A DNA stretch of 63,520 nt, filler included, from Collodictyon triciliatum (lineage: Eukaryota), in the NCBI GenBank assembly GCA_043381765.1. It is 4 parts of 4 records of this genome, joined end to end, with 100 filler letters (N's around TTAATTAATTAA, not from the genome) between each part and the next. Parts side by side here need not be neighbours in the genome. Positions count along the whole stretch, not along the records: positions 22,349 to 44,454 come from JBHJMP010001157.1; 3 more parts are not named here. One strand, written 5' to 3'. The notes beneath the pieces are model-generated. The model had not been told where the DNA came from. It made no database searches and worked only from the letters and a program-made list of their open reading frames with translations. The position numbers were made by a program, and so were the translations under genes. The first letter of the stretch is position 1; each line of letters starts with the position of its first letter. This document shows positions 1-63,520 of this stretch, piece after piece.

Positions 1-110
1 CTTTTTGTCTTTTTGTCTTTTTGCCTTTTTGTCTTTTTGTCTTTTTGTCTTTTTGTCTTTTTGTCTTTTTGTCTTTTTGTCTTTTTGTCTTTTTGTCTTT
101 TTGTCTTTTG
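1..110. repeat. (TTTTTGTC)n microsatellite
   Basis: Tandem 8-mer seen directly. It explains the FLSFCLFV ORFs. Confidence 0.95.
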
Positions 111-161
111 CCTCCATTTCTTCTTGCATTAAACCAAATGAAATGCTGTGCAAATTATCAG

Positions 162-5894
<5,733 letters not shown>

Positions 5895-6412
5895 ACCCAA
5901 TCGGAGGCTCAAAGGGGATGGACAGAAACAATCGACCAAGTTTCCTTTGTTTTTACGCACTGACACATAATCCCTTATCTCTGTCTTTCGCGCCGCCCCT
6001 CCATAAACATCACAAAGATTGAATGTCACACCAAAATCACAGCTTATTCATATATTTGCCCAAGTCTTTGTTGACATATCAAATCGATGTTAATTTTATT
6101 ATTGTTATTTTTTTACGTGCAAATAGTCCCTTTTACAACCTTCTTTATTATTTTTAATCTGTTTTGAAGGCGGGATTGCTTTAGAGAAATAAATGCAAGT
6201 GTGATATTGTGGAGTCCGCAGCTATAGCAATTTGTTATATTCGAGCATCATGAGTCGCCCATCAACCTAAAGAAGGGCGAGATGCCAATATTGCACACTT
6301 TATAATGTGCAGAAATAATCAACGTCAATTACAAATCCGATATTATCCAAGTGGTGGATTTGCTGCGGCCAAAAAGACAAAATTCAGCCCGCGCCACTGG
6401 GTCCTTGTGACC

Positions 6413-9400
6413 TTAAAGTCCTGGGGGCATTTCCTTTGGTATGAAAAGCGTGGGTTGCCATGTGCAGCCGATATTAGATGATAATACTGTACACTTGTCA
6501 CATAATGTATTTTGTGTGTTTCTTATCATCGAGACGAAATAAATATTCGTGGAAATGGTAAATATATAGTGTGTCGGCGTTAAAAAAAACAACTTTAAAT
6601 CTTACATAAAGTCCTGACTCGTTTGATGAGTGAACAACAGGCAGTCCAGCTCCAGGAAAGGCTTCAAAAGAATGCGGTATTTGAATAGAACTTGCTGAAT
6701 AATCTTGATTTGAATGAAGCATCTGCTGGAGTTGTAGAATCTGTTGATATTGGTATCGAAGCATGTGGGCCTGTCTGTATAAATTTGCTTGATGGTGATG
6801 TTGGTACTGAAGATATTGGGCACTCTGAGCATTATGTATGTTATACATATTATGTGTATATTGTGTTGGATGCAATCGGTGTGTTGGCTGTGGCATCTTG
6901 TTTGAAATTTTAATATCTAGCCCGGGAAAAATATCAGTTAATCCCTTTCGAACACCCTCTAGGGCAGAGCCATTATTTAGGTTGACTTCCGGCTCTGATT
7001 CCACATCTTTCTGCATGGGTGACTCAGGAACGGACTGGTGATGCACATGCTCAACTGTTGATTGGGGTTGGACATATTGTATACCCGTTGGACCAATGGA
7101 AGAGGAATAGTGGTGGTTTGCATCTGACTGTGGCAAGATGCCATGTGACGGAAACGAGGGATACGAAAGTTCAACATCATAAATTGATGGGTCTGGGTTT
7201 CGTTCTTGAGAATAATTGTATTGCCTCGATGGATTTACTGAATAAGATGATACATCTGTCTTCGTTACATCATGAGTCGGAGCACTGATGAAAGGGGTGA
7301 TATAATAGACAGGGTTACCTCTGGTAGGAATAATTCCTGACAGCTGAGTGGACTGTACTCCGTTGTGCAGACTATCAGAACAATCGTAGTGTGTGTTGGG
7401 GTGAGTGCGCGCTGCTGAATACCGCTCCATTTGTTCTTCAGAAAGACATGAACTAAGGTTCCTCAACTCAATTTCTGAATTAGGTCTCTCTGCAATATCT
7501 GCGTGTACTATTTTCTCCACGAGCTCTTCATTTGTGTGTAAATATGCTATGTCCTTGTCCTTCCTCGAGACATCTTGTTCGTAGGAATCTATATGGTTAA
7601 GAGGCGATATTTCGCTTGTGTGGATAAAATGGCCTCCACAATTTGAGGGGTGATTGCCATCAACTCCGCTGTTAGATAAACCCGATTCCTGCCCTTCGTC
7701 TTCACGAATAATATCTGTATTCGATTTGTTGATTGAATGCACGGCATGTACAACTTGCACCGCTTCATTCGCATCATTAGTAGAGGGCGTGGTAGAGGTC
7801 CCTTGTACAGCTAAATTTGGCGATAAAGCGTTTGAAAGGTAAAAAAAAAAAAAGGTAATTCAATTTTCACAGATTAAACAGGACTCATATATTTCATATA
7901 ACTTTCTACAAAAACGATATACTATCTGGTGGTTGGAATTGAAGGCACAAATATGGCTATGTGAGAGTATGAGTATGCGCATAATCATTTCAACCTACTC
8001 TAATAATCATAGCTTGCGGGTTTTGAAAAATATCTTCGGTTCTTTGATTCAGTTATTTTTTGGTTTTTCTTTTTCAAAAGTTTTCAAGGGAATGGCTACC
8101 TTCTAACTCCTCAGATTCCTTTACTGGAATGCATGACTCGGTAGGTGGCAGCAGTTTTCCTTGCTCAAATATGGTTTTACTTTTTTCAGTTTCGTGCAAC
8201 AGTTTGGGTTTCGTCGGGTTTTTATCGTGTTCCCTCTTAATTGGCTCTTCAGCACAAAGTTCTATCTCTGAATAGGGTTCTCTAAACAAATTTGCCGATA
8301 GTAATCGTTTGTTCATTAGAATACCACATTTTTAAAATATGGTAAATGCTTATGTATTCATATATGTAGACAATATATTATCTTCAATACGATAAGCAAC
8401 CTCATCTCGAATTGTGCATCATCATTGGCTGGTTGACCATTGTCATTTTCGTTTTCATTTCGTCTCTGTGAGGGATATTCTTTCGTTTTTATACATATTT
8501 GAGAAGCGTCCAATTGAGATCGAGCAGGTCTCTGAGTTAATGGACGGGGCCCTTGTTTGACCTAAATAGTTGTTTTTTTAAAAAATATAATAATAATTTT
8601 GTAAATAATAGAAGGGAATCATACCATTCATGGATTTGTTTGTAAATACTAGAGGGAGTTTAAAGTATAAGATATCTTGCCAATATATAATATAGAAGGG
8701 AAACCGAGTTTTTTTTATGTTATTGGTGTATTCAAAGGAATTTTTATTCACCCCTGAAATATTACTGTGCATGGGTTTTGATGATGCCTTTTTGTTTGCC
8801 GATGCATTTTGATTTTCCATAACTGATACACTATTTGCGTCCACTGCAGCATGAGCATGAGTTATTTCATAAAAGAGGAAAACTGGAGGATATTGTGATA
8901 ATAGATTCAAGGCAACTGGTATATTATTCAAATACCACTGCTTTTATTCTTTGCAACGAATCATGGTATGAAAAATGAAAATGGACGTATTCTAATTGGA
9001 AGAAAAGCAATAATCGGCTGTAAAATTTGGCATCAGAATGATTTTTCAAATGGGTGAGACTGTCATATAAAGAACTATTTACGGTCAATTATCATAGTTC
9101 GGCCGGGCTTTGGGAGGATTCTATGAAATTAAATGGAGGAGCAATCATCAAATGAAATAGGGCGTATGAAAGAAGGAATTAATTCAGGGAAATCACATGG
9201 ACACTTCACTCAATAGTTTGGCATACTTTGTTCTTGCGTATAGTAATGCATTAGAGGACCCTCTATGGTGTGTTTTTTTCTTTAGAGCGAAGCGTTTGAT
9301 GACATCATGCAATAACCAAATAAGACTAAATATTTATCGACTTTCAATTTTGTACTTTCGGGGGGAAAAAATTTTACACTTTGGAGTGAATGGTTGATAA

Positions 9401-10997
9401 CTCTGCTTCAAGGAAACTGTCCTCGGGGGTACCAACTTCATGAACATAGAAGCAGCTGGGATTCATACATGGCTGATGCCTTATAAACAAGCTACAATAC
9501 TTTGAAGTTCCAAATGAAGCACTATTGATTACGTTGATGAAATCCAAATAAGAAAATAGAGAGGAAAGACAGAACGCTGTTCATGGATAAGACCTCAAGT
9601 TACATTTGTAATTGATATTGGTGGCTGGTCAATTGATAGCAGGCACATTAAGAACGATTTGATGAATATATAAATACACTGACTGCAACGGCTTTCCAGA
9701 TATGTATAATCCATCGAAGAATATAATAGCATCTGACGCATCTTCTACATTGGAATAGATGATGTAACAACACGCCACACTCTCTTGATTCTGGGCTCGG
9801 TGTGGTTGTTGTTTGTTGATAAAGATATTGGATATATGTCCGAATCTTCCAAACAAGTCGGACCGTTTCAAAATCTGTGGGGGAAATACGATATAGTGCC
9901 ATGTAGAAGAAAATACAATGAAGAATGAAAAAATCAACGCATTATAGCTTCTGTTTACCATGAGTTTTATTTTCCTGTAGAATTATACATGGAAATTGAA
10001 TGTTCGAAATCACACAGAGGTTTTTGAATCTATGAGAGTGGAGAGATATTGCCAGTTGAGGAGGCAATATAGCCGTATGAATGACTGAATGGTGTACCTC
10101 TTCCTTTGCGTAGACTAACGGAACTCCTGTAACGTACATTATATTTCTTTGGATGACACGAACCCCAACCAACTGTTTCCGGTCGACGGATTTTCCCTTC
10201 AATGCTTTTTCTTTCTTTTGCCGGCTTTTGATTAATTTTTCCCTATATAGATATGGACAATCAGTTAAATGAACACAATTTGATGAGCAAGACAGAAGGA
10301 GAAGAAAAACACCTGAGAGGAAGAGAAAAAAAATTATGATTTCTTTTCTTACATAACTTTATATATGTGGTTTCCAAAGCAATTCAGCTGAAACAGTTAT
10401 GGTTTAATTGCGAGTTACGTTCTACTTTTTTTGACAAGAAAATATGTGTGCACTGATACAAATAATTTCGATTGCATCGTTTGCAGTTTACGGAGTTTCC
10501 ATCGGGTATAAAATACAGGAAATACATACAAATTCGGGTCTGCGTCTTTGGAGACCCTTTCTTTGCTAAAAGGCCTTCTGCACGCAGGGCAGCAACCATT
10601 CAGCTCATTCTTTATCTGATGCCAACACCACAGACAGATCTACTCGAATCAAGAGATAATATCATGAGAACAAAGCAAAGTGTTTGTGCGTTTGTTTTAT
10701 TATTACTTTCTCCTTTTTTTTTCTTTTTCTTTTTGTTGTGGGGGGCATAATTTGCAACATTTTGTATTCAATATCCGTTCTTAAAAAAAGAATAAGAAAG
10801 CATGATTTCTGCATATTTCGATGCGAAACAGGGTCGCCATGACTTGTGGGGCTCAAAACCTTGTAATCGCAAGGACACGACTGGAAGCGTAAGTCCTGGA
10901 CAGTGAAATCTTCGGCACATATGGGACAGGCCAGATCGTCCTCCGAGACGCCGGACAATGTCAAAGAACTCGGTTTACTTGCAGACAAGCGCGACAT
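6413..10997 (-). CDS. CNOT4: CCR4-NOT subunit 4 (C4C4 RING - RRM - C3H1), multi-exon; 3' end approximate
   Basis: RING: CPICAEDF..DLRFQSCPCDYK|ICLWCWHQIKNELNGCCPACRRPF. RRM: GVRVIQRNIMYVTG, LFGRFGHI. Zn finger: ASFGTSKYC..CMNPSCFYVHE. A long low-complexity tail follows (ORF 6498-7760). Confidence 0.9.
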
Positions 10998-11727
10998 GAA
11001 GCTGCTGCGATCGAATCGCACTTAGAACAGAGTTAGCTCGCAAAGGATCAGACAGGAAACGCCTGATTGTGAGTTGCTGCCAGACAAAGCGCATCCCTCA
11101 AAGAATACACGAGAAGGAGCGAGACTAAGAAAAAGAGAGCAGGAGAAGCTGATTTCGATAAGACGGAGGAATATAGAGAAGCATCAAGACTTGTCTCTGT
11201 GTGATCACCGCGCAGCGACCGTCTTCAGCAATTACAGGACGCGCTGGATTTTTGATTGGTTGATCGATTGTTGATGCGACTCTCTGATCTTGTCGTCGAT
11301 GCACATATCTGGAATAGCCGATAGCAGCATGATTACATCGTTGCGCTCCAAACGCTTCCGTTACGAATCGGTTGCGATGTGTGCTCCTTTAATCCGGATT
11401 TTATTGACCCCTTTCTGGCCGGAATGAAACACCATTCAATCACAATCAAACAAACATCGGTTCTTCTGTTTTTTTGGAGGGTTGTTGACTGCGAAGCCGC
11501 GTCACAGCAGTGTGTGATGTTCGCACAGAAGACTGATCATCACGAAGAAACAAATGACAGCAGGCTTCATAACCTGTTTGATTCAGTCGCCGACTAGTTG
11601 GAGTGACTCCGTCTGTACTTTTGCGCCGACTTTACTAATGTTTCATTTGTTGGCGGTGTTATCAAAGGAGGTAAAAAGAAAGAGAAACAAACAAACAAAC
11701 AAAAAAAAAAAAAAAAGAAAAANAAAG

Positions 11728-11779
<52 letters not shown>

Positions 11780-11808
11780 CAAAGAGGCACATACTATCAG
11801 CAAGCGCA

Positions 11809-12779
11809 ATGGCAGAGGAATTCCAAGCAGTCGAAAAAGTATACCTTAACACTTACCAGATGACCCCCAAGGAAGGAACCAAGTAAGTCTTGGTTTCATC
11901 ACTCACGAACAAAAAATAAATAAAATCAGAAGGAAAAAAAAAAAAAAGAAGAAAAGATACACAGTTCGTGCTTCAACAAAGCATCACAACAAAACTCCAT
12001 CTTGAATATGCAGATTCCAGCAAGCTCGAGTCGGTGCGATGATTCGTGATCTTCTCGAGAAAAGGCTTAAGGCAGAAAAAAGGTTTGTCTTGCACGCGAT
12101 AAGGGGATGTATTCCTGACAAAATCGCATTGTGCTTATGTGCATCTACGAATATACTCATTGAATACTACCACCTTCGACCGCAACTTATAATAGGTACG
12201 ATCCTGCTCGACATGCAAACATGACGAAAGAGATCGCCAACGAGATCCAAGCCCGAGTGAAAGGTTTTTTTTATCGCACATAGTTGTGGGAAACCCAATA
12301 CAAGATCATTTTAGTTTCGGCACATCTTAGACACATAATCAATAACGTAGATAAGTCACCCTTTCGGTCAAATTATGACCATCGTGTTTTTTTTTTATTC
12401 GTGTATAGAAATGGGATTCCAGAGATACAAGATCGTGACATATGTGTTCATTGGTGAAAACCGTGGCCAGGGAATTCGATTTGGCTCTCGCTGCCTGTGG
12501 GACACCAACCTTGATAACTGCGCGTCGGAGTCCTATCAAAATGCAAGTGTTTTTATGGCTCATTTTTGATAGGAAGTATACCAGACTGAACACCATCCTA
12601 TTTTTAACTTTTCGGAAAACAATGCATCAGTCCGTTTTCTATGGGATGCGGTAGCTAGTTTGCAGTTACCAAGATAGACGTAAAAAGACACCCTTTTGGC
12701 TCTCTACAAACTTACCTTTATCTACCAATAGCAAGCAATATTCTGCTCCGCCACAGCTTTCGGCCTCTACTACGAATAA
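11809..12779 (+). CDS. TCTEX1D2: Tctex1-domain dynein light chain (TCTEX1D2/DYNLT2B-like), 5 exons
   Basis: Translated pieces: YLNTYQMTP..., MTKEIANEIQARVK, RYKIVTYVFIGENRGQGIRFGSRCLWDTNLDN. The last exon (12732-12779) reads QAIFCSATAFGLYYE*. Confidence 0.85.
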
Positions 12780-12914
12780 AGAGTCACATATGTCCCAAAT
12801 TAATACGTGTTCGCACTCCTCTCTTGGACTTTGCAGGTTATCTTTTTTTTCTTTTTTTCTTCTGTTTGGGCTTGGCGCGTGGTTTTTTTCATTAGAGTGC
12901 ATCCAGGCTTGCTC

Positions 12915-13597
12915 GGTGCAAAATGAGGGAATCTCCACCCTTTGACGCTGCTGTACTTTTGAGGGGAATATGGAGCAAACAGCAGTATATATGCCCTTAG
13001 TTAAGTAGAAAGTTCTGAAGAGAACCATCACCCTTGCTCCTTTCCGGTTTTTGATGGCGCGCTTCTCCAAGGGTCACCCAGTGCCCACTGAAATCCCTTG
13101 CCATTAACAAAAGTGGAGGAGTAGGCTTTGGTCGTTATCGGAGAGTCGTGCTCTGCGTTGATAACAGGGGCGTTGCATTACGCAGGTTGGTATGAGGGAG
13201 GTGTCATCACCAAAGTAACTTTGTCTCATTACCGTCGGCGCGGTTAATGCCTGCCTGTGTAAGGGATTAAAGCACCAGATAATTGCATCCAAGTATCCGG
13301 TATTTGTGACAGATGGAAGGCCGATGATGTTTGTTCATATTACTTCCAGAAAAGGACACAACCGTCCGGGTGACTGCCCTCATCCAGGCGGTTATTTGCC
13401 TTTCTGGGGTTTGCGGCCGATCCTGTCAGCCGGCTCGCGATCAGGGCGTGTTGAAGCCGCCCAAGCAATTCGGCAGCCAAAACACCACATGGTTGAAGGG
13501 AGAGGAAAATCTGACAGGTTGTCACCGATCATGATCGCTTCCGCTAGGCGTTCGCAAAGCCTACAGCATCGCAGACAACCACACAGACCTCTTTTTT
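12915..13597 (+). ncRNA. Candidate structured non-coding RNA of unknown class
   Basis: GC-richer than its flanks, with no convincing ORF. It has many nested complementary segments with G-U pairs on the + strand and ends in a T-run at about 13592. Confidence 0.5.
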
Positions 13598-14135
13598 CTT
13601 CATTTCTTTTTTTTCTTTTAGCACGTGTTGTTTGAGGCTGACGCGCCACAAAAAATTAATTCTATGAAACGCTCTCTTCTTAAACGGTGCCAGAGGATCT
13701 TGCTGTGTTGTAGCTTGCCCTTCAGCTCATGGTCAAGCCGCCAAAATAGCGCGTCATACCATCTGGCTTGAAGTCTTTTTGATCCTCGAAATCTTGAGGC
13801 ACTGAGTCTCAACACTCTTTTTTCTCTTTTTTTTCTCTTTTTTCTCTCCTTTTCTCTTTTTTCTCTCTTTTTTCTCTCTTTTTTCTCTCTTTTTTCTCTT
13901 ATTTCACTTATTTTGGACATTCTTTCTTATTTTGCCTCTGCCTTTACTTCTATTGTAAGAATACTACCAATAAGGATAGAAAAAAAGAATGTTTTTTGAT
14001 CCGCCTCTTTTATGATTGTAGGATCAAATATAACCCATCAATGACGATTTAGTATCCTATGAGCCATTCGCATGAAACAGATATCGACTTCGAATAGGCA
14101 CAATGGTAATTCTATTTTATCCTTCCAAACATACT

Positions 14136-14137
<2 letters not shown>

Positions 14138-14200
<63 letters not shown>
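14138..14200. repeat. (GTT)n microsatellite
   Basis: Seen directly. Confidence 0.95.
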
Positions 14201-14201
<1 letters not shown>

Positions 14202-15874
14202 TAAGAATCAAGTCCAAAAAGGCCCAAACGAGTTAATTTTCGCATTTTCAATTGTGTGAAGGGATAAGGTAGAAGTTGATAGGAAAAGTTTTGATAAATA
14301 GGTCATTCATCGTGATTTTTTTTTAAAAAAAATATCAAATATGTATTATTTTCATCTATTTACAAGCCTTGTTAATATTTGAAACTTCAATATGCATCTT
14401 TTCTAGTGTCACACCAGAGGGAAATAAAAGATTATTTGATGTTTTTTTTTTGAAATTACATAGCTTTTGAGCAAGTTAAGTCGACCAGATCTCACAAAAC
14501 AATTTAACTGCCGGTAAAATTCTTTCTAATTTCATCTACTATGTTAGGCCTAATTGTCTTTTTTTTTAAAAAAAAAAATTACAATTGAGTTATGATATCT
14601 TCGTTGTGTATATTTTTGCAGTAATCATGTCTTGCCTATAATCATTCTTATACGCACATTAATCGATATCATAGATATTACTGTGAATACAACAATTGAT
14701 TTTATATCCTTTTTAAATAAAAAAAATACAGAAATACTGAGAATATCTTGCAATTTCATTGATAGAAACACTTTTCCTACCTCTAGAGATAAAATTTACA
14801 GAATTTCAGATGGCTATATTTTGCTCTCCCTTGTATCAGAGTTAAAACTATTTCTTCGAAAGTATTTTCCATGTAAAATCACTTGCACTCCTTTAAAATA
14901 TAATATAATGAGTTATGGTATATAACTATCACAATAGTTACAATCGTTACAACCGCTGTTAGTCTGCTTGTTAGAATTCAACCATATGATATGTTCATTT
15001 AAAACATAAGGAGACACATATTTTTACAATTAAGATGTTATAATGGTTAGTCAAAAACGTGTTTTAAAATATTATAGGCATAAATTTTTTTATTCAATAT
15101 ACGGACCTAAATATAGACTTAATGAATATGTCTTTGAGTAAGAGAGAACTTAATATTAAGGTATTTTTTACAAAATTTCTAGGAATGATTTTTTATCGAT
15201 AGAACTCCCACTGTAACTTTATGATTACGCTTGAAGTTGAAAAAAACTGATATTTTTATAATTCGTTTATGATACATGTCATCTATTATTCTAGTTACTC
15301 GAATTATTTGACCCTAGTAAAAAAAAACTTTTAATGAATACAAATTTATTTTTATTCTTTCTTTTATATGTTCTTTAAAATATATTTTAAGAATACTGTA
15401 CGATTTCATTGAAATAATAATTCCCTGAGCTGAAAATTGATTTCAAGGTATATGTACACAATAATCTCATAGTCTAAAAACATCGGGAAAACAAAATAAA
15501 AATTACGGAAAAATTACTGCACCATCTTCTCCATTGAGTAGTTAATCTTTTCTTAAAAACTTCTTTGTTTTATCTTGTTTCATTTTTCACAAACTGAATC
15601 AACAGAAGTAACTATGGCCAATTATGCTATTTAAGATAGTATTATCATGGAAAAGGCTAAATCGAATGATTACCGTATTGTACAAAAATTTATGATATTT
15701 TACATTCATGGTCGATCAAACATTCAACGCAACTAGGGGTTCTATTAATACCAAGTGAATTAGTAAAGAGAAATTATATATAATTTCATATTCCGTCTGA
15801 ATTTACGGATATTTTAAATATATTGAATCATTTCAAATACTAAATTATTTTTGATATTTTTTATAGCCACAAAT

Positions 15875-18800
15875 ATGGGGTGTCCTTGGAGTCGCCCTGG
15901 AGGAGGAAGTGTTGTAGACCAAGAATTAGCAAAACTACCCCAAGAATCTGCCTGTGTTGAAAAAATAGACGAATTTGCAATCCCAGGCTCAGTATACTCT
16001 GATGGCAAAGACAGATGGGCTGTTGTGTATGATGCTAGAGTCTTGAGAATCTTCATGTCTTCCACATTCCGAGACATGCAAAAAGAGAGAGACGAGTTCT
16101 TTGCAAACGCCGAAAAAAAGTGATTTTTTTTCCATTTTATGATTGAAATTCTAATAATGCATAGGTTTAGATTTATTTAAGTATGTGCATTACAGGCTGA
16201 AAGACTTTGCAAAGAAGAAGGGTGTCATCCTTGTTTTCATCGACTTGCGCTGGGGGCTGACCAGTGAAATATCTGAAAACGGGCTGGTGTGAATAATTTG
16301 AGACCACCTCTGATATTTTTATTCACTTTTTATCGATTTTAAATTATTACGATTATATAGGTCGTTATAAGCTGCCTTGAGTCCATCGAAGAATGCCCTT
16401 ACTTTCTATGCACGCTTGGCTCGCGCTATGGCTGGTCACCAAATCATGAAAATCCATCTGAATGGCATCCAGATACTGATTTGAAGTTTCCATACCTCAA
16501 GGAAATTAGGGGACTTAGTGTGACTGATTACGAGGTGGATTTATTTCTTTAATTTGGTCGGATAAGAATTGTTTTAAAAACTTTTTAATATTTTAATTTC
16601 ACCTTTGTATTTAATAGATTGTTCATGGCGCCCTGAAAGAAAATCCTGTCGCCCGGTGTGCGCTCTTTTATTCCCGAGATGAAGAACACGCCGTCAACCA
16701 TGTTGCTGAAACCGATACTGAACGTGCATTATATCGCCCAGTCAATGAGAAGGATGTAAGCATAGTGAATATTAAACTATTATACCCGACAATTTTTAAA
16801 TATATTAAAAACGTTGATTTCAGAGAGAAAACCAGGAGAGGTTGAAAGAGAAAATTGGAAATGTGTTTGAAATCAAGCCATACAAGACACCTCAGCAGCT
16901 CGTCTCGATGATGGTTGACGATTTGATGGAGGCAATCGACAGGGATTTTCCAGACCAAGAGGTTTGAGTTCAATGCATAAATTTAAAGAATGACTGATTT
17001 TTGTTGAGAGTAAATATCATGATGAATTTTACTTCATTAAATTATAAATTCAGCATTCATTTCGTATATTCGATTCAAAGTAATTGAATTTTCAGCATAA
17101 AAATCCTGAGGACATGGCGCATGAGCAGTTTATGCGACATCGATTGATTGGATTAGAAGGAAGAGATGACATCTTGGCCATTTTGAAGGATAGGGCGATG
17201 CTGCAGCTTGATGTTGACAGTTCTGACATTACTGTTGTTGGCTCAGAGTCTGGTATTGGAAAATCGGCGATTATGAGCGGATTGGTTCGTGACCTGTGCG
17301 CGGGCAAAAAGTCGAATCTAGTAGTCATCTACCACTTTGTCGGTTGCTCAAACCTGAGCAATTATGTGGAAAAGTAATAAAAAAAAATTAATCTTAACTA
17401 TTCACTAAATAATTTTTAAAATATTTAACATCTTTTTGTATAGTTTGGTGGAGCGCGTTGCTCGCATTCTTGCTGAAAATGAGGCAATCGAGTTGAAACT
17501 TGACTCCGAGGAAGGTTCATGAATTTTTCCATAATTATATGATATTTTGTAAAAATGTCCTTTATTAATTTCTTTATATGATGTAGGCAAGGAGGCTTTG
17601 AAGAAGGGACTAGACTATACACTCAAGCTTGCATCAAAAAACGAGTCGGTTTCAATGATTTCTATTATTTTTCATTGAGATACTATTTTACAGGTTAATT
17701 ATTCCAGGAAAAAGAAAGTTGTCTTGGTTATCGATGCCCTCAACCAGTTGGTCGATTCGGAACAAAACAAGCATGTCCACCGCCTTGAGTGGCTTCCCAA
17801 AAAGACACCAAAGAATATATCTATTGTTGCTTCAACCATCGACACCCATGAATCATGCAACGTATGTTTTCTTCATTATAATGAGAATTTGATATATAAT
17901 CAATCTTATTAGTTCTTAATAGATTGTCAAGCTAGGAGGACTGGATGTTATTTCTGTGTCGAAGCTTGACGATGTTGGAATAAGACAAGCAACAGTCTCG
18001 TTCTTCAAGCGTTACAACAAAACCCTGAGCGAGAAACAGATGGAAATGATACTGAGTGACCGTGACGATACTGGTGAGTATACGAAACTGTTTGGTTTTA
18101 TCATTCATTCTTAATTATAGATATTTTATTATGAACTCCATAACAGGTCATCCGCTTTACCTGCGTATTGTGCTGGATGAGCTTCGTGTGTTTGGAGTGT
18201 ATGAAAGAGTAGACACTGAGCTTCATGAAATGCTGGAGACGAATGGAGTTTTAAATTTGTTTGACCTTGTGATGAGTCGCTGGGAAAAGAAATATGGTTT
18301 GTGTGACTTATCTGAAATATTGTGTTAAATATGATTATTTTACTAGTAAACTTTAATTTTAGGAAAAGATCTTGTTTGTCTGTCCATCAGTGTCCTTTAT
18401 GTGTCGCGCATCGGTCTTGATGAAAATGAGCTGGATAATTACATGGAACATCGACTTAACCAAACTCATATGCAAATTAACCATGCAACCTGGTACATCA
18501 ATTCCTGTCAGACAATTCAAATGCTCAATCCATTTTCATAAATTGATTGTTTTCGTAGGAAATCATTTCTTTTTGTCTTGCTGGATTCCCTGTTTGTGAG
18601 AAATGGAAGGTATTTCGGGCATTCAAGATTTTTCTATTTTCATTACAATTTAATTTGCCATTTCTTTAGATACGCGTTCTCTCATCAACTGTTGACACAA
18701 TCCATCAAAGAGCGATACTTTAATGATGAAGCGTACACAGCAAATGAGGCACGTGAATACGGATTGTGGCTGCTGGGTAGATATGGCTCTGACACCGAAG

Positions 18801-21469
18801 ACAAGAGTGTCATCGCCGAAATATGTCACAACCTGAGGATTTCTTCGGAGTACCAAAAATTGGCTGACTTCCTTAAAGACGAAAAGGTCATATAAATCGT
18901 TAATTCATGTTCACTTTTTTATACTTAAATGTACTCAACAGGTTGTAGAGAGTACCCTGGACGGTAACTATCGCTTCGAATTTCATGAATGTTGGAGAGA
19001 ATTGAATAGAAGCGGATTTGATCACAAGGATACATACGTTGAAATTATAAAAGTATATATTACATAGTTTAATAAATCAATAAATAATGTTCAAGTATCA
19101 AATTGAAAGAAACAATAAAAGAAAATTGCTGTTTCTTTTTTTGTAGAGAAAAAAACTTGTTGGATTTTTACTGATCAGCTACTTTGAAGAGATTCAGGAA
19201 AATAATTTTTTGATTCCTTTGTTAGAATATCGTGCTTCTACTGAGACAGACGAGGGTTGAAAAATGAATTTAATTGTAAGAAAATGGATTGCTTTATTAA
19301 ATTTGATGTTTTCATAGGTGATAACTGTAGAAATTTAGATTTCCTGGGGACAGTCTACAATAACATTGGAAAGTTTGCTTTACTTTTATTTGATTAAAGT
19401 ATTATCGAAAGTACTTACAACATACATTAGACATGAAAAGGCGCTGGAACTTTATCATAAATCACTTGAAACAAAAGTGAAAGTATTTGGAGAAAGACAT
19501 TCTAGCATCGCTGCGTCGTATATGGGGATTGGGAGAGTTTTTGATGATCTTGGGAAGTATGCTACTGCGTTCGATTAAATTTAATTTTTTGATAATATTC
19601 TAATCATTATCTCTCTTTTGATGTATAATAGGTACGAAAAATCGTTAGAGTACTATGAAAAATCTCTCGAAATTCGAATGGAGATTTTTGGAGAAACTCA
19701 CTCCGAAATTGCAAAGATTTACAATAATATTGGCAGTGCCTATTCCAGCATCGGAAAGTATGTCCCCCTGCAAACCATTTATTTGACTCTTTCAGTAACA
19801 AAAATATTTAATTAGATACGACAAAGCGCTGGAATACAACCAAAAATCACTTGAGATTAGGATTAAAGTTTTTGGGGCCATGCATCCGGACGTCGCAGCT
19901 TCATTTAATAACATTGGGAATATATACGATGAATTCGGAGAGTAAGTTCATTTAGCGATTTTTATTTGCGTATTTGGTGTACTAACCAACAGACAGATAT
20001 GAAAAAGCTCTAGAGTACTATCACAAAGACCTTGAAATTACCCTGAAAACTTTTGGTGAAATGCATCCTGATGTTGCAAAGTCATATGTGAATATCGGAA
20101 GTGCCTACAACGACCTCGGAAAGTATGCATATTCTTTATTTTTTTGAAACATTTGGCATTTTATTAATCTTTTCAATAGGTATAAGAAAGCTCTTAAATT
20201 CTACCGAAAAGCGCTGAATATCCGACTCCGTGCATTTGGCGATATTCACCCTGATATTGCAAACACATATATGGGGATCGGAATCGTATATAGTGACTTT
20301 GGAAAGTATTTTCAATTCATATTATATCTCCTTTATTAATTAATATGCTAATCGCCGATTAGAAATCAAAAGGCTCTGAAATATTACAAAAAGTCGCTTG
20401 AAATGAAACTGAAAGTCTTTGGTGAGATGCACCCTGATGTGGCAAAGTCATACGGAAATATTGGAAGTGCTTACAACGACCTTGGAAAGTATGCATATTC
20501 CAATAACTTCGTTATGCATTTATTAGTAAAATAATATAATTGAAATAGATATCAAAGAGCCTTGGAATATTATCATAAAGATTTGCAAATTACGCTGAAT
20601 TTTGTTGGCGAAACACACATCGATGTTGGAACGACTTACAATAATATCGGACTTGCGTTCAAGAAACTCGGAAAGTATATATTAACTCTCGTATCTTTAA
20701 TGAACCTATTTCTATTAAATATACTTTCAATAGATATGAAGAGGCACTAGAATGCTACCAAAAATCGCTTGAAATAAAAAGAAACTTATTTGGAGAAATA
20801 CATAGTGGAGTTGCAAATACTCATATGGGAATCGGAAACCTTTACAATGAGCTTGGAAGGTATACTTAATTCATAATTTCTCTGAGACTAGTTGTTTATA
20901 AAAATAAAATATGTAGGAATGAACAAGCGCTAGAATGTTACCAGAAATCTCTTGAAATAAAACTGAGAGTATTTGGAGAAATGCATTCTGATGTCGCAGA
21001 TTCCTTCTACAACTTTGGAAACTTGTTTGAGACCCAAAAAAAGTATAAAGAAGCTCTGGATATGTTTGAAAGGGCCAAAAGCTCGTATATGCACGTTTAT
21101 GGTGAGGAGCATTCGGAGACAAAAGAGGCAGAAATGAGAATCGTTCGAATGAAAAAGAAGATTTCGCATATAATTGCTCACGGGGCACACGATGGTGGAG
21201 AGGAAGAGAACGAAGAAGAAGAGGAAGATGATGACAATGAAGATGACGAAGAAGAAGACGGAGGTGTTCATGATGATGATGATGATGACGATGATGATGG
21301 TGATGATGATGACGATGACGATGGTGATGATGATGGTGATGATGATGGTGATGATGATGATGACGGAGATGACGATCACGGAAATGATGATGACAGAGAT
21401 GACGATGATGGCGATGGCGATGATGGCGATGGCAATGATGATGATGGCGATGAAAAGTCTCCTAAATAA
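15875..21469 (+). CDS. DUF4062 - NACHT NTPase - TPR protein (NPHP3/TEP1-like STAND NTPase) with acidic tail, multi-exon
   Basis: N-terminus MGCPWS. DUF4062-like RIFMSSTFRDMQKERD and IDLRWG. Walker A GSESGIGKS, Walker B VLVIDALNQL, plus GHPLYLRIVLDELR. 42-aa TPR units (YEKALEYY.KSLEI..KVFGE.HPDVA.SY.NIG) are followed by a poly-Asp tail. Confidence 0.9.
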
Positions 21470-22188
21470 CATGCCCCCATAATCCTCTTTCTGAATCCAA
21501 GCTACCAGAACCAAGTATCGTCACTTAACTGGACAACCCAGGACAATAAAAGAGAAGAAATGAAGAAATGAGAGAGCAAAAATGATTATTAATTGGCCTA
21601 GATTTAGTTTTCAACCATTCACTATAAAGATTTTTTTTAAGGGGTTCAAGAACTTGTATGTTCTAAATCAATATCTCTTATAGGGCGCCAACAGCTTAGG
21701 GCTGTTACGAATTAAAAAAAAAGTCGTTTTCTTGAGAAGTCAGGTTCAACCTTTCGTGAATATTAACATGAGTTTAAAAATCCAGAATTGGATATATCTA
21801 AAAACCATTCAAATTTGGAATTTATTTTAACAATCATATTTTCTTCAATAATGCCATTTTAGAATATTTTTAATCTATATTTGTATTACTGTTCTATTTT
21901 TTGCACAGTTATATAATTCCGTTACTTCTGGGATTACTTTTCGACGAAATGAGCGCAAATATGATGAGTCATGTGCAACGGACGCGATTTCAAACATTCA
22001 AAAACTTAATTCCCACAACCTCGATCGCCTCGTAAGAAAAACCTGTGCTGTCTTTGCGACGTGTTACGAACGCGCTGTGGCAGAAAGATTGGCGTCGGCT
22101 TCCGCCCTCCATGACTTCTGCTTCGTCACAAGCTATTCGAAGCAGCACGATTTCTTTTTTTGTACAAAAAAAACAAAAAACAAAAAAA

Positions 22189-22248
<60 letters not shown>

Positions 22249-22348
22249 NNNNNNNNNNNNNNNNNNNNNNNNNNNNNNNNNNNNNNNNNNNNTTAATTAA
22301 TTAANNNNNNNNNNNNNNNNNNNNNNNNNNNNNNNNNNNNNNNNNNNN
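22249..22348. other. Artificial contig linker (N44-TTAATTAATTAA-N44)
   Basis: Six-frame-stop linker at 22293-22304 flanked by Ns. Confidence 0.97.
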
Positions 22349-22657
22349 TGATAAAAAGGAGAACAGGGGAAAAAAGGGTGCACAAAGGGAAGGCAGGCAG
22401 TGTGAGCTGTATAAGCTCTTGGAAAGTGACCAGAGGCAAATAATAACTGTATTCGTATTCTCTCTATCCTATATAAACATCACAAGCTATTTTTTTCATT
22501 TATTCGATTCATAAACATCACGAGCTATATTCACGAAAAGGATGGACAACATGTGTGTAGAGTCACAGGTACAGATTGTGCTGTGATTAGTCTGAGAGTG
22601 AAACACGCTGGAAATTAGTTGATGTTTTTTCCCCTTTATTCGAAGGAAACTATTGTT

Positions 22658-22785
22658 TTGTTATTTAGGGGCACTCAAAATGGCATGAATGTTGAGGGCC
22701 GAGGCAAATAGCCGTTAGGGCAGGGCAGGGCTAGGGCTCGGCGAGGGTTAGGGTGGAGCGGACAGGAGGGCCGGTGCCGACGGGG
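22658..22785 (+). repeat. Left copy of diverged ~130-bp inverted repeat
   Basis: 22658-22700 matches the reverse complement of 43600-43642 at 42/43 nt. Similarity continues through TTAGGGTGGAGCG..CAGGAGGGCCG.TGCCGA.GGGG. Confidence 0.9.
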
Positions 22786-22971
22786 CATAGATCGGCCAGA
22801 TTAGGAAAGAGATTGGGTAAAAGGTATGATACCTGAGCAAGTCCGGTAGGTTGGGCAGATTCTTTTTTATTTTATTTTTTTTTGAGAGGGTGGGTAAGGC
22901 GGAAAAAGGAGCGTGTCTGCATGGGTGGCTGAGGTGTTATTATAGGGCAAACGGTCACTGCCATTTTTGGT

Positions 22972-25900
22972 TTATTTATCATCTTTTTTAGTTTTTACAA
23001 AGGCGTAACCTTGGGAAGGACCTACTTTGCCAACATTATGAAATTGTTTATAGTCAAGCGGAGGTTGTTGAGCAAGTCGTGCTGATCTGCGAAGTTCTGT
23101 TAACTGGGATCGAGCTTCTTTTTGTAGAGATTTAGGCCGTCTTTCACGTATACGTGCCGGTGATTTTGATGGAGATGGTGCACGGGACGATGCGGCAGAA
23201 TTTGCTGAATCAGTAAACAATTGTCTTTGTGTATTGATAGTGTTACCTGCGTATACTTGTGACATTCTTGTAATATTGGGTGGAGAATTATCTGTGCTTA
23301 TACTACTAGGTGACGCGCGATTGAGAGGAGAAGGTGATAGACCTGAGTGCATAGGGTGTACACGATATTTACTTACAGAACTAGTTGGTGACGGGTTATA
23401 AGAAGCAACAGATGCTGACCTCGAATGTAATGGATGTCCTAAAACTTGCACTGGACTATTATGTACAGATTGCAGTCTGCTGGAAGGAGCAGATGGATTC
23501 ATTTGTATTTGGGCTTGTAAATCTATCATACGGCGTTGAAGATACGCATTTTCTTCAATTACAGCGTCATACTGCTGTTGAAGTGATTCAAATTTAGTAT
23601 GTACATGGTGATTGTCTGTTTGCAGTTTAGACATATCTGAGATTATTGTTTGTACTCTGGATTCACGAACTATATTTTGCTCATTGATTTTCTGTATTCT
23701 ATTAGTGAGTTCTTGTATTTGTTCCTTAAGATGAGTATTTTCGTTACGTGTAGCTGCCAAGCTACCATTGGCAAAGTCTTCAAGTTCTATTGCTCTTTGT
23801 TGAGCATCCATATCCTGTTGCTTTAAGATGTCTAACTGTATTACTGTTTCGTTGTAAAGCTGAGTTATATTAGACAGTTTATGATCCAGAGCTGTTTTAT
23901 CTGCGATAGTCGCTTGAACGCTGTGAGTAAGATTATTATTGACTAATTGTAATGCATTGACTTTGTTTGTTAAATCTGTGTTTTGTGCTTCTATATCACG
24001 TACGTGTTGTTGTAATTGAGCGTGATCACGTTGTAATGTAGTGTGTCGGCTTCCATCTGACACAATTTTATCTTCAAAGTATGTTAATGCAGAATTTCGT
24101 CTGTTAAGTTCATTTGTGAGAGTGTCTATTTTTTGCTTTGTTTCTTGTAATTGACTCTCTAATCTTGCGTTGGTTGTCGCCATGACGGTCACAGCATTGC
24201 TTGGAACATTTAATTGTAATTTCAATTTGACAATTTCTTCTTGTAATTCTTCATTACGTTCTTGAAGTTCGAGATTTTGATCCTCATATGCAACACGTGT
24301 TGCTTCTGCACGTTCACTAATTTGTTGTTCTTTTGTAATTTGAGCTTTGTAATACCCTTCTAGTCTATTTCGCAGTGAATCGAATTGAGCTTGTGTATAA
24401 GTTTGCTCTTGTTGATTAGGAGGCACAAACTGTCTTTGAGATGATTCTAGGGTATGAATCTTTTGTTGCAAAGATTCTATGATATTTTGTTGTTTTTTAT
24501 TGCTAGCTTGCAATTGGCCTAATTCTATTTTATATTGCATGCGTGCTTGATTTAACTGTTGTTTCTGTTCTTCCAATTTGGGAGCATATACTGAGTGTAA
24601 TGTGTCTGTAACTTCATTTCTGCGTGTCTCAAATTGTTGTATCTGATCTTTTAATTCTGCCTCATGCTGTTGCCGAATAGTGCTAATTTGATTTTTTAAT
24701 GCTTGTATTTCCGTATTGAAAGCCTTTTGTATGCTGATAATGTGGTCATTTCGTTGTTGTAGTTCAGATTGTAAGGCATTAGATAAATTGCTATTTGCGT
24801 TGCCTTGTTGTGTTACTTCTACAACTGATTGTCGCAGTCGTTCATTTTCGGACTGTAATTGTACTATTGATTGATACTGCTGGCCAGTAAAATTTTTGAA
24901 ATTGCTATTTTCTTGGCGTAATTCTTCAAGAGTATTTTGATAAAATGTTGATTGTGCAATATTTGATGCTACAGCAGTTTCTAATTCTTGTTTTAAACGT
25001 CTGATTTCAGCTGTTCTATTTTTTGTATGTGACTCAACTGGCTCTGTAGGTAAGTAAATTTGTTTTCGTGTTTGATCATTTCGTAATTTGTCTAATTCTT
25101 TTTGCAATTCTTCATTGGCTTGTTTTAATTCACGTGCTTCCTTAATTACTTCAGTTTGTTGGTCAAGTGGGACACTGTCTTGCGCATTTTGTCGTATTTC
25201 TGCCAATTTTACTTCATATTGAGCTTTGTTCTGGTCAATTTCGCGTTGTTTTTCGTCTACTTTCTTTTGCAAATTGGCGATGTCTTGTTGAAAAACTGAT
25301 GTCATTTTATCGGTTTCTCCTCTTATTTGATCAAATTTTTTTACCCATTCAGCTGTTGCTTTTCTGACTTCTTCTTCTACTTCTTTTTTCATTTTTTCTT
25401 GAGCACTAGTTAGTTTATTTCTGAATGTATCTGTTGTTTGTTTTACAATTGCAGCTTTTCTTTCGTGCATTTCGTTAAACATTGATTGTTGCCCAGCCTT
25501 AAATTGCTTTTCATGTTCTGCTTTCATTTGTTGTTGTGTTGTTTGCTGCTGTAATTTTGCTGCTGCAATTTCATTTTCGTACCTCCTTTGTTCTTGCTGC
25601 TGTGTATGCATTATTTCCAAAAGTTGTTCTTTGACTTGAGACAACCCGGAGACCATATCGATTCTTTTCTGGTCTAATTGCTGGCCAAAGTTTAGTTTAC
25701 CTGTTAATATTTGAAGTCTTTCATGTACAGATCGTCTTAATTCATCAATGGTCATCTGTCCATGTTGGATAATTTGATTTTGTTCCTCATCTTCCAAAGC
25801 ATCAAAATATTGATCGCCATCGGAATCTTCTGTAGGTGCTTGAGATACAGGGGTCGCAGTTGGTCTTTTTATAATACTTCTTAATGTCGGTGTTGTTGAT

Positions 25901-28575
25901 GGCGGTAATATTTTTTTTGCAGTTTGTATTAATAACTGAAGTTCTTGCGGGGGTGGAATAATTTCAAACCCTTGCTCATCATAATGTTTCTGTTTTTTTG
26001 GAGTTGTGGTTGCAGCAGATGGCGTGGTTGGCTGTAATATGGATTTGGGTGTTTCGTCTACAAATTGTATTGATTTCAAAGGCGATGGATTTTTGAGACT
26101 TATATTAATTTGTTTTACAGGTGTCTTTTGTTTAGACGTTGATTTTCTTTCTGATTTTGGAGAGATTGGGCGATTGGTATTAGTTTGCACAGGTGTATTG
26201 GGTTGTGTTGCTAATTTTTTGGATTTTGGTGTAGAAGTGACTGAATTAGTTTGTGTACGAGACGCAGTCTGTCGACTTTTTAGTTCATTTAGAGTGGCTT
26301 GTAATTGTATAATTTGTTGTTGTTCAGATGCTAACTTTGTTCTTAAATTTTCAGTTTCAATTTGATTTTTATCATATTCTTGCTGAGCTTCACTCAATTT
26401 TTTTTCGTAATCTTGTTGCATAACCCTTATAGCAGATAAATTTGTACTATGATCGTTTTGTTTAGCTGACATAGTTCGTTCTAAATCAGCAATAATAATT
26501 TTATGAGCTTCCAATTCTTGAGATAAAGCATCAGTATTATGTTTGTTTGCCAGAAAATCTTGACGCATTTTCTCTTCTCGTTGAGCATACTCTCTTTCTA
26601 ATGTTGCAATTTGGGTAGTTTTTTCTCTTTCCATTTCATTTTTAATTTTTCCGACCTCTGATCGATATTGACGTTCAAGTTCTTGTTTTTTCTCTTCAAC
26701 TGTCAACAATAACTCTTGCTTTTCTTCTTGTAATTTTTGAATGATCATTGCATTATTTGAATTTAATTGGGTATGACCTAATACATCAGTATGTGTCCTT
26801 CTCTCTAGAAAGTCAAATTTTTCTTGCATTTGACGATTTAATTCTCGCTGTTGTAGTATTTCTGTATAGCCTGTTTGGACCTCTTTTTTCTTTATATCAA
26901 AATCCAATTCCAACTGCTTGTGTTGTCTTGTAACTTCACTTAATCTGGCATTTTGTTCTGCTAGTTGTCGCTCAAAATTTGCATTTTGTTGTCGAAGTTG
27001 GACATTTTGCTGTTGAGTTTGATTATAACTTGACTGCGCGTCTCGCATATTATTTTCCATATGATTGATATGTTCTAATAAAGGTTCGCGTGCTTCTGCG
27101 AGAAGATTTCTTACATATTGTTTTTTTTTTGTTAAATTTTGTGGATTTTCAGGATCATAACCTTCTAAAATTCGTTGGTTCTGTTCTTTAAAATCATCAG
27201 GAAAACTCGAATCCGAATCATCCGAATCACTAGAATCGGCTGATTCATTACCACGGTCAGCCAATATATCATCATCAGACACATTTGAATTATTTTGGTC
27301 ATCTTGATTTTGTGATGGGTTGGGATCATCATGTTGTGCATATGATTGGTCTAATAGATCTGCAACGTTTTCTAATCGAGTTTGTGAGTTTGCTGGTACG
27401 ACTGGTTCTACAGGTCTAAAATTAAATGCAAGAGGATCGGTCTGCATATCTGTATCACGATAGGTTCTAAATTGCATACTTTCTGAAGGCAAAGGCATAT
27501 ATACTGGCTGGGTGTCTCCCAAATCATTTATTATTGGTGAAATTATTGTAGGTTCGGAATTCCTCCGGCGATTTTGTTGTCTAGTTGTAGTGGGCGGCGC
27601 TATAGGCCTATTAACTTGATTTTGTGGAGGCGTGCTCATTTGACGTGGTAAATTTAGCTGATTTATTTGGCCAACAAATGCTTGCGATGCGTTGTCTGGG
27701 TCTTCAGGATCAATATTGCCTCTTGTAACTGCTTCAATATCAACAGCACAGTCGATCATTAAGTCTTGCGCATACAGCCATATGACAAATTCAAATTCTT
27801 CAACAGTGCTGAGTTTTAAATTAAGTGCATTTTCTGGATTTAATTGATATTTTTTTGCACCCAATAAAACTTTATATTTATTCTGCCATTCTTTAATTTT
27901 GTTAAAAACATTGTTTTCTACAAAATATTTGTAATAAATTTTTAATTGATATATTGTCTGAGGGCCTTTAAATTGAAGTTTTGTAAGATATTTAATTACT
28001 AACATGTGTCTGTCGTATATTCTCATAATTTCTTTGTCGACTCCTTTAACTAAATGTGCATAGTTGGGCCGTAACAATTTTGCCGATGTTTGGTGATTAT
28101 CTTCTGGGTCATTTAATTCTGTCTCATCTCGCTGTTGCATTTGTTGTTTAGCTATTTCTGTTTGTTGTTCATTTAATCCTAGTCTTTGACAAGTTTCTTC
28201 CGCAACATTCATTTTATTTTGTTCTGTAATATAACCAGTTGCCCAATGTAAAAATTGTGCATGTTTTAATCGTTGTTGCGCTTGTGCACTAGCTGCACCT
28301 TTAATGTCTTTTTCGGTATCTTTCGTATCTTTATATTCTTCTGAGTAATACATGCGTTCTGTGTCATTTCGAGCATTGTAATGTTTTAGCAGTTGCTGTT
28401 GCTTTTGGTTTTTTAACTCTAATAATTTACTGTTAATTTCTGGTAAGACGTTTCCATAGCCAGGAAAATAAGTTTCGCTAAATTCCAGGCCGGTAGGATT
28501 AATTAAGTGATGTCTTTTGATAGTGCCACCTGGTGGATCTTTAAATCTGTCTCTGATTTTAGTTAACGTAGACAT
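22972..28575 (-). CDS. 1867-aa long coiled-coil protein of the viral element
   Basis: Uninterrupted ORF with a globular-looking N-terminal ~300 aa, two long Q/E/K/L heptad regions separated by a P/T/S/K linker, and an S/P/R-rich C-terminus. Confidence 0.9.
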   Translation of the reverse strand: MSTLTKIRDRFKDPPGGTIKRHHLINPTGLEFSETYFPGYGNVLPEINSKLLELKNQKQQQLLKHYNARNDTERMYYSEEYKDTKDTEKDIKGAASAQAQQRLKHAQFLHWATGYITEQNKMNVAEETCQRLGLNEQQTEIAKQQMQQRDETELNDPEDNHQTSAKLLRPNYAHLVKGVDKEIMRIYDRHMLVIKYLTKLQFKGPQTIYQLKIYYKYFVENNVFNKIKEWQNKYKVLLGAKKYQLNPENALNLKLSTVEEFEFVIWLYAQDLMIDCAVDIEAVTRGNIDPEDPDNASQAFVGQINQLNLPRQMSTPPQNQVNRPIAPPTTTRQQNRRRNSEPTIISPIINDLGDTQPVYMPLPSESMQFRTYRDTDMQTDPLAFNFRPVEPVVPANSQTRLENVADLLDQSYAQHDDPNPSQNQDDQNNSNVSDDDILADRGNESADSSDSDDSDSSFPDDFKEQNQRILEGYDPENPQNLTKKKQYVRNLLAEAREPLLEHINHMENNMRDAQSSYNQTQQQNVQLRQQNANFERQLAEQNARLSEVTRQHKQLELDFDIKKKEVQTGYTEILQQRELNRQMQEKFDFLERRTHTDVLGHTQLNSNNAMIIQKLQEEKQELLLTVEEKKQELERQYRSEVGKIKNEMEREKTTQIATLEREYAQREEKMRQDFLANKHNTDALSQELEAHKIIIADLERTMSAKQNDHSTNLSAIRVMQQDYEKKLSEAQQEYDKNQIETENLRTKLASEQQQIIQLQATLNELKSRQTASRTQTNSVTSTPKSKKLATQPNTPVQTNTNRPISPKSERKSTSKQKTPVKQINISLKNPSPLKSIQFVDETPKSILQPTTPSAATTTPKKQKHYDEQGFEIIPPPQELQLLIQTAKKILPPSTTPTLRSIIKRPTATPVSQAPTEDSDGDQYFDALEDEEQNQIIQHGQMTIDELRRSVHERLQILTGKLNFGQQLDQKRIDMVSGLSQVKEQLLEIMHTQQQEQRRYENEIAAAKLQQQTTQQQMKAEHEKQFKAGQQSMFNEMHERKAAIVKQTTDTFRNKLTSAQEKMKKEVEEEVRKATAEWVKKFDQIRGETDKMTSVFQQDIANLQKKVDEKQREIDQNKAQYEVKLAEIRQNAQDSVPLDQQTEVIKEARELKQANEELQKELDKLRNDQTRKQIYLPTEPVESHTKNRTAEIRRLKQELETAVASNIAQSTFYQNTLEELRQENSNFKNFTGQQYQSIVQLQSENERLRQSVVEVTQQGNANSNLSNALQSELQQRNDHIISIQKAFNTEIQALKNQISTIRQQHEAELKDQIQQFETRRNEVTDTLHSVYAPKLEEQKQQLNQARMQYKIELGQLQASNKKQQNIIESLQQKIHTLESSQRQFVPPNQQEQTYTQAQFDSLRNRLEGYYKAQITKEQQISERAEATRVAYEDQNLELQERNEELQEEIVKLKLQLNVPSNAVTVMATTNARLESQLQETKQKIDTLTNELNRRNSALTYFEDKIVSDGSRHTTLQRDHAQLQQHVRDIEAQNTDLTNKVNALQLVNNNLTHSVQATIADKTALDHKLSNITQLYNETVIQLDILKQQDMDAQQRAIELEDFANGSLAATRNENTHLKEQIQELTNRIQKINEQNIVRESRVQTIISDMSKLQTDNHHVHTKFESLQQQYDAVIEENAYLQRRMIDLQAQIQMNPSAPSSRLQSVHNSPVQVLGHPLHSRSASVASYNPSPTSSVSKYRVHPMHSGLSPSPLNRASPSSISTDNSPPNITRMSQVYAGNTINTQRQLFTDSANSAASSRAPSPSKSPARIRERRPKSLQKEARSQLTELRRSARLAQQPPLDYKQFHNVGKVGPSQGYAFVKTKKDDK

Positions 28576-28807
28576 TATATGTGTATAATTTACTCTAAGA
28601 ATTTTTTATACGCTTGTCGATGCATCTAATCTAAAAGACTCGCTAGATTGCGTATTTTCAATGTTTACGCCAAAACACGAAGATTTTTTTATGTGTTTGA
28701 ACATGCGTTCAAAGATAAGAGCAATGTTAAGAATGAGGCTGGCAATGGTGATGGGTTCCATGATATCGATTTATTATTGATTAAGAATATTGTGAGACAC
28801 AGTAATT

Positions 28808-29737
28808 TTAAGATGGCTGTTCTAGCAATTTTCGATCATTTAAAATATCAGAAACAATCGTTTTTGATAGTTCCTTGTCATATTTCTTGAGCTTTTTAGT
28901 CCTTTCTTTCTTTTCTTCCTTAAAATTTGTTTTTTGTTTCACTGCACGAGGTTTTCTAGCAGGTGTTTTTGTTTTCATCGGCTGGTAAGGCCTGACAACA
29001 AAATCTGCTGTTTTGCCGCTGCCATTCATAAAATTCAACGCAAATTGTTCCTCGTCACTGTTCTGCATGTGCTTAAATGAAACGCAACTTTTGTCAATTT
29101 CGCCAGCATGGGATGCAATAAATTCGCTCAGTTGCGTTCTCAACGTTCTCAAACTTGCCTCACGATGATCCACAATAAAAGAATTACCAGCAAAATCGAG
29201 AGGAATCTGGATCTCAAATTTAGGACTCGGAGAAGGTTTTTCGTCTGCGTTCTCATCATGTAGTACCGGGTCGAACAAATACGCTTTTTCATTGCTCTCG
29301 GTCATATCTGGCCATGCATATTGATACCTATCGTCAAGAGCATTTAGTGTGCCGCCAAATCGCGTCAATTGATGCGGATCCGGGGCAAGGATGGGTTTCT
29401 GTTCCATACTAAATTTTTTTACAATCTCCTCATACAGAGACAGGGCGTCTTTTTTTTCTTTTTCTTCAGACTTTTGATTGTTGATCATGCAGACAAGAAA
29501 CGTCAAGAGACACGCCATGTCTTTAAACGATCCTTGGCGGACGCCATAAATCGACACGCCGTAACACTTGGGGCTCAACTCGCCAGTATATTGACACAAA
29601 TACAGGCTTTTTCCGTGCACATTTGTCGCTCGGGGTTTACGAAGGTGCGACAATCTCGCATTCGGCAGGGGGCAATATCCGTCGGCAACTTTCATTCTGT
29701 GTGTATGAACAATAAAAAGATAAACTGTGATACCCAT
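28808..29737 (-). CDS. VLTF2-like (poxvirus A1-type) late transcription factor
   Basis: GSFKDMACLLTF and ILAPDPHQLTRFGGTL resemble the NCLDV VLTF2 motifs G.FCS..C...(Y/F) and PAP....L..FGG.L. An alternative ATG lies at 29695. Confidence 0.6.
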   Translation of the reverse strand: MGITVYLFIVHTHRMKVADGYCPLPNARLSHLRKPRATNVHGKSLYLCQYTGELSPKCYGVSIYGVRQGSFKDMACLLTFLVCMINNQKSEEKEKKDALSLYEEIVKKFSMEQKPILAPDPHQLTRFGGTLNALDDRYQYAWPDMTESNEKAYLFDPVLHDENADEKPSPSPKFEIQIPLDFAGNSFIVDHREASLRTLRTQLSEFIASHAGEIDKSCVSFKHMQNSDEEQFALNFMNGSGKTADFVVRPYQPMKTKTPARKPRAVKQKTNFKEEKKERTKKLKKYDKELSKTIVSDILNDRKLLEQPS

Positions 29738-29765
29738 AATCTTTTATTAGAGATATCATAGAGGG

Positions 29766-29776
29766 CTATATATATA
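29766..29776. promoter_or_regulatory. TATA-like box between divergent genes
   Basis: CTATATATATA lies between the VLTF2-like gene (-) and the penton-like gene (+). Confidence 0.4.
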
Positions 29777-29835
29777 ACCTGACACTATGTGAAATAACGA
29801 CCAGGACGACGTCCTGTATCAAAAGGCATACTAAG

Positions 29836-29948
29836 GTAATTTTCAAATTATATAATTATATACTAACAACAATTATTATATCATATTACATATTATTCAT
29901 CAATAATCATATCACATGTATAATTTAATACTAACCTTTTTTTTCTAG
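29836..29948 (+). other. Putative spliceosomal intron (113 nt)
   Basis: AAG|GTAATT donor, TACTAAC at 29861 and 29929, T-tract and CTAG acceptor. The next ATG is at 29953. Confidence 0.65.
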
Positions 29949-29952
29949 TCAA

Positions 29953-30921
29953 ATGTTATCAAAAAATTGATATCACGCGTAAATATCTTCTGTTTTGTCC
30001 AGGACTGTTTGGTAAACACCCTGGAAGTGAAACAATTGTTACAGAATATACAAGCACCGGCGCACGACAAATAACTGAAAAAACGAACAATAGGGAAGTG
30101 CTGGGACAGTTAAATTGCCCGAGCCTTGTCGTAATATTCTGGCTATTAATTGTGTTGATTTTTCACTCATAAATGCCAGTCTTGCTATTGTTTTGCCAGA
30201 AATCGCACCTTATGGAAGCTGGGACTATTTACCATTCATGGACCCACAAAATTTGTTGCGTTATCACACAATTCTGGCAATTTTGCATTAAAGATGGGAC
30301 CGTCAGAATTGCCTCGTGAATTTGATAAAAATTGGTTTCCAGTGTTGTCACCTATGCAAAACACAACAACTGGGCAAAATCGTAATCCTATCGCTGTAGC
30401 TTCAAGGAAAAAAAGATCAACCACCTTTTCATTTGCATCAGTTAACAGCAATGAATTATATTTTACAAAATAACCAGAATCTAGCTGAACTAAGCTCGTC
30501 AAGCGGAAATACAACAGCTGCCACAGCAAGCACAAGTACTGGTAAACAAACAAGATTTACATGGTTTGACACAAGTTTGCGCATGACAACAGGTGGATCG
30601 ACATATGAAACAGTTAATGGCCCGTCGCCTCCCTTGCAAAACATGTTTATATGTTTGGAGGTTGTAATGCTAGACGAAAGTCCCCACATCGCCAGAAATC
30701 CCACTGCTCGAGGCGAGGTTGAGGCAAATGAAAATGAATTTGAAGTACACAATAGACGTCAGGGACATCCCTGCCTGGGCACATAGCTATTGGTTTCCAC
30801 CAATTAATCCAAAAAAAAGAAAAACCTGATGGTATGAAATTTACATTTCACTTAAGACAACGATTTGGTGAACCGTATCGTCCAATTGTGTTTCGTGTTC
30901 TGTGGACTTTTTATTGTTTGA
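29953..30921 (+). pseudogene. Frameshift-interrupted minor capsid (penton)-like gene
   Basis: Pieces in different frames: KLPEPCRNILAINCVDFSLINA, RFTWFDTSLR...GSTYE...NMFICLEV, and KFTFHLRQRFGEPY..IVFRVLWTF*. These resemble single-jelly-roll minor capsid motifs of PLV/NCLDV type. Confidence 0.45.
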
Positions 30922-31319
30922 GTATGCAACATTGTTTTCATACATAACCCATGCCGCCATTTCTCGTAAAAACTATGGAAACTAAAAAAATAGCCATTAC
31001 AACTAAAGAATTAGATGATAATTTAGCCATAACTCTGGGTCATGCTCATAAAAGTATGCGTTAAGAGTTTCGTTACATCACCGGAGACCGTGAACGCAGT
31101 GCGCGAAAAAATCGATACCATTTTGTAGAGGTTTGTGTGTATTAAAAAAGAGATGGATGCCCGTACACGTTCATCAAAGATTTGCATCACTACATTCAGC
31201 AAGCATTGAAATGTGAGTTTCATTATAGTGATTTTCCTCGATTTAAAGAAATGTTTGCTTTTATCATTTTAACGTATGAAGGTCAAATGCCATTTGGACT
31301 GTAAACCATTCATTATCGT

Positions 31320-31757
31320 ATGGAATTTAAAGATCAATACATTGCCAGCTTTCCTCGAGATTACAAAGAATATACACGTCCGAAACCATATGTCAAGGAG
31401 TTTCATCACTCATATTTTTATGAAAGTGATGTCTACGTTAAGTTTCCTGCCAATCATATTCCGGGTAATTATCCAGTCAAAATCATTACACCTCAAAATG
31501 TTCAATATCGACAATGTATGGATGGTGTTTGTCGCACATGCCACAAGTTTGATGATGAAGATTTTATCCTACCTGTGTATTACACACGCTTGCGTTTTGT
31601 GGATAATCCAGAATATCCTGTTATCTCGTATCATAACGTGATAGTGGAAGATAGTCCATTTTATTACGGGGATCGTAAAAAAATATCGAGGCGATTCTGT
31701 CTTGTCCTCATCTCAATCATCTCAATGCTCCCAATCATCTTACATGAGCAAATTTAG
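31320..31757 (+). CDS. Hypothetical viral protein
   Basis: 145-aa ATG ORF with a CxxxxCxxC cluster and a hydrophobic C-terminus. Confidence 0.55.
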   Translation: MEFKDQYIASFPRDYKEYTRPKPYVKEFHHSYFYESDVYVKFPANHIPGNYPVKIITPQNVQYRQCMDGVCRTCHKFDDEDFILPVYYTRLRFVDNPEYPVISYHNVIVEDSPFYYGDRKKISRRFCLVLISIISMLPIILHEQI

Positions 31758-31830
31758 CTACAAAAAAAGCTAAAAAAATATGAATTCTAAACCAAAATAA
31801 ACTAACCAAACCCAAAAAAAACATAGGAAA

Positions 31831-33727
31831 ATGGCAGACGAACCTGAGCCAACGTTATATGACGACGATGATCTACAAGAACTGACAAATGAAGACTGGG
31901 AGATGCTACTCCCGCCCTGCGAAAAAAGGCTTTTTGATAACATCGATCACGACCCTGCAAATTACATACCACACGACGAATTATTTAACCGTGAAAAAGC
32001 AAAACAATTGTTTATAGACGAAATGTCTGAAACAACAACAGCTACTCAGTGTTTTACATACATGTCTCAATTTTTTTGTGCTATAAATTTTTGTAATAGT
32101 ACAAAGAAAACAATCATATTATACTTGACAAAAACACCCACCGAATGCAGCACCCAAGAATGTCCATTATTTACTAATGAAATCCAAAAAATTCCCATGA
32201 CCCAGATTAATACTCAATTTAATGATATGAAAGTGTATGTAAACATCAAAGTAGTCAAAGGCGACAAAGAAACCAGAAAACCAAAAAAATTTACATCTTT
32301 GATGAATTTATGAATTCTTCGCATTTTGTCCGATATGATAAATCGTGTTTTGACCCACCTAATTTACTGGGAGCACCTGTTGAGTTTTTTGGGCGACACT
32401 ACAATACATATACTGGATTGCCTATCGATGAATATCAGATTTCCAAAGTATTTGCCGCCTATGTATTGGAGAGCGATTATGATTACAGATTGCATCCTAG
32501 CTTGTGCTCCATTTTGAATCACATAAAAGAAGTTTTATGTAACAACCATGAAGAAATATATAATTATTTTATTAACTGGTTGGCTTACATTTTTCAAAAC
32601 GCTGGCAGAAAAACTCAGGTGATGGTCATTTTTGTTGGATCGTCTGGCTGTGGCAAATCGACACTGTTTAACTGGTTAAGGCCATTGTTTGGACATTACA
32701 TGGAATCAAAAAAAACATCCGAGTTAGGACAGCAATTTATAGGGCATGAATTTAATGAAAGATTTTTAGTTACAATCGATGAATGGAACATTAGAGAGCT
32801 ACACAATAGCCACGCTGATGGGTTGTTAAAAAATCTAGTCACCGATACAACCATCCGTGTTGAAGCAAAATTTGTGCAAGGATACAGTGCAACTTCTCAC
32901 AATAATTTTCTTGCTTCTTCGAATTATGCCGTCAATTTGGTACCTTCTTCGCTGGGATATTTCCGCCGCATGCTTATTGTCAACTGCGGTGAGACAAGAG
33001 GACCTGAATATTTTAAAACTTTGCATCAAACGGTAGGACATCCAACATTTAACAAACATCGGTACAGTCTATCCATGCACATGTTTGCTAAATTTTTGTT
33101 AGATCGAGATTTAAGCGAATATGTTCCTACTGAGTTTCCTATCACAGAGTTTCAAGTAAATTGCTTGACCAATGGATGGAGAAAGTGTTACAAATGGTGG
33201 TATATTGTATTGAAAAGAGGATATATTATAGACAAATCGTACTTGCATGATAAAAAAATGGTTGAAAATATGAATTCCGAACATTGTAAACAATTTCATG
33301 AATTTACGCCAGAAAATGAAGATTTTAAAACATTTTACACTAAAAAAACCACGGGCTACGCAAACAATGGATATATGACCAATACACGACTGATATGGTT
33401 GATATTTTCAATATGGACACAAAAAGCACAAAACACAACAAAAACGCTTTTTTTACGGAACTTGGACATATAATAAAATACCACGAATATTCATTTGACG
33501 GATATTGCAATATGATTTCTTTTCCATCACAAAGCGAATGCATTCGAGGCTTTTACTTGGCGCACATGGCATCTGGCCTAAAAATACACGACAATCCATT
33601 CAGACTGAATTTAGGACCCGATAACATATATCAATATGTCCTTGACATGATAAATGGTGTCATCCCTCCTACTCCAAGCTCGACTGCAGAAGAACACGAG
33701 GGTTTGATCCCAACACCTAAGGAATAA
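31831..33727 (+). CDS. SF3/D5-like helicase (DUF5906-type), split into three ORFs by two -1 shifts
   Basis: YFINWLAYIFQ, Walker A GSSGCGKST, Walker B LVTIDE, motif B' IRVEAKF, motif C ASSN, arginine finger FRR. The ORFs join at A7 runs 32283-32289 and 33342-33348. Confidence 0.85.
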
Positions 33728-34020
33728 AGCAAATTCTATTTAATATTTAATATTACACAGCCCGATGCAATTATTGTTACACATAAACCAATTTTTTGCG
33801 CATACGAATTTTAATGAACTTTTTATAACCATCATAGTTATTGTATGTTTATTGTATTGGAAAGTGCCTGTATTTAATATTGCCACTAATCAAAAAATGT
33901 ACTGATTTGTGTTGTTTTGTTATTTTTATTTGTCGTCATTCAGTATTGTAAATTTAGCAATGAACTGCAGTTGTTAGTTAAAGTTGGATTCGCTTAAATT
34001 ATTCTAGTTTTATAAATAAA

Positions 34021-34262
34021 ATGTCGCACAAAATGGCCACCAACAAACGCACCAAGTCTGCACCTGATCTATGCCAGTGTCCCAGCTGTTCATTAAATAA
34101 AGGCAAAAAAAAGGAGACAAAGGCGCGCCACCCACTATCCCGCTGCCTGGAAACAAAGGACTAGCAAGACCTAATTTACCTAAGAAACAAATACCTGTAG
34201 GCATGGAACAAAACTACAGACAAGTTCCCAAAGAAACATTAAAACTGCCAAAAGTTACATAA
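34021..34262 (+). CDS. Small basic Pro/Lys-rich protein, needs one -1 shift
   Basis: MSHKMATNKR..CQCPSC..GKKK joins GDKGAPPTIPLPG..PKVT* if the A8 run at 34105-34112 is read as A9. Confidence 0.4.
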
Positions 34263-34450
34263 TTTTTTTTATTCCTGGTATTCCCAATAAAAACCCGTGT
34301 GGTTTTATTTCGCTGATTTTTGGCGGAGGTGTATAATCCTCTATAGCTCTAGGATTCATTATATCAGGGACAGGCAGCACACTCAAATCGATTTTTAATT
34401 GCTTGACGTTCTTTCTGCTGCAGAAACTCATTCTTCATATGTACAATTGT

Positions 34451-34816
34451 CTAGATTTTAAATGCCTTTTTGAACTTTTTGCCAAACTTTTTAAATCCTT
34501 TCTTTGTACTTTTGCCAAACTTTTTGAAAGGTTTTTCAATGGTTTTGCCAACTTTTTTAAAATCTTCTTTGTCCAAATTTTTTATTTCTTTGTACGCCGG
34601 CAATATAGCTTTTTTGTACACTGTTTTTGATGCCTTTTTTCCCCATTTTGCTGAATCTTTAATCCCTTTTATTGCAAAATCGGTCACCTTAGCTGCAGAT
34701 CCAAACAGCTTGCCTAGCGGCGAATATGAAACAAGTAAAATTACCCCACCTCCAACAATCACAGCAATGGTCAGTTTACCTGGAGTGGACTGTACAAAAT
34801 TCGACAAACTACTCAT
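34451..34816 (-). CDS. Small membrane protein with cationic amphipathic tail
   Basis: TM segment LTIAVIVGGGVILLVSY. Tail FKKVGKTIEKPFKKFGKSTKKGFKKFGKKFKKAFKI. Confidence 0.8.
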   Translation of the reverse strand: MSSLSNFVQSTPGKLTIAVIVGGGVILLVSYSPLGKLFGSAAKVTDFAIKGIKDSAKWGKKASKTVYKKAILPAYKEIKNLDKEDFKKVGKTIEKPFKKFGKSTKKGFKKFGKKFKKAFKI

Positions 34817-34854
34817 GTCTATTTATATGTAAAATTAGGAAATAATTTAGTTAT

Positions 34855-35607
34855 TTAACTGCGTACAACATTTTGTCTGATTATTTTTTGTATCGGGTCT
34901 TTGTCGACAGTGTAATTGTTGACAAATCTAAACACATGTGATCTCATTTCCAGGTGAGATGATTTTGTATACATATCACTGTCGACTGTGATTTGGTTAA
35001 TATATTTGTGCAATGCGTTTCTGATTCCCGGAGGTTCGATAGGTCGCTGATCAATTAAATCGTTTCCATACCGCAATAAACTAAGCTTTGCTTTTTTTGG
35101 ATCATTATCGTCTGTACGCTGAAAAACAATGTCATGGAAATAATGAAGAGGGGTGTTTTTTCTTGTGACAATTGTGTTTTCTCCAAGGTTTGGAGCATCA
35201 TAAGCGTAATTAACAATTCTTGCATCAATATCTCTAAATTTCCCATCGACTGAGTTTGTTGGATTTAAGTTGCTTTTTGTGTCAAAAATCATTAAAATCG
35301 GGTCAATAAACTGCTTTACAAAGCCAGCAGGCTGGGTATCTTCTTTTAAAATATTGGTATTGTCTCCCCTCCAGTCTTTCATATAATTTGTACTTCTGTT
35401 GCTTGTAAATTCGTTGAGATTTCCCATGATTTTTCCAGTCCTCATGGTTCTTTCTGAGCCAGCCATCACATTTACCCTCGCTGCGCGGTTATGAAACGGT
35501 ACCAGTCCGTTGTTTTGTCGATTGTAATGAAAACATCGATGATAATTAGGATAAACTGCCGATGCAGGCGAATTTTGATATTGTATATTCTTGAACTGCT
35601 GCGACAT
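34855..35607 (-). CDS. Hypothetical viral protein (250 aa)
   Basis: Clean ATG ORF tiling the region. Confidence 0.8.
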   Translation of the reverse strand: MSQQFKNIQYQNSPASAVYPNYHRCFHYNRQNNGLVPFHNRAARVNVMAGSERTMRTGKIMGNLNEFTSNRSTNYMKDWRGDNTNILKEDTQPAGFVKQFIDPILMIFDTKSNLNPTNSVDGKFRDIDARIVNYAYDAPNLGENTIVTRKNTPLHYFHDIVFQRTDDNDPKKAKLSLLRYGNDLIDQRPIEPPGIRNALHKYINQITVDSDMYTKSSHLEMRSHVFRFVNNYTVDKDPIQKIIRQNVVRS

Positions 35608-35680
35608 TCTAAAATGTATTATATAAAAAAAGAAAGAAAAAATTCTAATTTATAAAATAACTTTGAGATTGATTATATAA

Positions 35681-36109
35681 ATGGAGTCGCAGAATGTCAG
35701 CGTTCAAGCCCTGCATCGTTACTTTGTAGAAACACTCAAGAAATTTGTAGATTATGCACATTACATTGACTTGATTCAAGACAAGCAAGTAGTCACTGAG
35801 AAAATCACCAATTTCAGTCCTTTATTTATGGATTTGCTGAGCCAGTTCCCTTTTCTCTTATTGGACAGTGACCATGTAAAAGATGGCACATATATAATGG
35901 ACTTTTTTGGCGCATTTGTAGACAGAATAAACGAAAAGTTTTCAGTTCCTGAATTTCGCAGCATGCTGATAGCATTGCATCATCGAAGTTACGAACAGAA
36001 ATTCAAAGCATATAGATATGTCGAGTGTTTGGTGAAGATATCTGTAGAACACAAAAAAATTCTAAGCCATCTGATAAACACATCAACTAAAAGCTTCAGC
36101 TATGACTAG
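35681..36109 (+). CDS. Hypothetical viral protein (142 aa)
   Basis: ATG in a TATAAATG context. It overlaps the next gene by 8 nt. Confidence 0.75.
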   Translation: MESQNVSVQALHRYFVETLKKFVDYAHYIDLIQDKQVVTEKITNFSPLFMDLLSQFPFLLLDSDHVKDGTYIMDFFGAFVDRINEKFSVPEFRSMLIALHHRSYEQKFKAYRYVECLVKISVEHKKILSHLINTSTKSFSYD

Positions 36110-37109
36110 TTATTCGTACAGTGCATCTGGCAGCATCCCAGCAAGTGACAACGAGCTTGCATCCTTCACAGAAGAGGGCCATTCACAAGTAATGGAATCG
36201 TTACAAAACATGGATCTAAACAGTGCAAGCAAACAATCTATTCCGTCTCGTCGCAAAAAAACTGTGCCGAAACGTGTGCCAAAACCTATAGGTAAGCGTG
36301 TTGAATTTGACAAAAGTGACGATGTCGAAAGCACAGACTCTGGAATATTCAAACTGCCCCCACTAGAACAAGAAGCAACAGAACCGATTGAAATCGTGAG
36401 GCCTACAACACCCGAACCCAAGCCCCAAGAAGAAGTTTTTTCGTTTTTCAAGAGTTCCAGTCCGTGGAATTATTTCGGTAACGCATTTTCATCGCAATCT
36501 TCCTATCCACCTGCCCATCGAGACAACGATACTGAGAGTGTCAAATCAACAACCAGCAATGATGACAAACCAAAATCATCTAAAAGCAAGAAAAAAAGCG
36601 AGGTCGTGGATGAAACCGATAAAGACGAAGAAGAGGCCAAAAAGAGACAGCTTTTGCATCAAATTGGTCGATATCGAGAAAAGTTTAGCATCAAACTTCG
36701 AAAGCAGCCTACAGATAGAATGTCGGTAAAAGAGCTTGAAGAATTAAAAAAACAAACTATTAGTCAAATTACTGAAAAAGAAGGTTCACGCATTCTAAAA
36801 TCGTTTTATTGTCATGGTCTAACAGCCATCGATCAAGTATCCACAACCATGGGATATGACCATCTTAGAGGACTGGGACAGGTAGGAACTGCAATTGCAA
36901 ATGACGAAGAAAATGAAATTCTTTGGGAACAGTTGGCAATTGAATTTGAAGAATATCTACATGTATCCCCGCAAAAGCGACTGATTTTGTTGACTGCGCA
37001 GATTCTTGCCACTACAGTCCGCATCAATTCCGACCCGCAGTTTGCTGCCAACATAGCACAAGAAATGGGCCAGGCTGAAGAAAGACTTCGCAAGGAATTC
37101 GCCGAATAA
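36102..37109 (+). CDS. Conserved NCLDV-type protein (DUF5767-like)
   Basis: Disordered acidic/Ser N-terminus. LRGLG, ILWEQLAIEF and VSPQKRLILL..ILATTVRIN resemble the 'L.G...FEEL.EKY....PE.RL' signature (recognised by eye). Confidence 0.55.
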   Translation: MTSYSYSASGSIPASDNELASFTEEGHSQVMESLQNMDLNSASKQSIPSRRKKTVPKRVPKPIGKRVEFDKSDDVESTDSGIFKLPPLEQEATEPIEIVRPTTPEPKPQEEVFSFFKSSSPWNYFGNAFSSQSSYPPAHRDNDTESVKSTTSNDDKPKSSKSKKKSEVVDETDKDEEEAKKRQLLHQIGRYREKFSIKLRKQPTDRMSVKELEELKKQTISQITEKEGSRILKSFYCHGLTAIDQVSTTMGYDHLRGLGQVGTAIANDEENEILWEQLAIEFEEYLHVSPQKRLILLTAQILATTVRINSDPQFAANIAQEMGQAEERLRKEFAE

Positions 37110-37133
37110 TTCGTTTTATTATAAAAAATAAAC

Positions 37134-37517
37134 TCAAAATATTTGATGAAACATTTCTGCTGTGAAATCTATTGTAATATCTCTGTACATTGCCACCGTA
37201 AAAAATATAATCGGACCATGTACTTGAAATGAATCATTGTTTGTCATATTCCAGCTTTTTTTGATGATATTTGTTGCGATTGTATTCTGATCGCCATTAG
37301 TTCCGAATACTGCAAACAATCTCAAATCTTGATTATTTACATAAATATTATCAACATGAATTGAAGTTGTATGCCCAATAGATGGATAGACATGGGCCAA
37401 ATACTCGTTTATTACGTCTGTTGGATTGTCTGATGGATATTCTATATATAATTTTCTTGTCGTGACATCAAACTCGTCGCCGTACAAAACTACCACGGTA
37501 ATATAATTATTTTCCAT
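37134..37517 (-). CDS. Hypothetical viral protein (127 aa)
   Basis: Clean ATG ORF. Confidence 0.7.
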   Translation of the reverse strand: MENNYITVVVLYGDEFDVTTRKLYIEYPSDNPTDVINEYLAHVYPSIGHTTSIHVDNIYVNNQDLRLFAVFGTNGDQNTIATNIIKKSWNMTNNDSFQVHGPIIFFTVAMYRDITIDFTAEMFHQIF

Positions 37518-37590
37518 TTCTAAATTATACTATTTTTGATCTTGATAGAGTGCCTAGAATTTACAGCACCTTCGAGTGATATCTTTGGTT

Positions 37591-38300
37591 ATGGAGGAAG
37601 ACATATTGCAATGTAAATATTGTTCTAAATTCGACGTATATTTAAATTTCGAGGGCTATGAATACGTATGTCATTCGTGCGGGAGCGTTCATGCTGTGGC
37701 TATTGGCTGTAGCGCTCATGAATATTTTAAAGATAATTACAATTGGTCTATGGGCAATTTCTACCAAGCAAAGTTTCACTTTAATGAGAGGATGTCTCAA
37801 TGGTGCTGCAACGAGCCTCTCATACCGGATCCTGATGTTAAAATTATTATGGATGCCTGTGCAAAATACGAAAAAGACGGAAAATCAGTCGACTCTAAGC
37901 GAGATATTCAGCGAATACTCCGATCTCTAGGTAGAAAATTCAGCAAAAAATACCTAGAAAAGTGGCTGTCCATACTTCGCAAATACAACAAAAAAATATA
38001 TTTTCCGTGTCCCTCCAATCGTTTAGTGGATTGTTTGAGGTCAAATTTTAATTGTGTTTTGGGTCCGTTTGAAAATAGCAAACCAAAAAATCGCAAACAC
38101 TTGCCCAATTACAACTACATCATACGACAATTATTGTACATAATCGATCCAGAGCTAGACACGATATATTCTTTTTGTTTTCCTTTATTACAAAGCAAAA
38201 AAAAGTTGAAAATTTAGACGAGTTGTGGTTGCCAGTGTGTCAATACAATGGTTGGGAATACAGACAAATGTCAAAAATGAACACAAGCGAGCTATCATAA
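37591..38300 (+). CDS. VLTF3-like (poxvirus A2-type) late transcription factor; C-terminus continues after a -1 shift
   Basis: Zn ribbon CKYC..VCHSCG, Y...FHFNERMSQW, RKHLPNYNYIIRQLL, FPLLQS. The -1 frame after the A8 run (38197-38204) gives VENLDELWLPVCQYNGWEY, matching the family D..W..(I/V)C....W end. Confidence 0.85.
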
Positions 38301-38344
38301 ATAAATAATTCTAATAAATACATAAACAAGAATTACACATCACA

Positions 38345-38530
38345 ATGACTATCCGCACTGAATCTGATTATGGTCTTGATCTGGCTGTTGTGGCTATTGC
38401 TACTTACATCGTAACAGATGATTTCAGAGCCACTGCCCTGCTAACTGTTGTGCATGGACTTGTCCACTACGTTGGATATTCAATGTCCAAACGCTCTAGT
38501 GAAGAAAGTCGTGTTGCTGCTTCGTACTAA
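38345..38530 (+). CDS. Small hydrophobic (two-helix) protein
   Basis: 61 aa with two hydrophobic stretches, followed by AATAAA. Confidence 0.65.
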   Translation: MTIRTESDYGLDLAVVAIATYIVTDDFRATALLTVVHGLVHYVGYSMSKRSSEESRVAASY

Positions 38531-38536
38531 ATAAAA

Positions 38537-39541
38537 CTACTCGTCTTCAATATTATCCATCAAGGTGAAAGATCTTCTGTCTAATTTGTGCATTCTGCTC
38601 TTATCAAAAACGATTTCTCGCTTCATTTCAACTTCTTTTTGCTTCTTGATGTAATGCACATCCCAATATTCTTTACACCCCAGTTTGAACCCTTTTGGGG
38701 GCTCAATGGCTTTCGTGTAAAAAACACATTTTTCTGGATCTGTGGAATTGACAGATAAATTGATAACAAGACAGTGGTTGTCTCTGGTGTAATAATCAAT
38801 AATTGCATCTGCATAATCTGGATGTAGATAAGCCATGTACTGATCGCGAATGTGTTCTCTTTCTCTTTTTGATATCTGTGTAAAAACAAACGCATAATCA
38901 AGATTTGCTCTCATTTTTGGCGTAATCAGTGTTGGATATTGTGTAGTCACAACCAGATGAATTTTGAAATGCCTTCCTGCAATAAACAGTTTTAGAAGCG
39001 TATCACTATATCTGACACCAGAATCTGCCACGGCGTCGTCAAGCATGATTCCACACCAAGGATTGCGGTGTTCGACTGCAGGATTTGTCAAATAAAATTT
39101 TTGTCTATTAATAATCCTTTGTATGAAAAACGAATCAAATTCTTCGTGAATGTATTCTTCCGGAATAATATCTTCCCACGATTTGTTGAGTTTTGCTGTT
39201 GGTGAAATAACCCAAAAAACAGGAATTTGACTCTTGATGTGATCTTGGCTCCATAGATATTTTGTCATGAACGTTTTTCCTGTTCTTCTTTTGCCATACA
39301 GTGCGATTGTGCTGTCAATCTGAATGCCTTTAAAATCAAATAACGCAGGTTTAAAACACATCAGTCTTGCCAATTTGTCTTCCAAAATCAACAAAACATC
39401 AGCGTTAGGATTTATGCTCTCACCGTCGTCTTCATAACTGCGTTTTCTTTTAGTTTCGTTTTCATTTTCTTTCGGTTTTTTTGCAGGTTTGCTGCTTTTG
39501 ACATTTAACGCTTTTGAAATTTCGCTCGAAATTGATGTCAT
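38537..39541 (-). CDS. A32-like (FtsK/HerA) genome-packaging ATPase
   Basis: Walker A GKRRTGKT, Walker B IMLDD, then LFIAGRHFKI, TTQYP and RANLDY. Confidence 0.93.
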   Translation of the reverse strand: MTSISSEISKALNVKSSKPAKKPKENENETKRKRSYEDDGESINPNADVLLILEDKLARLMCFKPALFDFKGIQIDSTIALYGKRRTGKTFMTKYLWSQDHIKSQIPVFWVISPTAKLNKSWEDIIPEEYIHEEFDSFFIQRIINRQKFYLTNPAVEHRNPWCGIMLDDAVADSGVRYSDTLLKLFIAGRHFKIHLVVTTQYPTLITPKMRANLDYAFVFTQISKREREHIRDQYMAYLHPDYADAIIDYYTRDNHCLVINLSVNSTDPEKCVFYTKAIEPPKGFKLGCKEYWDVHYIKKQKEVEMKREIVFDKSRMHKLDRRSFTLMDNIEDE

Positions 39542-39554
39542 GCAATTATATTTA

Positions 39555-39845
39555 TTATTTCATTAGAAATGATAGGTGCGCAATTGGCGAGGACGTCGTC
39601 GATGTCCTAGTGCTTGTGGTTTTTGGCGCTGATTTTACATTCGATTGGCTTTTTGTTCTTTTTACACATTTTGCCTCTTGTTGAGTAGCTGGAGCCGGGG
39701 CAGTCGCTTGGCGAGATTTAACAGCCTGTTGATATGAGGGGGTCAGTCCCACTGGCGATGTCATAGGCCTTGGGCTCATCATGCCATTTTCGACGCTTAC
39801 AAACCTGCCATTTTGTGATCGAGTTGTTGGTTTCCTACCAGACAT
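39555..39845 (-). CDS. Small basic S/T-rich protein
   Basis: 96-aa ATG ORF filling the gap. Confidence 0.65.
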   Translation of the reverse strand: MSGRKPTTRSQNGRFVSVENGMMSPRPMTSPVGLTPSYQQAVKSRQATAPAPATQQEAKCVKRTKSQSNVKSAPKTTSTRTSTTSSPIAHLSFLMK

Positions 39846-39876
39846 TTTTATCTAATTAATTGCTATATTAGAAATA

Positions 39877-40107
39877 ATGGGAAACAAACTACAAAAAGAC
39901 GCATCGTTCAAACACGCGGGGGCTCAACCGAAGCCTGTGAATATGTCCAAATCTCCTTTTATCACAAAGCCAAATTTTGGCTACCAAGAAGACGACTATG
40001 CACAGAAAAAGTTAAACACGCCAGACAAGGTGCACGGTCATTTTATGAAACTGCGTATTGACGATCAGACAAGAGCCATGCTGCACAGAAAAAGCATTCG
40101 CAAATAA
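39877..40107 (+). CDS. Small protein with possible N-myristoylation (MGNKLQK)
   Basis: 76-aa ATG ORF followed by AATAAA. Confidence 0.65.
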   Translation: MGNKLQKDASFKHAGAQPKPVNMSKSPFITKPNFGYQEDDYAQKKLNTPDKVHGHFMKLRIDDQTRAMLHRKSIRK

Positions 40108-40114
40108 ATAAAAA

Positions 40115-42406
40115 TTAAGCAAATCTATGTTGAAAATCCCAATGTTTCTGTATAGCTGCTCGTGTTAAATCGCTGTCGTGTCTTTGTGGGTACTCGTATC
40201 CAACATGAAATCCTTCTACATTTAGATGATCGATACTCCATATAATCTTGTTTTGTAACAAACTTAACAATATCATTTTTCTTGCCATTGCTGTGGATGG
40301 TCTTTTTCCATCCATGGGATAATATTTTTTGGGATCCAAATTTAATGCAGCCGTGTAAGCGTTCATCATGACATTTACCCCACATTCTGTATCGTTGTCC
40401 TGACGATACAAAGAATCGTGCATATCAATATGTTCATATTGTTTCCAATTATCGAAATATTTATCTGTACCGAAATGCCTTTTGCATTCTGATTGAAAGT
40501 AAAATCCTAACTGTCTAACAGCGAGAGTGCTAGCACTCACAGTACGATTAAAATCTTCTGTATCGACAGGTTCCAAATTGTCATAATATCGCAATTGCTT
40601 GTTTTCGTTGTCAATCACAAACAATGTCCAGTGATTTCCATTTATATGACACGGTATAAAGACCTTTTTGTATGCAAAAATGTTTGTTTTTAGTGTAATA
40701 TTATGCATCATTTCAGGACAAAAAGGACGATTGCTTTTTGCTTTCATTAACATATAAAAAAATGCCGTGTTAAATGTAAAACACATGGGAGTCATGTAAT
40801 TTGTTTGCGATTCGTCCGAGTACATTTTTTGGCAAATTAATATCAAAAATGCAGTAATCACATTTCCGTCAATCCAATTATAATTTAATAGCGTGCTTGC
40901 ATCTTCGTATGTTAAAACTGCTTGTTGTCGATCAAACTGATATGCCAATACCGGAGGATCTTCTTTAGTTGACTTTTTCTTCCACGATTGCATATATTGG
41001 TTCAATTTTTTTATGTGCTCGGCAGATAATTTGCCAAACACACACATCTTATCGTCCCAGTTCGGATTGCCGCGTTGATTGGTGTCTACATATTTCATTT
41101 CATATGTAAATTTACTTGGCTGCTGACCTGGTTTTAACAATTGATTACGTAAATAATGATCGGCCCAAAACCAGCTTGTAGTATAATATATATTATGCCA
41201 AAATTCTTTTTTATCTTGTTCAAAATCTTCTTCCTCGTCCTTACTTTTGACTATATCTTCATTTACATCTTTTGATGTGTCCAATTCATCGGCGAACACC
41301 TCTTCCACGTCACTCTCTGCTGGGCCAACATCAGGTTCATTTTCATCAGCCATTTCCGCATCAGTTGTTTCTTCGACCTCTGTTAGGTCATCTTCGGCTT
41401 CTATATGCACGTACGGCTCCGCACTTGCTTCCGATTGTTCTGTTTCTTCATCTGGTTCTTCAGGCGCAAAACTTACACTGTTTCGTGATTGAATTTCTTG
41501 ATCAGATTCTTCACTTGACGAAGATATTTCGTATATGCTCGCCCGTGACATATTGCTTGGCGTGCTGATTGCGCTAAATGAGGTATTTCGAGATGACGTA
41601 TTTACATTATCAAATCCATGCGAGTCTAAGCTACTGTCCATTTTAGATGATTTTTTCTTTGTATTAAATCGCGACCGCGTTCGCCCGTCATCAGGAATCA
41701 CGTCTTCTTGATGTCTGTACACACGGCGCGGCACCGTATTTTTCATTGTCTCCTTCACAGCAATTCTTGTGCCATAATTTCCGCGTTTGCTTCCTTCCGG
41801 CTTGTAATCAGCATAAATTTCTACTGGTTTATCTTTACTAGCATATATATTTTTATCTGCTACAACATATGCCGCTTTTGGATTCCTTGAACGCGACGAC
41901 ACAGCAAAATGTGCATTTTCATGCGAATTTTTTGAATGCTGCACGTATCGGCCCACATCGGTGTCAGTTTTTCTGGCATCAATGAATTTCCCATTCGGCA
42001 ATTTTATCAAATATTTGCCTTGTTTGTGATCATACCGTTGATCTTTTTGGCTTTTTGTCAGAATTTCTCCAGTGTATGGAGCAATAACTTCTCCTTCTTT
42101 AACATTTTCCGTTACATACAGCCCTTTTGGATCATGTTTGTGCACGTGGCTGTCTTTCACGCGCAATCCATACTGTTCTTGCAAATGCACCCAGCAAAAT
42201 GGAAAAGTAGACACACACTTTTGACCGCACCTCTTCCCATTCTGGTTCACCGCTTTACAGCTGTTGCCTTTATTGGGCTTCAGAGGCTGCCTGCTGTCGT
42301 TTACATCAGTGGCCGGTTCCGATATGTGTTGCAAATCAAACAGCGCTTTGTTATGATGGTGGCTCCTTCTTTTCAATTTGTTATACACTGACAACATTTT
42401 TATCAT
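40115..42406 (-). CDS. Zn finger - SET domain - acidic linker - Ulp1/SENP (C48) cysteine protease fusion
   Basis: Zn finger C.A....G.RC...C.....FCWVH. SET motifs KGLYV, PYTGE, IDA, GRYVQHS and EIYADY. C48 motifs NWIDGNVI, FNTAFF, IPCHINGNHWTL, YYD and QDNDTECG. Confidence 0.88.
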   Translation of the reverse strand: MIKMLSVYNKLKRRSHHHNKALFDLQHISEPATDVNDSRQPLKPNKGNSCKAVNQNGKRCGQKCVSTFPFCWVHLQEQYGLRVKDSHVHKHDPKGLYVTENVKEGEVIAPYTGEILTKSQKDQRYDHKQGKYLIKLPNGKFIDARKTDTDVGRYVQHSKNSHENAHFAVSSRSRNPKAAYVVADKNIYASKDKPVEIYADYKPEGSKRGNYGTRIAVKETMKNTVPRRVYRHQEDVIPDDGRTRSRFNTKKKSSKMDSSLDSHGFDNVNTSSRNTSFSAISTPSNMSRASIYEISSSSEESDQEIQSRNSVSFAPEEPDEETEQSEASAEPYVHIEAEDDLTEVEETTDAEMADENEPDVGPAESDVEEVFADELDTSKDVNEDIVKSKDEEEDFEQDKKEFWHNIYYTTSWFWADHYLRNQLLKPGQQPSKFTYEMKYVDTNQRGNPNWDDKMCVFGKLSAEHIKKLNQYMQSWKKKSTKEDPPVLAYQFDRQQAVLTYEDASTLLNYNWIDGNVITAFLILICQKMYSDESQTNYMTPMCFTFNTAFFYMLMKAKSNRPFCPEMMHNITLKTNIFAYKKVFIPCHINGNHWTLFVIDNENKQLRYYDNLEPVDTEDFNRTVSASTLAVRQLGFYFQSECKRHFGTDKYFDNWKQYEHIDMHDSLYRQDNDTECGVNVMMNAYTAALNLDPKKYYPMDGKRPSTAMARKMILLSLLQNKIIWSIDHLNVEGFHVGYEYPQRHDSDLTRAAIQKHWDFQHRFA

Positions 42407-42479
42407 ATGTCTAGATTTTTATTAACACTACATATGCACCCGATTAATACAAAAAGCTTTTTATTTATAGATATATTAT

Positions 42480-43469
42480 TTATGAAGAACCACCAAATAA
42501 ATTTGCTGGTCGTTGTGGAGAGACAGTTCTTCCAACATTATATGGTTGTGCATACCTTACATTGTATCCTCCCTGTCCTGAAAGTGTTGGCCCGTTTTGT
42601 CCCGCAGGTTGGAGGGGACTAAAAGGGTTTGTAGTTGTATTATTATGAACACGTGCAGATACATTCATAGTACGGTTCGGATTATCTGAGATATTCACAG
42701 AATTATTTGCAGACAAAGCTCCTGTCCTAATAGGTTCACGTCTAATTCCTTGCATCATCTGCTTAAATGTTGACTCATTGATGTTACCTCCAGTGGGCGC
42801 TGTGAATTGAGAATGATGCAGTGGATCTGTTGCACTAGCTAATTTCTGTGTCGGTTTGATATAATCATCAAAGAATCTAGGAGCAAACATCCCCTTAATG
42901 TATTGACGATTTCTCACGTCTACATGTTGTTGCATAGGCTCCATGAAATTTGTATTATACAACGCTGGTTCTATGCGTCCTGTAGCCATTGCATATGCCG
43001 TTAGCACATCTTCCTGGTTTCGTATGCCCATCAAATTCATTCTAGCAATTTTTTTCTGAAAATCAAGCGACTCGTCAATAGCTTTTATTCTTCGGTCAAA
43101 CCATCCCGGGTTAATTTCGCGCGACAATTTAAGTTGCGCTGGGTCGCGGTGATCAAAAATCGTTGCATACCAAGCATCAAAATTGCGCATTTCTTGTTGT
43201 TTCGCCTTGTCATACAAATAATCAACTGTTCCTTCGTCAAGATTTCTCTGACCCCATGTTTGTTGATCCAAGGATAATTTTAACGCCATTTTCGATTCTT
43301 TGTCAATGTCGCGATTGTCTTCGAATTTTGCCGGATAATACGCATCTTGGGCTCTCAATTCTTGCGTTTCTAGATCTACCGGATCGATATGGCCAAGAGT
43401 CTGGACGGGTGCTGACCCTTCCACCTCTTTTCGGCTCATTGTCTTTCCCAATGATTTATATGAATTCAT
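42480..43469 (-). CDS. Hypothetical viral protein (329 aa from ATG 43469)
   Basis: Long ORF with a helical core and an N/P/G-rich tail. The ORF-track TTG start runs into the repeat. Confidence 0.8.
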   Translation of the reverse strand: MNSYKSLGKTMSRKEVEGSAPVQTLGHIDPVDLETQELRAQDAYYPAKFEDNRDIDKESKMALKLSLDQQTWGQRNLDEGTVDYLYDKAKQQEMRNFDAWYATIFDHRDPAQLKLSREINPGWFDRRIKAIDESLDFQKKIARMNLMGIRNQEDVLTAYAMATGRIEPALYNTNFMEPMQQHVDVRNRQYIKGMFAPRFFDDYIKPTQKLASATDPLHHSQFTAPTGGNINESTFKQMMQGIRREPIRTGALSANNSVNISDNPNRTMNVSARVHNNTTTNPFSPLQPAGQNGPTLSGQGGYNVRYAQPYNVGRTVSPQRPANLFGGSS

Positions 43470-43513
43470 TGTAATTAACTTAATTAAATCAAAATTAGAA
43501 ATTTTATACTTTA

Positions 43514-43642
43514 CCCCATCGGCACGGCCCTCCTGCGCGCTCCACCCTAAATCCTTGCCCAACCCTAGCTTACGCCCTGTCTTACCGGCTACTCACGCAG
43601 GCCCTCAACATTCATGCCATATTGAGTGCCCCTAAATAACAA
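43514..43642 (-). repeat. Right copy of diverged ~130-bp inverted repeat
   Basis: Its reverse complement aligns to 22658-22785. Confidence 0.9.
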
Positions 43643-43932
43643 TCTTCCTCTCCTTTTTTAGTTTTTGGTTTTTCTCTTGCTGGTTTTTTTGATTGAGGTT
43701 CATAAGTCTGTGGTTTAGTTGGAGGTGTTCTTGTTGTTTGAACTGTCCTTGATGATTCAGCTGAACCTTGCTCTATCATTTTTGTTGCAATAACTCTCAT
43801 CAATTGATATTTATTAAGTTGCCCTTCCGGTATTTTTAATTCTCTAGCTTTCTCTTTCCAATATTCAAGACTTCTGTTTTCTCTATTTAATTCATCATAT
43901 TTTTTTTGTACACGATCTTCTCTGCTACTCAT
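43612..43932 (-). CDS. Small basic protein (106 aa)
   Basis: ATG ORF whose last codons lie in the repeat hairpin. Confidence 0.7.
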   Translation of the reverse strand: MSSREDRVQKKYDELNRENRSLEYWKEKARELKIPEGQLNKYQLMRVIATKMIEQGSAESSRTVQTTRTPPTKPQTYEPQSKKPAREKPKTKKGEEDCYLGALNMA

Positions 43933-43964
43933 ACTTTAGTTTATATAATTTTCTTGGCCATAAT

Positions 43965-44324
43965 ATGATTGTAGACGTACGAAAAGGTGCAAGAGGTGTC
44001 GGTCGATTTCTAACAAGACATACAGAAGGCGCATTACAAAAACTCAAACGATTGGACGACGCATATTCAGATTTGAATCGAGCATCCGGTGGCTTAGTCG
44101 AGTTGGGCTTGCAAAGCACAGGAATCAAACCAGCTTTTCAAACAATAGCCAATCCTTTGGTCAGCACAATTACCGCAGCCAATTATTTGGGCCGTGGTCT
44201 TTCAACCTTGGGAAATACTGAATTTAAATTAACAAATGCCCGGGCAATAGGTTCAGGAATTCAAGACCTCGGTCAGGCTTATGTCTTGGCATCAACAGGT
44301 CGAGGTTTTCGGCCTATGACATAA
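43965..44324 (+). CDS. Gly/Ala-rich protein with amphipathic N-terminus (119 aa)
   Basis: ATG ORF containing VRKGARGVGRFLTRH. Confidence 0.7.
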   Translation: MIVDVRKGARGVGRFLTRHTEGALQKLKRLDDAYSDLNRASGGLVELGLQSTGIKPAFQTIANPLVSTITAANYLGRGLSTLGNTEFKLTNARAIGSGIQDLGQAYVLASTGRGFRPMT

Positions 44325-44454
44325 TCGCCGCCGCCCCCTCCAACAACTTTCCGCCTCCGCTTGATGATCGGGTGGTGGAGGTTGAGGCAAAAACCCCGGG
44401 CTCCAATCGCCTATATTTTTCTATTTTATTTTTTTAAAATTTTAAAATTTTAAA

Positions 44455-44554
44455 NNNNNNNNNNNNNNNNNNNNNNNNNNNNNNNNNNNNNNNNNNNNTT
44501 AATTAATTAANNNNNNNNNNNNNNNNNNNNNNNNNNNNNNNNNNNNNNNNNNNN
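44455..44554. other. Artificial contig linker
   Basis: Ns plus TTAATTAATTAA at 44499-44510. Confidence 0.97.
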
Positions 44555-44611
<57 letters not shown>

Positions 44612-44708
44612 CTTTTTTTCTTTTTTTCTTTTTTTCTTTTTTTCTTTTTTTCTTTTTATCTCGAGCTTTTCCATCATTAATTTTGAAGGTAACTTTTTTT
44701 CGAAGGCC

Positions 44709-47700
44709 ATGGAAGTCGAAAGAGATCACTCCCAAACCGTCGAGGAGCTTATCGTGCATATCCGATCGCAGGCAATAGCCGGATTATTATTGCTCTTTAA
44801 TTGCCTTTTAGACATGTATTACCGCGGTTTGCACCTTGCATTTTATTTTTTTATATATATTTATTTCATACAAACATCAATATATTATGCACCATTAGTA
44901 ATTTGCTCTTTACTGCAGCTCCGCGCGACTGAACGAGACTTAAGACTTGGAGATTCTCATCAGAATCTATGTATTTTTAATTTAATTCCAGTTTGCTTGC
45001 TTCAGTTTGTTTGATTCAGAATCAAATATGAAAAGGCTGTGATATTTTCTTTTGGAATAATCATATTGCAAACAGTTTTGCCAATTATAATTGCATGGCT
45101 ATTTACCAAAGGCTACGACTACTCACTTTCGAGACTGCAAGAAACGAAATCCAGGGTTCTAGGCTACCTGGGCGACATAAATAACATTCTGGAACAATCG
45201 CGTAGGGAAAAAAACCCCCTTTTTTATCGAAAGTCATTATTATATGCTTTCATATCTCAATTATTCTTTCACAGATTCGATAATTTCTCCACTTTAATAT
45301 TAATTTCGTTTATAACCAACAAGAGCCGTTTATATTGGATCCAATATACCGCAAGAAGCTCACCCGAGTCAGTTTCACCTCAACCAAATAAGAGCATCTT
45401 CTTACTCTATTATTTATCACACTAACGTCGCTTAGCTTGAGACTTGGTCAGTGGTGTAATAGATGCATTTGTTTTTCCTTGATTTTAAATTGTGCTATCA
45501 ACGCATCGAATAGGCCGCAAGTACATCTAGCCGAGCCATCGCATCTGTCAAGCTCAAAGATTCCATCAAAAGTTGCATGAACATGCTGCATGAGTACAAG
45601 GTGCTTTACTCCATCATATGAAAAAAAAAAAAGTTAACGCAAAACTTTAAGATGATGTTTTTACACCCTTCGTGATGACAATATCAAACAAACACAGGGA
45701 CAGTTGAAGTCTGGAGCCATTGAAAAGATCTTTAACTCATCCACATTCGAGAAACAAATTCGAGATATATGTACTACTGTGGGGGTCACCTTTCATTTAG
45801 GTGCGTTTCGAGTGAGATGAATGTCATTGGTCGAATAGTTTATCATGATTTTTTTGTCGGCTTGCGAACCAAAGCCAACATTTCCATCATCCTGCAAAAA
45901 AAAAAAAAATTGAAAGGAAGAATAAAAAAAAATCATGATTTTTTATATATAAGTAAACTTAACAAGTGTAAATATAGATTGTATAATGTATAATGTATAA
46001 TTTCCCATACATAGAGCCCCCAAAGTGGACATTCCTTTTAGAGGAATCTGTGGTAGATGTAAGCAATATCTTGTCATTATTTCAGATAATATATTTCCAT
46101 AGGATTTTTTTTGTAATTATTCATAATGATAGTAATAAAGTATAATTATGATTAGATTTACGTCGACCATTTAAGTGGCCCTTACCAAGTGATTCATGAA
46201 TGTGCGATCTCAGACGGCATGACCATCGAAAAACATCTAGGCGATTTGCTGCAACTATTAAAGTATCGCTTTCTAATTAATGAATCTAGTCTTCATGATG
46301 CATGGTATCCAGAGCATAGTCGCCTTAATATGTAATGGTTGCATACTTTCCGGATAATATGTATAGCGCCCACGACATGAAACAATTTCAGGAAAGAGTA
46401 ACCAACCTTATCCTATGGGAAAGGTTTTCTCTTTAATTCAACCATTTATACTTTTTTCACTGATAATCTTCTTTTGTACCGAAGCCTCTCGTTTCTTTTT
46501 GTGGTTGACAATATCCATGTACAGAACGAGTCTAATCAACGGCACTAATGTGCCTTCTCCCGTTGTTCTGGAGTCAACCCTCCAACAATATGTCTCAGAC
46601 TTGGCTTCACATATGAGGTACGTCACGGTTTGACCTATTGATAAGTTCTAGCCAAACAAAACAAAAGAAAATTATGATTTTACTCTGACTCGATGGTTGT
46701 CTCTTGAATCACCACAAAAACATTTTGAAATTAATGGACAGAGTCATACTTTTTTTCCGATTTTTTTTTTACTATATTTATTTGACCTAGTGGCGTCAAA
46801 ATTCGGCTATTTCGAATTTCTAATGGATTCAACTTGTATTATCACCCACCTGCAACAACAGAGCATGAAAGCATGGATGAATCATGCTATGAACTTCTAG
46901 GTTTGAAATATTTCGATGTGATGTTTTAATTGACCCAGTCTTGAAGTATACTATTCTTAATTTTTTTATCTTAAAAAAATCGTGGTTGTGTTAATCTTAC
47001 AAAGTCTTTTTACTTCAGAAAAGCACTACAGTCATAAAATAACCATTCTTTTTGAGAACGGGTAATCAGAAATTATTTACTATATCCCATTTACTTTACC
47101 TATTTTTCATTTTTTTTCGTATCAATCACTCTCAAATGAAAAAAATCACAGAGCATTTTTCTTGAAACTGAGTCCTCATGTCAACATATCATTGACAGCA
47201 ATACAGCAACACCCAAGTACTGATTTCATCTTAGCGATGTTAAGGCAAAAAAAAAAAAAAAAAAACGATTATGGCATAAGCTTTTCTTTTAGATGCCAAC
47301 TAATTTTTTCACTCCTTTAAACCTGGCAGATGTATTCCCTCCTGTCCTGAATGCAAGCTTGCGAGACCCATTGGAATATTTGGCTCCCAAATACTTCAAG
47401 CGCGACTTACACGAGAAAGAGGTAACGCTCCACTCCATCTGATTTATCACACAACAATACTGCTGCATTTTTATTTATATTTACTAACATATATTATTAT
47501 AATCATTTTTAAAATAAAATTTATTCCAAAGGTTGAAATGACCGACATAAAACTGGTGAGCGATTCATGTTACAATCTTTATCACTATCTCGTTTTCTTA
47601 AGATTTTTTAATGCAATTATTTACATCGAACTAAAAAGCACGTGAGGGAATTTTTGTTTACTGGCCCTGCTTTTCACATGGGTTCCCAACCATACACAAT

Positions 47701-48230
47701 CAATAAAATACCATTCGTCAGCATCGACCAAATTAAGCCCTTTTACTTGGTGATTTCCCGTCATTATTTTATTTCCTTTCTTTTCTCTTCATTCTGATAG
47801 TGAATCATATATTATGACTATTTGTTATTAAGACGACACTGGTCCATCATTATCTGATTTATTCTTTTCGCAACAACAATTACAATTTTGCATCTTCAAA
47901 TACCAATAGCTTCATCCTAATTAGATATTGACCCAAACAATTTCCTTTGAAAGGCTACGAAGCTCCCTTGCTGATTACCCAGCAGACACCACAGGTTTAC
48001 TGAACTTTTTTTTTCTTCCTTTTTTTATCCTTTTTCAAGTTTATCCTCGAACCAACCCCTCTTAAAAAATATATATATTTTTTGTGTAAAAAAAAAAAAG
48101 ATGGGACATACAAAGAGACATTCCCCGTCGAAGTATGGCTGAATACGCCAAACTCCATCGAGGTATCGTGGATGGACACTGAATCCGCCAGGTTGATTGG
48201 ACTCAAGTTTGTTGTTGGTCTTGGAGGTTG
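44709..48230 (+). CDS. Intron-rich hypothetical protein (approximate bounds)
   Basis: Chain of GT-AG bounded coding-like exons from MEVERDHSQ... to ...LIGLKFVVGLGG*. No family recognised. Confidence 0.55.
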
Positions 48231-49289
48231 ATTTCTTAACCCATTTAACATGTCTTTATCCGTCAACTGTCGAACGAGTGTGATTGCTTCATGGATGCAG
48301 GGTATTGACGGACGCTTGTAGGGGCGTCTCGTGTGGAGCCTTTGGCAGAGGAGATGGCAGACTCCTTCCCTGGCAACTATCTCAACACCATTCTTTCAAA
48401 GAGCAACTCCGTTCCGCACGTCCTGTACTATGCGCTTCAAAAGAAGTATTGCAAGCGCAGAGCAAATCAGGACTCGATGGAATAAATGACCAAAACGAAG
48501 GGGAAAGAGGGAATCAGAGGCCGCCAAGGCATGTTTGGCTGGAATGGTGTGGCCAGGATTTGTATCCGAGGTATTTGCCAAGCTTGAATATGAAGAAGTC
48601 ATCTTGGGGGAGGCGGTGGTGTGCTTTTTATATGACCGGTCATTTTTTTTCAAGCGAGAGAATGATTAAGATTATTCACACTTTTTAACAACGTTTAAAA
48701 AAAAAAAAAAAAAGGAAAGGTATGTGGTAAGTTGGCAAAACATCAATCCTTTAAGATAAATGGGGTTTTTTTTTCCCAGAATGAAGGAATGAATGAAGAA
48801 AAGAATGGCTATGGTGTTTGTCTCCGTTTGCTTTCGACACAGTTAAGGACAAAAATCAGTGAAACGAGTATTCGTAGCCCATATCCCTTTCGAATATCCA
48901 CCTTTGAGGGTCGCGCACATTTACCACACAGCATCCCCGCGACTTTTGCGCAGTGGACATGCAACAGCTCCAGAATGGCGCTGCGCCGGGTGTCTGCGCT
49001 TTCTTCAAGGACAAGACATGGCGAAATATGTAAATAGATTGATGTGTGGATCAGAAGGGATTGTAAAAGGAAACAGTATGTGCATAAACTTCAAGCAGGG
49101 GTAGATGAGGATAGAGTGTGTTTTCATCGGACTGTGCGCCATTTCAATGACCAAATTGCTCATGTGATCATACTTCTTATTTTAAATGGTGGATACAGCA
49201 AGAAATCCTTTTTAAAATCAATAAAACAAAAAAATGTGGAATCACAAAAGAATAATCCAGTAGATGTGTATGTAATAGAAAAATAGAAA

Positions 49290-50381
49290 CCCAAACTCCA
49301 GAGTGAGAATATTCGTAAGATTTTGGCTTCCGGCTGTATTTCCCGTTGGTCAGGGCATCGCTCTCTTTCCTCAGCTGAACAAAGTGACCGATTCAAGTAA
49401 GGTAAGTAAAATATGTCCTCAAACTATAAATTTCCTCCCTGTTTTTGATAAAAATGATAGTAGTAATAATTCTAATGTAGGCGGGATACCTTCTCAATTT
49501 CCTGCCGTGCTTTTCTGACCATCTCTCTGTGTTTCTCTTGTTCTTCCATTTCAAAGGCCTCTTTTCGTAGCCGTATCGCTTCGCTAATCTTTGGGTCAAA
49601 CCTTATGTATATTTTACATTGACAGATTAGACATAGGAATCAAATGAACGGTCTCTCTCTCTCTCTTCTTTTTTTAAAAAAAATATAAAAAAAAAAAACG
49701 AGTGATGAATGATATGGATGCGAATTTTCTTGTTTGTGAGATATTTAATGTTGATAATTAATTTAGGCCATGATATAATCGCTGTTTAGATATGGGATGG
49801 TATATATGGATACATGCATGCTCTTTTACATATCATAAAGGTTTACTGACATCCCCTTCTTTTTCAGTTCTCGTACTCGCTCCTGCTCCATCTTCACCTT
49901 TTCAAAAGGAGAACGATACTCGAACGGAGCAGTGGATCTCCGATCAAAGTCGTAGTTTGTTGGTCTTCTTTGGACTGGGCCAGCAGATCTGTGATGTAAG
50001 CATGTCTTTGCATCAATATAATAGGGAGGTCAAGCAGCCAAATGAGAGTGCCATCTGCACGAACAAATAAACTGGCAAGTAAGCGGTATATCAGGTTTAT
50101 AATTAACAGTTATTTCAGTGGGTGGTTTCATAGGCAATTGGGTAAGATCATCTCCATATCGAAATATATAATTATTTAGGTTGAGGGTGTGACTGAGAGG
50201 AAGGGGAGTGAATTACTTTGGTCTCGGTTTGGAAGACACAAGAGGAATGCTCGAATCCAGCGTTGGCTGATCGGCCAAAAGAAACCCACGGAGAAGTGCT
50301 GGTGATCGGGCCAGAAACTCTGCTGAGGACCGACTTGAAACTGGAAGAGTATCGCGTTCGTTCCGACGGCCTTGGCTCATT
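49290..50381 (-). CDS. Small multi-exon coiled-coil hypothetical protein (approximate)
   Basis: Exon-like pieces EKVKMEQERVRELKKKG and ISEAIRLRKEAFEMEEQEKHREM. Confidence 0.35.
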
Positions 50382-50409
50382 TCCCAGAGTTACTCTCCTG
50401 GAGCACTAG

Positions 50410-50646
50410 TTTTGAGCTTTTTTCTTTTCTTTTTGCTTTTTTGCTCTTCTGCTTTTTTGCTTTTTTGCTTTTTTGCTTTTTTGCTTTTTTTCTCTTTTTC
50501 TCTTTTTTTCTCTTTTTTTTCTCTTTTTTTCTCTTTTATTCTTTTTTATTCTTTTTTATTCTTTTTTATTCTTTTTTATTCTTTTTTATTCTTTTTTATT
50601 CTTTTTTATTCTTTTTTATTCTTTTTTATTCTTTTTTATTCTTTTA
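50410..50646. repeat. T-rich tandem repeats including (TTTTTTATTC)n
   Basis: Seen directly. Confidence 0.9.
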
Positions 50647-51123
50647 CTCCAGCGCTTTGAATCGAATAAAGGAAAAAAAAATTCTTTTACTCCAGCGAAG
50701 ATCGGAGCGGACTTTATGAGAATCTTGAAAGGTGTGACTGTTCACCGATGAGAATAAACTCCAGAAATGTCACAACGGATTCCTCACTTACGACGCAGCA
50801 GTAAGAGAGTGCACTGGCCGCACGAGTGAAAAAGTGTATTTCTGCAGGGTTGTTACTCTCGAATATTCCCCCATTCAATAGAAAACTCCAGAGTGTACCC
50901 TAATAAAATGTATTAATATGTCAAACTCGATAAGTGCGGCCTGAAACTATCTTATTATCATAAATTCCACAAATACACATATCATCAATGCTCTGCCCTT
51001 TTCTGGCGCCTGCTGAGCGAACGGAACAAAAGCACAAGCCAACAAGCTAGATGGCAGGTGCAGCCAAGGCGATCGCCAGGTTTTTGACTCTGTACTCACA
51101 CAGTTAAAGCAAACAAAGTCGGC

Positions 51124-52626
51124 ATGGAACACGGGGGCGACGCACTCAATCTCCAGCGCAGCTTTACTGTCGGTAATGTGGTCGCCAATACCAAAAGTGA
51201 GGCCCACCAACCAGCCGCCCAAGCTTCTAGGGACAATTATCCACAGGTTCATCGTGATGCCGGGATTTCAAAGTTTGCATCCTCTGTAAAGCTGGCAATC
51301 ATCTTGTGGATTCACATCTTCACACAGTCTTTGCCAGTCATAAGCGTGGTTGTCATATTCATGTGGATTTTCTACCTGCCTGCCCTCATCCTCCCACGTG
51401 ACTCATACCCCGTCGTTTACGAAATAGCGTACGATCACATCCGAGGACACATTAGTGTTTTTGCATACTTTATATCCACTGGCCTCGTCTTGGCTCATTT
51501 GTTCTCCCTGGAATTAGCAAAATCTGTTGTTTGTCTTGTGGTGGTGCCATGCTGCTTGGTTGATGTAGTCCTTCATGCCATTCCACAGCGAGATACTCTT
51601 TGGGCGAGCGTTTGCATGGACTTGTCCAGCTTTGCAGCTCCCATTATCGGAATATATATGATTAGAAATAAACGACGTCCGGAAGGGATGGATGCTCAGC
51701 AAGAGACATTCTTCCAATTAACCAAAGATGGAACCCCTTTTGCTTTATTCAAAGGTATGATTGGAGTGTACGTAGCAGTTGTTTTCTTCTTTCGCTACTT
51801 CTTTCCGTTTTACATGGAATTTGGATTCATAACGCAAGCCACTATTCGCCTTCTCGTTTTTCCTCTCATATTCTTCTTATCGAAGGCATACCAAACCATG
51901 GTCGTGTCCCACTTATCGGAGTCACTGATGGATAGAAGGCTGATAATCAATAGATTGTCTAGCCTTTACATCAAATACATTGGGCGAATTGCTTTATCGA
52001 ACATCTCGTCTTCAGGCTCTGTGTCAAGCCAATATCTGATTGTGAACCTCTTGATATCTGTCGCAGATGTCGCAGTTGCATTGACATTCAAAAAAAGAAC
52101 GATAATTTGGTTCAGATTGAAAGGAAAAATACGTTATGTTTTTCATAGATGCATGGGATTCCTTCGTTTGAGAAAAGTGAAGCCATTCTCGCCCATCGAA
52201 AGGGAGGCAGACTCTCAAGCACATCAACAGCATAGCCAGAATGCAAATAACTCAGGAGGTGATGGTCAGATGGATCTATACATTAAGCAATCTGCTAATA
52301 TTAGACGATTAACACTCTACGACGAAATATACAGCGAAATTCTTGTTGTCATCATCACACCCCTTCTCATGTATTTTGTGCACTCAATGTATCCTGATTC
52401 ACCTTACCAAACAATATCAAATATCAAGGAGGCTGTGAACCAGATTTTGATTCAGATAGTTTTTGTGTTTATAAGTGATATTATCTCCCTGGCTTACGGG
52501 ATACATACAGAACTAGTTCAGTATGAACCCAAAATAACATCTGTTCGTTTGAGGCACCCATCCACAGTTGTTTTCTTTTCGATATTTTGCATAGTGTATA
52601 CACAGTATTTGATTGGCCTTACTTAA
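51124..52626 (+). CDS. Single-exon multi-pass membrane protein (500 aa), unknown family
   Basis: Long ORF with about 10 hydrophobic segments. Confidence 0.85.
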   Translation: MEHGGDALNLQRSFTVGNVVANTKSEAHQPAAQASRDNYPQVHRDAGISKFASSVKLAIILWIHIFTQSLPVISVVVIFMWIFYLPALILPRDSYPVVYEIAYDHIRGHISVFAYFISTGLVLAHLFSLELAKSVVCLVVVPCCLVDVVLHAIPQRDTLWASVCMDLSSFAAPIIGIYMIRNKRRPEGMDAQQETFFQLTKDGTPFALFKGMIGVYVAVVFFFRYFFPFYMEFGFITQATIRLLVFPLIFFLSKAYQTMVVSHLSESLMDRRLIINRLSSLYIKYIGRIALSNISSSGSVSSQYLIVNLLISVADVAVALTFKKRTIIWFRLKGKIRYVFHRCMGFLRLRKVKPFSPIEREADSQAHQQHSQNANNSGGDGQMDLYIKQSANIRRLTLYDEIYSEILVVIITPLLMYFVHSMYPDSPYQTISNIKEAVNQILIQIVFVFISDIISLAYGIHTELVQYEPKITSVRLRHPSTVVFFSIFCIVYTQYLIGLT

Positions 52627-52689
52627 GTCAATTAGCAACAAAAGGTACAAGTGGGAAGTATGCTTGATATCGAACTTATCAATAATCAC

Positions 52690-55685
52690 TTCGGAAGACT
52701 AGGTAATTGCTCTTTTGGTGTCAGTATCTCGATGTCCAGCCTGCGTGGTTTGTTGACTCCTTCACACTAGGTGTTGTCAAATTATGAGAGCCTTAGAAAA
52801 TTGTCACTTGAAGATTAAGTTGAATAAAAGGAAAAGGAAAAGGAAAAGGAAAAGGAAAAGGAAAAGGAAAAGGAAAAGGAAAAGGAAAAGGAAAAGGAAA
52901 AGGAAAAGGAAAAGGAAAAGGAAAAGGGAAAGGAAAAGGAAAAGGAAAATGAAAAGGAAAATGAAAAGGAAAAGGAAAAGGAAAAGTTTTCGAAATACCA
53001 ATCGTGTTCTGAAAGTGGACGAATTGGTTTATAATAATGTTTAATAGAATTTGGGGTAAAAAAAAAAAAGATGAAGAAATATAGCCACCTGTGAGAAGGA
53101 AAAATATCAAAATCATTACAAAATACACAAATATATGAACTAAAAGGATATGCTTTTTCTTTTTTGTCGTTGAGTGCTTCTGAAAATAATTTATTTTACC
53201 TCTCCAGTAAAGTGGCGATATCCTTGGATAATTTCTGAGCAGACGTAACAAAAGTGAGTACCGCATATGCATGTGATGTGGTCACAGCCTGGATGTGAGA
53301 GATACAGTCAGTCAACATTATGTTATTCACACATTAGGTCGCTGTTCCATAAAGTTGATCGATAACTCATGTATATATATACATATTACGTTGGTGTTTG
53401 ACTATGATTGATGACGTTCTACAAACCTTCGGTCTTATGAACTCTCATACGACACACCGGGCATTGCGCGGTGGCTCTCTGAAGAATCTCTGCTGAAAAT
53501 CTTTCATATTTTTTCATGTCCTTGACTGATTCTAAGAAATCGGTATGCTCCTGTTTTTGCCTTTCTATCATACGTTGCTTTCTTTCTTCGATCTTTTGCC
53601 GTTTCAACATCTCTTCTTTTTCCTTCTTCACATCAGAGAGATTTTTATACCCTCCACTGCTTGAGCCGTTGACTGCCGAGCAAGCGCCATCCTGATTAAA
53701 TTATGGAAAGCAAATTAAAGGATACAAAAATATAATAAAATTAAAATCATAAAAATAAAAGCGACAAAGTACGCTTATAGGGGAATTATATATTACACCA
53801 TGCCACTTCTGCTTGCATTCCATGCAAAAAGTAAATGAGCATTTTGCGCAAATCACAAGAGGATGCTCGTCTTCCTTTATGTTTATTTCTTTGCACCGAA
53901 TACATTCCACAGGATTCCCTATAGAATTCACAGCCCTTGTCAAAAGTAGGTATTCCCACCTATCAAGTAATTTTTGGTCAGGAGATTTGCAAACACATTA
54001 TATGTGACTAAGAATGTAACCATTTTAATCGAATAATTTTTTTAAAAAAACCACCATAAAACACAATACCTTTCGATTAAACTACGATTGATATAAGGAG
54101 AGACCATCATCGGTGTCAAAAGTGTACTAAGAGACACAATATTAGATGGAACAACAGTGATTTATAGATCCCCACAAACACTCAGTCTTAAATCCAGAGC
54201 TCTTGATAAATGAATCAATAATTTATTCATTCTATTTTGAATACTTACTCGCATTTGTACGATGGGCAGTGGATGCGATTAACCATCCCAGATTCTACGG
54301 AGGCTTTGCAATGAGCAGCCAAGCAATCTAGGCAATATACATGCATACAATCTTCAAGCCAAAAAAACTCTGAGCCTATTTTGGATTCGAAGCATATTTC
54401 GCAACTTTGCTCCGTAGCTTTGAACTTCTCTATATACGTTTTTTTGTTGAATTCTATAACTTGTAGAACCTGAAGTAACATCGTTAAAAAAAAAGTTAGA
54501 AAAATAAAAAAAGCATTCAGTTTGATTTATATGAAAAAAAATTATGTTTTGAAGAAACCGGATAATGTTGACTACAAGTGGCTGTCTTTACATTTCCTTC
54601 ATCCAAGCGGATATCTTTTCCCATGGAAAGTTCACTCCACATTGCATTTTTAATCCAATCAACCCAATTATATACAACAGGAGAGCCAGGTTCTCGATAA
54701 TACAAGGCCGCGAGGAATTGTTTTGCCCTGAAGCCAAAGCAACATGATTCATTAATACTTGTATCAACAGCAAATAGGGCGGAGTCTAAAGTCAAACGAA
54801 AAGGATAAGAAATAACCTGCTCTCAACATCAGTTGGTAACCATGGGGAGATGATGCTTAAAACAGGAGGTATCTGTCGCGGATACTCTTTGGGGAAAATG
54901 CACCTCAACCTAACAGGACATAGGTATCTAATGCTTAAGCTATCATCCAGCTCTGGAGCAACCACATTGACTCTTTCGTTTGGATTAAATACATCGATGA
55001 GAACCTTGTGTTATTGGATTGAACTTCGGGTTAGTTTTCAACCTCTGCGGAAGAAAATGACTATTTCAGTTGCTTGGGATATATTTGAAGTAGATGAAAA
55101 TAAATGTTATCTGAATACATCCTCTAAATTAAAGAAAAGAAAAAAGAAAAAGAAAAGAGAGAAAGAAAAAGAAAAGAAAAAGAAAAAGAAAGAAAAAGAA
55201 AGAAAAAGAAAAGAAAAAGAGAAAGAATAAAGAAAAGAAAAAGAAAAGAAAAGAAAAAGAAAAAAGTGAAACAAACACATACATGAAGCTCTGGGTTACC
55301 GCTCTTGTCTTTCATGAAGAAAATCTCCTGCGGAAGAAAGATTGATTGCAGCGCGAATAACTTGAATGTATGATTGATTAGATTATCATTCCAAAGTTTC
55401 ATGGGCTCTGCTCGATAACCGGTCACCCAGCAGCGTAAAGGAGTCAAGGATTCAATATATCTTAATAGGCCAATTTATAGTAGACACGAGGTATATCAGT
55501 CACCAGAAAGGCAGACTTTAGGGCGAATACAACGAATAAAGAATCAGGCAGAATATAATACCAGAACAAACACAAAACATAAAATAAAACCGTGATAATA
55601 AAAGCACATGAAACAAATGGAATATAAAAACCTCGTCGTTTTGCTCCTCATTCCAGGCATCGGGCAGTTCGGGCAGTTCGGCCAT
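52690..55685 (-). CDS. RNF14: RWD + RBR E3 ubiquitin ligase (RNF14/ARA54-like), multi-exon; 3' end approximate
   Basis: EEQNDE; RWD (PPVLSIIFPKEYP, VVYNWVDWI); RING1 CEICF..CMHVYCLDC..CP; IBR C..C..ICAKCSFTFCMECKQKWHG; RING2 CPVC...HKTEGCDHITCICGTHFCYVC. Confidence 0.85.
52827..52986. repeat. (GAAAAG)n microsatellite
   Basis: Seen directly. It explains the KR and FP ORFs. Confidence 0.95.
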
Positions 55686-56106
55686 TCCACTTCGATCTCG
55701 TTGTTGCCGTGTTTCTTGCCTCGCCACTTCCTTATTTCACAGGCATAAACGACTATTTCAACAGAAACAAAAAGACGGAGGCAGAACACAACCACTGGCC
55801 TTCACGGACACCAGACAGCATCCGAAAGAACGAGACTATTGAGATGGCTTCACGACACAAACAACACAAAGCCTTCGCAACATCCCTTTCCATCATTATC
55901 GCCTTTTTCTTTGTGAAACCCCTCCAAACGGTTTCTGTCCAGCCTTCGCGAAAAGAAAAAAAGAAAAAAAAGAGGAAATATTTGACATTTGTGAAGCACA
56001 CAGTTTCATGTTTTGTGTGCAGGACACGAACCGAAGGAACTGAGAATATCCCATTTTTCCGCGAACCATTACAGAGTGAGGGGCAAAGGCGGTGGGCTTT
56101 TTTCCT

Positions 56107-58739
56107 TTATTCCCCAAAGCGCGTTTCATCTCCAGGCTGTGGGTCTACCCTTTCAATCTTTTTTAAAACCCATCGCGAGGAAGCCACCTTGGATTCATAT
56201 GATTTAGCTCCATCAGCTTGTCCACCTCGGCGATAGCCTGGCGGCTGGTAAAGCGGGCGGTCCGAATGATGGTGACTTGAACGCCCTACAAAGAGCTTTT
56301 TTTGATATTCATCCACACCCGTCATCTCCTGGACTTGCGAGCCATCGAAGATTGTATTTCCAGGATTCGTCGAGACCTCTGCGTATTCTCGCCCACACAG
56401 CGGCAATAGATTTTGATCTGGAACAGTTTTGATTTGGATATCCAAAACCTGTGCATGGCGAGTATGTACTTTTTTCTCTTTATTTTCTCTACTTTGTATG
56501 TGCTCTTGGGGTTTGGATTCTGGCAAAACGCTTTCTGAATTCGTTTTGATTTGAATTTCCAGAGGTTTTTTCGTTTTGTTGCACATTCTTTGTTCTGGAT
56601 TTGCTGTCTTTTGGTCATGCTTTTGATGATCGGGATTTGAAGGTTTTCGCTCTGGCGCAACCTTGATTTGGATTTCCAACGCTTGTTTATGATGCACATG
56701 TACTTTTTTCTCTTCATTTTCTTTAATTCGGTCATATCCTTGGTTGGATGAAATCGAAACATTTTGATCTGAGACAGTTTTGATTTGTATGTCCAAAGCC
56801 TGCTCATTGCCTGTGTGCACTGTTTTCTCTGAGCTTGCCTTACTTTTGATGGGTTGATAAGCCCGAGCAGGTGTTGATTGTTGCTGGTTTGGGCTCATTT
56901 CAAATTCAACATTTAGTTCAGATTTATTGGGCCTCAATAATTGACGTTCATGACGGCCTTCTGGTGTGACAGTTGAACATATTGCACCAGATTCTGAGGA
57001 AATCGGCTTTGTAGGGATGATTTGAGAAAAGGGTGGCACTTTAGTATTTGCCTGTGGAGAAGAATTAATTTGCTCTTGATGCTTCTCCGATGCAATTTTT
57101 GAAGCTAGATTTGGTTTCGAAAAAATCTCATAGTTGCCCTGTCTTTCTTTCAACTGTTTTGCTGAGTGATATTGTAAACTTTAGATGTATATATTGAGGC
57201 TCAAAAAATATCTGTCAAAAATGAGAGGCGAGATAGGAAGATGAAACAATCCATTACATACGAAATGAAAGCTGGTAAATGACAAGAGCATCTTATATTC
57301 TTTCTATATTTTTTTTTAGCAAGGAATATACACATTACAAAGGACCTTAAGAAGAAAAACAGATATACAAAAAAAAAAAACCAAATAATGAAAGAAAATT
57401 CATTATTTTCACCTTTAACATCGAAAGGAACGAATTTTGGAGGTCCATTGTCTGTGCTTGGGGCAAAGTCGATTTTTGATGTTGAATATGTCAACTGCAT
57501 AGAAATATTGTAAACTCGAATCAGATTATGACTGAAGTTCAGTAGCAACTACCATAAAGAAAGGAAAACAATTCAAGCGTGTAACTGACCAGTTTCATTC
57601 TATACTCTTGAGCCAGGTCATTCACACTGCCCCCTGTGACTGATATAAAAGGGGGAGAAAGGAGCAAAAGTCCATCTTTCATTGGAACGTCGGTGACACA
57701 TACCTTGCACCCAGGGATAAGGTCACTATAGTACATAGGCAAAATAATTTAGGGGTTCGGAAATATATGATTCTATCAGGGATATACATTCACATATCCT
57801 ACGATTTGAAACAACCTAAATATGCCAATATGTTGATACTCAAAGCCATGAATGACAGTATGCCCATCAGTTAAACAAATTTTTATCATCCTTCGGTCTG
57901 ATTTCTGACTTATGGAAACTCGAAATTAGGACGTTACATACTCACCAAGATTATCTCCTATTAGTTTGTTCTGTGCTGGTGTATTTTAAATAAGATCTTT
58001 TTATGATTATTGTTTTTTTACTCACTTGCGTGGTCCCTCGCTGTCTTGGAACTGATACATCAATAATATCCATGACTTGTAGTTGATATTTTCCTTTCCA
58101 CTACACAAGACGAAGAAAAAACTTAATATCCTATCCAACTGATATTGAATTATCAACACGTAGAATAATTCAATATCACAATTACTTTAATATATTTAGT
58201 AAAACACCATGTAGAATTAACATGATAATTTATGGTGATTCATACAATATCATTTGACGTTCGTGCAGTTTCCTTCGTAATGACCCTCTCCAACCCTACT
58301 TTTCTCCAATCGCACTATCATCATAAATATGATTGAACTATGAATGGCACTATGAATCATAAGATTTTTGTAATTTTTTTTATAAAGTCTGAATGAAAGG
58401 GACGCAGGTTAACATCATCACCTGAATAAGGCGCTCGATAAGCCAAGAGTAATTCTTGCGTTCGATGTTAATCTGGTTGAAATCAAGTCGCTGAGTACAT
58501 GTCACATAAATGTATAACAAAGCAAATGTGATGTATGTATTAAATATAGGATAGACAAGAATAACGCTAATAAACCAACATAAGTAATTGCACAAGAAAT
58601 ATCATTCATCTATTTATCATTATTTTATTTATTATGCATTTATACCAACCAAATATAATGATGCTTCTTCAGTTTCTTCGGCGAATCCAGCAACTTTTGC
58701 GAAGGTGTGCGGGCCGATACAGAAGCCCAGAGATTTCAT
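56107..58739 (-). CDS. TDRD3/RMI1-type N-terminal OB-fold protein, multi-exon
   Basis: YQLQVMDIIDVS, RMIKICLTDG....GFEY and PGCKV....V.MKDGLLLL......TGGSV. GPPKFVPF is TDRD3-like. No Tudor or UBA domain recognised. Confidence 0.8.
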
Positions 58740-59000
58740 ATGGGAACGAAAGTCTGAGTCGGCCATTCTCTTTTTCTCTCAGTTACCCAGTTTTATTCTT
58801 CTTTTTTTTTTCTTATCTCCTCGGGCCGTGCCACTTGGAAAAAAAAACCCAAAAATAGTCGGCAAGTTAATCACATGAAAAAAATCAAGGAAGAAGTAGG
58901 TGATTGTATATCGAGGCAACCCGCTGGTCGGAAGGTAGAGGACACGGTTTGACATGCACCGCTCCGCGCTAAATGCCTTTTAAAGGTCACTCGCCCACTA

Positions 59001-59093
59001 AAACAAACAAACAAACAAACAAACAAACAAACAAACAAACAAACAAACAAACAAACAAACAAACAAACAAACAAACAAACAAACAAACAAACA
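59001..59093. repeat. (AAAC)n microsatellite
   Basis: Seen directly. Confidence 0.95.
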
Positions 59094-60295
59094 AAAAAAT
59101 GACAAAATATATATGTAAATAAAGGATCTCGCAAAACTGAAAAATAAAAAAAATTAAACACAGAAACACAGGAAAAAGACAGAAGGGTTGAAACGTTTGA
59201 AAAGCTTGTGAAAACCTAACATAAATCTTTCAAGAGAACAACTAGAATGAATCGACTCTGCAGCGTTCTTTAACCGCGTGCGTAAGAATCAAGACAAAGT
59301 GGGCGAGCAAAAGCCTTCCCTAAAAAAAAACATTATTGAGCGCATCGCGAAGTACAGAAGGACATAACGAAAGAAAAGCTGTTTATCAAATAAGCCAAGG
59401 ATGAGACACACAAATAAAACACCTTGCGTGCTCTGACGCCAGCGAATGGGAGGTTTTCTTTTGTTCAAATCACGTAATAGTTTACAAGTTGAATCGCCAG
59501 CAAAGAAGGATGTAAGATAGTAGAGTGGTTGTTCACTCACCCAACTATTGCTGTAATCGCACATGCACCGCTAGTAATCATTATATGGCCGGGCTGGCAT
59601 TTTTATATGGTTTATATGAGAATATCATGCTTCGTCATCCACAAGAAACGTCTTTCATAATGATGGTTGAATTTTCCTCTTAATTATGATATGTATGTTT
59701 ATAGTGAATACTTTAATAAAATTAGAATCAAGAATATGTTCATCAATTTAAACTTGCTTCTTTGCCTTTTTCTTTTCTTTGTGATTTCAATCATATCACA
59801 GAGCTAACGCAATCATTAACGAATTACAATATATCTGTCGTATATTCTATGGCTTTTATATGGCTGCATAGTGATGATTCATAAATTGTGATTTACAATC
59901 ATCCGCCGATTTCCTGTCAAATAGGAAATATATATAGTCGCTTCAAGCTAGTTGTGTGAATGGAACACTACAGACTGTATTAATAAAAAAAAATGCATAT
60001 ATTAACCTAAATACAGCATCGCCAGCTTATACTCGGCTGCTCTCGCGATGAAACAAAGCTCCGGTTTATGTCTAGTTGGAAGGAGTAATAATGCCCTGTA
60101 AAAAATACCACCTTAATACATGCCACAACAAAAAGGAAGCCCTTTTTGCTAAGGTGCTCGTACAGTTGCGAGTGGCCTCGTGAAAATCTCATAGTTTTAT
60201 GTCGCGACTATTCTAAGAATTCTGATGCGAAGCTGAACAGGCTTGTTGATTGTGAGTTTCTGATACTTTCGACTGGTGTTGTGAAGGTGGATTCT

Positions 60296-60298
<3 letters not shown>

Positions 60299-60362
<64 letters not shown>
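60299..60362. repeat. (TC)n microsatellite
   Basis: Seen directly. Confidence 0.95.
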
Positions 60363-60366
<4 letters not shown>

Positions 60367-60731
60367 TTCATGACATTGCATTGCAGAGTTCAGAGAAGCG
60401 GTCAGGCTGATATCTTCTTTCTTAAGGCTCGAGTCGGGAACAAACATATGCGCATTTCATACGTCCTTCAGCAGTCGCGGAATCATATTCGCACAGCCCG
60501 TTCGGAGCCATTTGAAAATCCTAACGTTTCCTTCGATAACACCTTGCTTTCAAGTGTTGTTTATATAAATAACAACGCAGCTCTTGGCTCGGATTATATC
60601 AATGGCACTTGATAATCACATGCACATTATCGCGATTCCTTTTACAAAAACTTTGGTGTATGGATTCAAACATTTCGTCGATTCTAATTCATGCTGTTTA
60701 TACCTTAGACATGTATATGCCTTTCCTTAAA

Positions 60732-60807
<76 letters not shown>

Positions 60808-61125
60808 TAACTTTGAATTAAGGTTAATATTTTGGTCTTTATCACTCTTTCACGCCCAGCATGCAAATAAGTAGTTAAACAGACAGGGAAACCAATCTCT
60901 TCCTATTATGCTTTCATCCCAATCCCAGAGTGTGTCGAACCCCAAGCAAAAAGATAAAATAAAACCCGAAACCAAAATTAACAGGGACACAGCAGCTTTC
61001 AGTAATAAATTGATCAACAAGCTGTCACCAATTTATGTTTGTAGGTAATATATCGATATAATTGGGCATTTTCGTCATGCTTGTAATAAAGGCAATCGAT
61101 AGTCTCCTCTTTTCCTTTTCTTGGG

Positions 61126-62314
61126 TTAAAACATCATGAACTTTAAAACTGGTATCATGACAAAGAAGAGGATAGACAGGATTCCGCTGAGTATGAGCCA
61201 TTTGCTGTGACGCATCGCAAGAGATCGAAGCATCTACGTAAAAAGAGCTCTCATTCAAAACAAAGTAGGAATAAAAGAAAATGGAACTGTACAGATCCGA
61301 TTAAAAAAAACTACAACATATGCTTATTCTGTTGTTTTAATGCGTGTCCTCGATTTACACTTACTTTCAGGGAATTAAATGGGTTGAATGGATTATATGA
61401 GCCCCATGGTCGGTCAGGTTCATCGAGGTGAGGATTCTCGTTGGGTTCACCACGACCCAGACCAGCTAGAGATGATGTTTGTAAAGACCCTTTAGTATAT
61501 TGTTACAATATATCATAAAAGAAGGAATATACGGAACTTTTGATGTCATTTCAAGGGTTTCTAGAAAATTATGAAGCAAATATGTCACTCACCTGGCTTG
61601 GACTTTGCTTCGGCATCCGTCAGTATTTCCACACTTATTTCGATTTCGCCCTGGAGATGTACACAAATACTTGATATTAAGATTTGAGTATTGATTATAT
61701 ACATATATATTGAGCATGTTGACTTCGAAAGCTTTATATAACATATAGATTACAAATATAGAAAGTTAGTCATCCTCTAATGTGTACTTTAAACGAAGGA
61801 AAGTTGCTTCAAAGATTTCTTCCCTAGCTTTGGGTATATTCAATCCTATTAGAATAGTGCGTACACACCTGAGGCCCCTCATAATTTGGATGGGATAACA
61901 CAACCCATTGTCTATCCAGAAGTAATGACGGGAGTTTGAGTCCATGAACTTTACGGAAGAGACCCTACAACGAACGATTATATGTGAGCATATTTGCACA
62001 AGTCGCATACGAAGTACAAAACTCATTAAATAAAGTGGGCAGGTAATCATGAATTTTCACTTTTAAATTGATATTTGCTTCGGCCACACAATCATTTGGG
62101 TTAATGAGGGCTTGGTCCCAAATCTAGGAGGCAGAGCAATTTATACGATTTTATTCATCAGAAATTACTGTTTATTTCAACAACCATTCTATTTCTATTT
62201 CATGAGATACACATAGTGACTTAGAAACCTGCACGTGAAGGCGAGGAAAATCCATGGGGATAGTAACCGGGAATATCATTCTCCAATTAAAGTTTCCCGT
62301 TCCGTCTGACGAAC

Positions 62315-62317
<3 letters not shown>
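61126..62317 (-). CDS. Ferlin-family protein, 3' part (last C2 domain, Ferlin_C, TM anchor); not visible in the ORF track
   Basis: Spliced exons read RSSDGTGNFNWRMIFP, IWDQ...PNDCVAE, GEIEISVEILTDAEAKSKPAGLGRGEPNENPHLDEPDRP, and a terminal TM WLILSGILSILFFVMIPVL. Confidence 0.85.
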
Positions 62318-62357
<40 letters not shown>

Positions 62358-62399
62358 CTTTTTTTTTTTTTTTGTTTTTTTTTTTTTTTTTTTTTTTTT

Positions 62400-62499
62400 N
62401 NNNNNNNNNNNNNNNNNNNNNNNNNNNNNNNNNNNNNNNNNNNTTAATTAATTAANNNNNNNNNNNNNNNNNNNNNNNNNNNNNNNNNNNNNNNNNNNN
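62400..62499. other. Artificial contig linker
   Basis: Ns plus TTAATTAATTAA at 62444-62455. Confidence 0.97.
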
Positions 62500-62500
62500 C

Positions 62501-63286
62501 AACGCGGCCACGAAAGAAAATCTGACAAAGCTTATAGAAGCTAACCAGAAAAAATTAGATCGGTCTGCTACATCCGCCAAGGACGACTTGCTAGAAATTG
62601 GACAGCTAGTGAGGGTGAACCTGAAGAAAACAAATTTGACAACGCAAGAGCGTAATAAATTCAAGACCAATAAAAATTGGATTCCAAAATTCACTGTTGC
62701 GTTGTTTGAGATAGTGAGCAGAGAAGTTTCAAAGGATGGCTTTAAAGCCCCGACATATAAACTGAAAGCACTGAAAGAAAGTGATAAGGAAATATTGAAG
62801 GGAAAGAAATTTCTGCGCAGAGACCTACAGCCTGTAGACAAAGACACAGACAAAGAATTTACACCAAAGGTTGATTTGCTAAAGCGTGACGCAGCAAGTG
62901 TAAAAAAGAAGAGGGGGCCGTATCTGGCTTCGAACGTACAGAGCGCTCGAGCTGACTTTGATAAGAACGTGTGGACACCAGACACAAAGAATTTCACAAA
63001 CCGCACTGGCAAGAATGCTCCGAGCAAGCCAGGGCGACAAGCTGAGCTTGATAGGCTAGAACCGAAAGTCAAGGAAGCATATGAAGCTTTTGTTACTAAA
63101 CACGGAGATAATCCTAAAATGACAACGCTACAAACTAAAAACTTTAATAAGCTAAAAAGGATTATAGGCTCTTTATTGCGAGTTCAGCCAACGGAAGAAG
63201 TACCCGTAGATAAACCGATGACCGTCGAGCCGATCAAAGCGATCAAGCGTCGGAAGATGACCGTTGTTTCTTCGCAGGCCTCTTAG
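62501..63286 (+). CDS. C-terminal part of a Polinton/Maverick-type (rve) integrase, 5' truncated
   Basis: LEIGQLVRV...KFK......PKFT..LFEI....PTYKL......LKGKKFLRRDLQPV resembles the c-integrase C-terminal motif F.VGD.VRI...F.K...PNWS..IF.I...P.TY.L.....G.FY..ELQ.V. Confidence 0.7.
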   Translation, partial: NAATKENLTKLIEANQKKLDRSATSAKDDLLEIGQLVRVNLKKTNLTTQERNKFKTNKNWIPKFTVALFEIVSREVSKDGFKAPTYKLKALKESDKEILKGKKFLRRDLQPVDKDTDKEFTPKVDLLKRDAASVKKKRGPYLASNVQSARADFDKNVWTPDTKNFTNRTGKNAPSKPGRQAELDRLEPKVKEAYEAFVTKHGDNPKMTTLQTKNFNKLKRIIGSLLRVQPTEEVPVDKPMTVEPIKAIKRRKMTVVSSQAS

Positions 63287-63520
63287 ATTTTTTGATCTCA
63301 GCACTAATTTCTTTGGCCAGGGCTACAAGCTCGTCTGGCTTCTTCTCTCTCTTCTGCGCTTCGTCTTTGTCCTCCTCTTGAAGCATCTTTTCAACCTTGG
63401 CTACAACTTTGCGTTTCTCTGCACGGGCTGGGGCATTCTCTATATGTTTTTTCAATCCTTTTTCTCGCTTAGCCTGGTTAGCTTCATCGGACTGTCGGTA
63501 AATGTCGCCGATGTCCTTTG
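63243..63520 (-). CDS. Charged helical protein, 5' truncated by the window edge
   Basis: The frame is open to the window end (KDIGDIYRQSDEANQAKREKGLKKH...). Confidence 0.5.
   Translation of the reverse strand, partial: KDIGDIYRQSDEANQAKREKGLKKHIENAPARAEKRKVVAKVEKMLQEEDKDEAQKREKKPDELVALAKEISAEIKKSKRPAKKQRSSSDA

Follow-up and report, generated by a model that had tools for sequence, protein, structure and literature searches.

Does a contig in the assembly of the flagellate Collodictyon triciliatum (GCA_043381765.1) represent a small relative of the giant viruses, part of a larger viral genome, or DNA of another kind? The contig, JBHJMP010001157.1, was analyzed within a window, i.e., a stretch of 63,520 nucleotides, filler included, in which four parts of four records of this assembly are joined end to end. 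Its limits coincide exactly with positions 22349 to 44454, where it is bounded on each side by an N44-TTAATTAATTAA-N44 spacer. The features found are collected in Table 1.

Table 1. Features of the contig (positions refer to the window)
Feature	Position	Strand	Remarks
Whole contig	22349..44454	.	22,106 bp, GC 37.1%, N spacers on both sides
Left arm of 128-nt inverted repeat	22658..22785	+	309 nt from left contig end
1867-aa protein	22972..28575	-	N-terminal part globular, then a very long coiled coil and a basic tail rich in Ser/Pro
309-aa orphan	28808..29737	-	Cys-bearing N-terminal part, Lys-rich tail; no Pfam/PHROG family
Pseudogene of 283-aa β-rich protein	29966..30790	+	Intact in relatives P0031, P0032, P0033
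145-aa orphan	31320..31757	+	C-x4-C-x2-C-H motif; no family in Pfam and PHROG searches
Upstream element AWTTCTAR	31783..43502	.	In 8/18 genes, 29-75 nt upstream of the start codon
D5-like SF3 helicase gene, three frames	31816..33727	+	Parts 31816-32292, 32265-33356, 33344-33721
121-aa protein	34451..34816	-	One hydrophobic segment, Lys-rich repeat tail
250-aa orphan, fast-evolving	34855..35607	-	Homolog clusters (n = 2), 98% and 59% identity
Overlapping orphans, 142 aa and 335 aa	35681..37109	+	N-terminal half of 335-aa protein acidic
127-aa orphan (ORF127)	37134..37517	-	Exact sequence in public data
VLTF3-like transcription factor	37591..38217	+	N-terminal TFIIB-type zinc ribbon (Pfam)
A32/FtsK-type genome-packaging ATPase	38537..39541	-	Walker A GKRRTGKT; Pfam, family members, fold
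Two small basic ORFs, opposite directions	39555..40107	.	96 aa (minus), 76 aa (plus)
SET + Ulp1/C48 fusion, 763 aa	40115..42406	-	SET aa 95-190, acidic linker, Ulp1/C48 cysteine protease aa 521-702
ORF329, 329-aa conserved orphan	42480..43469	-	Conserved domain of ~110 aa, variable lengths
Right arm of inverted repeat	43514..43642	-	812 nt from right contig end
ORF106 (minus) and ORF119 (plus), right end	43612..44324	.	ORF calls

Gene content of the contig

In agreement with a preliminary description made from the sequence, the contig is gene-dense, with ORFs of 1867, 763, 387, 335, 334, 329, 309, and 250 aa in the standard code, and apparently intronless, whereas in the neighboring contigs of the window ORFs are sparse, with matches to TPR and, weakly, to LRR. 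No tRNA was found in the contig, and no Rfam family was matched. The reported lack of host flanks was confirmed by BLASTN of the contig against the other contigs of the window, which gave no match. Of 20 ORFs searched, 4 matched a meaningful family, 4 gave subthreshold noise only, and 12 gave nothing; orphans are thus present as described, but their share lies above the estimated half.

Four gene calls hold as predictions supported by Pfam, PHROGs, and fold matches: a D5-like SF3 helicase, an A32/FtsK-type ATPase, a borderline VLTF3, and a SET-Ulp1 fusion. The helicase, already recognized in the preliminary description, was matched by Pfam DUF5906 (E = 9.2e-16, 59 bits versus a cut-off of 27.6) and by PHROG primase-helicase families (E down to 6.8e-21). 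In the relatives P0036 to P0040, mapped on the contig, the protein is unbroken and spans 582 to 663 aa. Both frameshifts of the contig gene are located in A7 runs (32283 and 33342) and could therefore be assembly errors; in eight other genes checked, none of the 47 homopolymer runs (6 or more, for G/C 5 or more) was frameshifted. Judged from the sequence, selection acts to maintain most genes of the contig, not all.

The A32-type ATPase of the preliminary description was borne out by Pox_A32 matches across its family, by the homologs in the metagenome loci L003 and L009, and by its fold neighbors in BFVD. The Pox_A32 match of the contig protein (E = 0.022, 14.7 bits, cut-off 22.8) is weak alone; 8 of 10 family members gave a match at E <= 0.1, and the L003 and L009 homologs exceeded the Pfam cut-off. 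The AlphaFold model (pLDDT 70.6) shows some 60 additional residues at the N terminus and, at the C terminus, a long helix. Its neighbors, which rest on fold ranking and not on a labeled tree, comprised, among the 50 BFVD matches listed, 36 named giant-virus proteins (for the most part with A32/packaging ATPase annotations), 3 of other viruses or phages, and 11 unnamed ones, with no virophage, polinton, or adenovirus name. The best matches were a Medusavirus A32-like ATPase in BFVD (E = 5.9e-18) and the STIV B204 packaging ATPase in the PDB (E = 1.7e-8). Overall, the model is closest in fold to the A32-like ATPases of Nucleocytoviricota (Medusavirus, Pandoravirus, Mimiviridae, Iridoviridae, Marseilleviridae), with E values from 5.9e-18 to about 1e-10, TM scores of about 0.5 to 0.6, and identities of 13 to 27%, whereas in sequence the contig protein is very divergent from them and stays below the Pox_A32 cut-off.

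A VLTF3 homolog is present as proposed, albeit borderline (Pox_VLTF3, E = 2.2e-5, 24.6 bits versus a cut-off of 25). Its zinc ribbon was matched by Pfam Zn_Ribbon_TF (E = 5.6e-5), and the protein is 30% identical to a homolog in L002 (L002:1699-2628, E = 3.6e-13), which itself lies above the Pfam cut-off (1702-2619, 27.6 bits). Two further calls of the preliminary description were not recovered: besides VLTF3, no late-transcription-factor family, and hence no VLTF2, was matched at E <= 0.1 in any ORF, and DUF5767 gave no match, the nearest being DUF5763 (E = 0.087) at the N terminus of the SET-Ulp1 protein. In this fusion, Peptidase_C48 (E = 2.1e-12) and SET (E = 6.3e-8) each exceeded the Pfam cut-off. 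The translation of the Ulp1 region carries His (NGNHW), Asp, Gln, and Cys (TECG) in the order of the C48 protease family; they are putative catalytic residues.

No major capsid protein (MCP) was found in the contig by Pfam, by BLAST/phmmer with the L008 MCP, or by profile comparison. Searches of the ORFs with Pfam and PHROGs detected neither HUH, RuvC, and PDDEXK nor pPolB, retroviral-type integrase, and tyrosine recombinase, and DNA and RNA polymerase genes are absent. A penton-like relic gene had been suspected and proved to be a true pseudogene, whose counterpart in relatives is intact (283 aa). P0031 is 77% identical to it and is placed by tblastn across several frames. The pseudogene has ATT where the relatives have the start Met, an in-frame TAG replacing their Gln, at least 3 frameshifts, located at an A6 run (30078) and an A7 run (30408), and a diverged C terminus. 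For this β-rich protein (AlphaFold model pLDDT 41), penton is no more than a candidate identity, and its gene is possibly a capsid gene.

Relatives in public data and length of the element

Close relatives (ATPase identity 60 to 99%) were found on public contigs of 21.6, 22.3, 23.3, 33.2, and 83.1 kb. Two public contigs, 21,580 and 22,290 bp long, carry ATPase relatives at 67 to 71% identity, and a third, of 23,252 bp, carries another relative. A contig of 33,206 bp carries a 70% ATPase relative, and one of 83,121 bp encodes counterparts of the helicase, ATPase, and ORF127 with 97 to 99% identity. The contig apparently belongs to a tight family, as yet without a name, whose members in several public assemblies are contigs with lengths grouped around 22 kb. 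The nearest outside relatives among the loci compared are mriyavirus-like metagenome contigs of 28 to 39 kb, which form a biased nearest-neighbor set because they were found via two motifs of the contig's own family. An ATPase homolog (25 to 30% identity) occurs in 10 of the 11 loci, a helicase homolog in L003, and a VLTF3 match in L002 (the sequences of L003 and L004 compared end short of that region), while L008 shows a weak NCLDV-type MCP match and a weak A22/RuvC-like match. By these matches, the nearest metagenome relatives look mriyavirus-like. According to 31-mer shares, part of the contig sequence is present in 20 runs from 15 studies, with shares of 0.27 to 0.42 in 14 DNA or unlabeled runs and 0.07 to 0.17 in 6 RNA runs; the labels are freshwater, lake, aquaculture, aquatic, and food-production metagenome, 3 runs being without organism label. 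Taken as leads only, these matches suggest partly matching DNA in freshwater metagenomes and small shares in metatranscriptomes.

The left arm of the inverted repeat duplicates the final 9 codons of ORF106 and continues into a G-rich segment made up of TTAGGG-like units, and the right arm overlaps the ORF106 3' end. No further end-to-end similarity or repeat common to the contig ends was found, so that neither circularity nor true termini are demonstrated.

We consider it somewhat better than an even bet that the contig is a small dsDNA virus-like element of a giant-virus-like branch with an FtsK/A32-type motor, present as a defective, latent, or endogenous unit-length copy, apparently from a poorly known viral lineage of fresh waters. 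Unit length is indicated by the similar sizes of the relatives' contigs (21,580, 22,290, and 23,252 bp) and by the inverted repeat near the ends, whereas the defective, latent, or endogenous state is suggested by the lack of a recognizable MCP gene, the 283-aa pseudogene, and the frameshifted helicase. The contig is read as neither a proven infectious genome nor a demonstrated member of the Mriyaviricetes.

A less probable but serious competitor is that the contig is a fragment, at most about half, of a 35- to 85-kb genome from a mriyavirus-like or small giant virus, or of a long endogenous viral region, with MCP, penton, HUH, RuvC, and PDDEXK on unassembled DNA. The contig has none of the capsid and recombination genes by which mriyaviruses are defined, yet it encodes a packaging ATPase and a maturation-type protease; such an ATPase with no capsid gene beside it suggests that the genome is incomplete. 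Moreover, given the 83,121-bp contig with its nearly identical proteins and the 33,206-bp contig, the true unit could exceed the contig in length or lie within other DNA, and the related metagenome contigs are also longer. Random breaks are, however, unlikely because the contigs of three diverged lineages (ATPase 67 to 71%), including the present one, agree within 0.7 kb, with the fourth at 23,252 bp; in addition, the arms of an inverted repeat that includes a gene end are found close to the two contig ends, and no viral sequence, including giant-virus sequence, was found in the neighboring contigs of the window.

Viral affinity and upstream element

The small giant-virus relative of the preliminary description was upheld as Nucleocytoviricota-like viral DNA and no ordinary Polinton, because of the missing pPolB and integrase matches, the giant-virus fold neighbors of the ATPase, and the VLTF3 homolog; its membership in the Mriyaviricetes was not. 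Polintons, Polinton-like viruses (PLVs), and virophages are comparable to the contig in size and likewise have a cysteine protease, an FtsK-type ATPase, and near-end inverted repeats, and an ordinary PLV or Polinton (Preplasmiviricota) with an acquired VLTF3 would also account for the SF3 helicase. VLTF3-bearing PLV-sized viruses have indeed been reported: in the available part of that study, VLTF3 has a frequency of about 30% in two clusters of PLV size, VC123/VC126, and a size continuum of 15 to 45 kb is described (10.64898/2026.06.19.733378), which dates the earlier premise that VLTF3 sets such viruses apart from PLV-sized ones. Nevertheless, this origin is improbable, as the contig gave no match to pPolB, retroviral-type integrase, or tyrosine recombinase, its ATPase ranks with giant-virus folds among the matches listed, and the family-specific ORF329 is common to contigs with an NCLDV-type MCP.

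The element AWTTCTAR precedes the genes for the helicase, ORF142, ORF335 (40 and 44 nt upstream of the start codons of the latter two), VLTF3, ORF127, ATPase, ORF96, and ORF329. Within the contig, 8 of its 10 occurrences are located no more than 100 nt upstream of genes on the coding strand, and among 3,360 same-letter permutations, AWTTCTAR alone reaches 8 (mean, 0.55). Its total in the window, 21 versus 22.3 expected, is not above chance; the element is strongly position-specific. In the closest outside group, it was found in 4/15 (L002), 4/14 (L003), and 3/20 (L004) upstream windows, and elsewhere in 1/26 (L008), 1/29 (L010), 0/13 (L011), and 0/7 (L005).

AWTTCTAR contains an A/T-flanked TCTA, and TCTA is the reported late promoter motif of CroV and ChlorV (PMC13196603, as far as the available text goes). 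Together with the lack of polymerase genes and of a recognizable MCP, this would suit a giant-virus-dependent, virophage-like element using a helper's late transcription via the TCTA core, its capsid maybe provided in trans. We rate such dependence as marginally less probable again than a Polinton origin: the element has its own VLTF3-like factor and an ATPase of giant-virus, not virophage, type, no giant-virus sequence is present in the window, and the resemblance may be due to chance because TCTA has only 4 bases. Finally, a nonviral host region or assembly artifact is very hard to credit. Tetranucleotide use and GC content near those of the neighboring contigs (r = 0.945 and 0.887) favor it; against it are dense, apparently intronless genes including an A32 ATPase, VLTF3, and D5-like helicase, a shared promoter-like element, and relatives that are separate contigs in other assemblies, the gene content bringing this reading close to refuted.

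For the preferred reading, a small virus-like element of a giant-virus-like branch, replication and transcription would take place in the nucleus by host enzymes, because the element is without a DNA or RNA polymerase gene. The SF3 helicase would open its DNA, the VLTF3-like factor would drive genes bearing AWTTCTAR, the A32-type ATPase would translocate DNA into a preassembled shell matured by the Ulp1-like protease, and the SET domain might modify host chromatin. The present copy cannot perform this whole cycle because of its missing recognizable MCP, its pseudogene, and its frameshifted helicase.

Comparison with described viruses

The published accounts are cited here from their available parts. 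Mriyaviricetes (Yaraviridae, 'Gamadviridae'; Yutin et al. 2024, PMC11253617) have an A32-type ATPase and VLTF3 and are without DNA or RNA polymerase, as is the contig; in both, a larger protein ends in the SF3 helicase, with no detectable primase match in its N-terminal region, and helicase-gene frameshifts occur in some Mriyaviricetes members. ORF329 may correspond to their 'Mriya_1', an orphan that varies in length and in which a single domain of ~100 aa is conserved, as judged from that description and the L008 gene order. However, Mriyaviricetes are defined by MCP, HUH endonuclease, RuvC, PDDEXK, and a size of 35 to 45 kb; the placement of the 22-kb contig among them is not demonstrated because these four genes were undetected. 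Also unlike Mriyaviricetes, the contig yielded no Mriya_48/50/51 or VLTF2, and its SET-Ulp1 fusion and 1867-aa coiled-coil protein are missing from their Table 1; the available main text does not contain the word 'protease' (PMC11253617).

Small VLTF3-bearing mriyavirus relatives were already described in 2026 (10.64898/2026.06.19.733378). Among these, 'Zoravirus' (VC102, VC134, VC218) and 'Zephyrvirus' (VC123/VC126) share with the contig a size of 20 to 30 kb, an NCLDV-like A32 ATPase, and primase-SF3 helicase replication genes, and about half of the Zephyr members have a very large ORF, as does the contig. They originate from freshwater lakes, the Zephyr hosts being given as unknown. These groups are defined by MCP genes, whereas the contig, without a recognizable MCP, is compared by description; its large ORF has no lipase domain, and it is without Mriya48 and integrase (10.64898/2026.06.19.733378). 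Endogenous mriyavirus-like regions of algae (10.1101/2025.04.19.649669) resemble the contig in being eukaryote-assembly DNA with host-like composition and shortened or broken ORFs. They were found via MCP and other taxon-specific markers, some embedded in host contigs, whereas the contig stands alone, without flanks and without MCP. 'NCLDV-like dwarf viruses' (10.1101/2022.07.28.501842) are grouped here with such mriyavirus-related DNA in eukaryote assemblies.

Orphan genes

The Pfam matches of the 1867-aa protein were coiled-coil only and subthreshold; its ORF, itself within the training set of the codon-usage score, scored 0.32 and contains nineteen homopolymer runs without a frameshift. For the 309-aa orphan, a single weak phmmer match was obtained (L011:5496-5921, 1.5e-4), and the gene of the 121-aa protein contains 33-nt direct repeats (family D2). 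The 250-aa orphan gave no match in Pfam, PDB, Atlas, and PHROG and no profile match to the L008 MCP. One member of the ORF127 cluster is located on the 83,121-bp public contig. ORF329, an orphan common to the mriyavirus-like loci and without a Pfam or PDB sequence match, was matched by BLASTP and phmmer in L002, L004, L005, L007, L008, and L010 (E = 1e-13 to 1e-17), its conserved domain being seen in an alignment with mriyavirus-like loci (alignment A2). The 96-aa and 76-aa ORFs have codon-usage scores of 0.155 and 0.173, and a homolog of the latter adjoins the ATPase in L001. ORF106 has the highest codon-usage score of the contig ORFs (0.36), and the exact sequence of ORF119 is present on 5 public contigs.

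Gene content of the contig

The contigs of the window are strung together by N44-TTAATTAATTAA-N44 spacers, and the segment under study coincides exactly with one of them, a contig of 22,106 bp. With the standard genetic code, ORFs of 1867, 763, 387, 335, 334, 329, 309, and 250 aa and about 10 smaller ones were found, located on both strands and separated by short spacers; the neighboring contigs, in contrast, contain only scattered ORFs, TPR and weak LRR matches, and low-complexity runs, which bears out the gene density noted in the preliminary description. Alternative genetic codes were rejected because long ORFs are already obtained under the standard code, and stop reassignment brought no gain. 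The GC content is 37.1% for the contig versus 36.3% and 37.1% for its neighbors, and its tetranucleotide usage is close to theirs (r = 0.945 and 0.887). No nucleotide similarity between the contig and the other contigs of the window was detected, and neither tRNA genes nor Rfam families were found on it. When 20 ORFs were searched for families, 12 had none and 4 gave noise only, so that orphans are indeed present, with a share well over the half that had been estimated. A very basic, Cys-bearing ORF of 53 aa lies in an otherwise empty gap of 0.7 kb, and its codon-usage score (0.33) is among the highest on the contig.

Positions of the features discussed, counted along the whole window
Feature	Position	Strand	Description
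Contig under study	22349-44454		JBHJMP010001157.1
Inverted repeat, left arm	22658-22785		Core, 22700-22785
Inverted repeat, right arm	43514-43642		Core, 43514-43600
ORF309	28808-29737	-	309 aa
Relic gene	29966-30790	+	Relatives of up to 283 aa
Helicase gene	31816-33727	+	Frames 31816-32292, 32265-33356, and 33344-33721
Small ORF	34101-34259		53 aa
ORF250	34855-35607	-	250 aa
VLTF3 gene	37591-38217	+	208 aa
Small ORF	38345-38530	+	61 aa
ATPase gene	38537-39541	-	334 aa
SET-Ulp1 gene	40115-42406	-	763 aa
ORF329	42480-43469	-	329 aa
TPR_12 repeat protein	20870-21469		Neighboring contig
Lys-rich open frame	62501-63286		261 aa, on the fourth contig, truncated where the window ends

The packaging ATPase and its relatives

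Two motifs of the family served as seeds for a metagenome scan that yielded 11 loci (L001 to L011); owing to this choice of seeds, the loci are not an unbiased set of nearest neighbors. The 334-aa ORF alone matches Pox_A32 weakly (E = 0.022), and 8 of the 10 members of its family match this profile at E ≤ 0.1. Its similarity to the ATPases of L003, L002, and L005 is characterized by E values of about 1e-23, that of L003 passing the Pfam cut-off. An AlphaFold model based on 16 sequences (pLDDT, 70.6; pTM, 0.67) found its best fold matches in BFVD among giant-virus proteins, mostly annotated as A32 or packaging ATPases. The 50 matches listed comprise 36 named giant-virus proteins, 3 proteins of other viruses or phages, and 11 nameless entries, with a Medusavirus protein at the top (E = 5.9e-18) and no virophage, polinton, or adenovirus name among these 50. 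Among solved structures, the STIV B204 packaging ATPase was the best match, followed by FtsK, and a profile search of PDB sequences gave nanobody noise and a weak FtsK match. The profile matches of the family, the L003 homologue, and the fold neighbors in both structure collections support the earlier assignment as an A32-type packaging ATPase, which is one of the features of Mriyaviricetes.

A word-indexed protein search with the ATPase recovered the tight family only, with seven matches of 99, 80, 75, 71, 70, 67, and 64% identity, all seven annotated as "hypothetical protein" or lacking a name. P0009 is an alternative-start form of the 99% identical copy, and the 83-kb contig that bears it also bears an unbroken helicase (P0036) and a homologue of ORF127. 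IMG/VR was scanned with the single ATPase sequence and with the alignment of its family, and neither scan returned a relative.

Related proteins in public data
Protein	Related to	Identity	Length or contig	Remark
P0003	ATPase	71%	On 21,580 bp	
P0004	ATPase	67%	On 22,290 bp	
P0025	ATPase	About 64%	On 23,252 bp	Same 90% cluster as P0005
P0030	ATPase	About 60%	On 25,966 bp	Same 90% cluster as P0006
P0005	ATPase	70%	On 33,206 bp	
P0009	ATPase	99%	On 83,121 bp	
P0031	Relic gene	77%	283 aa	Residues 149-265 matched by the 127-aa piece
P0032	Relic gene	43%	281 aa	
P0033	Relic gene		152 aa	Third HMMER match

Among the metagenome loci, L001 covers 1.5 kb of a 73% relative, and the ATPases of the others share 25 to 30% identity with that of the contig. 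These others form two groups, L002/L003/L004 and L007/L008/L010 with L009 and L011; the relatives of 38.9, 31.8, and 28.4 kb were compared over part of their length. The ATPase is common to the contig and 10 of the 11 loci, VLTF3 to the contig and L002, and the helicase to the contig and L003. In L011 (positions 6798-8020) the ATPase is split into three consecutive ORFs; broken core genes therefore occur in related environmental contigs, too.

Homologues of ORF329 are present in six mriyavirus-like loci, L002, L004, L005, L007, L008, and L010; a single conserved stretch, about 110 aa in length, is common to these proteins of 262 to 331 aa. In L008, the homologue is located two genes from the major capsid protein (MCP) gene and adjoins a 239-aa protein. 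Mriya_1 is described in the available text of PMC11253617 as a core protein that varies in length around a single conserved domain of some 100 aa, and from this description and the gene order we infer that ORF329 may be this core orphan. The row in L008:14897-20114, which is also seen in L007 and L010, consists of the 239-aa protein, the ORF329-like protein, a 168-aa protein, the MCP (470 aa), a 204-aa protein, and a weakly A22/RuvC-like protein; it resembles the order PDDEXK, Mriya_1, MCP, RuvC in Pleurochrysis endemic virus 2 (gene numbers in Table 1 of PMC11253617).

Helicase, SET-Ulp1 fusion, and late transcription factor

As stated in the preliminary description, an SF3 helicase is encoded: the 387-aa ORF is D5-like and matches Pfam DUF5906 with an E value of 9.2e-16 (59 bits; cut-off, 27.6) and PHROG primase-helicase families with E values reaching 6.8e-21, all over the C-terminal helicase part of these families. 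Full-length relatives comprise 582 to 663 aa and carry the DUF5906 helicase domain according to the database's precomputed Pfam column; the domain begins after about residue 230, as placed by the PHROG matches, and the part preceding it has no family match. In these relatives the helicase is the C-terminal domain of a larger protein, as it is in Mriyaviricetes. On the contig the gene runs over three frames, the pieces of which are each 92 to 95% identical to the unbroken P0036 (648 aa; tblastn), and P0036 is 97% identical to the 387-aa ORF (BLASTP). Both frameshifts are located in A7 runs, and eight other genes checked hold 47 comparable homopolymer runs (at least 6 nt, or at least 5 nt for G/C), 19 of them in the 5.6-kb ORF, without any shift, a comparison that is partly circular because the genes had been sorted by whether they were broken. 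The helicase frameshifts may be an assembly error.

The 763-aa ORF combines a SET domain (E = 6.3e-8) with a cysteine protease of the Ulp1/C48 family (E = 2.1e-12), both above the Pfam cut-offs. Its translation displays, as putative catalytic residues, His, Asp, Gln, and Cys in the order typical of this family. Close to the N terminus, at residues 48 to 80, a Cys cluster of the form C-x9-C-x3-C-x6-C gives faint matches to DUF5763 (E = 0.087) and to a primase zinc finger (E = 0.064); the former is the nearest hit to the DUF5767-like protein claimed earlier, for which no match was obtained.

The 208-aa ORF matches Pox_VLTF3 with an E value of 2.2e-5 and 24.6 bits, just under the cut-off of 25, and a TFIIB-type zinc ribbon precedes the matching region. 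The protein is 30% identical (E = 3.6e-13) to L002:1702-2619, which itself exceeds the Pfam cut-off (27.6 bits). Although borderline by its own score, the earlier VLTF3 call is backed by this homologue, and a further feature of Mriyaviricetes is probably present. A PDB sequence search with this protein gave noise only, in the form of calmodulin matches. A VLTF2-like factor had also been proposed, and no ORF matches another late-transcription-factor family at E ≤ 0.1; we do not call VLTF2 absent, because in mriyaviruses it was found only by alignment-based HHpred, according to the available text of PMC11253617.

Capsid genes, other hallmarks, and comparison with known groups

In the available sections of PMC11253617, mriyaviruses are defined by an NCLDV-like MCP, an A32 ATPase, VLTF3, RuvC, PDDEXK, a multidomain protein with a helicase, an HUH endonuclease, and genomes of 35 to 45 kb, often with direct terminal repeats; the HUH endonuclease is ascribed to all Mriyaviricetes and VLTF2 to all gamadviruses and some yaraviruses.

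Searches of 36 ORF translations of the contig gave no match to Capsid_N or Capsid_NCLDV; the MCP of L008 gives E values of 3.6e-4 and 0.023, respectively. The MCPs of L008, L007, and L010 had no counterpart on the contig by BLAST, phmmer, or tblastn, and none of the unassigned stretches could accommodate a gene of at least 1.3 kb. ORF250 and the 283-aa family, i.e., the intact relatives of the relic gene, were rejected as homologues of the L008 MCP by hhalign profile comparison (probability, 0.1). PDB sequence searches of the ORF329 family, the 283-aa family, and ORF250 yielded noise only, and the protein Atlas held no usable match for ORF250. Since these searches are of limited sensitivity, a compact or very divergent capsid protein may be present among the orphans.

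No ORF matched a Rep/HUH family in Pfam and PHROGs, although such searches do not reach the sensitivity of HHpred and structure comparison as used in the mriyavirus study. For a RuvC-like resolvase or PDDEXK nuclease, no Pox_A22, RuvC, or YqaJ-type match was found in these databases; L008 gives a weak Pox_A22 (RuvC-like) match in the same test, beside its MCP, an arrangement also seen in mriyaviruses. Protein-primed PolB, other polymerases, and integrases were likewise without a match in Pfam and PHROGs, which distinguishes the contig from Polintons and Polinton-like viruses (PLVs) with their PolB or other polymerase and integrase. The cysteine protease of those groups is adenain-like; the one on the contig matches the Ulp1/C48 family. 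A direct terminal repeat is absent from the 22,106-bp contig.

The contig therefore resembles Mriyaviricetes in its A32-type ATPase, its borderline VLTF3, and its C-terminal helicase domain, but differs from them in that no double jelly-roll MCP, HUH, RuvC, or PDDEXK protein was detected and in its smaller size. Because three of the defining features were found and five were not, we do not file it under this class. The preliminary description thus holds for the ATPase, the SF3 helicase, VLTF3, and the relic gene; VLTF2 and DUF5767 were not detected. Its interpretation holds for the giant-virus-like gene set but not for class membership.

A 2026 preprint (10.64898/2026.06.19.733378) describes, in the part available, a continuum from 15-kb PLVs to mriyaviruses that includes groups of 20 to 30 kb, and lake-virome clusters with VLTF3 in about 30% of their members and a very large ORF in about half. 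These VLTF3-bearing clusters are included in the Zephyrvirus group, which is presented there as having no known host, as are several small groups between PLVs and giant viruses. The contig may belong to or beside the Zora/Zephyr-type groups, which are defined by MCP profiles. Endogenous mriyavirus-like regions are described in glaucophyte and pavlovophyte assemblies (10.1101/2025.04.19.649669). No description of the present family was found in the literature searched, the supplements of which may list related contigs. The contig is a new form within a recently recognized kind, with real oddities: a packaging motor without a recognizable capsid gene, the SET-Ulp1 fusion, and the sharply placed, promoter-like element AWTTCTAR.

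A relic gene with intact relatives

The region 29740-31300 contains no long ORF, yet 30400-30783 on the plus strand was scored as coding by codon usage. An exhaustive HMMER search with the corresponding 127-aa piece retrieved three proteins, and mapping P0031 back to the contig delimited a gene that passes through frames 2, 1, 0, and 1, with ATT where P0031 has its start Met, TAG where it has Gln, and a diverged C terminus. Two of the frameshifts fall in A6/A7 runs; ATT and TAG are base differences, not run-length differences. Judged from this comparison, the relic gene reported earlier is a true pseudogene of a gene kept intact by relatives. A reading of TAG as Gln to account for the in-frame stop was discarded, since the same gene is also frameshifted and has ATT at the position of the relatives' start Met.

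The "penton-like" identity given to this relic is a guess, because the 283-aa family has no match in Pfam, PHROGs, or PDB sequences, a protein Atlas search with P0031 returned nothing usable (best score, 0.82), and the β-rich AlphaFold model based on four sequences has a pLDDT of 41.4, too low for a fold search. Decay is uneven, with one short gene riddled with defects and ORFs of 5.6 kb and 2.3 kb intact, and this unevenness speaks for either a genome still largely under selection except for one gene or a recently immobilized copy.

The upstream element AWTTCTAR

AWTTCTAR occurs 10 times on the contig, and eight copies lie 29 to 75 nt upstream of start codons on the coding strand, preceding the genes for the helicase, ORF142, ORF335, VLTF3, ORF127, the ATPase, ORF96, and ORF329. 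The ninth copy (region 38307-38530) is located 38 nt before the 61-aa ORF, a possible additional small gene with a slightly positive codon-usage score. The pseudogene carries TTTTCTAG at position -25. Over-representation in the window was dismissed, as 21 copies were found versus 22.3 expected, i.e., chance level; only the placement is unusual. Among 3,360 letter permutations (mean, 0.55 upstream copies), AWTTCTAR alone reaches 8, and at least 6 are otherwise reached only by its overlapping variants, a contrast that is somewhat inflated because the motif was derived from the same upstream regions. Within 100 nt upstream of ORFs, the element is also present in the closest outside group, in 4 of 15 upstream windows of L002, 4 of 14 of L003, and 3 of 20 of L004, and it is nearly absent from those of L008 (1/26), L010 (1/29), L011 (0/13), and L005 (0/7). 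Mavirus genes carry the TCTA motif that forms the core of AWTTCTAR. This sharply placed, promoter-like element could be what the VLTF3-like factor acts on. With its TCTA core it is reminiscent of the late promoter described for CroV and ChlorV in the available part of PMC13196603.

Contig ends and extent of the genome

An inverted repeat of 128 nt, about 86% complementary, has its arms 309 nt and 812 nt from the contig ends. Each arm comprises the nine 3'-terminal codons of an ORF106-type gene and, after them, a G-rich run of units resembling TTAGGG. The core of the repeat consists of degenerate units (GGGCA, GGGCTA, and GGGTTA) and might be telomere-like or G-quadruplex forming, linked to genome ends or integration. 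The repeat looks like a remnant of longer terminal inverted repeats; longer ones at present were ruled out, as the regions outside these 128 nt score, in their best alignment, just as shuffled sequence does.

We favor a discrete unit of about 22 kb, because the lengths of three contigs from different lineages agree to within 0.7 kb and an arm of the inverted repeat is situated close to each end. The same two observations speak against the view that the contig is a fragment of a larger genome or an embedded region, which is nevertheless a live alternative: a packaging motor is present without a recognizable capsid gene, and near-identical copies are located on the 83-kb contig. The unit of roughly 22 kb could also be complete and truly devoid of a double jelly-roll capsid gene, a reading that we consider unlikely. 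In that case, an element derived from giant viruses would have retained the packaging ATPase, protease, VLTF3, and helicase and would live on in freshwater protists, either episomally or in endogenous form. Its capsid protein would be compact and unrecognized (from the orphan family of 283 aa or that of 250 aa), or else its shell and late transcription would be borrowed from a helper giant virus via the TCTA-core promoter. Such an element would provide a cellular host for a lineage of PLV-sized giant-virus relatives without known hosts.

Taken together, the genes correspond to a polymerase-less virus of the giant-virus-like branch that relies on host nuclear enzymes. The helicase would open the DNA for host polymerases, the VLTF3-like factor would act on the genes preceded by AWTTCTAR, the A32 motor would fill a shell matured by the Ulp1-like protease, and the SET domain could act on host chromatin. 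Small viruses between PLVs and giant viruses bear on the origins of the latter, and the contig ties one such lineage to a protist genome assembly. Relatives of this lineage occur in several public assemblies, and freshwater metagenome runs contain DNA that matches it in part. If endogenous and decaying, this copy would be a dated record of infection; if episomal, a persistent small relative of giant viruses.

Occurrence in public runs and observations on neighboring contigs

Parts of a 10-kb stretch of the contig are contained in 20 public runs from 15 studies, labeled freshwater, lake, aquaculture, aquatic, or food-production metagenome, with three lacking an organism label. The 14 DNA or unlabeled runs contain 0.27 to 0.42 of the 31-mers of this stretch and the 6 metatranscriptome runs 0.07 to 0.17. 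Since no run reaches half of the 31-mers, these shares indicate close relatives or partial copies; they prove neither that the same genome is present nor that it is expressed.

The 261-aa Lys-rich open frame of the fourth contig has no Pfam match, and the searches run gave no relation to the viral contig. The TPR_12 repeat protein of a neighboring contig (E = 7e-12) has a C-terminal tail of about 80 residues, composed of Asp, Glu, and Gly; much such low-complexity coding is found in the neighboring contigs, and poly-A/T and microsatellite runs abound at their ends.

Follow-up and report, generated by a model that had tools for sequence, protein, structure and literature searches.

Two diverged inverted repeats, IR-L (positions 22658-22785) and IR-R (positions 43514-43642), bound a 20,985-bp unit (22658-43642) that contains all of the recognizable viral genes. 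With roughly even confidence, these repeats are interpreted as the imperfect terminal inverted repeats (TIRs) of an integrated polinton-like or dwarf NCLDV-like element, with the 43-nt tip of each repeat acting as the end-recognition site. Imperfect end repeats around an inserted virus are fairly ordinary for small DNA viruses in the genomes of microbial eukaryotes. All positions refer to the window, which is the whole 63,520-base stretch of DNA that was analyzed. This stretch consists of several contigs strung together with linkers (44 N, TTAATTAATTAA, and 44 N) at 22249-22348, 44455-44554, and 62400-62499. The unit lies on a single contig of 22,106 bp (22349-44454), and the repeats are located 309 nt (left) and 812 nt (right) from its ends. 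The sub-terminal placement noted in an earlier, sequence-only reading of the window means no more than these distances, the contig ends themselves being assembly breaks.

If the TIR reading holds, the ends of a 21-kb representative of the small NCLDV-like viruses, a little-known group, are located at base level, and the defined 43-nt end sequence becomes a candidate protein-binding site. The pair of ends would also make testable how an element with no recognizable integrase, HUH endonuclease, or protein-primed polymerase is replicated and enters other DNA.

Structure of the inverted repeats

Each arm was compared with the whole window using blastn. IR-L (128 nt, plus strand, GC 0.62) and IR-R (129 nt, minus strand, GC 0.57) are 82.3% identical over 130 nt (E 5.6e-30), and the partner arm is the sole match to either arm in the 63.5-kb window. 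The G-rich strand is the plus strand for IR-L and the minus strand for IR-R, and the GC content of the element interior is 0.367. The coordinates and inverted orientation given in the sequence-only reading were thus correct. A repeat search returned 22658-22726/43574-43642 as a pair of 69 nt with 86% identity. The differences between the arms amount to 1 of 43 positions in the outermost tip versus 22 of the 88 remaining alignment columns (Fisher p 0.001), and the arms outside the tip are 75% identical. The earlier description of a 43-nt core with a one-base difference, a GC-rich and diverged remainder, and copies that are not identical TIRs is therefore accurate, and the core is under constraint. 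A second conserved block of 26 nt (92%) is found within the arm at 22748-22773 (plus strand) and, in the inverted partner, at 43525-43550. The 40 nt flanking the arms match at chance level, with 9/40 identities just outside and 10/40 just inside. The repeats are real and unique within the window, which favors the TIR reading, and the peak of conservation in the outermost 43 nt together with the abrupt end of similarity at 22658 and 43642 is the pattern expected of element termini.

The left tip (22658-22700, plus strand) consists of 12 nt (TTGTTATTTAGG) followed by an imperfect 12-7-12 palindrome. The right tip (43600-43642, minus strand) is identical to it at 42 of 43 positions, and the longest identical runs between the two tips are 21 nt. 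The palindromes at 22670-22700 and 43600-43630 are 31 nt in length with 10 of 12 pairs formed, and the spacer is GGCATGA in both. The sole change in the tip, A to T, converts an A.G mismatch to T.G on the G-rich strand. The 31-nt core pattern, with up to three mismatches allowed, occurs twice in the 63,520 bases of the window versus no occurrences in 100 shuffles. Folded as DNA, the two core hairpins have free energies of -6.9 kcal/mol (z -2.05) and -7.3 kcal/mol (z -2.56). The contig contains 19 palindromes of equal quality (arms of 12 nt with 10 or more pairs and a loop of 3-9), whereas 30 shuffles gave 8.3 on average and 18 at most, and for this reason the hairpin by itself is not beyond chance. 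The hairpin reported previously is thus present in both copies but modest; what is exceptional is that the two copies have both conserved it.

Since the same tip is found at both ends in opposite orientation, one protein could recognize both ends, probably as a dimer bound to the 12-7-12 palindrome. Recognition of the tip would serve the processing of the ends for integration or excision, for the initiation of replication, or for packaging. The inner GC-rich 85 nt, save for the second 26-nt block, would then be free to drift. An element with such ends presumably is, or was, mobile.

On the G-rich strand, T-runs follow both copies as noted previously, 77 nt past the repeat on the left and ~20-35 nt past the repeat on the right, and TATA-like repeats are found upstream of IR-L. 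These features, and the appearance of the arms as GC-rich islands in an AT-rich genome, would suit a pair of small structured RNA genes, with the arms as diverged paralogues on opposite strands. Such genes are extremely improbable. Neither arm has an Rfam match at E ≤ 1, no tRNAs were found, and the whole-arm folds are no better than those of shuffled sequences (z -1.80, -0.42, -0.83, and -0.04). The covariation analysis that had been suggested returned one compensatory pair among 28 and one among 24 predicted pairs, most of them invariant, in a comparison of two sequences only that has little covariation power. The homology break at the repeat edge, described below, would also be left unexplained by RNA genes.

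A role of the hairpins as paired replication origins or nick sites had also been proposed, with reference to HUH-initiated replication in mriyaviruses; an HUH endonuclease would act there in rolling-circle or rolling-hairpin replication. The retention of the hairpin in both copies is consistent with such a role. All mriyaviruses encode a SIRV1-like HUH endonuclease, and some have ITRs (PMC11253617); an HUH endonuclease is also encoded by about half of the members of one related 20-30-kb group (10.64898/2026.06.19.733378). Pfam scans covering 18 + 17 ORFs and 42/116 stop-to-stop fragments of the 22-kb contig revealed no HUH/Rep family, and a regular expression for HUH...Yx2-3K matched the SET-domain protein only. 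With a hairpin no better than chance palindromes and a contig of about half the size of a mriyavirus, this role is judged to be just as improbable as that of RNA genes.

Two further features of the G-rich strand were recorded. A canonical G4 motif is found in IR-L only and is therefore no shared feature of both arms. A telomere-like reading of the repeats was dropped because the 5'-3' direction of the G-rich strand points inward.

The right-edge junction and the flanking DNA

The outer edge of IR-R is marked independently by a 106-aa ORF at 43612-43932 (minus strand). Residues 3-97 of this ORF are homologous to the N-terminus of P0016, a protein of 1340 aa, in an alignment that spans window positions 43926-43639. 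The two sequences are identical at 39 of 40 positions over residues 57-96, and similarity is then lost at codon 97 (GA|T). The break falls at 43642|43643, which is the outer edge of IR-R, and this edge is consequently a discrete junction. IR-R covers the final 31 nt of the ORF, and the repeat tip supplies its stop and the 9 codons before it. The stop codon (TGA) is positioned in the hairpin loop, in agreement with the overlap of the right copy with a stop codon noted in the sequence-only reading. Residues 99-1340 of P0016 have no match anywhere in the 63.5-kb window, and a homologous-protein search restricted to 58-186 aa returned no relative of the 106-aa ORF. The ORF is a truncated gene, and its final 9 codons should be annotated as repeat-derived and outside that gene family. 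The 243 C-terminal residues of P0016, modeled with AlphaFold from the single sequence, gave a structure too poor (pLDDT 37) for a fold search.

The coincidence of an independent marker with the very base of the repeat edge favors the TIR reading. Because the homology to P0016 stops at the outer edge, the repeat is not part of the gene at 43612-43932, and the left copy was rejected as a decayed duplicate of the end of this gene. According to the TIR reading, the 309 and 812 nt beyond the repeats would be flanking DNA outside the element, and an insertion or rearrangement on the right would have cut a gene with an intact form of ~1340 aa.

The left flank (22349-22657, 309 nt) is interrupted by stops in each of the three minus-strand frames and contains two 18-nt direct repeats (22473-22490 and 22511-22528) that are identical at 17 of 18 positions. 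No similarity to P0016 was found in this flank; the remainder of the cut gene is absent there. An uncomplicated insertion that split an intact gene is therefore not shown, a point against the TIR reading. The right flank (43643-44454, 812 nt) carries a divergent gene pair, and the contig breaks on this side inside a low-complexity run, (TTTTAAAA)n. The flank genes are compact and free of introns, and the neighboring contigs of the window differ in both respects. The flanks, the element, and the neighboring contigs were not separated by GC, GC3, or skew, and nothing was found to be common to the element and the other contigs of the window. No target-site duplication (TSD), exact or with one mismatch, was found when the element edges were shifted from -4 to +4 nt, which counts against the TIR reading. 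This reading is also weakened by the presence of an independent edge marker on the right side only.

An assembly chimera, in which the contig was joined to unrelated DNA via a short sequence shared at the repeat tips, is considered very unlikely. It would be in keeping with a fragmented assembly whose contigs end in low-complexity runs and with a cut gene that is not continued by the left flank. The tips differ at one base, however, and identical runs of at most 21 nt are short for a mis-join. In addition, the flank sequences are unique, with no second copy found within the window by blastn, and both junctions are located exactly at the repeat edges.

Two independent insertions of a ~130-nt GC-rich mobile element (MITE-like or palindromic-element-like) would make the bracketing of the viral genes coincidental. 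The GC content of the arms (0.57-0.62 vs 0.37), the discrete ends of each copy, the interruption of a gene by one copy, and an identity of 82%, which fits diverged family members, are as expected for such an element. The homology to P0016 is nevertheless not resumed past the inner edge of IR-R, where an unrelated gene is found 44 nt on. The two arms are the only copies found in 63.5 kb, the other contigs of the window having none, and exact-pattern scans of viral contigs returned no matches for the core or the second block. The mirror placement of the copies near both contig ends, with the tips outward, would be a further coincidence, and the probability assigned to this explanation is low.

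Gene content, relatives, and a possible internal location of the repeats

The 1867-aa coiled-coil protein is encoded at 22972-28575 (minus strand), with the 3' end of the gene 187 nt inside IR-L. A D5-like SF3 helicase is encoded at 32310-33473 (plus strand; DUF5906 59 bits, primase-helicase PHROGs). The region upstream of the helicase, from about 29.8 to 32.3 kb, is broken into successive plus-strand frames and is not closed by any of the alternative genetic codes. The VLTF3-like transcription factor at 37576-38217 (plus strand) scored 24.6 bits to Pox_VLTF3, with a Pfam cut-off of 25. The P-loop protein at 38537-39541 (minus strand) has no Pfam family and is a putative packaging ATPase, based on a Walker A motif recognized by eye and on homologs from virus-like contigs. 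The 763-aa protein at 40115-42406 (minus strand) is a SET domain fused to an Ulp1/adenain-like cysteine protease (Ulp1-like, 47.8 bits). The 329-aa protein at 42480-43469 (minus strand) is conserved in distant relatives, and its start is 44 nt inside IR-R. Proteins of 309 and 250 aa had no usable match in the Protein Atlas. The location of the helicase, VLTF3-like factor, protease, P-loop protein, and 329-aa protein between the repeats favors the TIR reading.

The same Pfam scans (18 + 17 ORFs and 42/116 stop-to-stop fragments) returned no integrase (rve), tyrosine or serine recombinase, or transposase, which, together with the lack of an HUH family, weakens the TIR reading. Searches with Pfam, with the capsid ORFs of relatives in tblastn, and with phmmer, all made without PLV-specific or mriyavirus profiles, revealed no MCP between the repeats; this would be odd in a complete element. 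Arms that are 75% identical outside the tip are also unusual beside long intact ORFs such as that of 1867 aa.

The P-loop protein has seven homologous clusters (58-99% identity), three of which are on contigs of 21,580, 22,290, and 33,206 bp. The 119-aa gene of the right flank (43965-44324, plus strand) is conserved in eight protein clusters (50-97% identity); their contigs do not exceed 11.6 kb, and for seven of the eight they measure at most 2.2 kb. The difference in contig size between the two sets (Mann-Whitney p 0.009) indicates that the ~22-kb unit of the relatives is usually not joined to the 119-aa flank gene, in favor of the TIR reading. The 119-aa gene could still belong to the same virus, given a diversity like that of the P-loop protein and its place in a compact, virus-like divergent pair, and this weakens the TIR reading. 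The AlphaFold model of the 119-aa protein (9-row alignment, pLDDT 53) was too poor for a fold search.

Viral contigs yielded no loci related to the P-loop protein, the helicase, P0016, or alignments A2 and A3, and no exact match to a back-translated peptide from beside the edge; genome contigs likewise yielded none for alignments A2 and A3. Among metagenome contigs, alignment A2 returned 11 loci. L001 alone is close (1.5 kb, 73%) and does not reach a repeat; the remaining 10 are relatives at 24-30%. In eight of these 11 loci, all of them partial records, no comparable inverted repeat was found, with no pairs in seven and one weak pair of 37 nt in L008. Sequence from the left 10 kb is present in part in 14 sequencing runs, the best share being 0.30 in a run labeled freshwater metagenome, and one RNA run has a share of 0.06; no expression or habitat reading is drawn from these values.

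A possible, if doubtful, alternative is that the repeats are internal to a circular or longer virus genome. The large arc would be 20.7 kb and the small arc, of at least 1.1 kb, would hold the 119-aa gene, the truncated ORF, and an AT-rich noncoding stretch. The palindromes would then be paired cis sites, for site-specific recombination that inverts or exchanges the small arc, or as an origin/enhancer like those of baculovirus hr. Sites of this kind would be without precedent for the group in the literature searched. An internal location is consistent with the compact, intron-free flank genes and with a spread of the 119-aa gene across lineages that is about as wide as that of the P-loop protein. 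The lack of a TSD and an integrase, the core of two inverted 12-nt arms around an asymmetric 7-nt spacer identical in both copies, and the low-complexity assembly break on the right, which implies that the molecule continues, also agree with it. The split of the relatives into short and long contigs would equally be expected if the assembler breaks at an inverted repeat. Against an internal location, arms so diverged should not break assemblies, yet the ~22-kb contigs of the relatives lack the 119-aa gene. No recombinase gene was found in the Pfam scans, the two ends of the contig do not overlap, and an internal location does not require the best-conserved part to be exactly at the similarity edge. 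Moreover, the gene of the near relative (39/40 identical) continues past the edge, so that the junction looks recent and the arms old (25% diverged).

A more specific and unlikely version takes the tips to be recombination sites of the lox/FRT type in a small circular NCLDV-like virus without a recognizable recombinase. The 1-kb arc, with the 119-aa gene and a variable gene stump, would be a cassette that is inverted or swapped between genomes. A cassette swap, if true, would explain why the near relative has a different gene body joined at exactly 43642/43643. Inversion, HUH-dependent origins, and small RNAs had all been proposed in the sequence-only reading, and none of the three gained direct support; its interpretation as a whole is partly supported.

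Comparison with known systems

The sites of tyrosine recombinases are built from inverted arms around an asymmetric spacer, and in Flp/FRT of the yeast 2-micron plasmid and in Cre/loxP two inverted arms of ~12-13 bp surround an asymmetric spacer of 7-8 bp. The 12-7-12 cores described here resemble these sites in having identical spacers and an inverted orientation on one molecule. They differ in the imperfect palindrome arms (10/12) and in the absence of a cognate recombinase gene from the Pfam scans. The baculovirus hr are composed of repeat units with a conserved imperfect 30-bp palindrome and function as origins and enhancers at rearrangement breakpoints. Similarly, an imperfect palindrome of ~30 nt is found here in a diverged repeat, with one copy beside a breakpoint in gene content. 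Unlike hr, there are two copies, mirror-placed at the ends of a gene block, and no homolog of a known hr-binding protein.

The mriyavirus label does not fit the element. A VLTF3-like factor and a putative packaging ATPase are shared with mriyaviruses and the 20-30-kb NCLDV-like PLVs, as are the ITRs of some members, and the combination of VLTF3 with an SF3/SF2 helicase is present. The degraded 5' region of the D5-like helicase matches what Yutin et al. report for SF3_hel2 genes. The HUH endonuclease that defines mriyaviruses was not found in the ORFs and fragments scanned. The size is 21-22 kb (a contig of 22,106 bp only) versus 35-45 kb, and neither an NCLDV-like MCP nor Mriya_48 was detected in searches made without mriyavirus profiles.

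The TIRs of endogenous PLVs in protist genomes (see also PMC7805220) are among the closest known systems, but endogenous PLVs differ from the element in several respects. No integration enzyme (rve or tyrosine recombinase) or capsid gene was detected here. Of the morphogenesis module of PLVs (MCP, minor capsid protein, packaging ATPase, and maturation protease), a Ulp1-like protease and a P-loop protein are present, and no MCP was detected in searches made without PLV-specific capsid profiles. The tip alone is kept while the rest of the arms has diverged, and the right end adjoins a compact pair of genes of viral appearance, not obvious host DNA. The outer edge of the repeat joins unrelated DNA on the right, as marked by P0016; on the left, the flank similarity is at chance level only. 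In one host, endogenous PLVs have a mean size of 22.2 kb; they are recognized by TIRs that range from 100 bp to 8 kb, imperfect pairs of 186 and 207 nt at 89% are on record, and just 22-58% of elements, varying with the cluster, have TSDs (PMC12220804). The lack of a 4-6 bp TSD thus concerns a feature of only some known elements. The completeness of the 20-30-kb NCLDV-like PLV groups is judged by direct or terminal inverted repeats (10.64898/2026.06.19.733378). Inverted repeats of at least 100 bp bounding 14-40 kb are characteristic of PLVs, and here repeats of 128 and 129 nt bound 20,985 bp. The published sizes, imperfect TIRs, and frequent lack of TSDs favor the TIR reading, and the element resembles endogenous PLVs in its inverted repeats at both ends of ~21-22 kb, in the imperfection of the pair, and in its presence as an apparent insertion in a eukaryotic assembly.

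The inverted repeats and their tips

The two arms of the inverted repeat lie at 22658–22785 and 43514–43642, as located in the sequence-only reading, on a contig of 22,106 bp (22349–44454). Each arm matches only its partner in the window, with 82.3% identity over 130 nt and an E-value of 5.6e-30. The conserved core described in that reading is present in both copies, and its pattern occurs twice in the window and in none of 100 shuffles. One difference between the arms falls in the outermost 43 nt (the tip) and 22 fall in the other 88 columns (Fisher p = 0.001). A further conserved block, 26 nt long, shows 92% identity. The similarity ends abruptly at 22658 and 43642, and the matches just beyond the arms number 9/40 and 10/40. 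Both arms are GC islands (0.62 and 0.57 versus 0.367).

The tip includes a palindrome in a 12-7-12 arrangement, for which a hairpin had been proposed. The hairpin exists, with 10 of 12 Watson–Crick pairs, but the fold is weak (dG of about −7 kcal/mol; z values of −2.0 and −2.6). Palindromes of equal quality number 19 on the contig, against a shuffle mean of 8.3 and a shuffle maximum of 18. It is the conservation between the copies that is beyond chance, and not the fold. From this conservation, the tip may have a function. The earlier suggestion of small RNA genes is not borne out: the arms provided no Rfam match and no tRNA, the whole-arm fold gave no signal, and one compensatory pair is found in each of the two predicted structures. 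This explanation is extremely improbable.

The only canonical G-quadruplex motif of the contig, (G3N1-7)x4, is located at 22718–22736 (+) in the left arm; the right arm has none. In the non-coding left flank, two 18-nt direct repeats (22473–22490 and 22511–22528; 17/18 identical) appear in a TATA-like context and are oriented toward the left arm. A third GC-rich island (44289–44410) directly follows the 119-aa gene of the right flank. This island contains GTTGAGGCAAA, which resembles the place where the palindrome passes into the following bases of the left arm; an identical 11-mer appears at 30718.

The cut gene at the right edge

An ORF of 106 aa is found at 43612–43932 (−), and its stop codon lies in the hairpin loop. 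No short homologue of this ORF was found. When 1.84 billion representatives were searched exhaustively without a profile, a single match emerged, the 1340-aa database protein P0016, with an E-value of 2.7e-19. The alignment spans residues 2–98 of P0016 and window positions 43926–43639. Roughly a third of the first ~55 residues are identical; over residues 57–96, the count rises to 39/40. The homology ends at codon 97, split GA/T, and the repeat begins with the last base of that codon. Past this boundary, nine codons and a stop are read from the repeat tip, and the 1240 further residues of P0016 have no match anywhere in the window. The boundary thus falls at the same base by two independent measures, the alignment of the repeats and the homology of the protein; this protein marker applies to the right edge only. 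The repeat boundary is sharper than was evident in the sequence-only reading.

The near-identity up to the boundary indicates that the two sequences were brought together recently, compared with how long the arms have been diverging. That the arrangement is an assembly chimera is judged very improbable. Slightly less remote but still improbable is that a small GC-rich mobile element was inserted twice independently: the homology to P0016 does not restart past the inner edge of the repeat, and no further copies were seen. The 40 residues that are 39/40 identical to P0016 form a low-complexity linker. This mosaic, with the linker better conserved than the rest, inverts the usual relation of domain and linker and suggests either that recombination took place recently or that the metagenome contig is chimeric.

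Terminal or internal repeats

Several features together point to the ends of an inserted unit: the repeats have a sharp outer edge, conservation peaks at the tip itself, all recognized viral genes lie between the repeats, and a gene is cut at the edge. The repeats would then be imperfect terminal inverted repeats (TIRs), a reading to which we assign about an even chance. The element (22658–43642) would have been inserted in other DNA, with the gene on the right side cut at the outer edge of the repeat. In the available text of PMC12220804, endogenous polinton-like viruses have a mean length of 22.2 kb in one host and TIRs from 100 bp upward, a TIR pair of 89% identity bounds a complete polinton-like element, and target-site duplications are found in a minority or a small majority of the endogenous elements. 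On that text, imperfect TIRs are ordinary for endogenous polinton-like viruses.

No target-site duplication was found at the edges of the element. The cut gene does not carry on into the 309-nt left flank (22349–22657), where the strand concerned has no coding sequence; the event must therefore have involved at the least a deletion, or else some more complex rearrangement. In the right flank, the 119-aa gene (43965–44324, +) is conserved over a lineage range similar to that of the P-loop protein encoded inside the element (38537–39541, −). The 119-aa gene and the truncated ORF form a compact divergent pair that looks viral. These observations, with the lack of an integration enzyme and a capsid gene, feed the alternative that both repeats lie inside a viral genome, either circular or longer than the contig, where they would serve as a pair of sites for recombination or as origins. 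Both copies have the 12-7-12 layout and share the same asymmetric spacer, which also favors this alternative and matches the layout of FRT/lox-type sites; however, no recombinase was found on the contig. We consider internal repeats possible but unlikely.

The sizes of the contigs that carry the homologues were also compared. For the P-loop protein, three of seven clusters are represented on contigs of 21,580, 22,290, and 33,206 bp. For the 119-aa gene, seven of eight clusters are on contigs of 0.6–2.2 kb and one is on a contig of 11.6 kb (p = 0.009 for the difference). The ~22 kb unit is therefore usually not joined to the 119-aa gene, but assembly breaks at inverted repeats would give the same contrast, which thus does not cleanly separate terminal from internal repeats. 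Scans of the collections for DNA of relatives provided nothing close.

Gene content and relation to known viruses

The 63,520 bases of the window are not a single molecule but separate contigs joined by spacers (22249–22348, 44455–44554, and 62400–62499). The spacers are three identical copies of 44 N, TTAATTAATTAA, and 44 N, with stops in all six frames. The contig ends are mostly homopolymer or low-complexity runs, and the long A/T "inverted repeats" I1–I15 across the joins were rejected as artefacts of the linkers and homopolymer ends. Long ORFs (at least 150 aa) are scarce on the neighboring contigs, with 4 in 22.2 kb and 7 in 19 kb. These contigs provided no informative Pfam domain (TPR matches were sub-threshold and confined to one of seven ORFs) and share no sequence with the repeat-bearing contig. 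Nine tandem units of ~183 bp each appear at 19429–21054, and a GAT/GAC-rich (Asp-rich) coding-like repeat comes after them at 21180–21474; the ORF at 20981–21469 gives weak TPR matches.

The repeat-bearing contig is densely coding, and three of its proteins are recognized by Pfam. A D5-like SF3 helicase matches DUF5906 (59 bits) and primase-helicase PHROGs. A VLTF3-like factor (24.6 bits, E = 2.4e-5) narrowly misses the 25-bit Pfam cut-off. A SET domain and an Ulp1/adenain-like cysteine protease (33.4 and 47.8 bits) are found in a single 763-aa ORF at 40115–42406 (−), with an acidic low-complexity stretch between the SET (lysine methyltransferase) domain and the protease. The 334-aa P-loop protein matches no Pfam family and is taken to be a putative packaging ATPase. 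Its homologues form seven clusters (58–99% identity), and further relatives (24–30% identity) are found on virus-like metagenome contigs that also encode VLTF3, primase-helicases of 1000–1170 aa, and a weak capsid match.

The stretch preceding the intact helicase domain, 29900–32310 (+), is broken into six or more plus-strand frames that overlap one after another, and no alternative genetic code closes this split 29.9–32.3 kb region. It looks like the degraded N-terminal (primase) part of the helicase gene. Frameshifts in the 5′ part of mriyavirus SF3_hel2 genes are described by Yutin et al. in the available text of PMC11253617. GC3 is unusually low in the 1867-aa coiled-coil gene at 22972–28575 (0.22) and in the 106-aa stump (0.16), and is 0.29–0.42 in the other genes. 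A weak alignment (E = 0.005) links P0016 to the 1867-aa protein over a coiled coil and a Ser/Pro-rich tail, and the two may be distant counterparts.

Searches of the contig with Pfam, and by tblastn and phmmer with the capsid candidates of relatives, revealed no major capsid protein, although the contig does encode a maturation protease and the putative packaging ATPase. Nor was an HUH endonuclease, integrase, or recombinase found there. HUH nick sites or origins, also proposed in the earlier reading, thus lack the corresponding gene here and are hardly probable. The unit bounded by the repeats is most likely an inserted small NCLDV-like or polinton-like element, although neither integration nor capsid genes turned up in it. 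According to the available text of PMC11253617, mriyaviruses proper are 35–45 kb in length and all encode HUH, whereas this contig is 22,106 bp long and HUH was not found. The contig is a better fit to the NCLDV-like groups of polinton-like viruses, which are 20–30 kb in the available text of preprint 10.64898/2026.06.19.733378.
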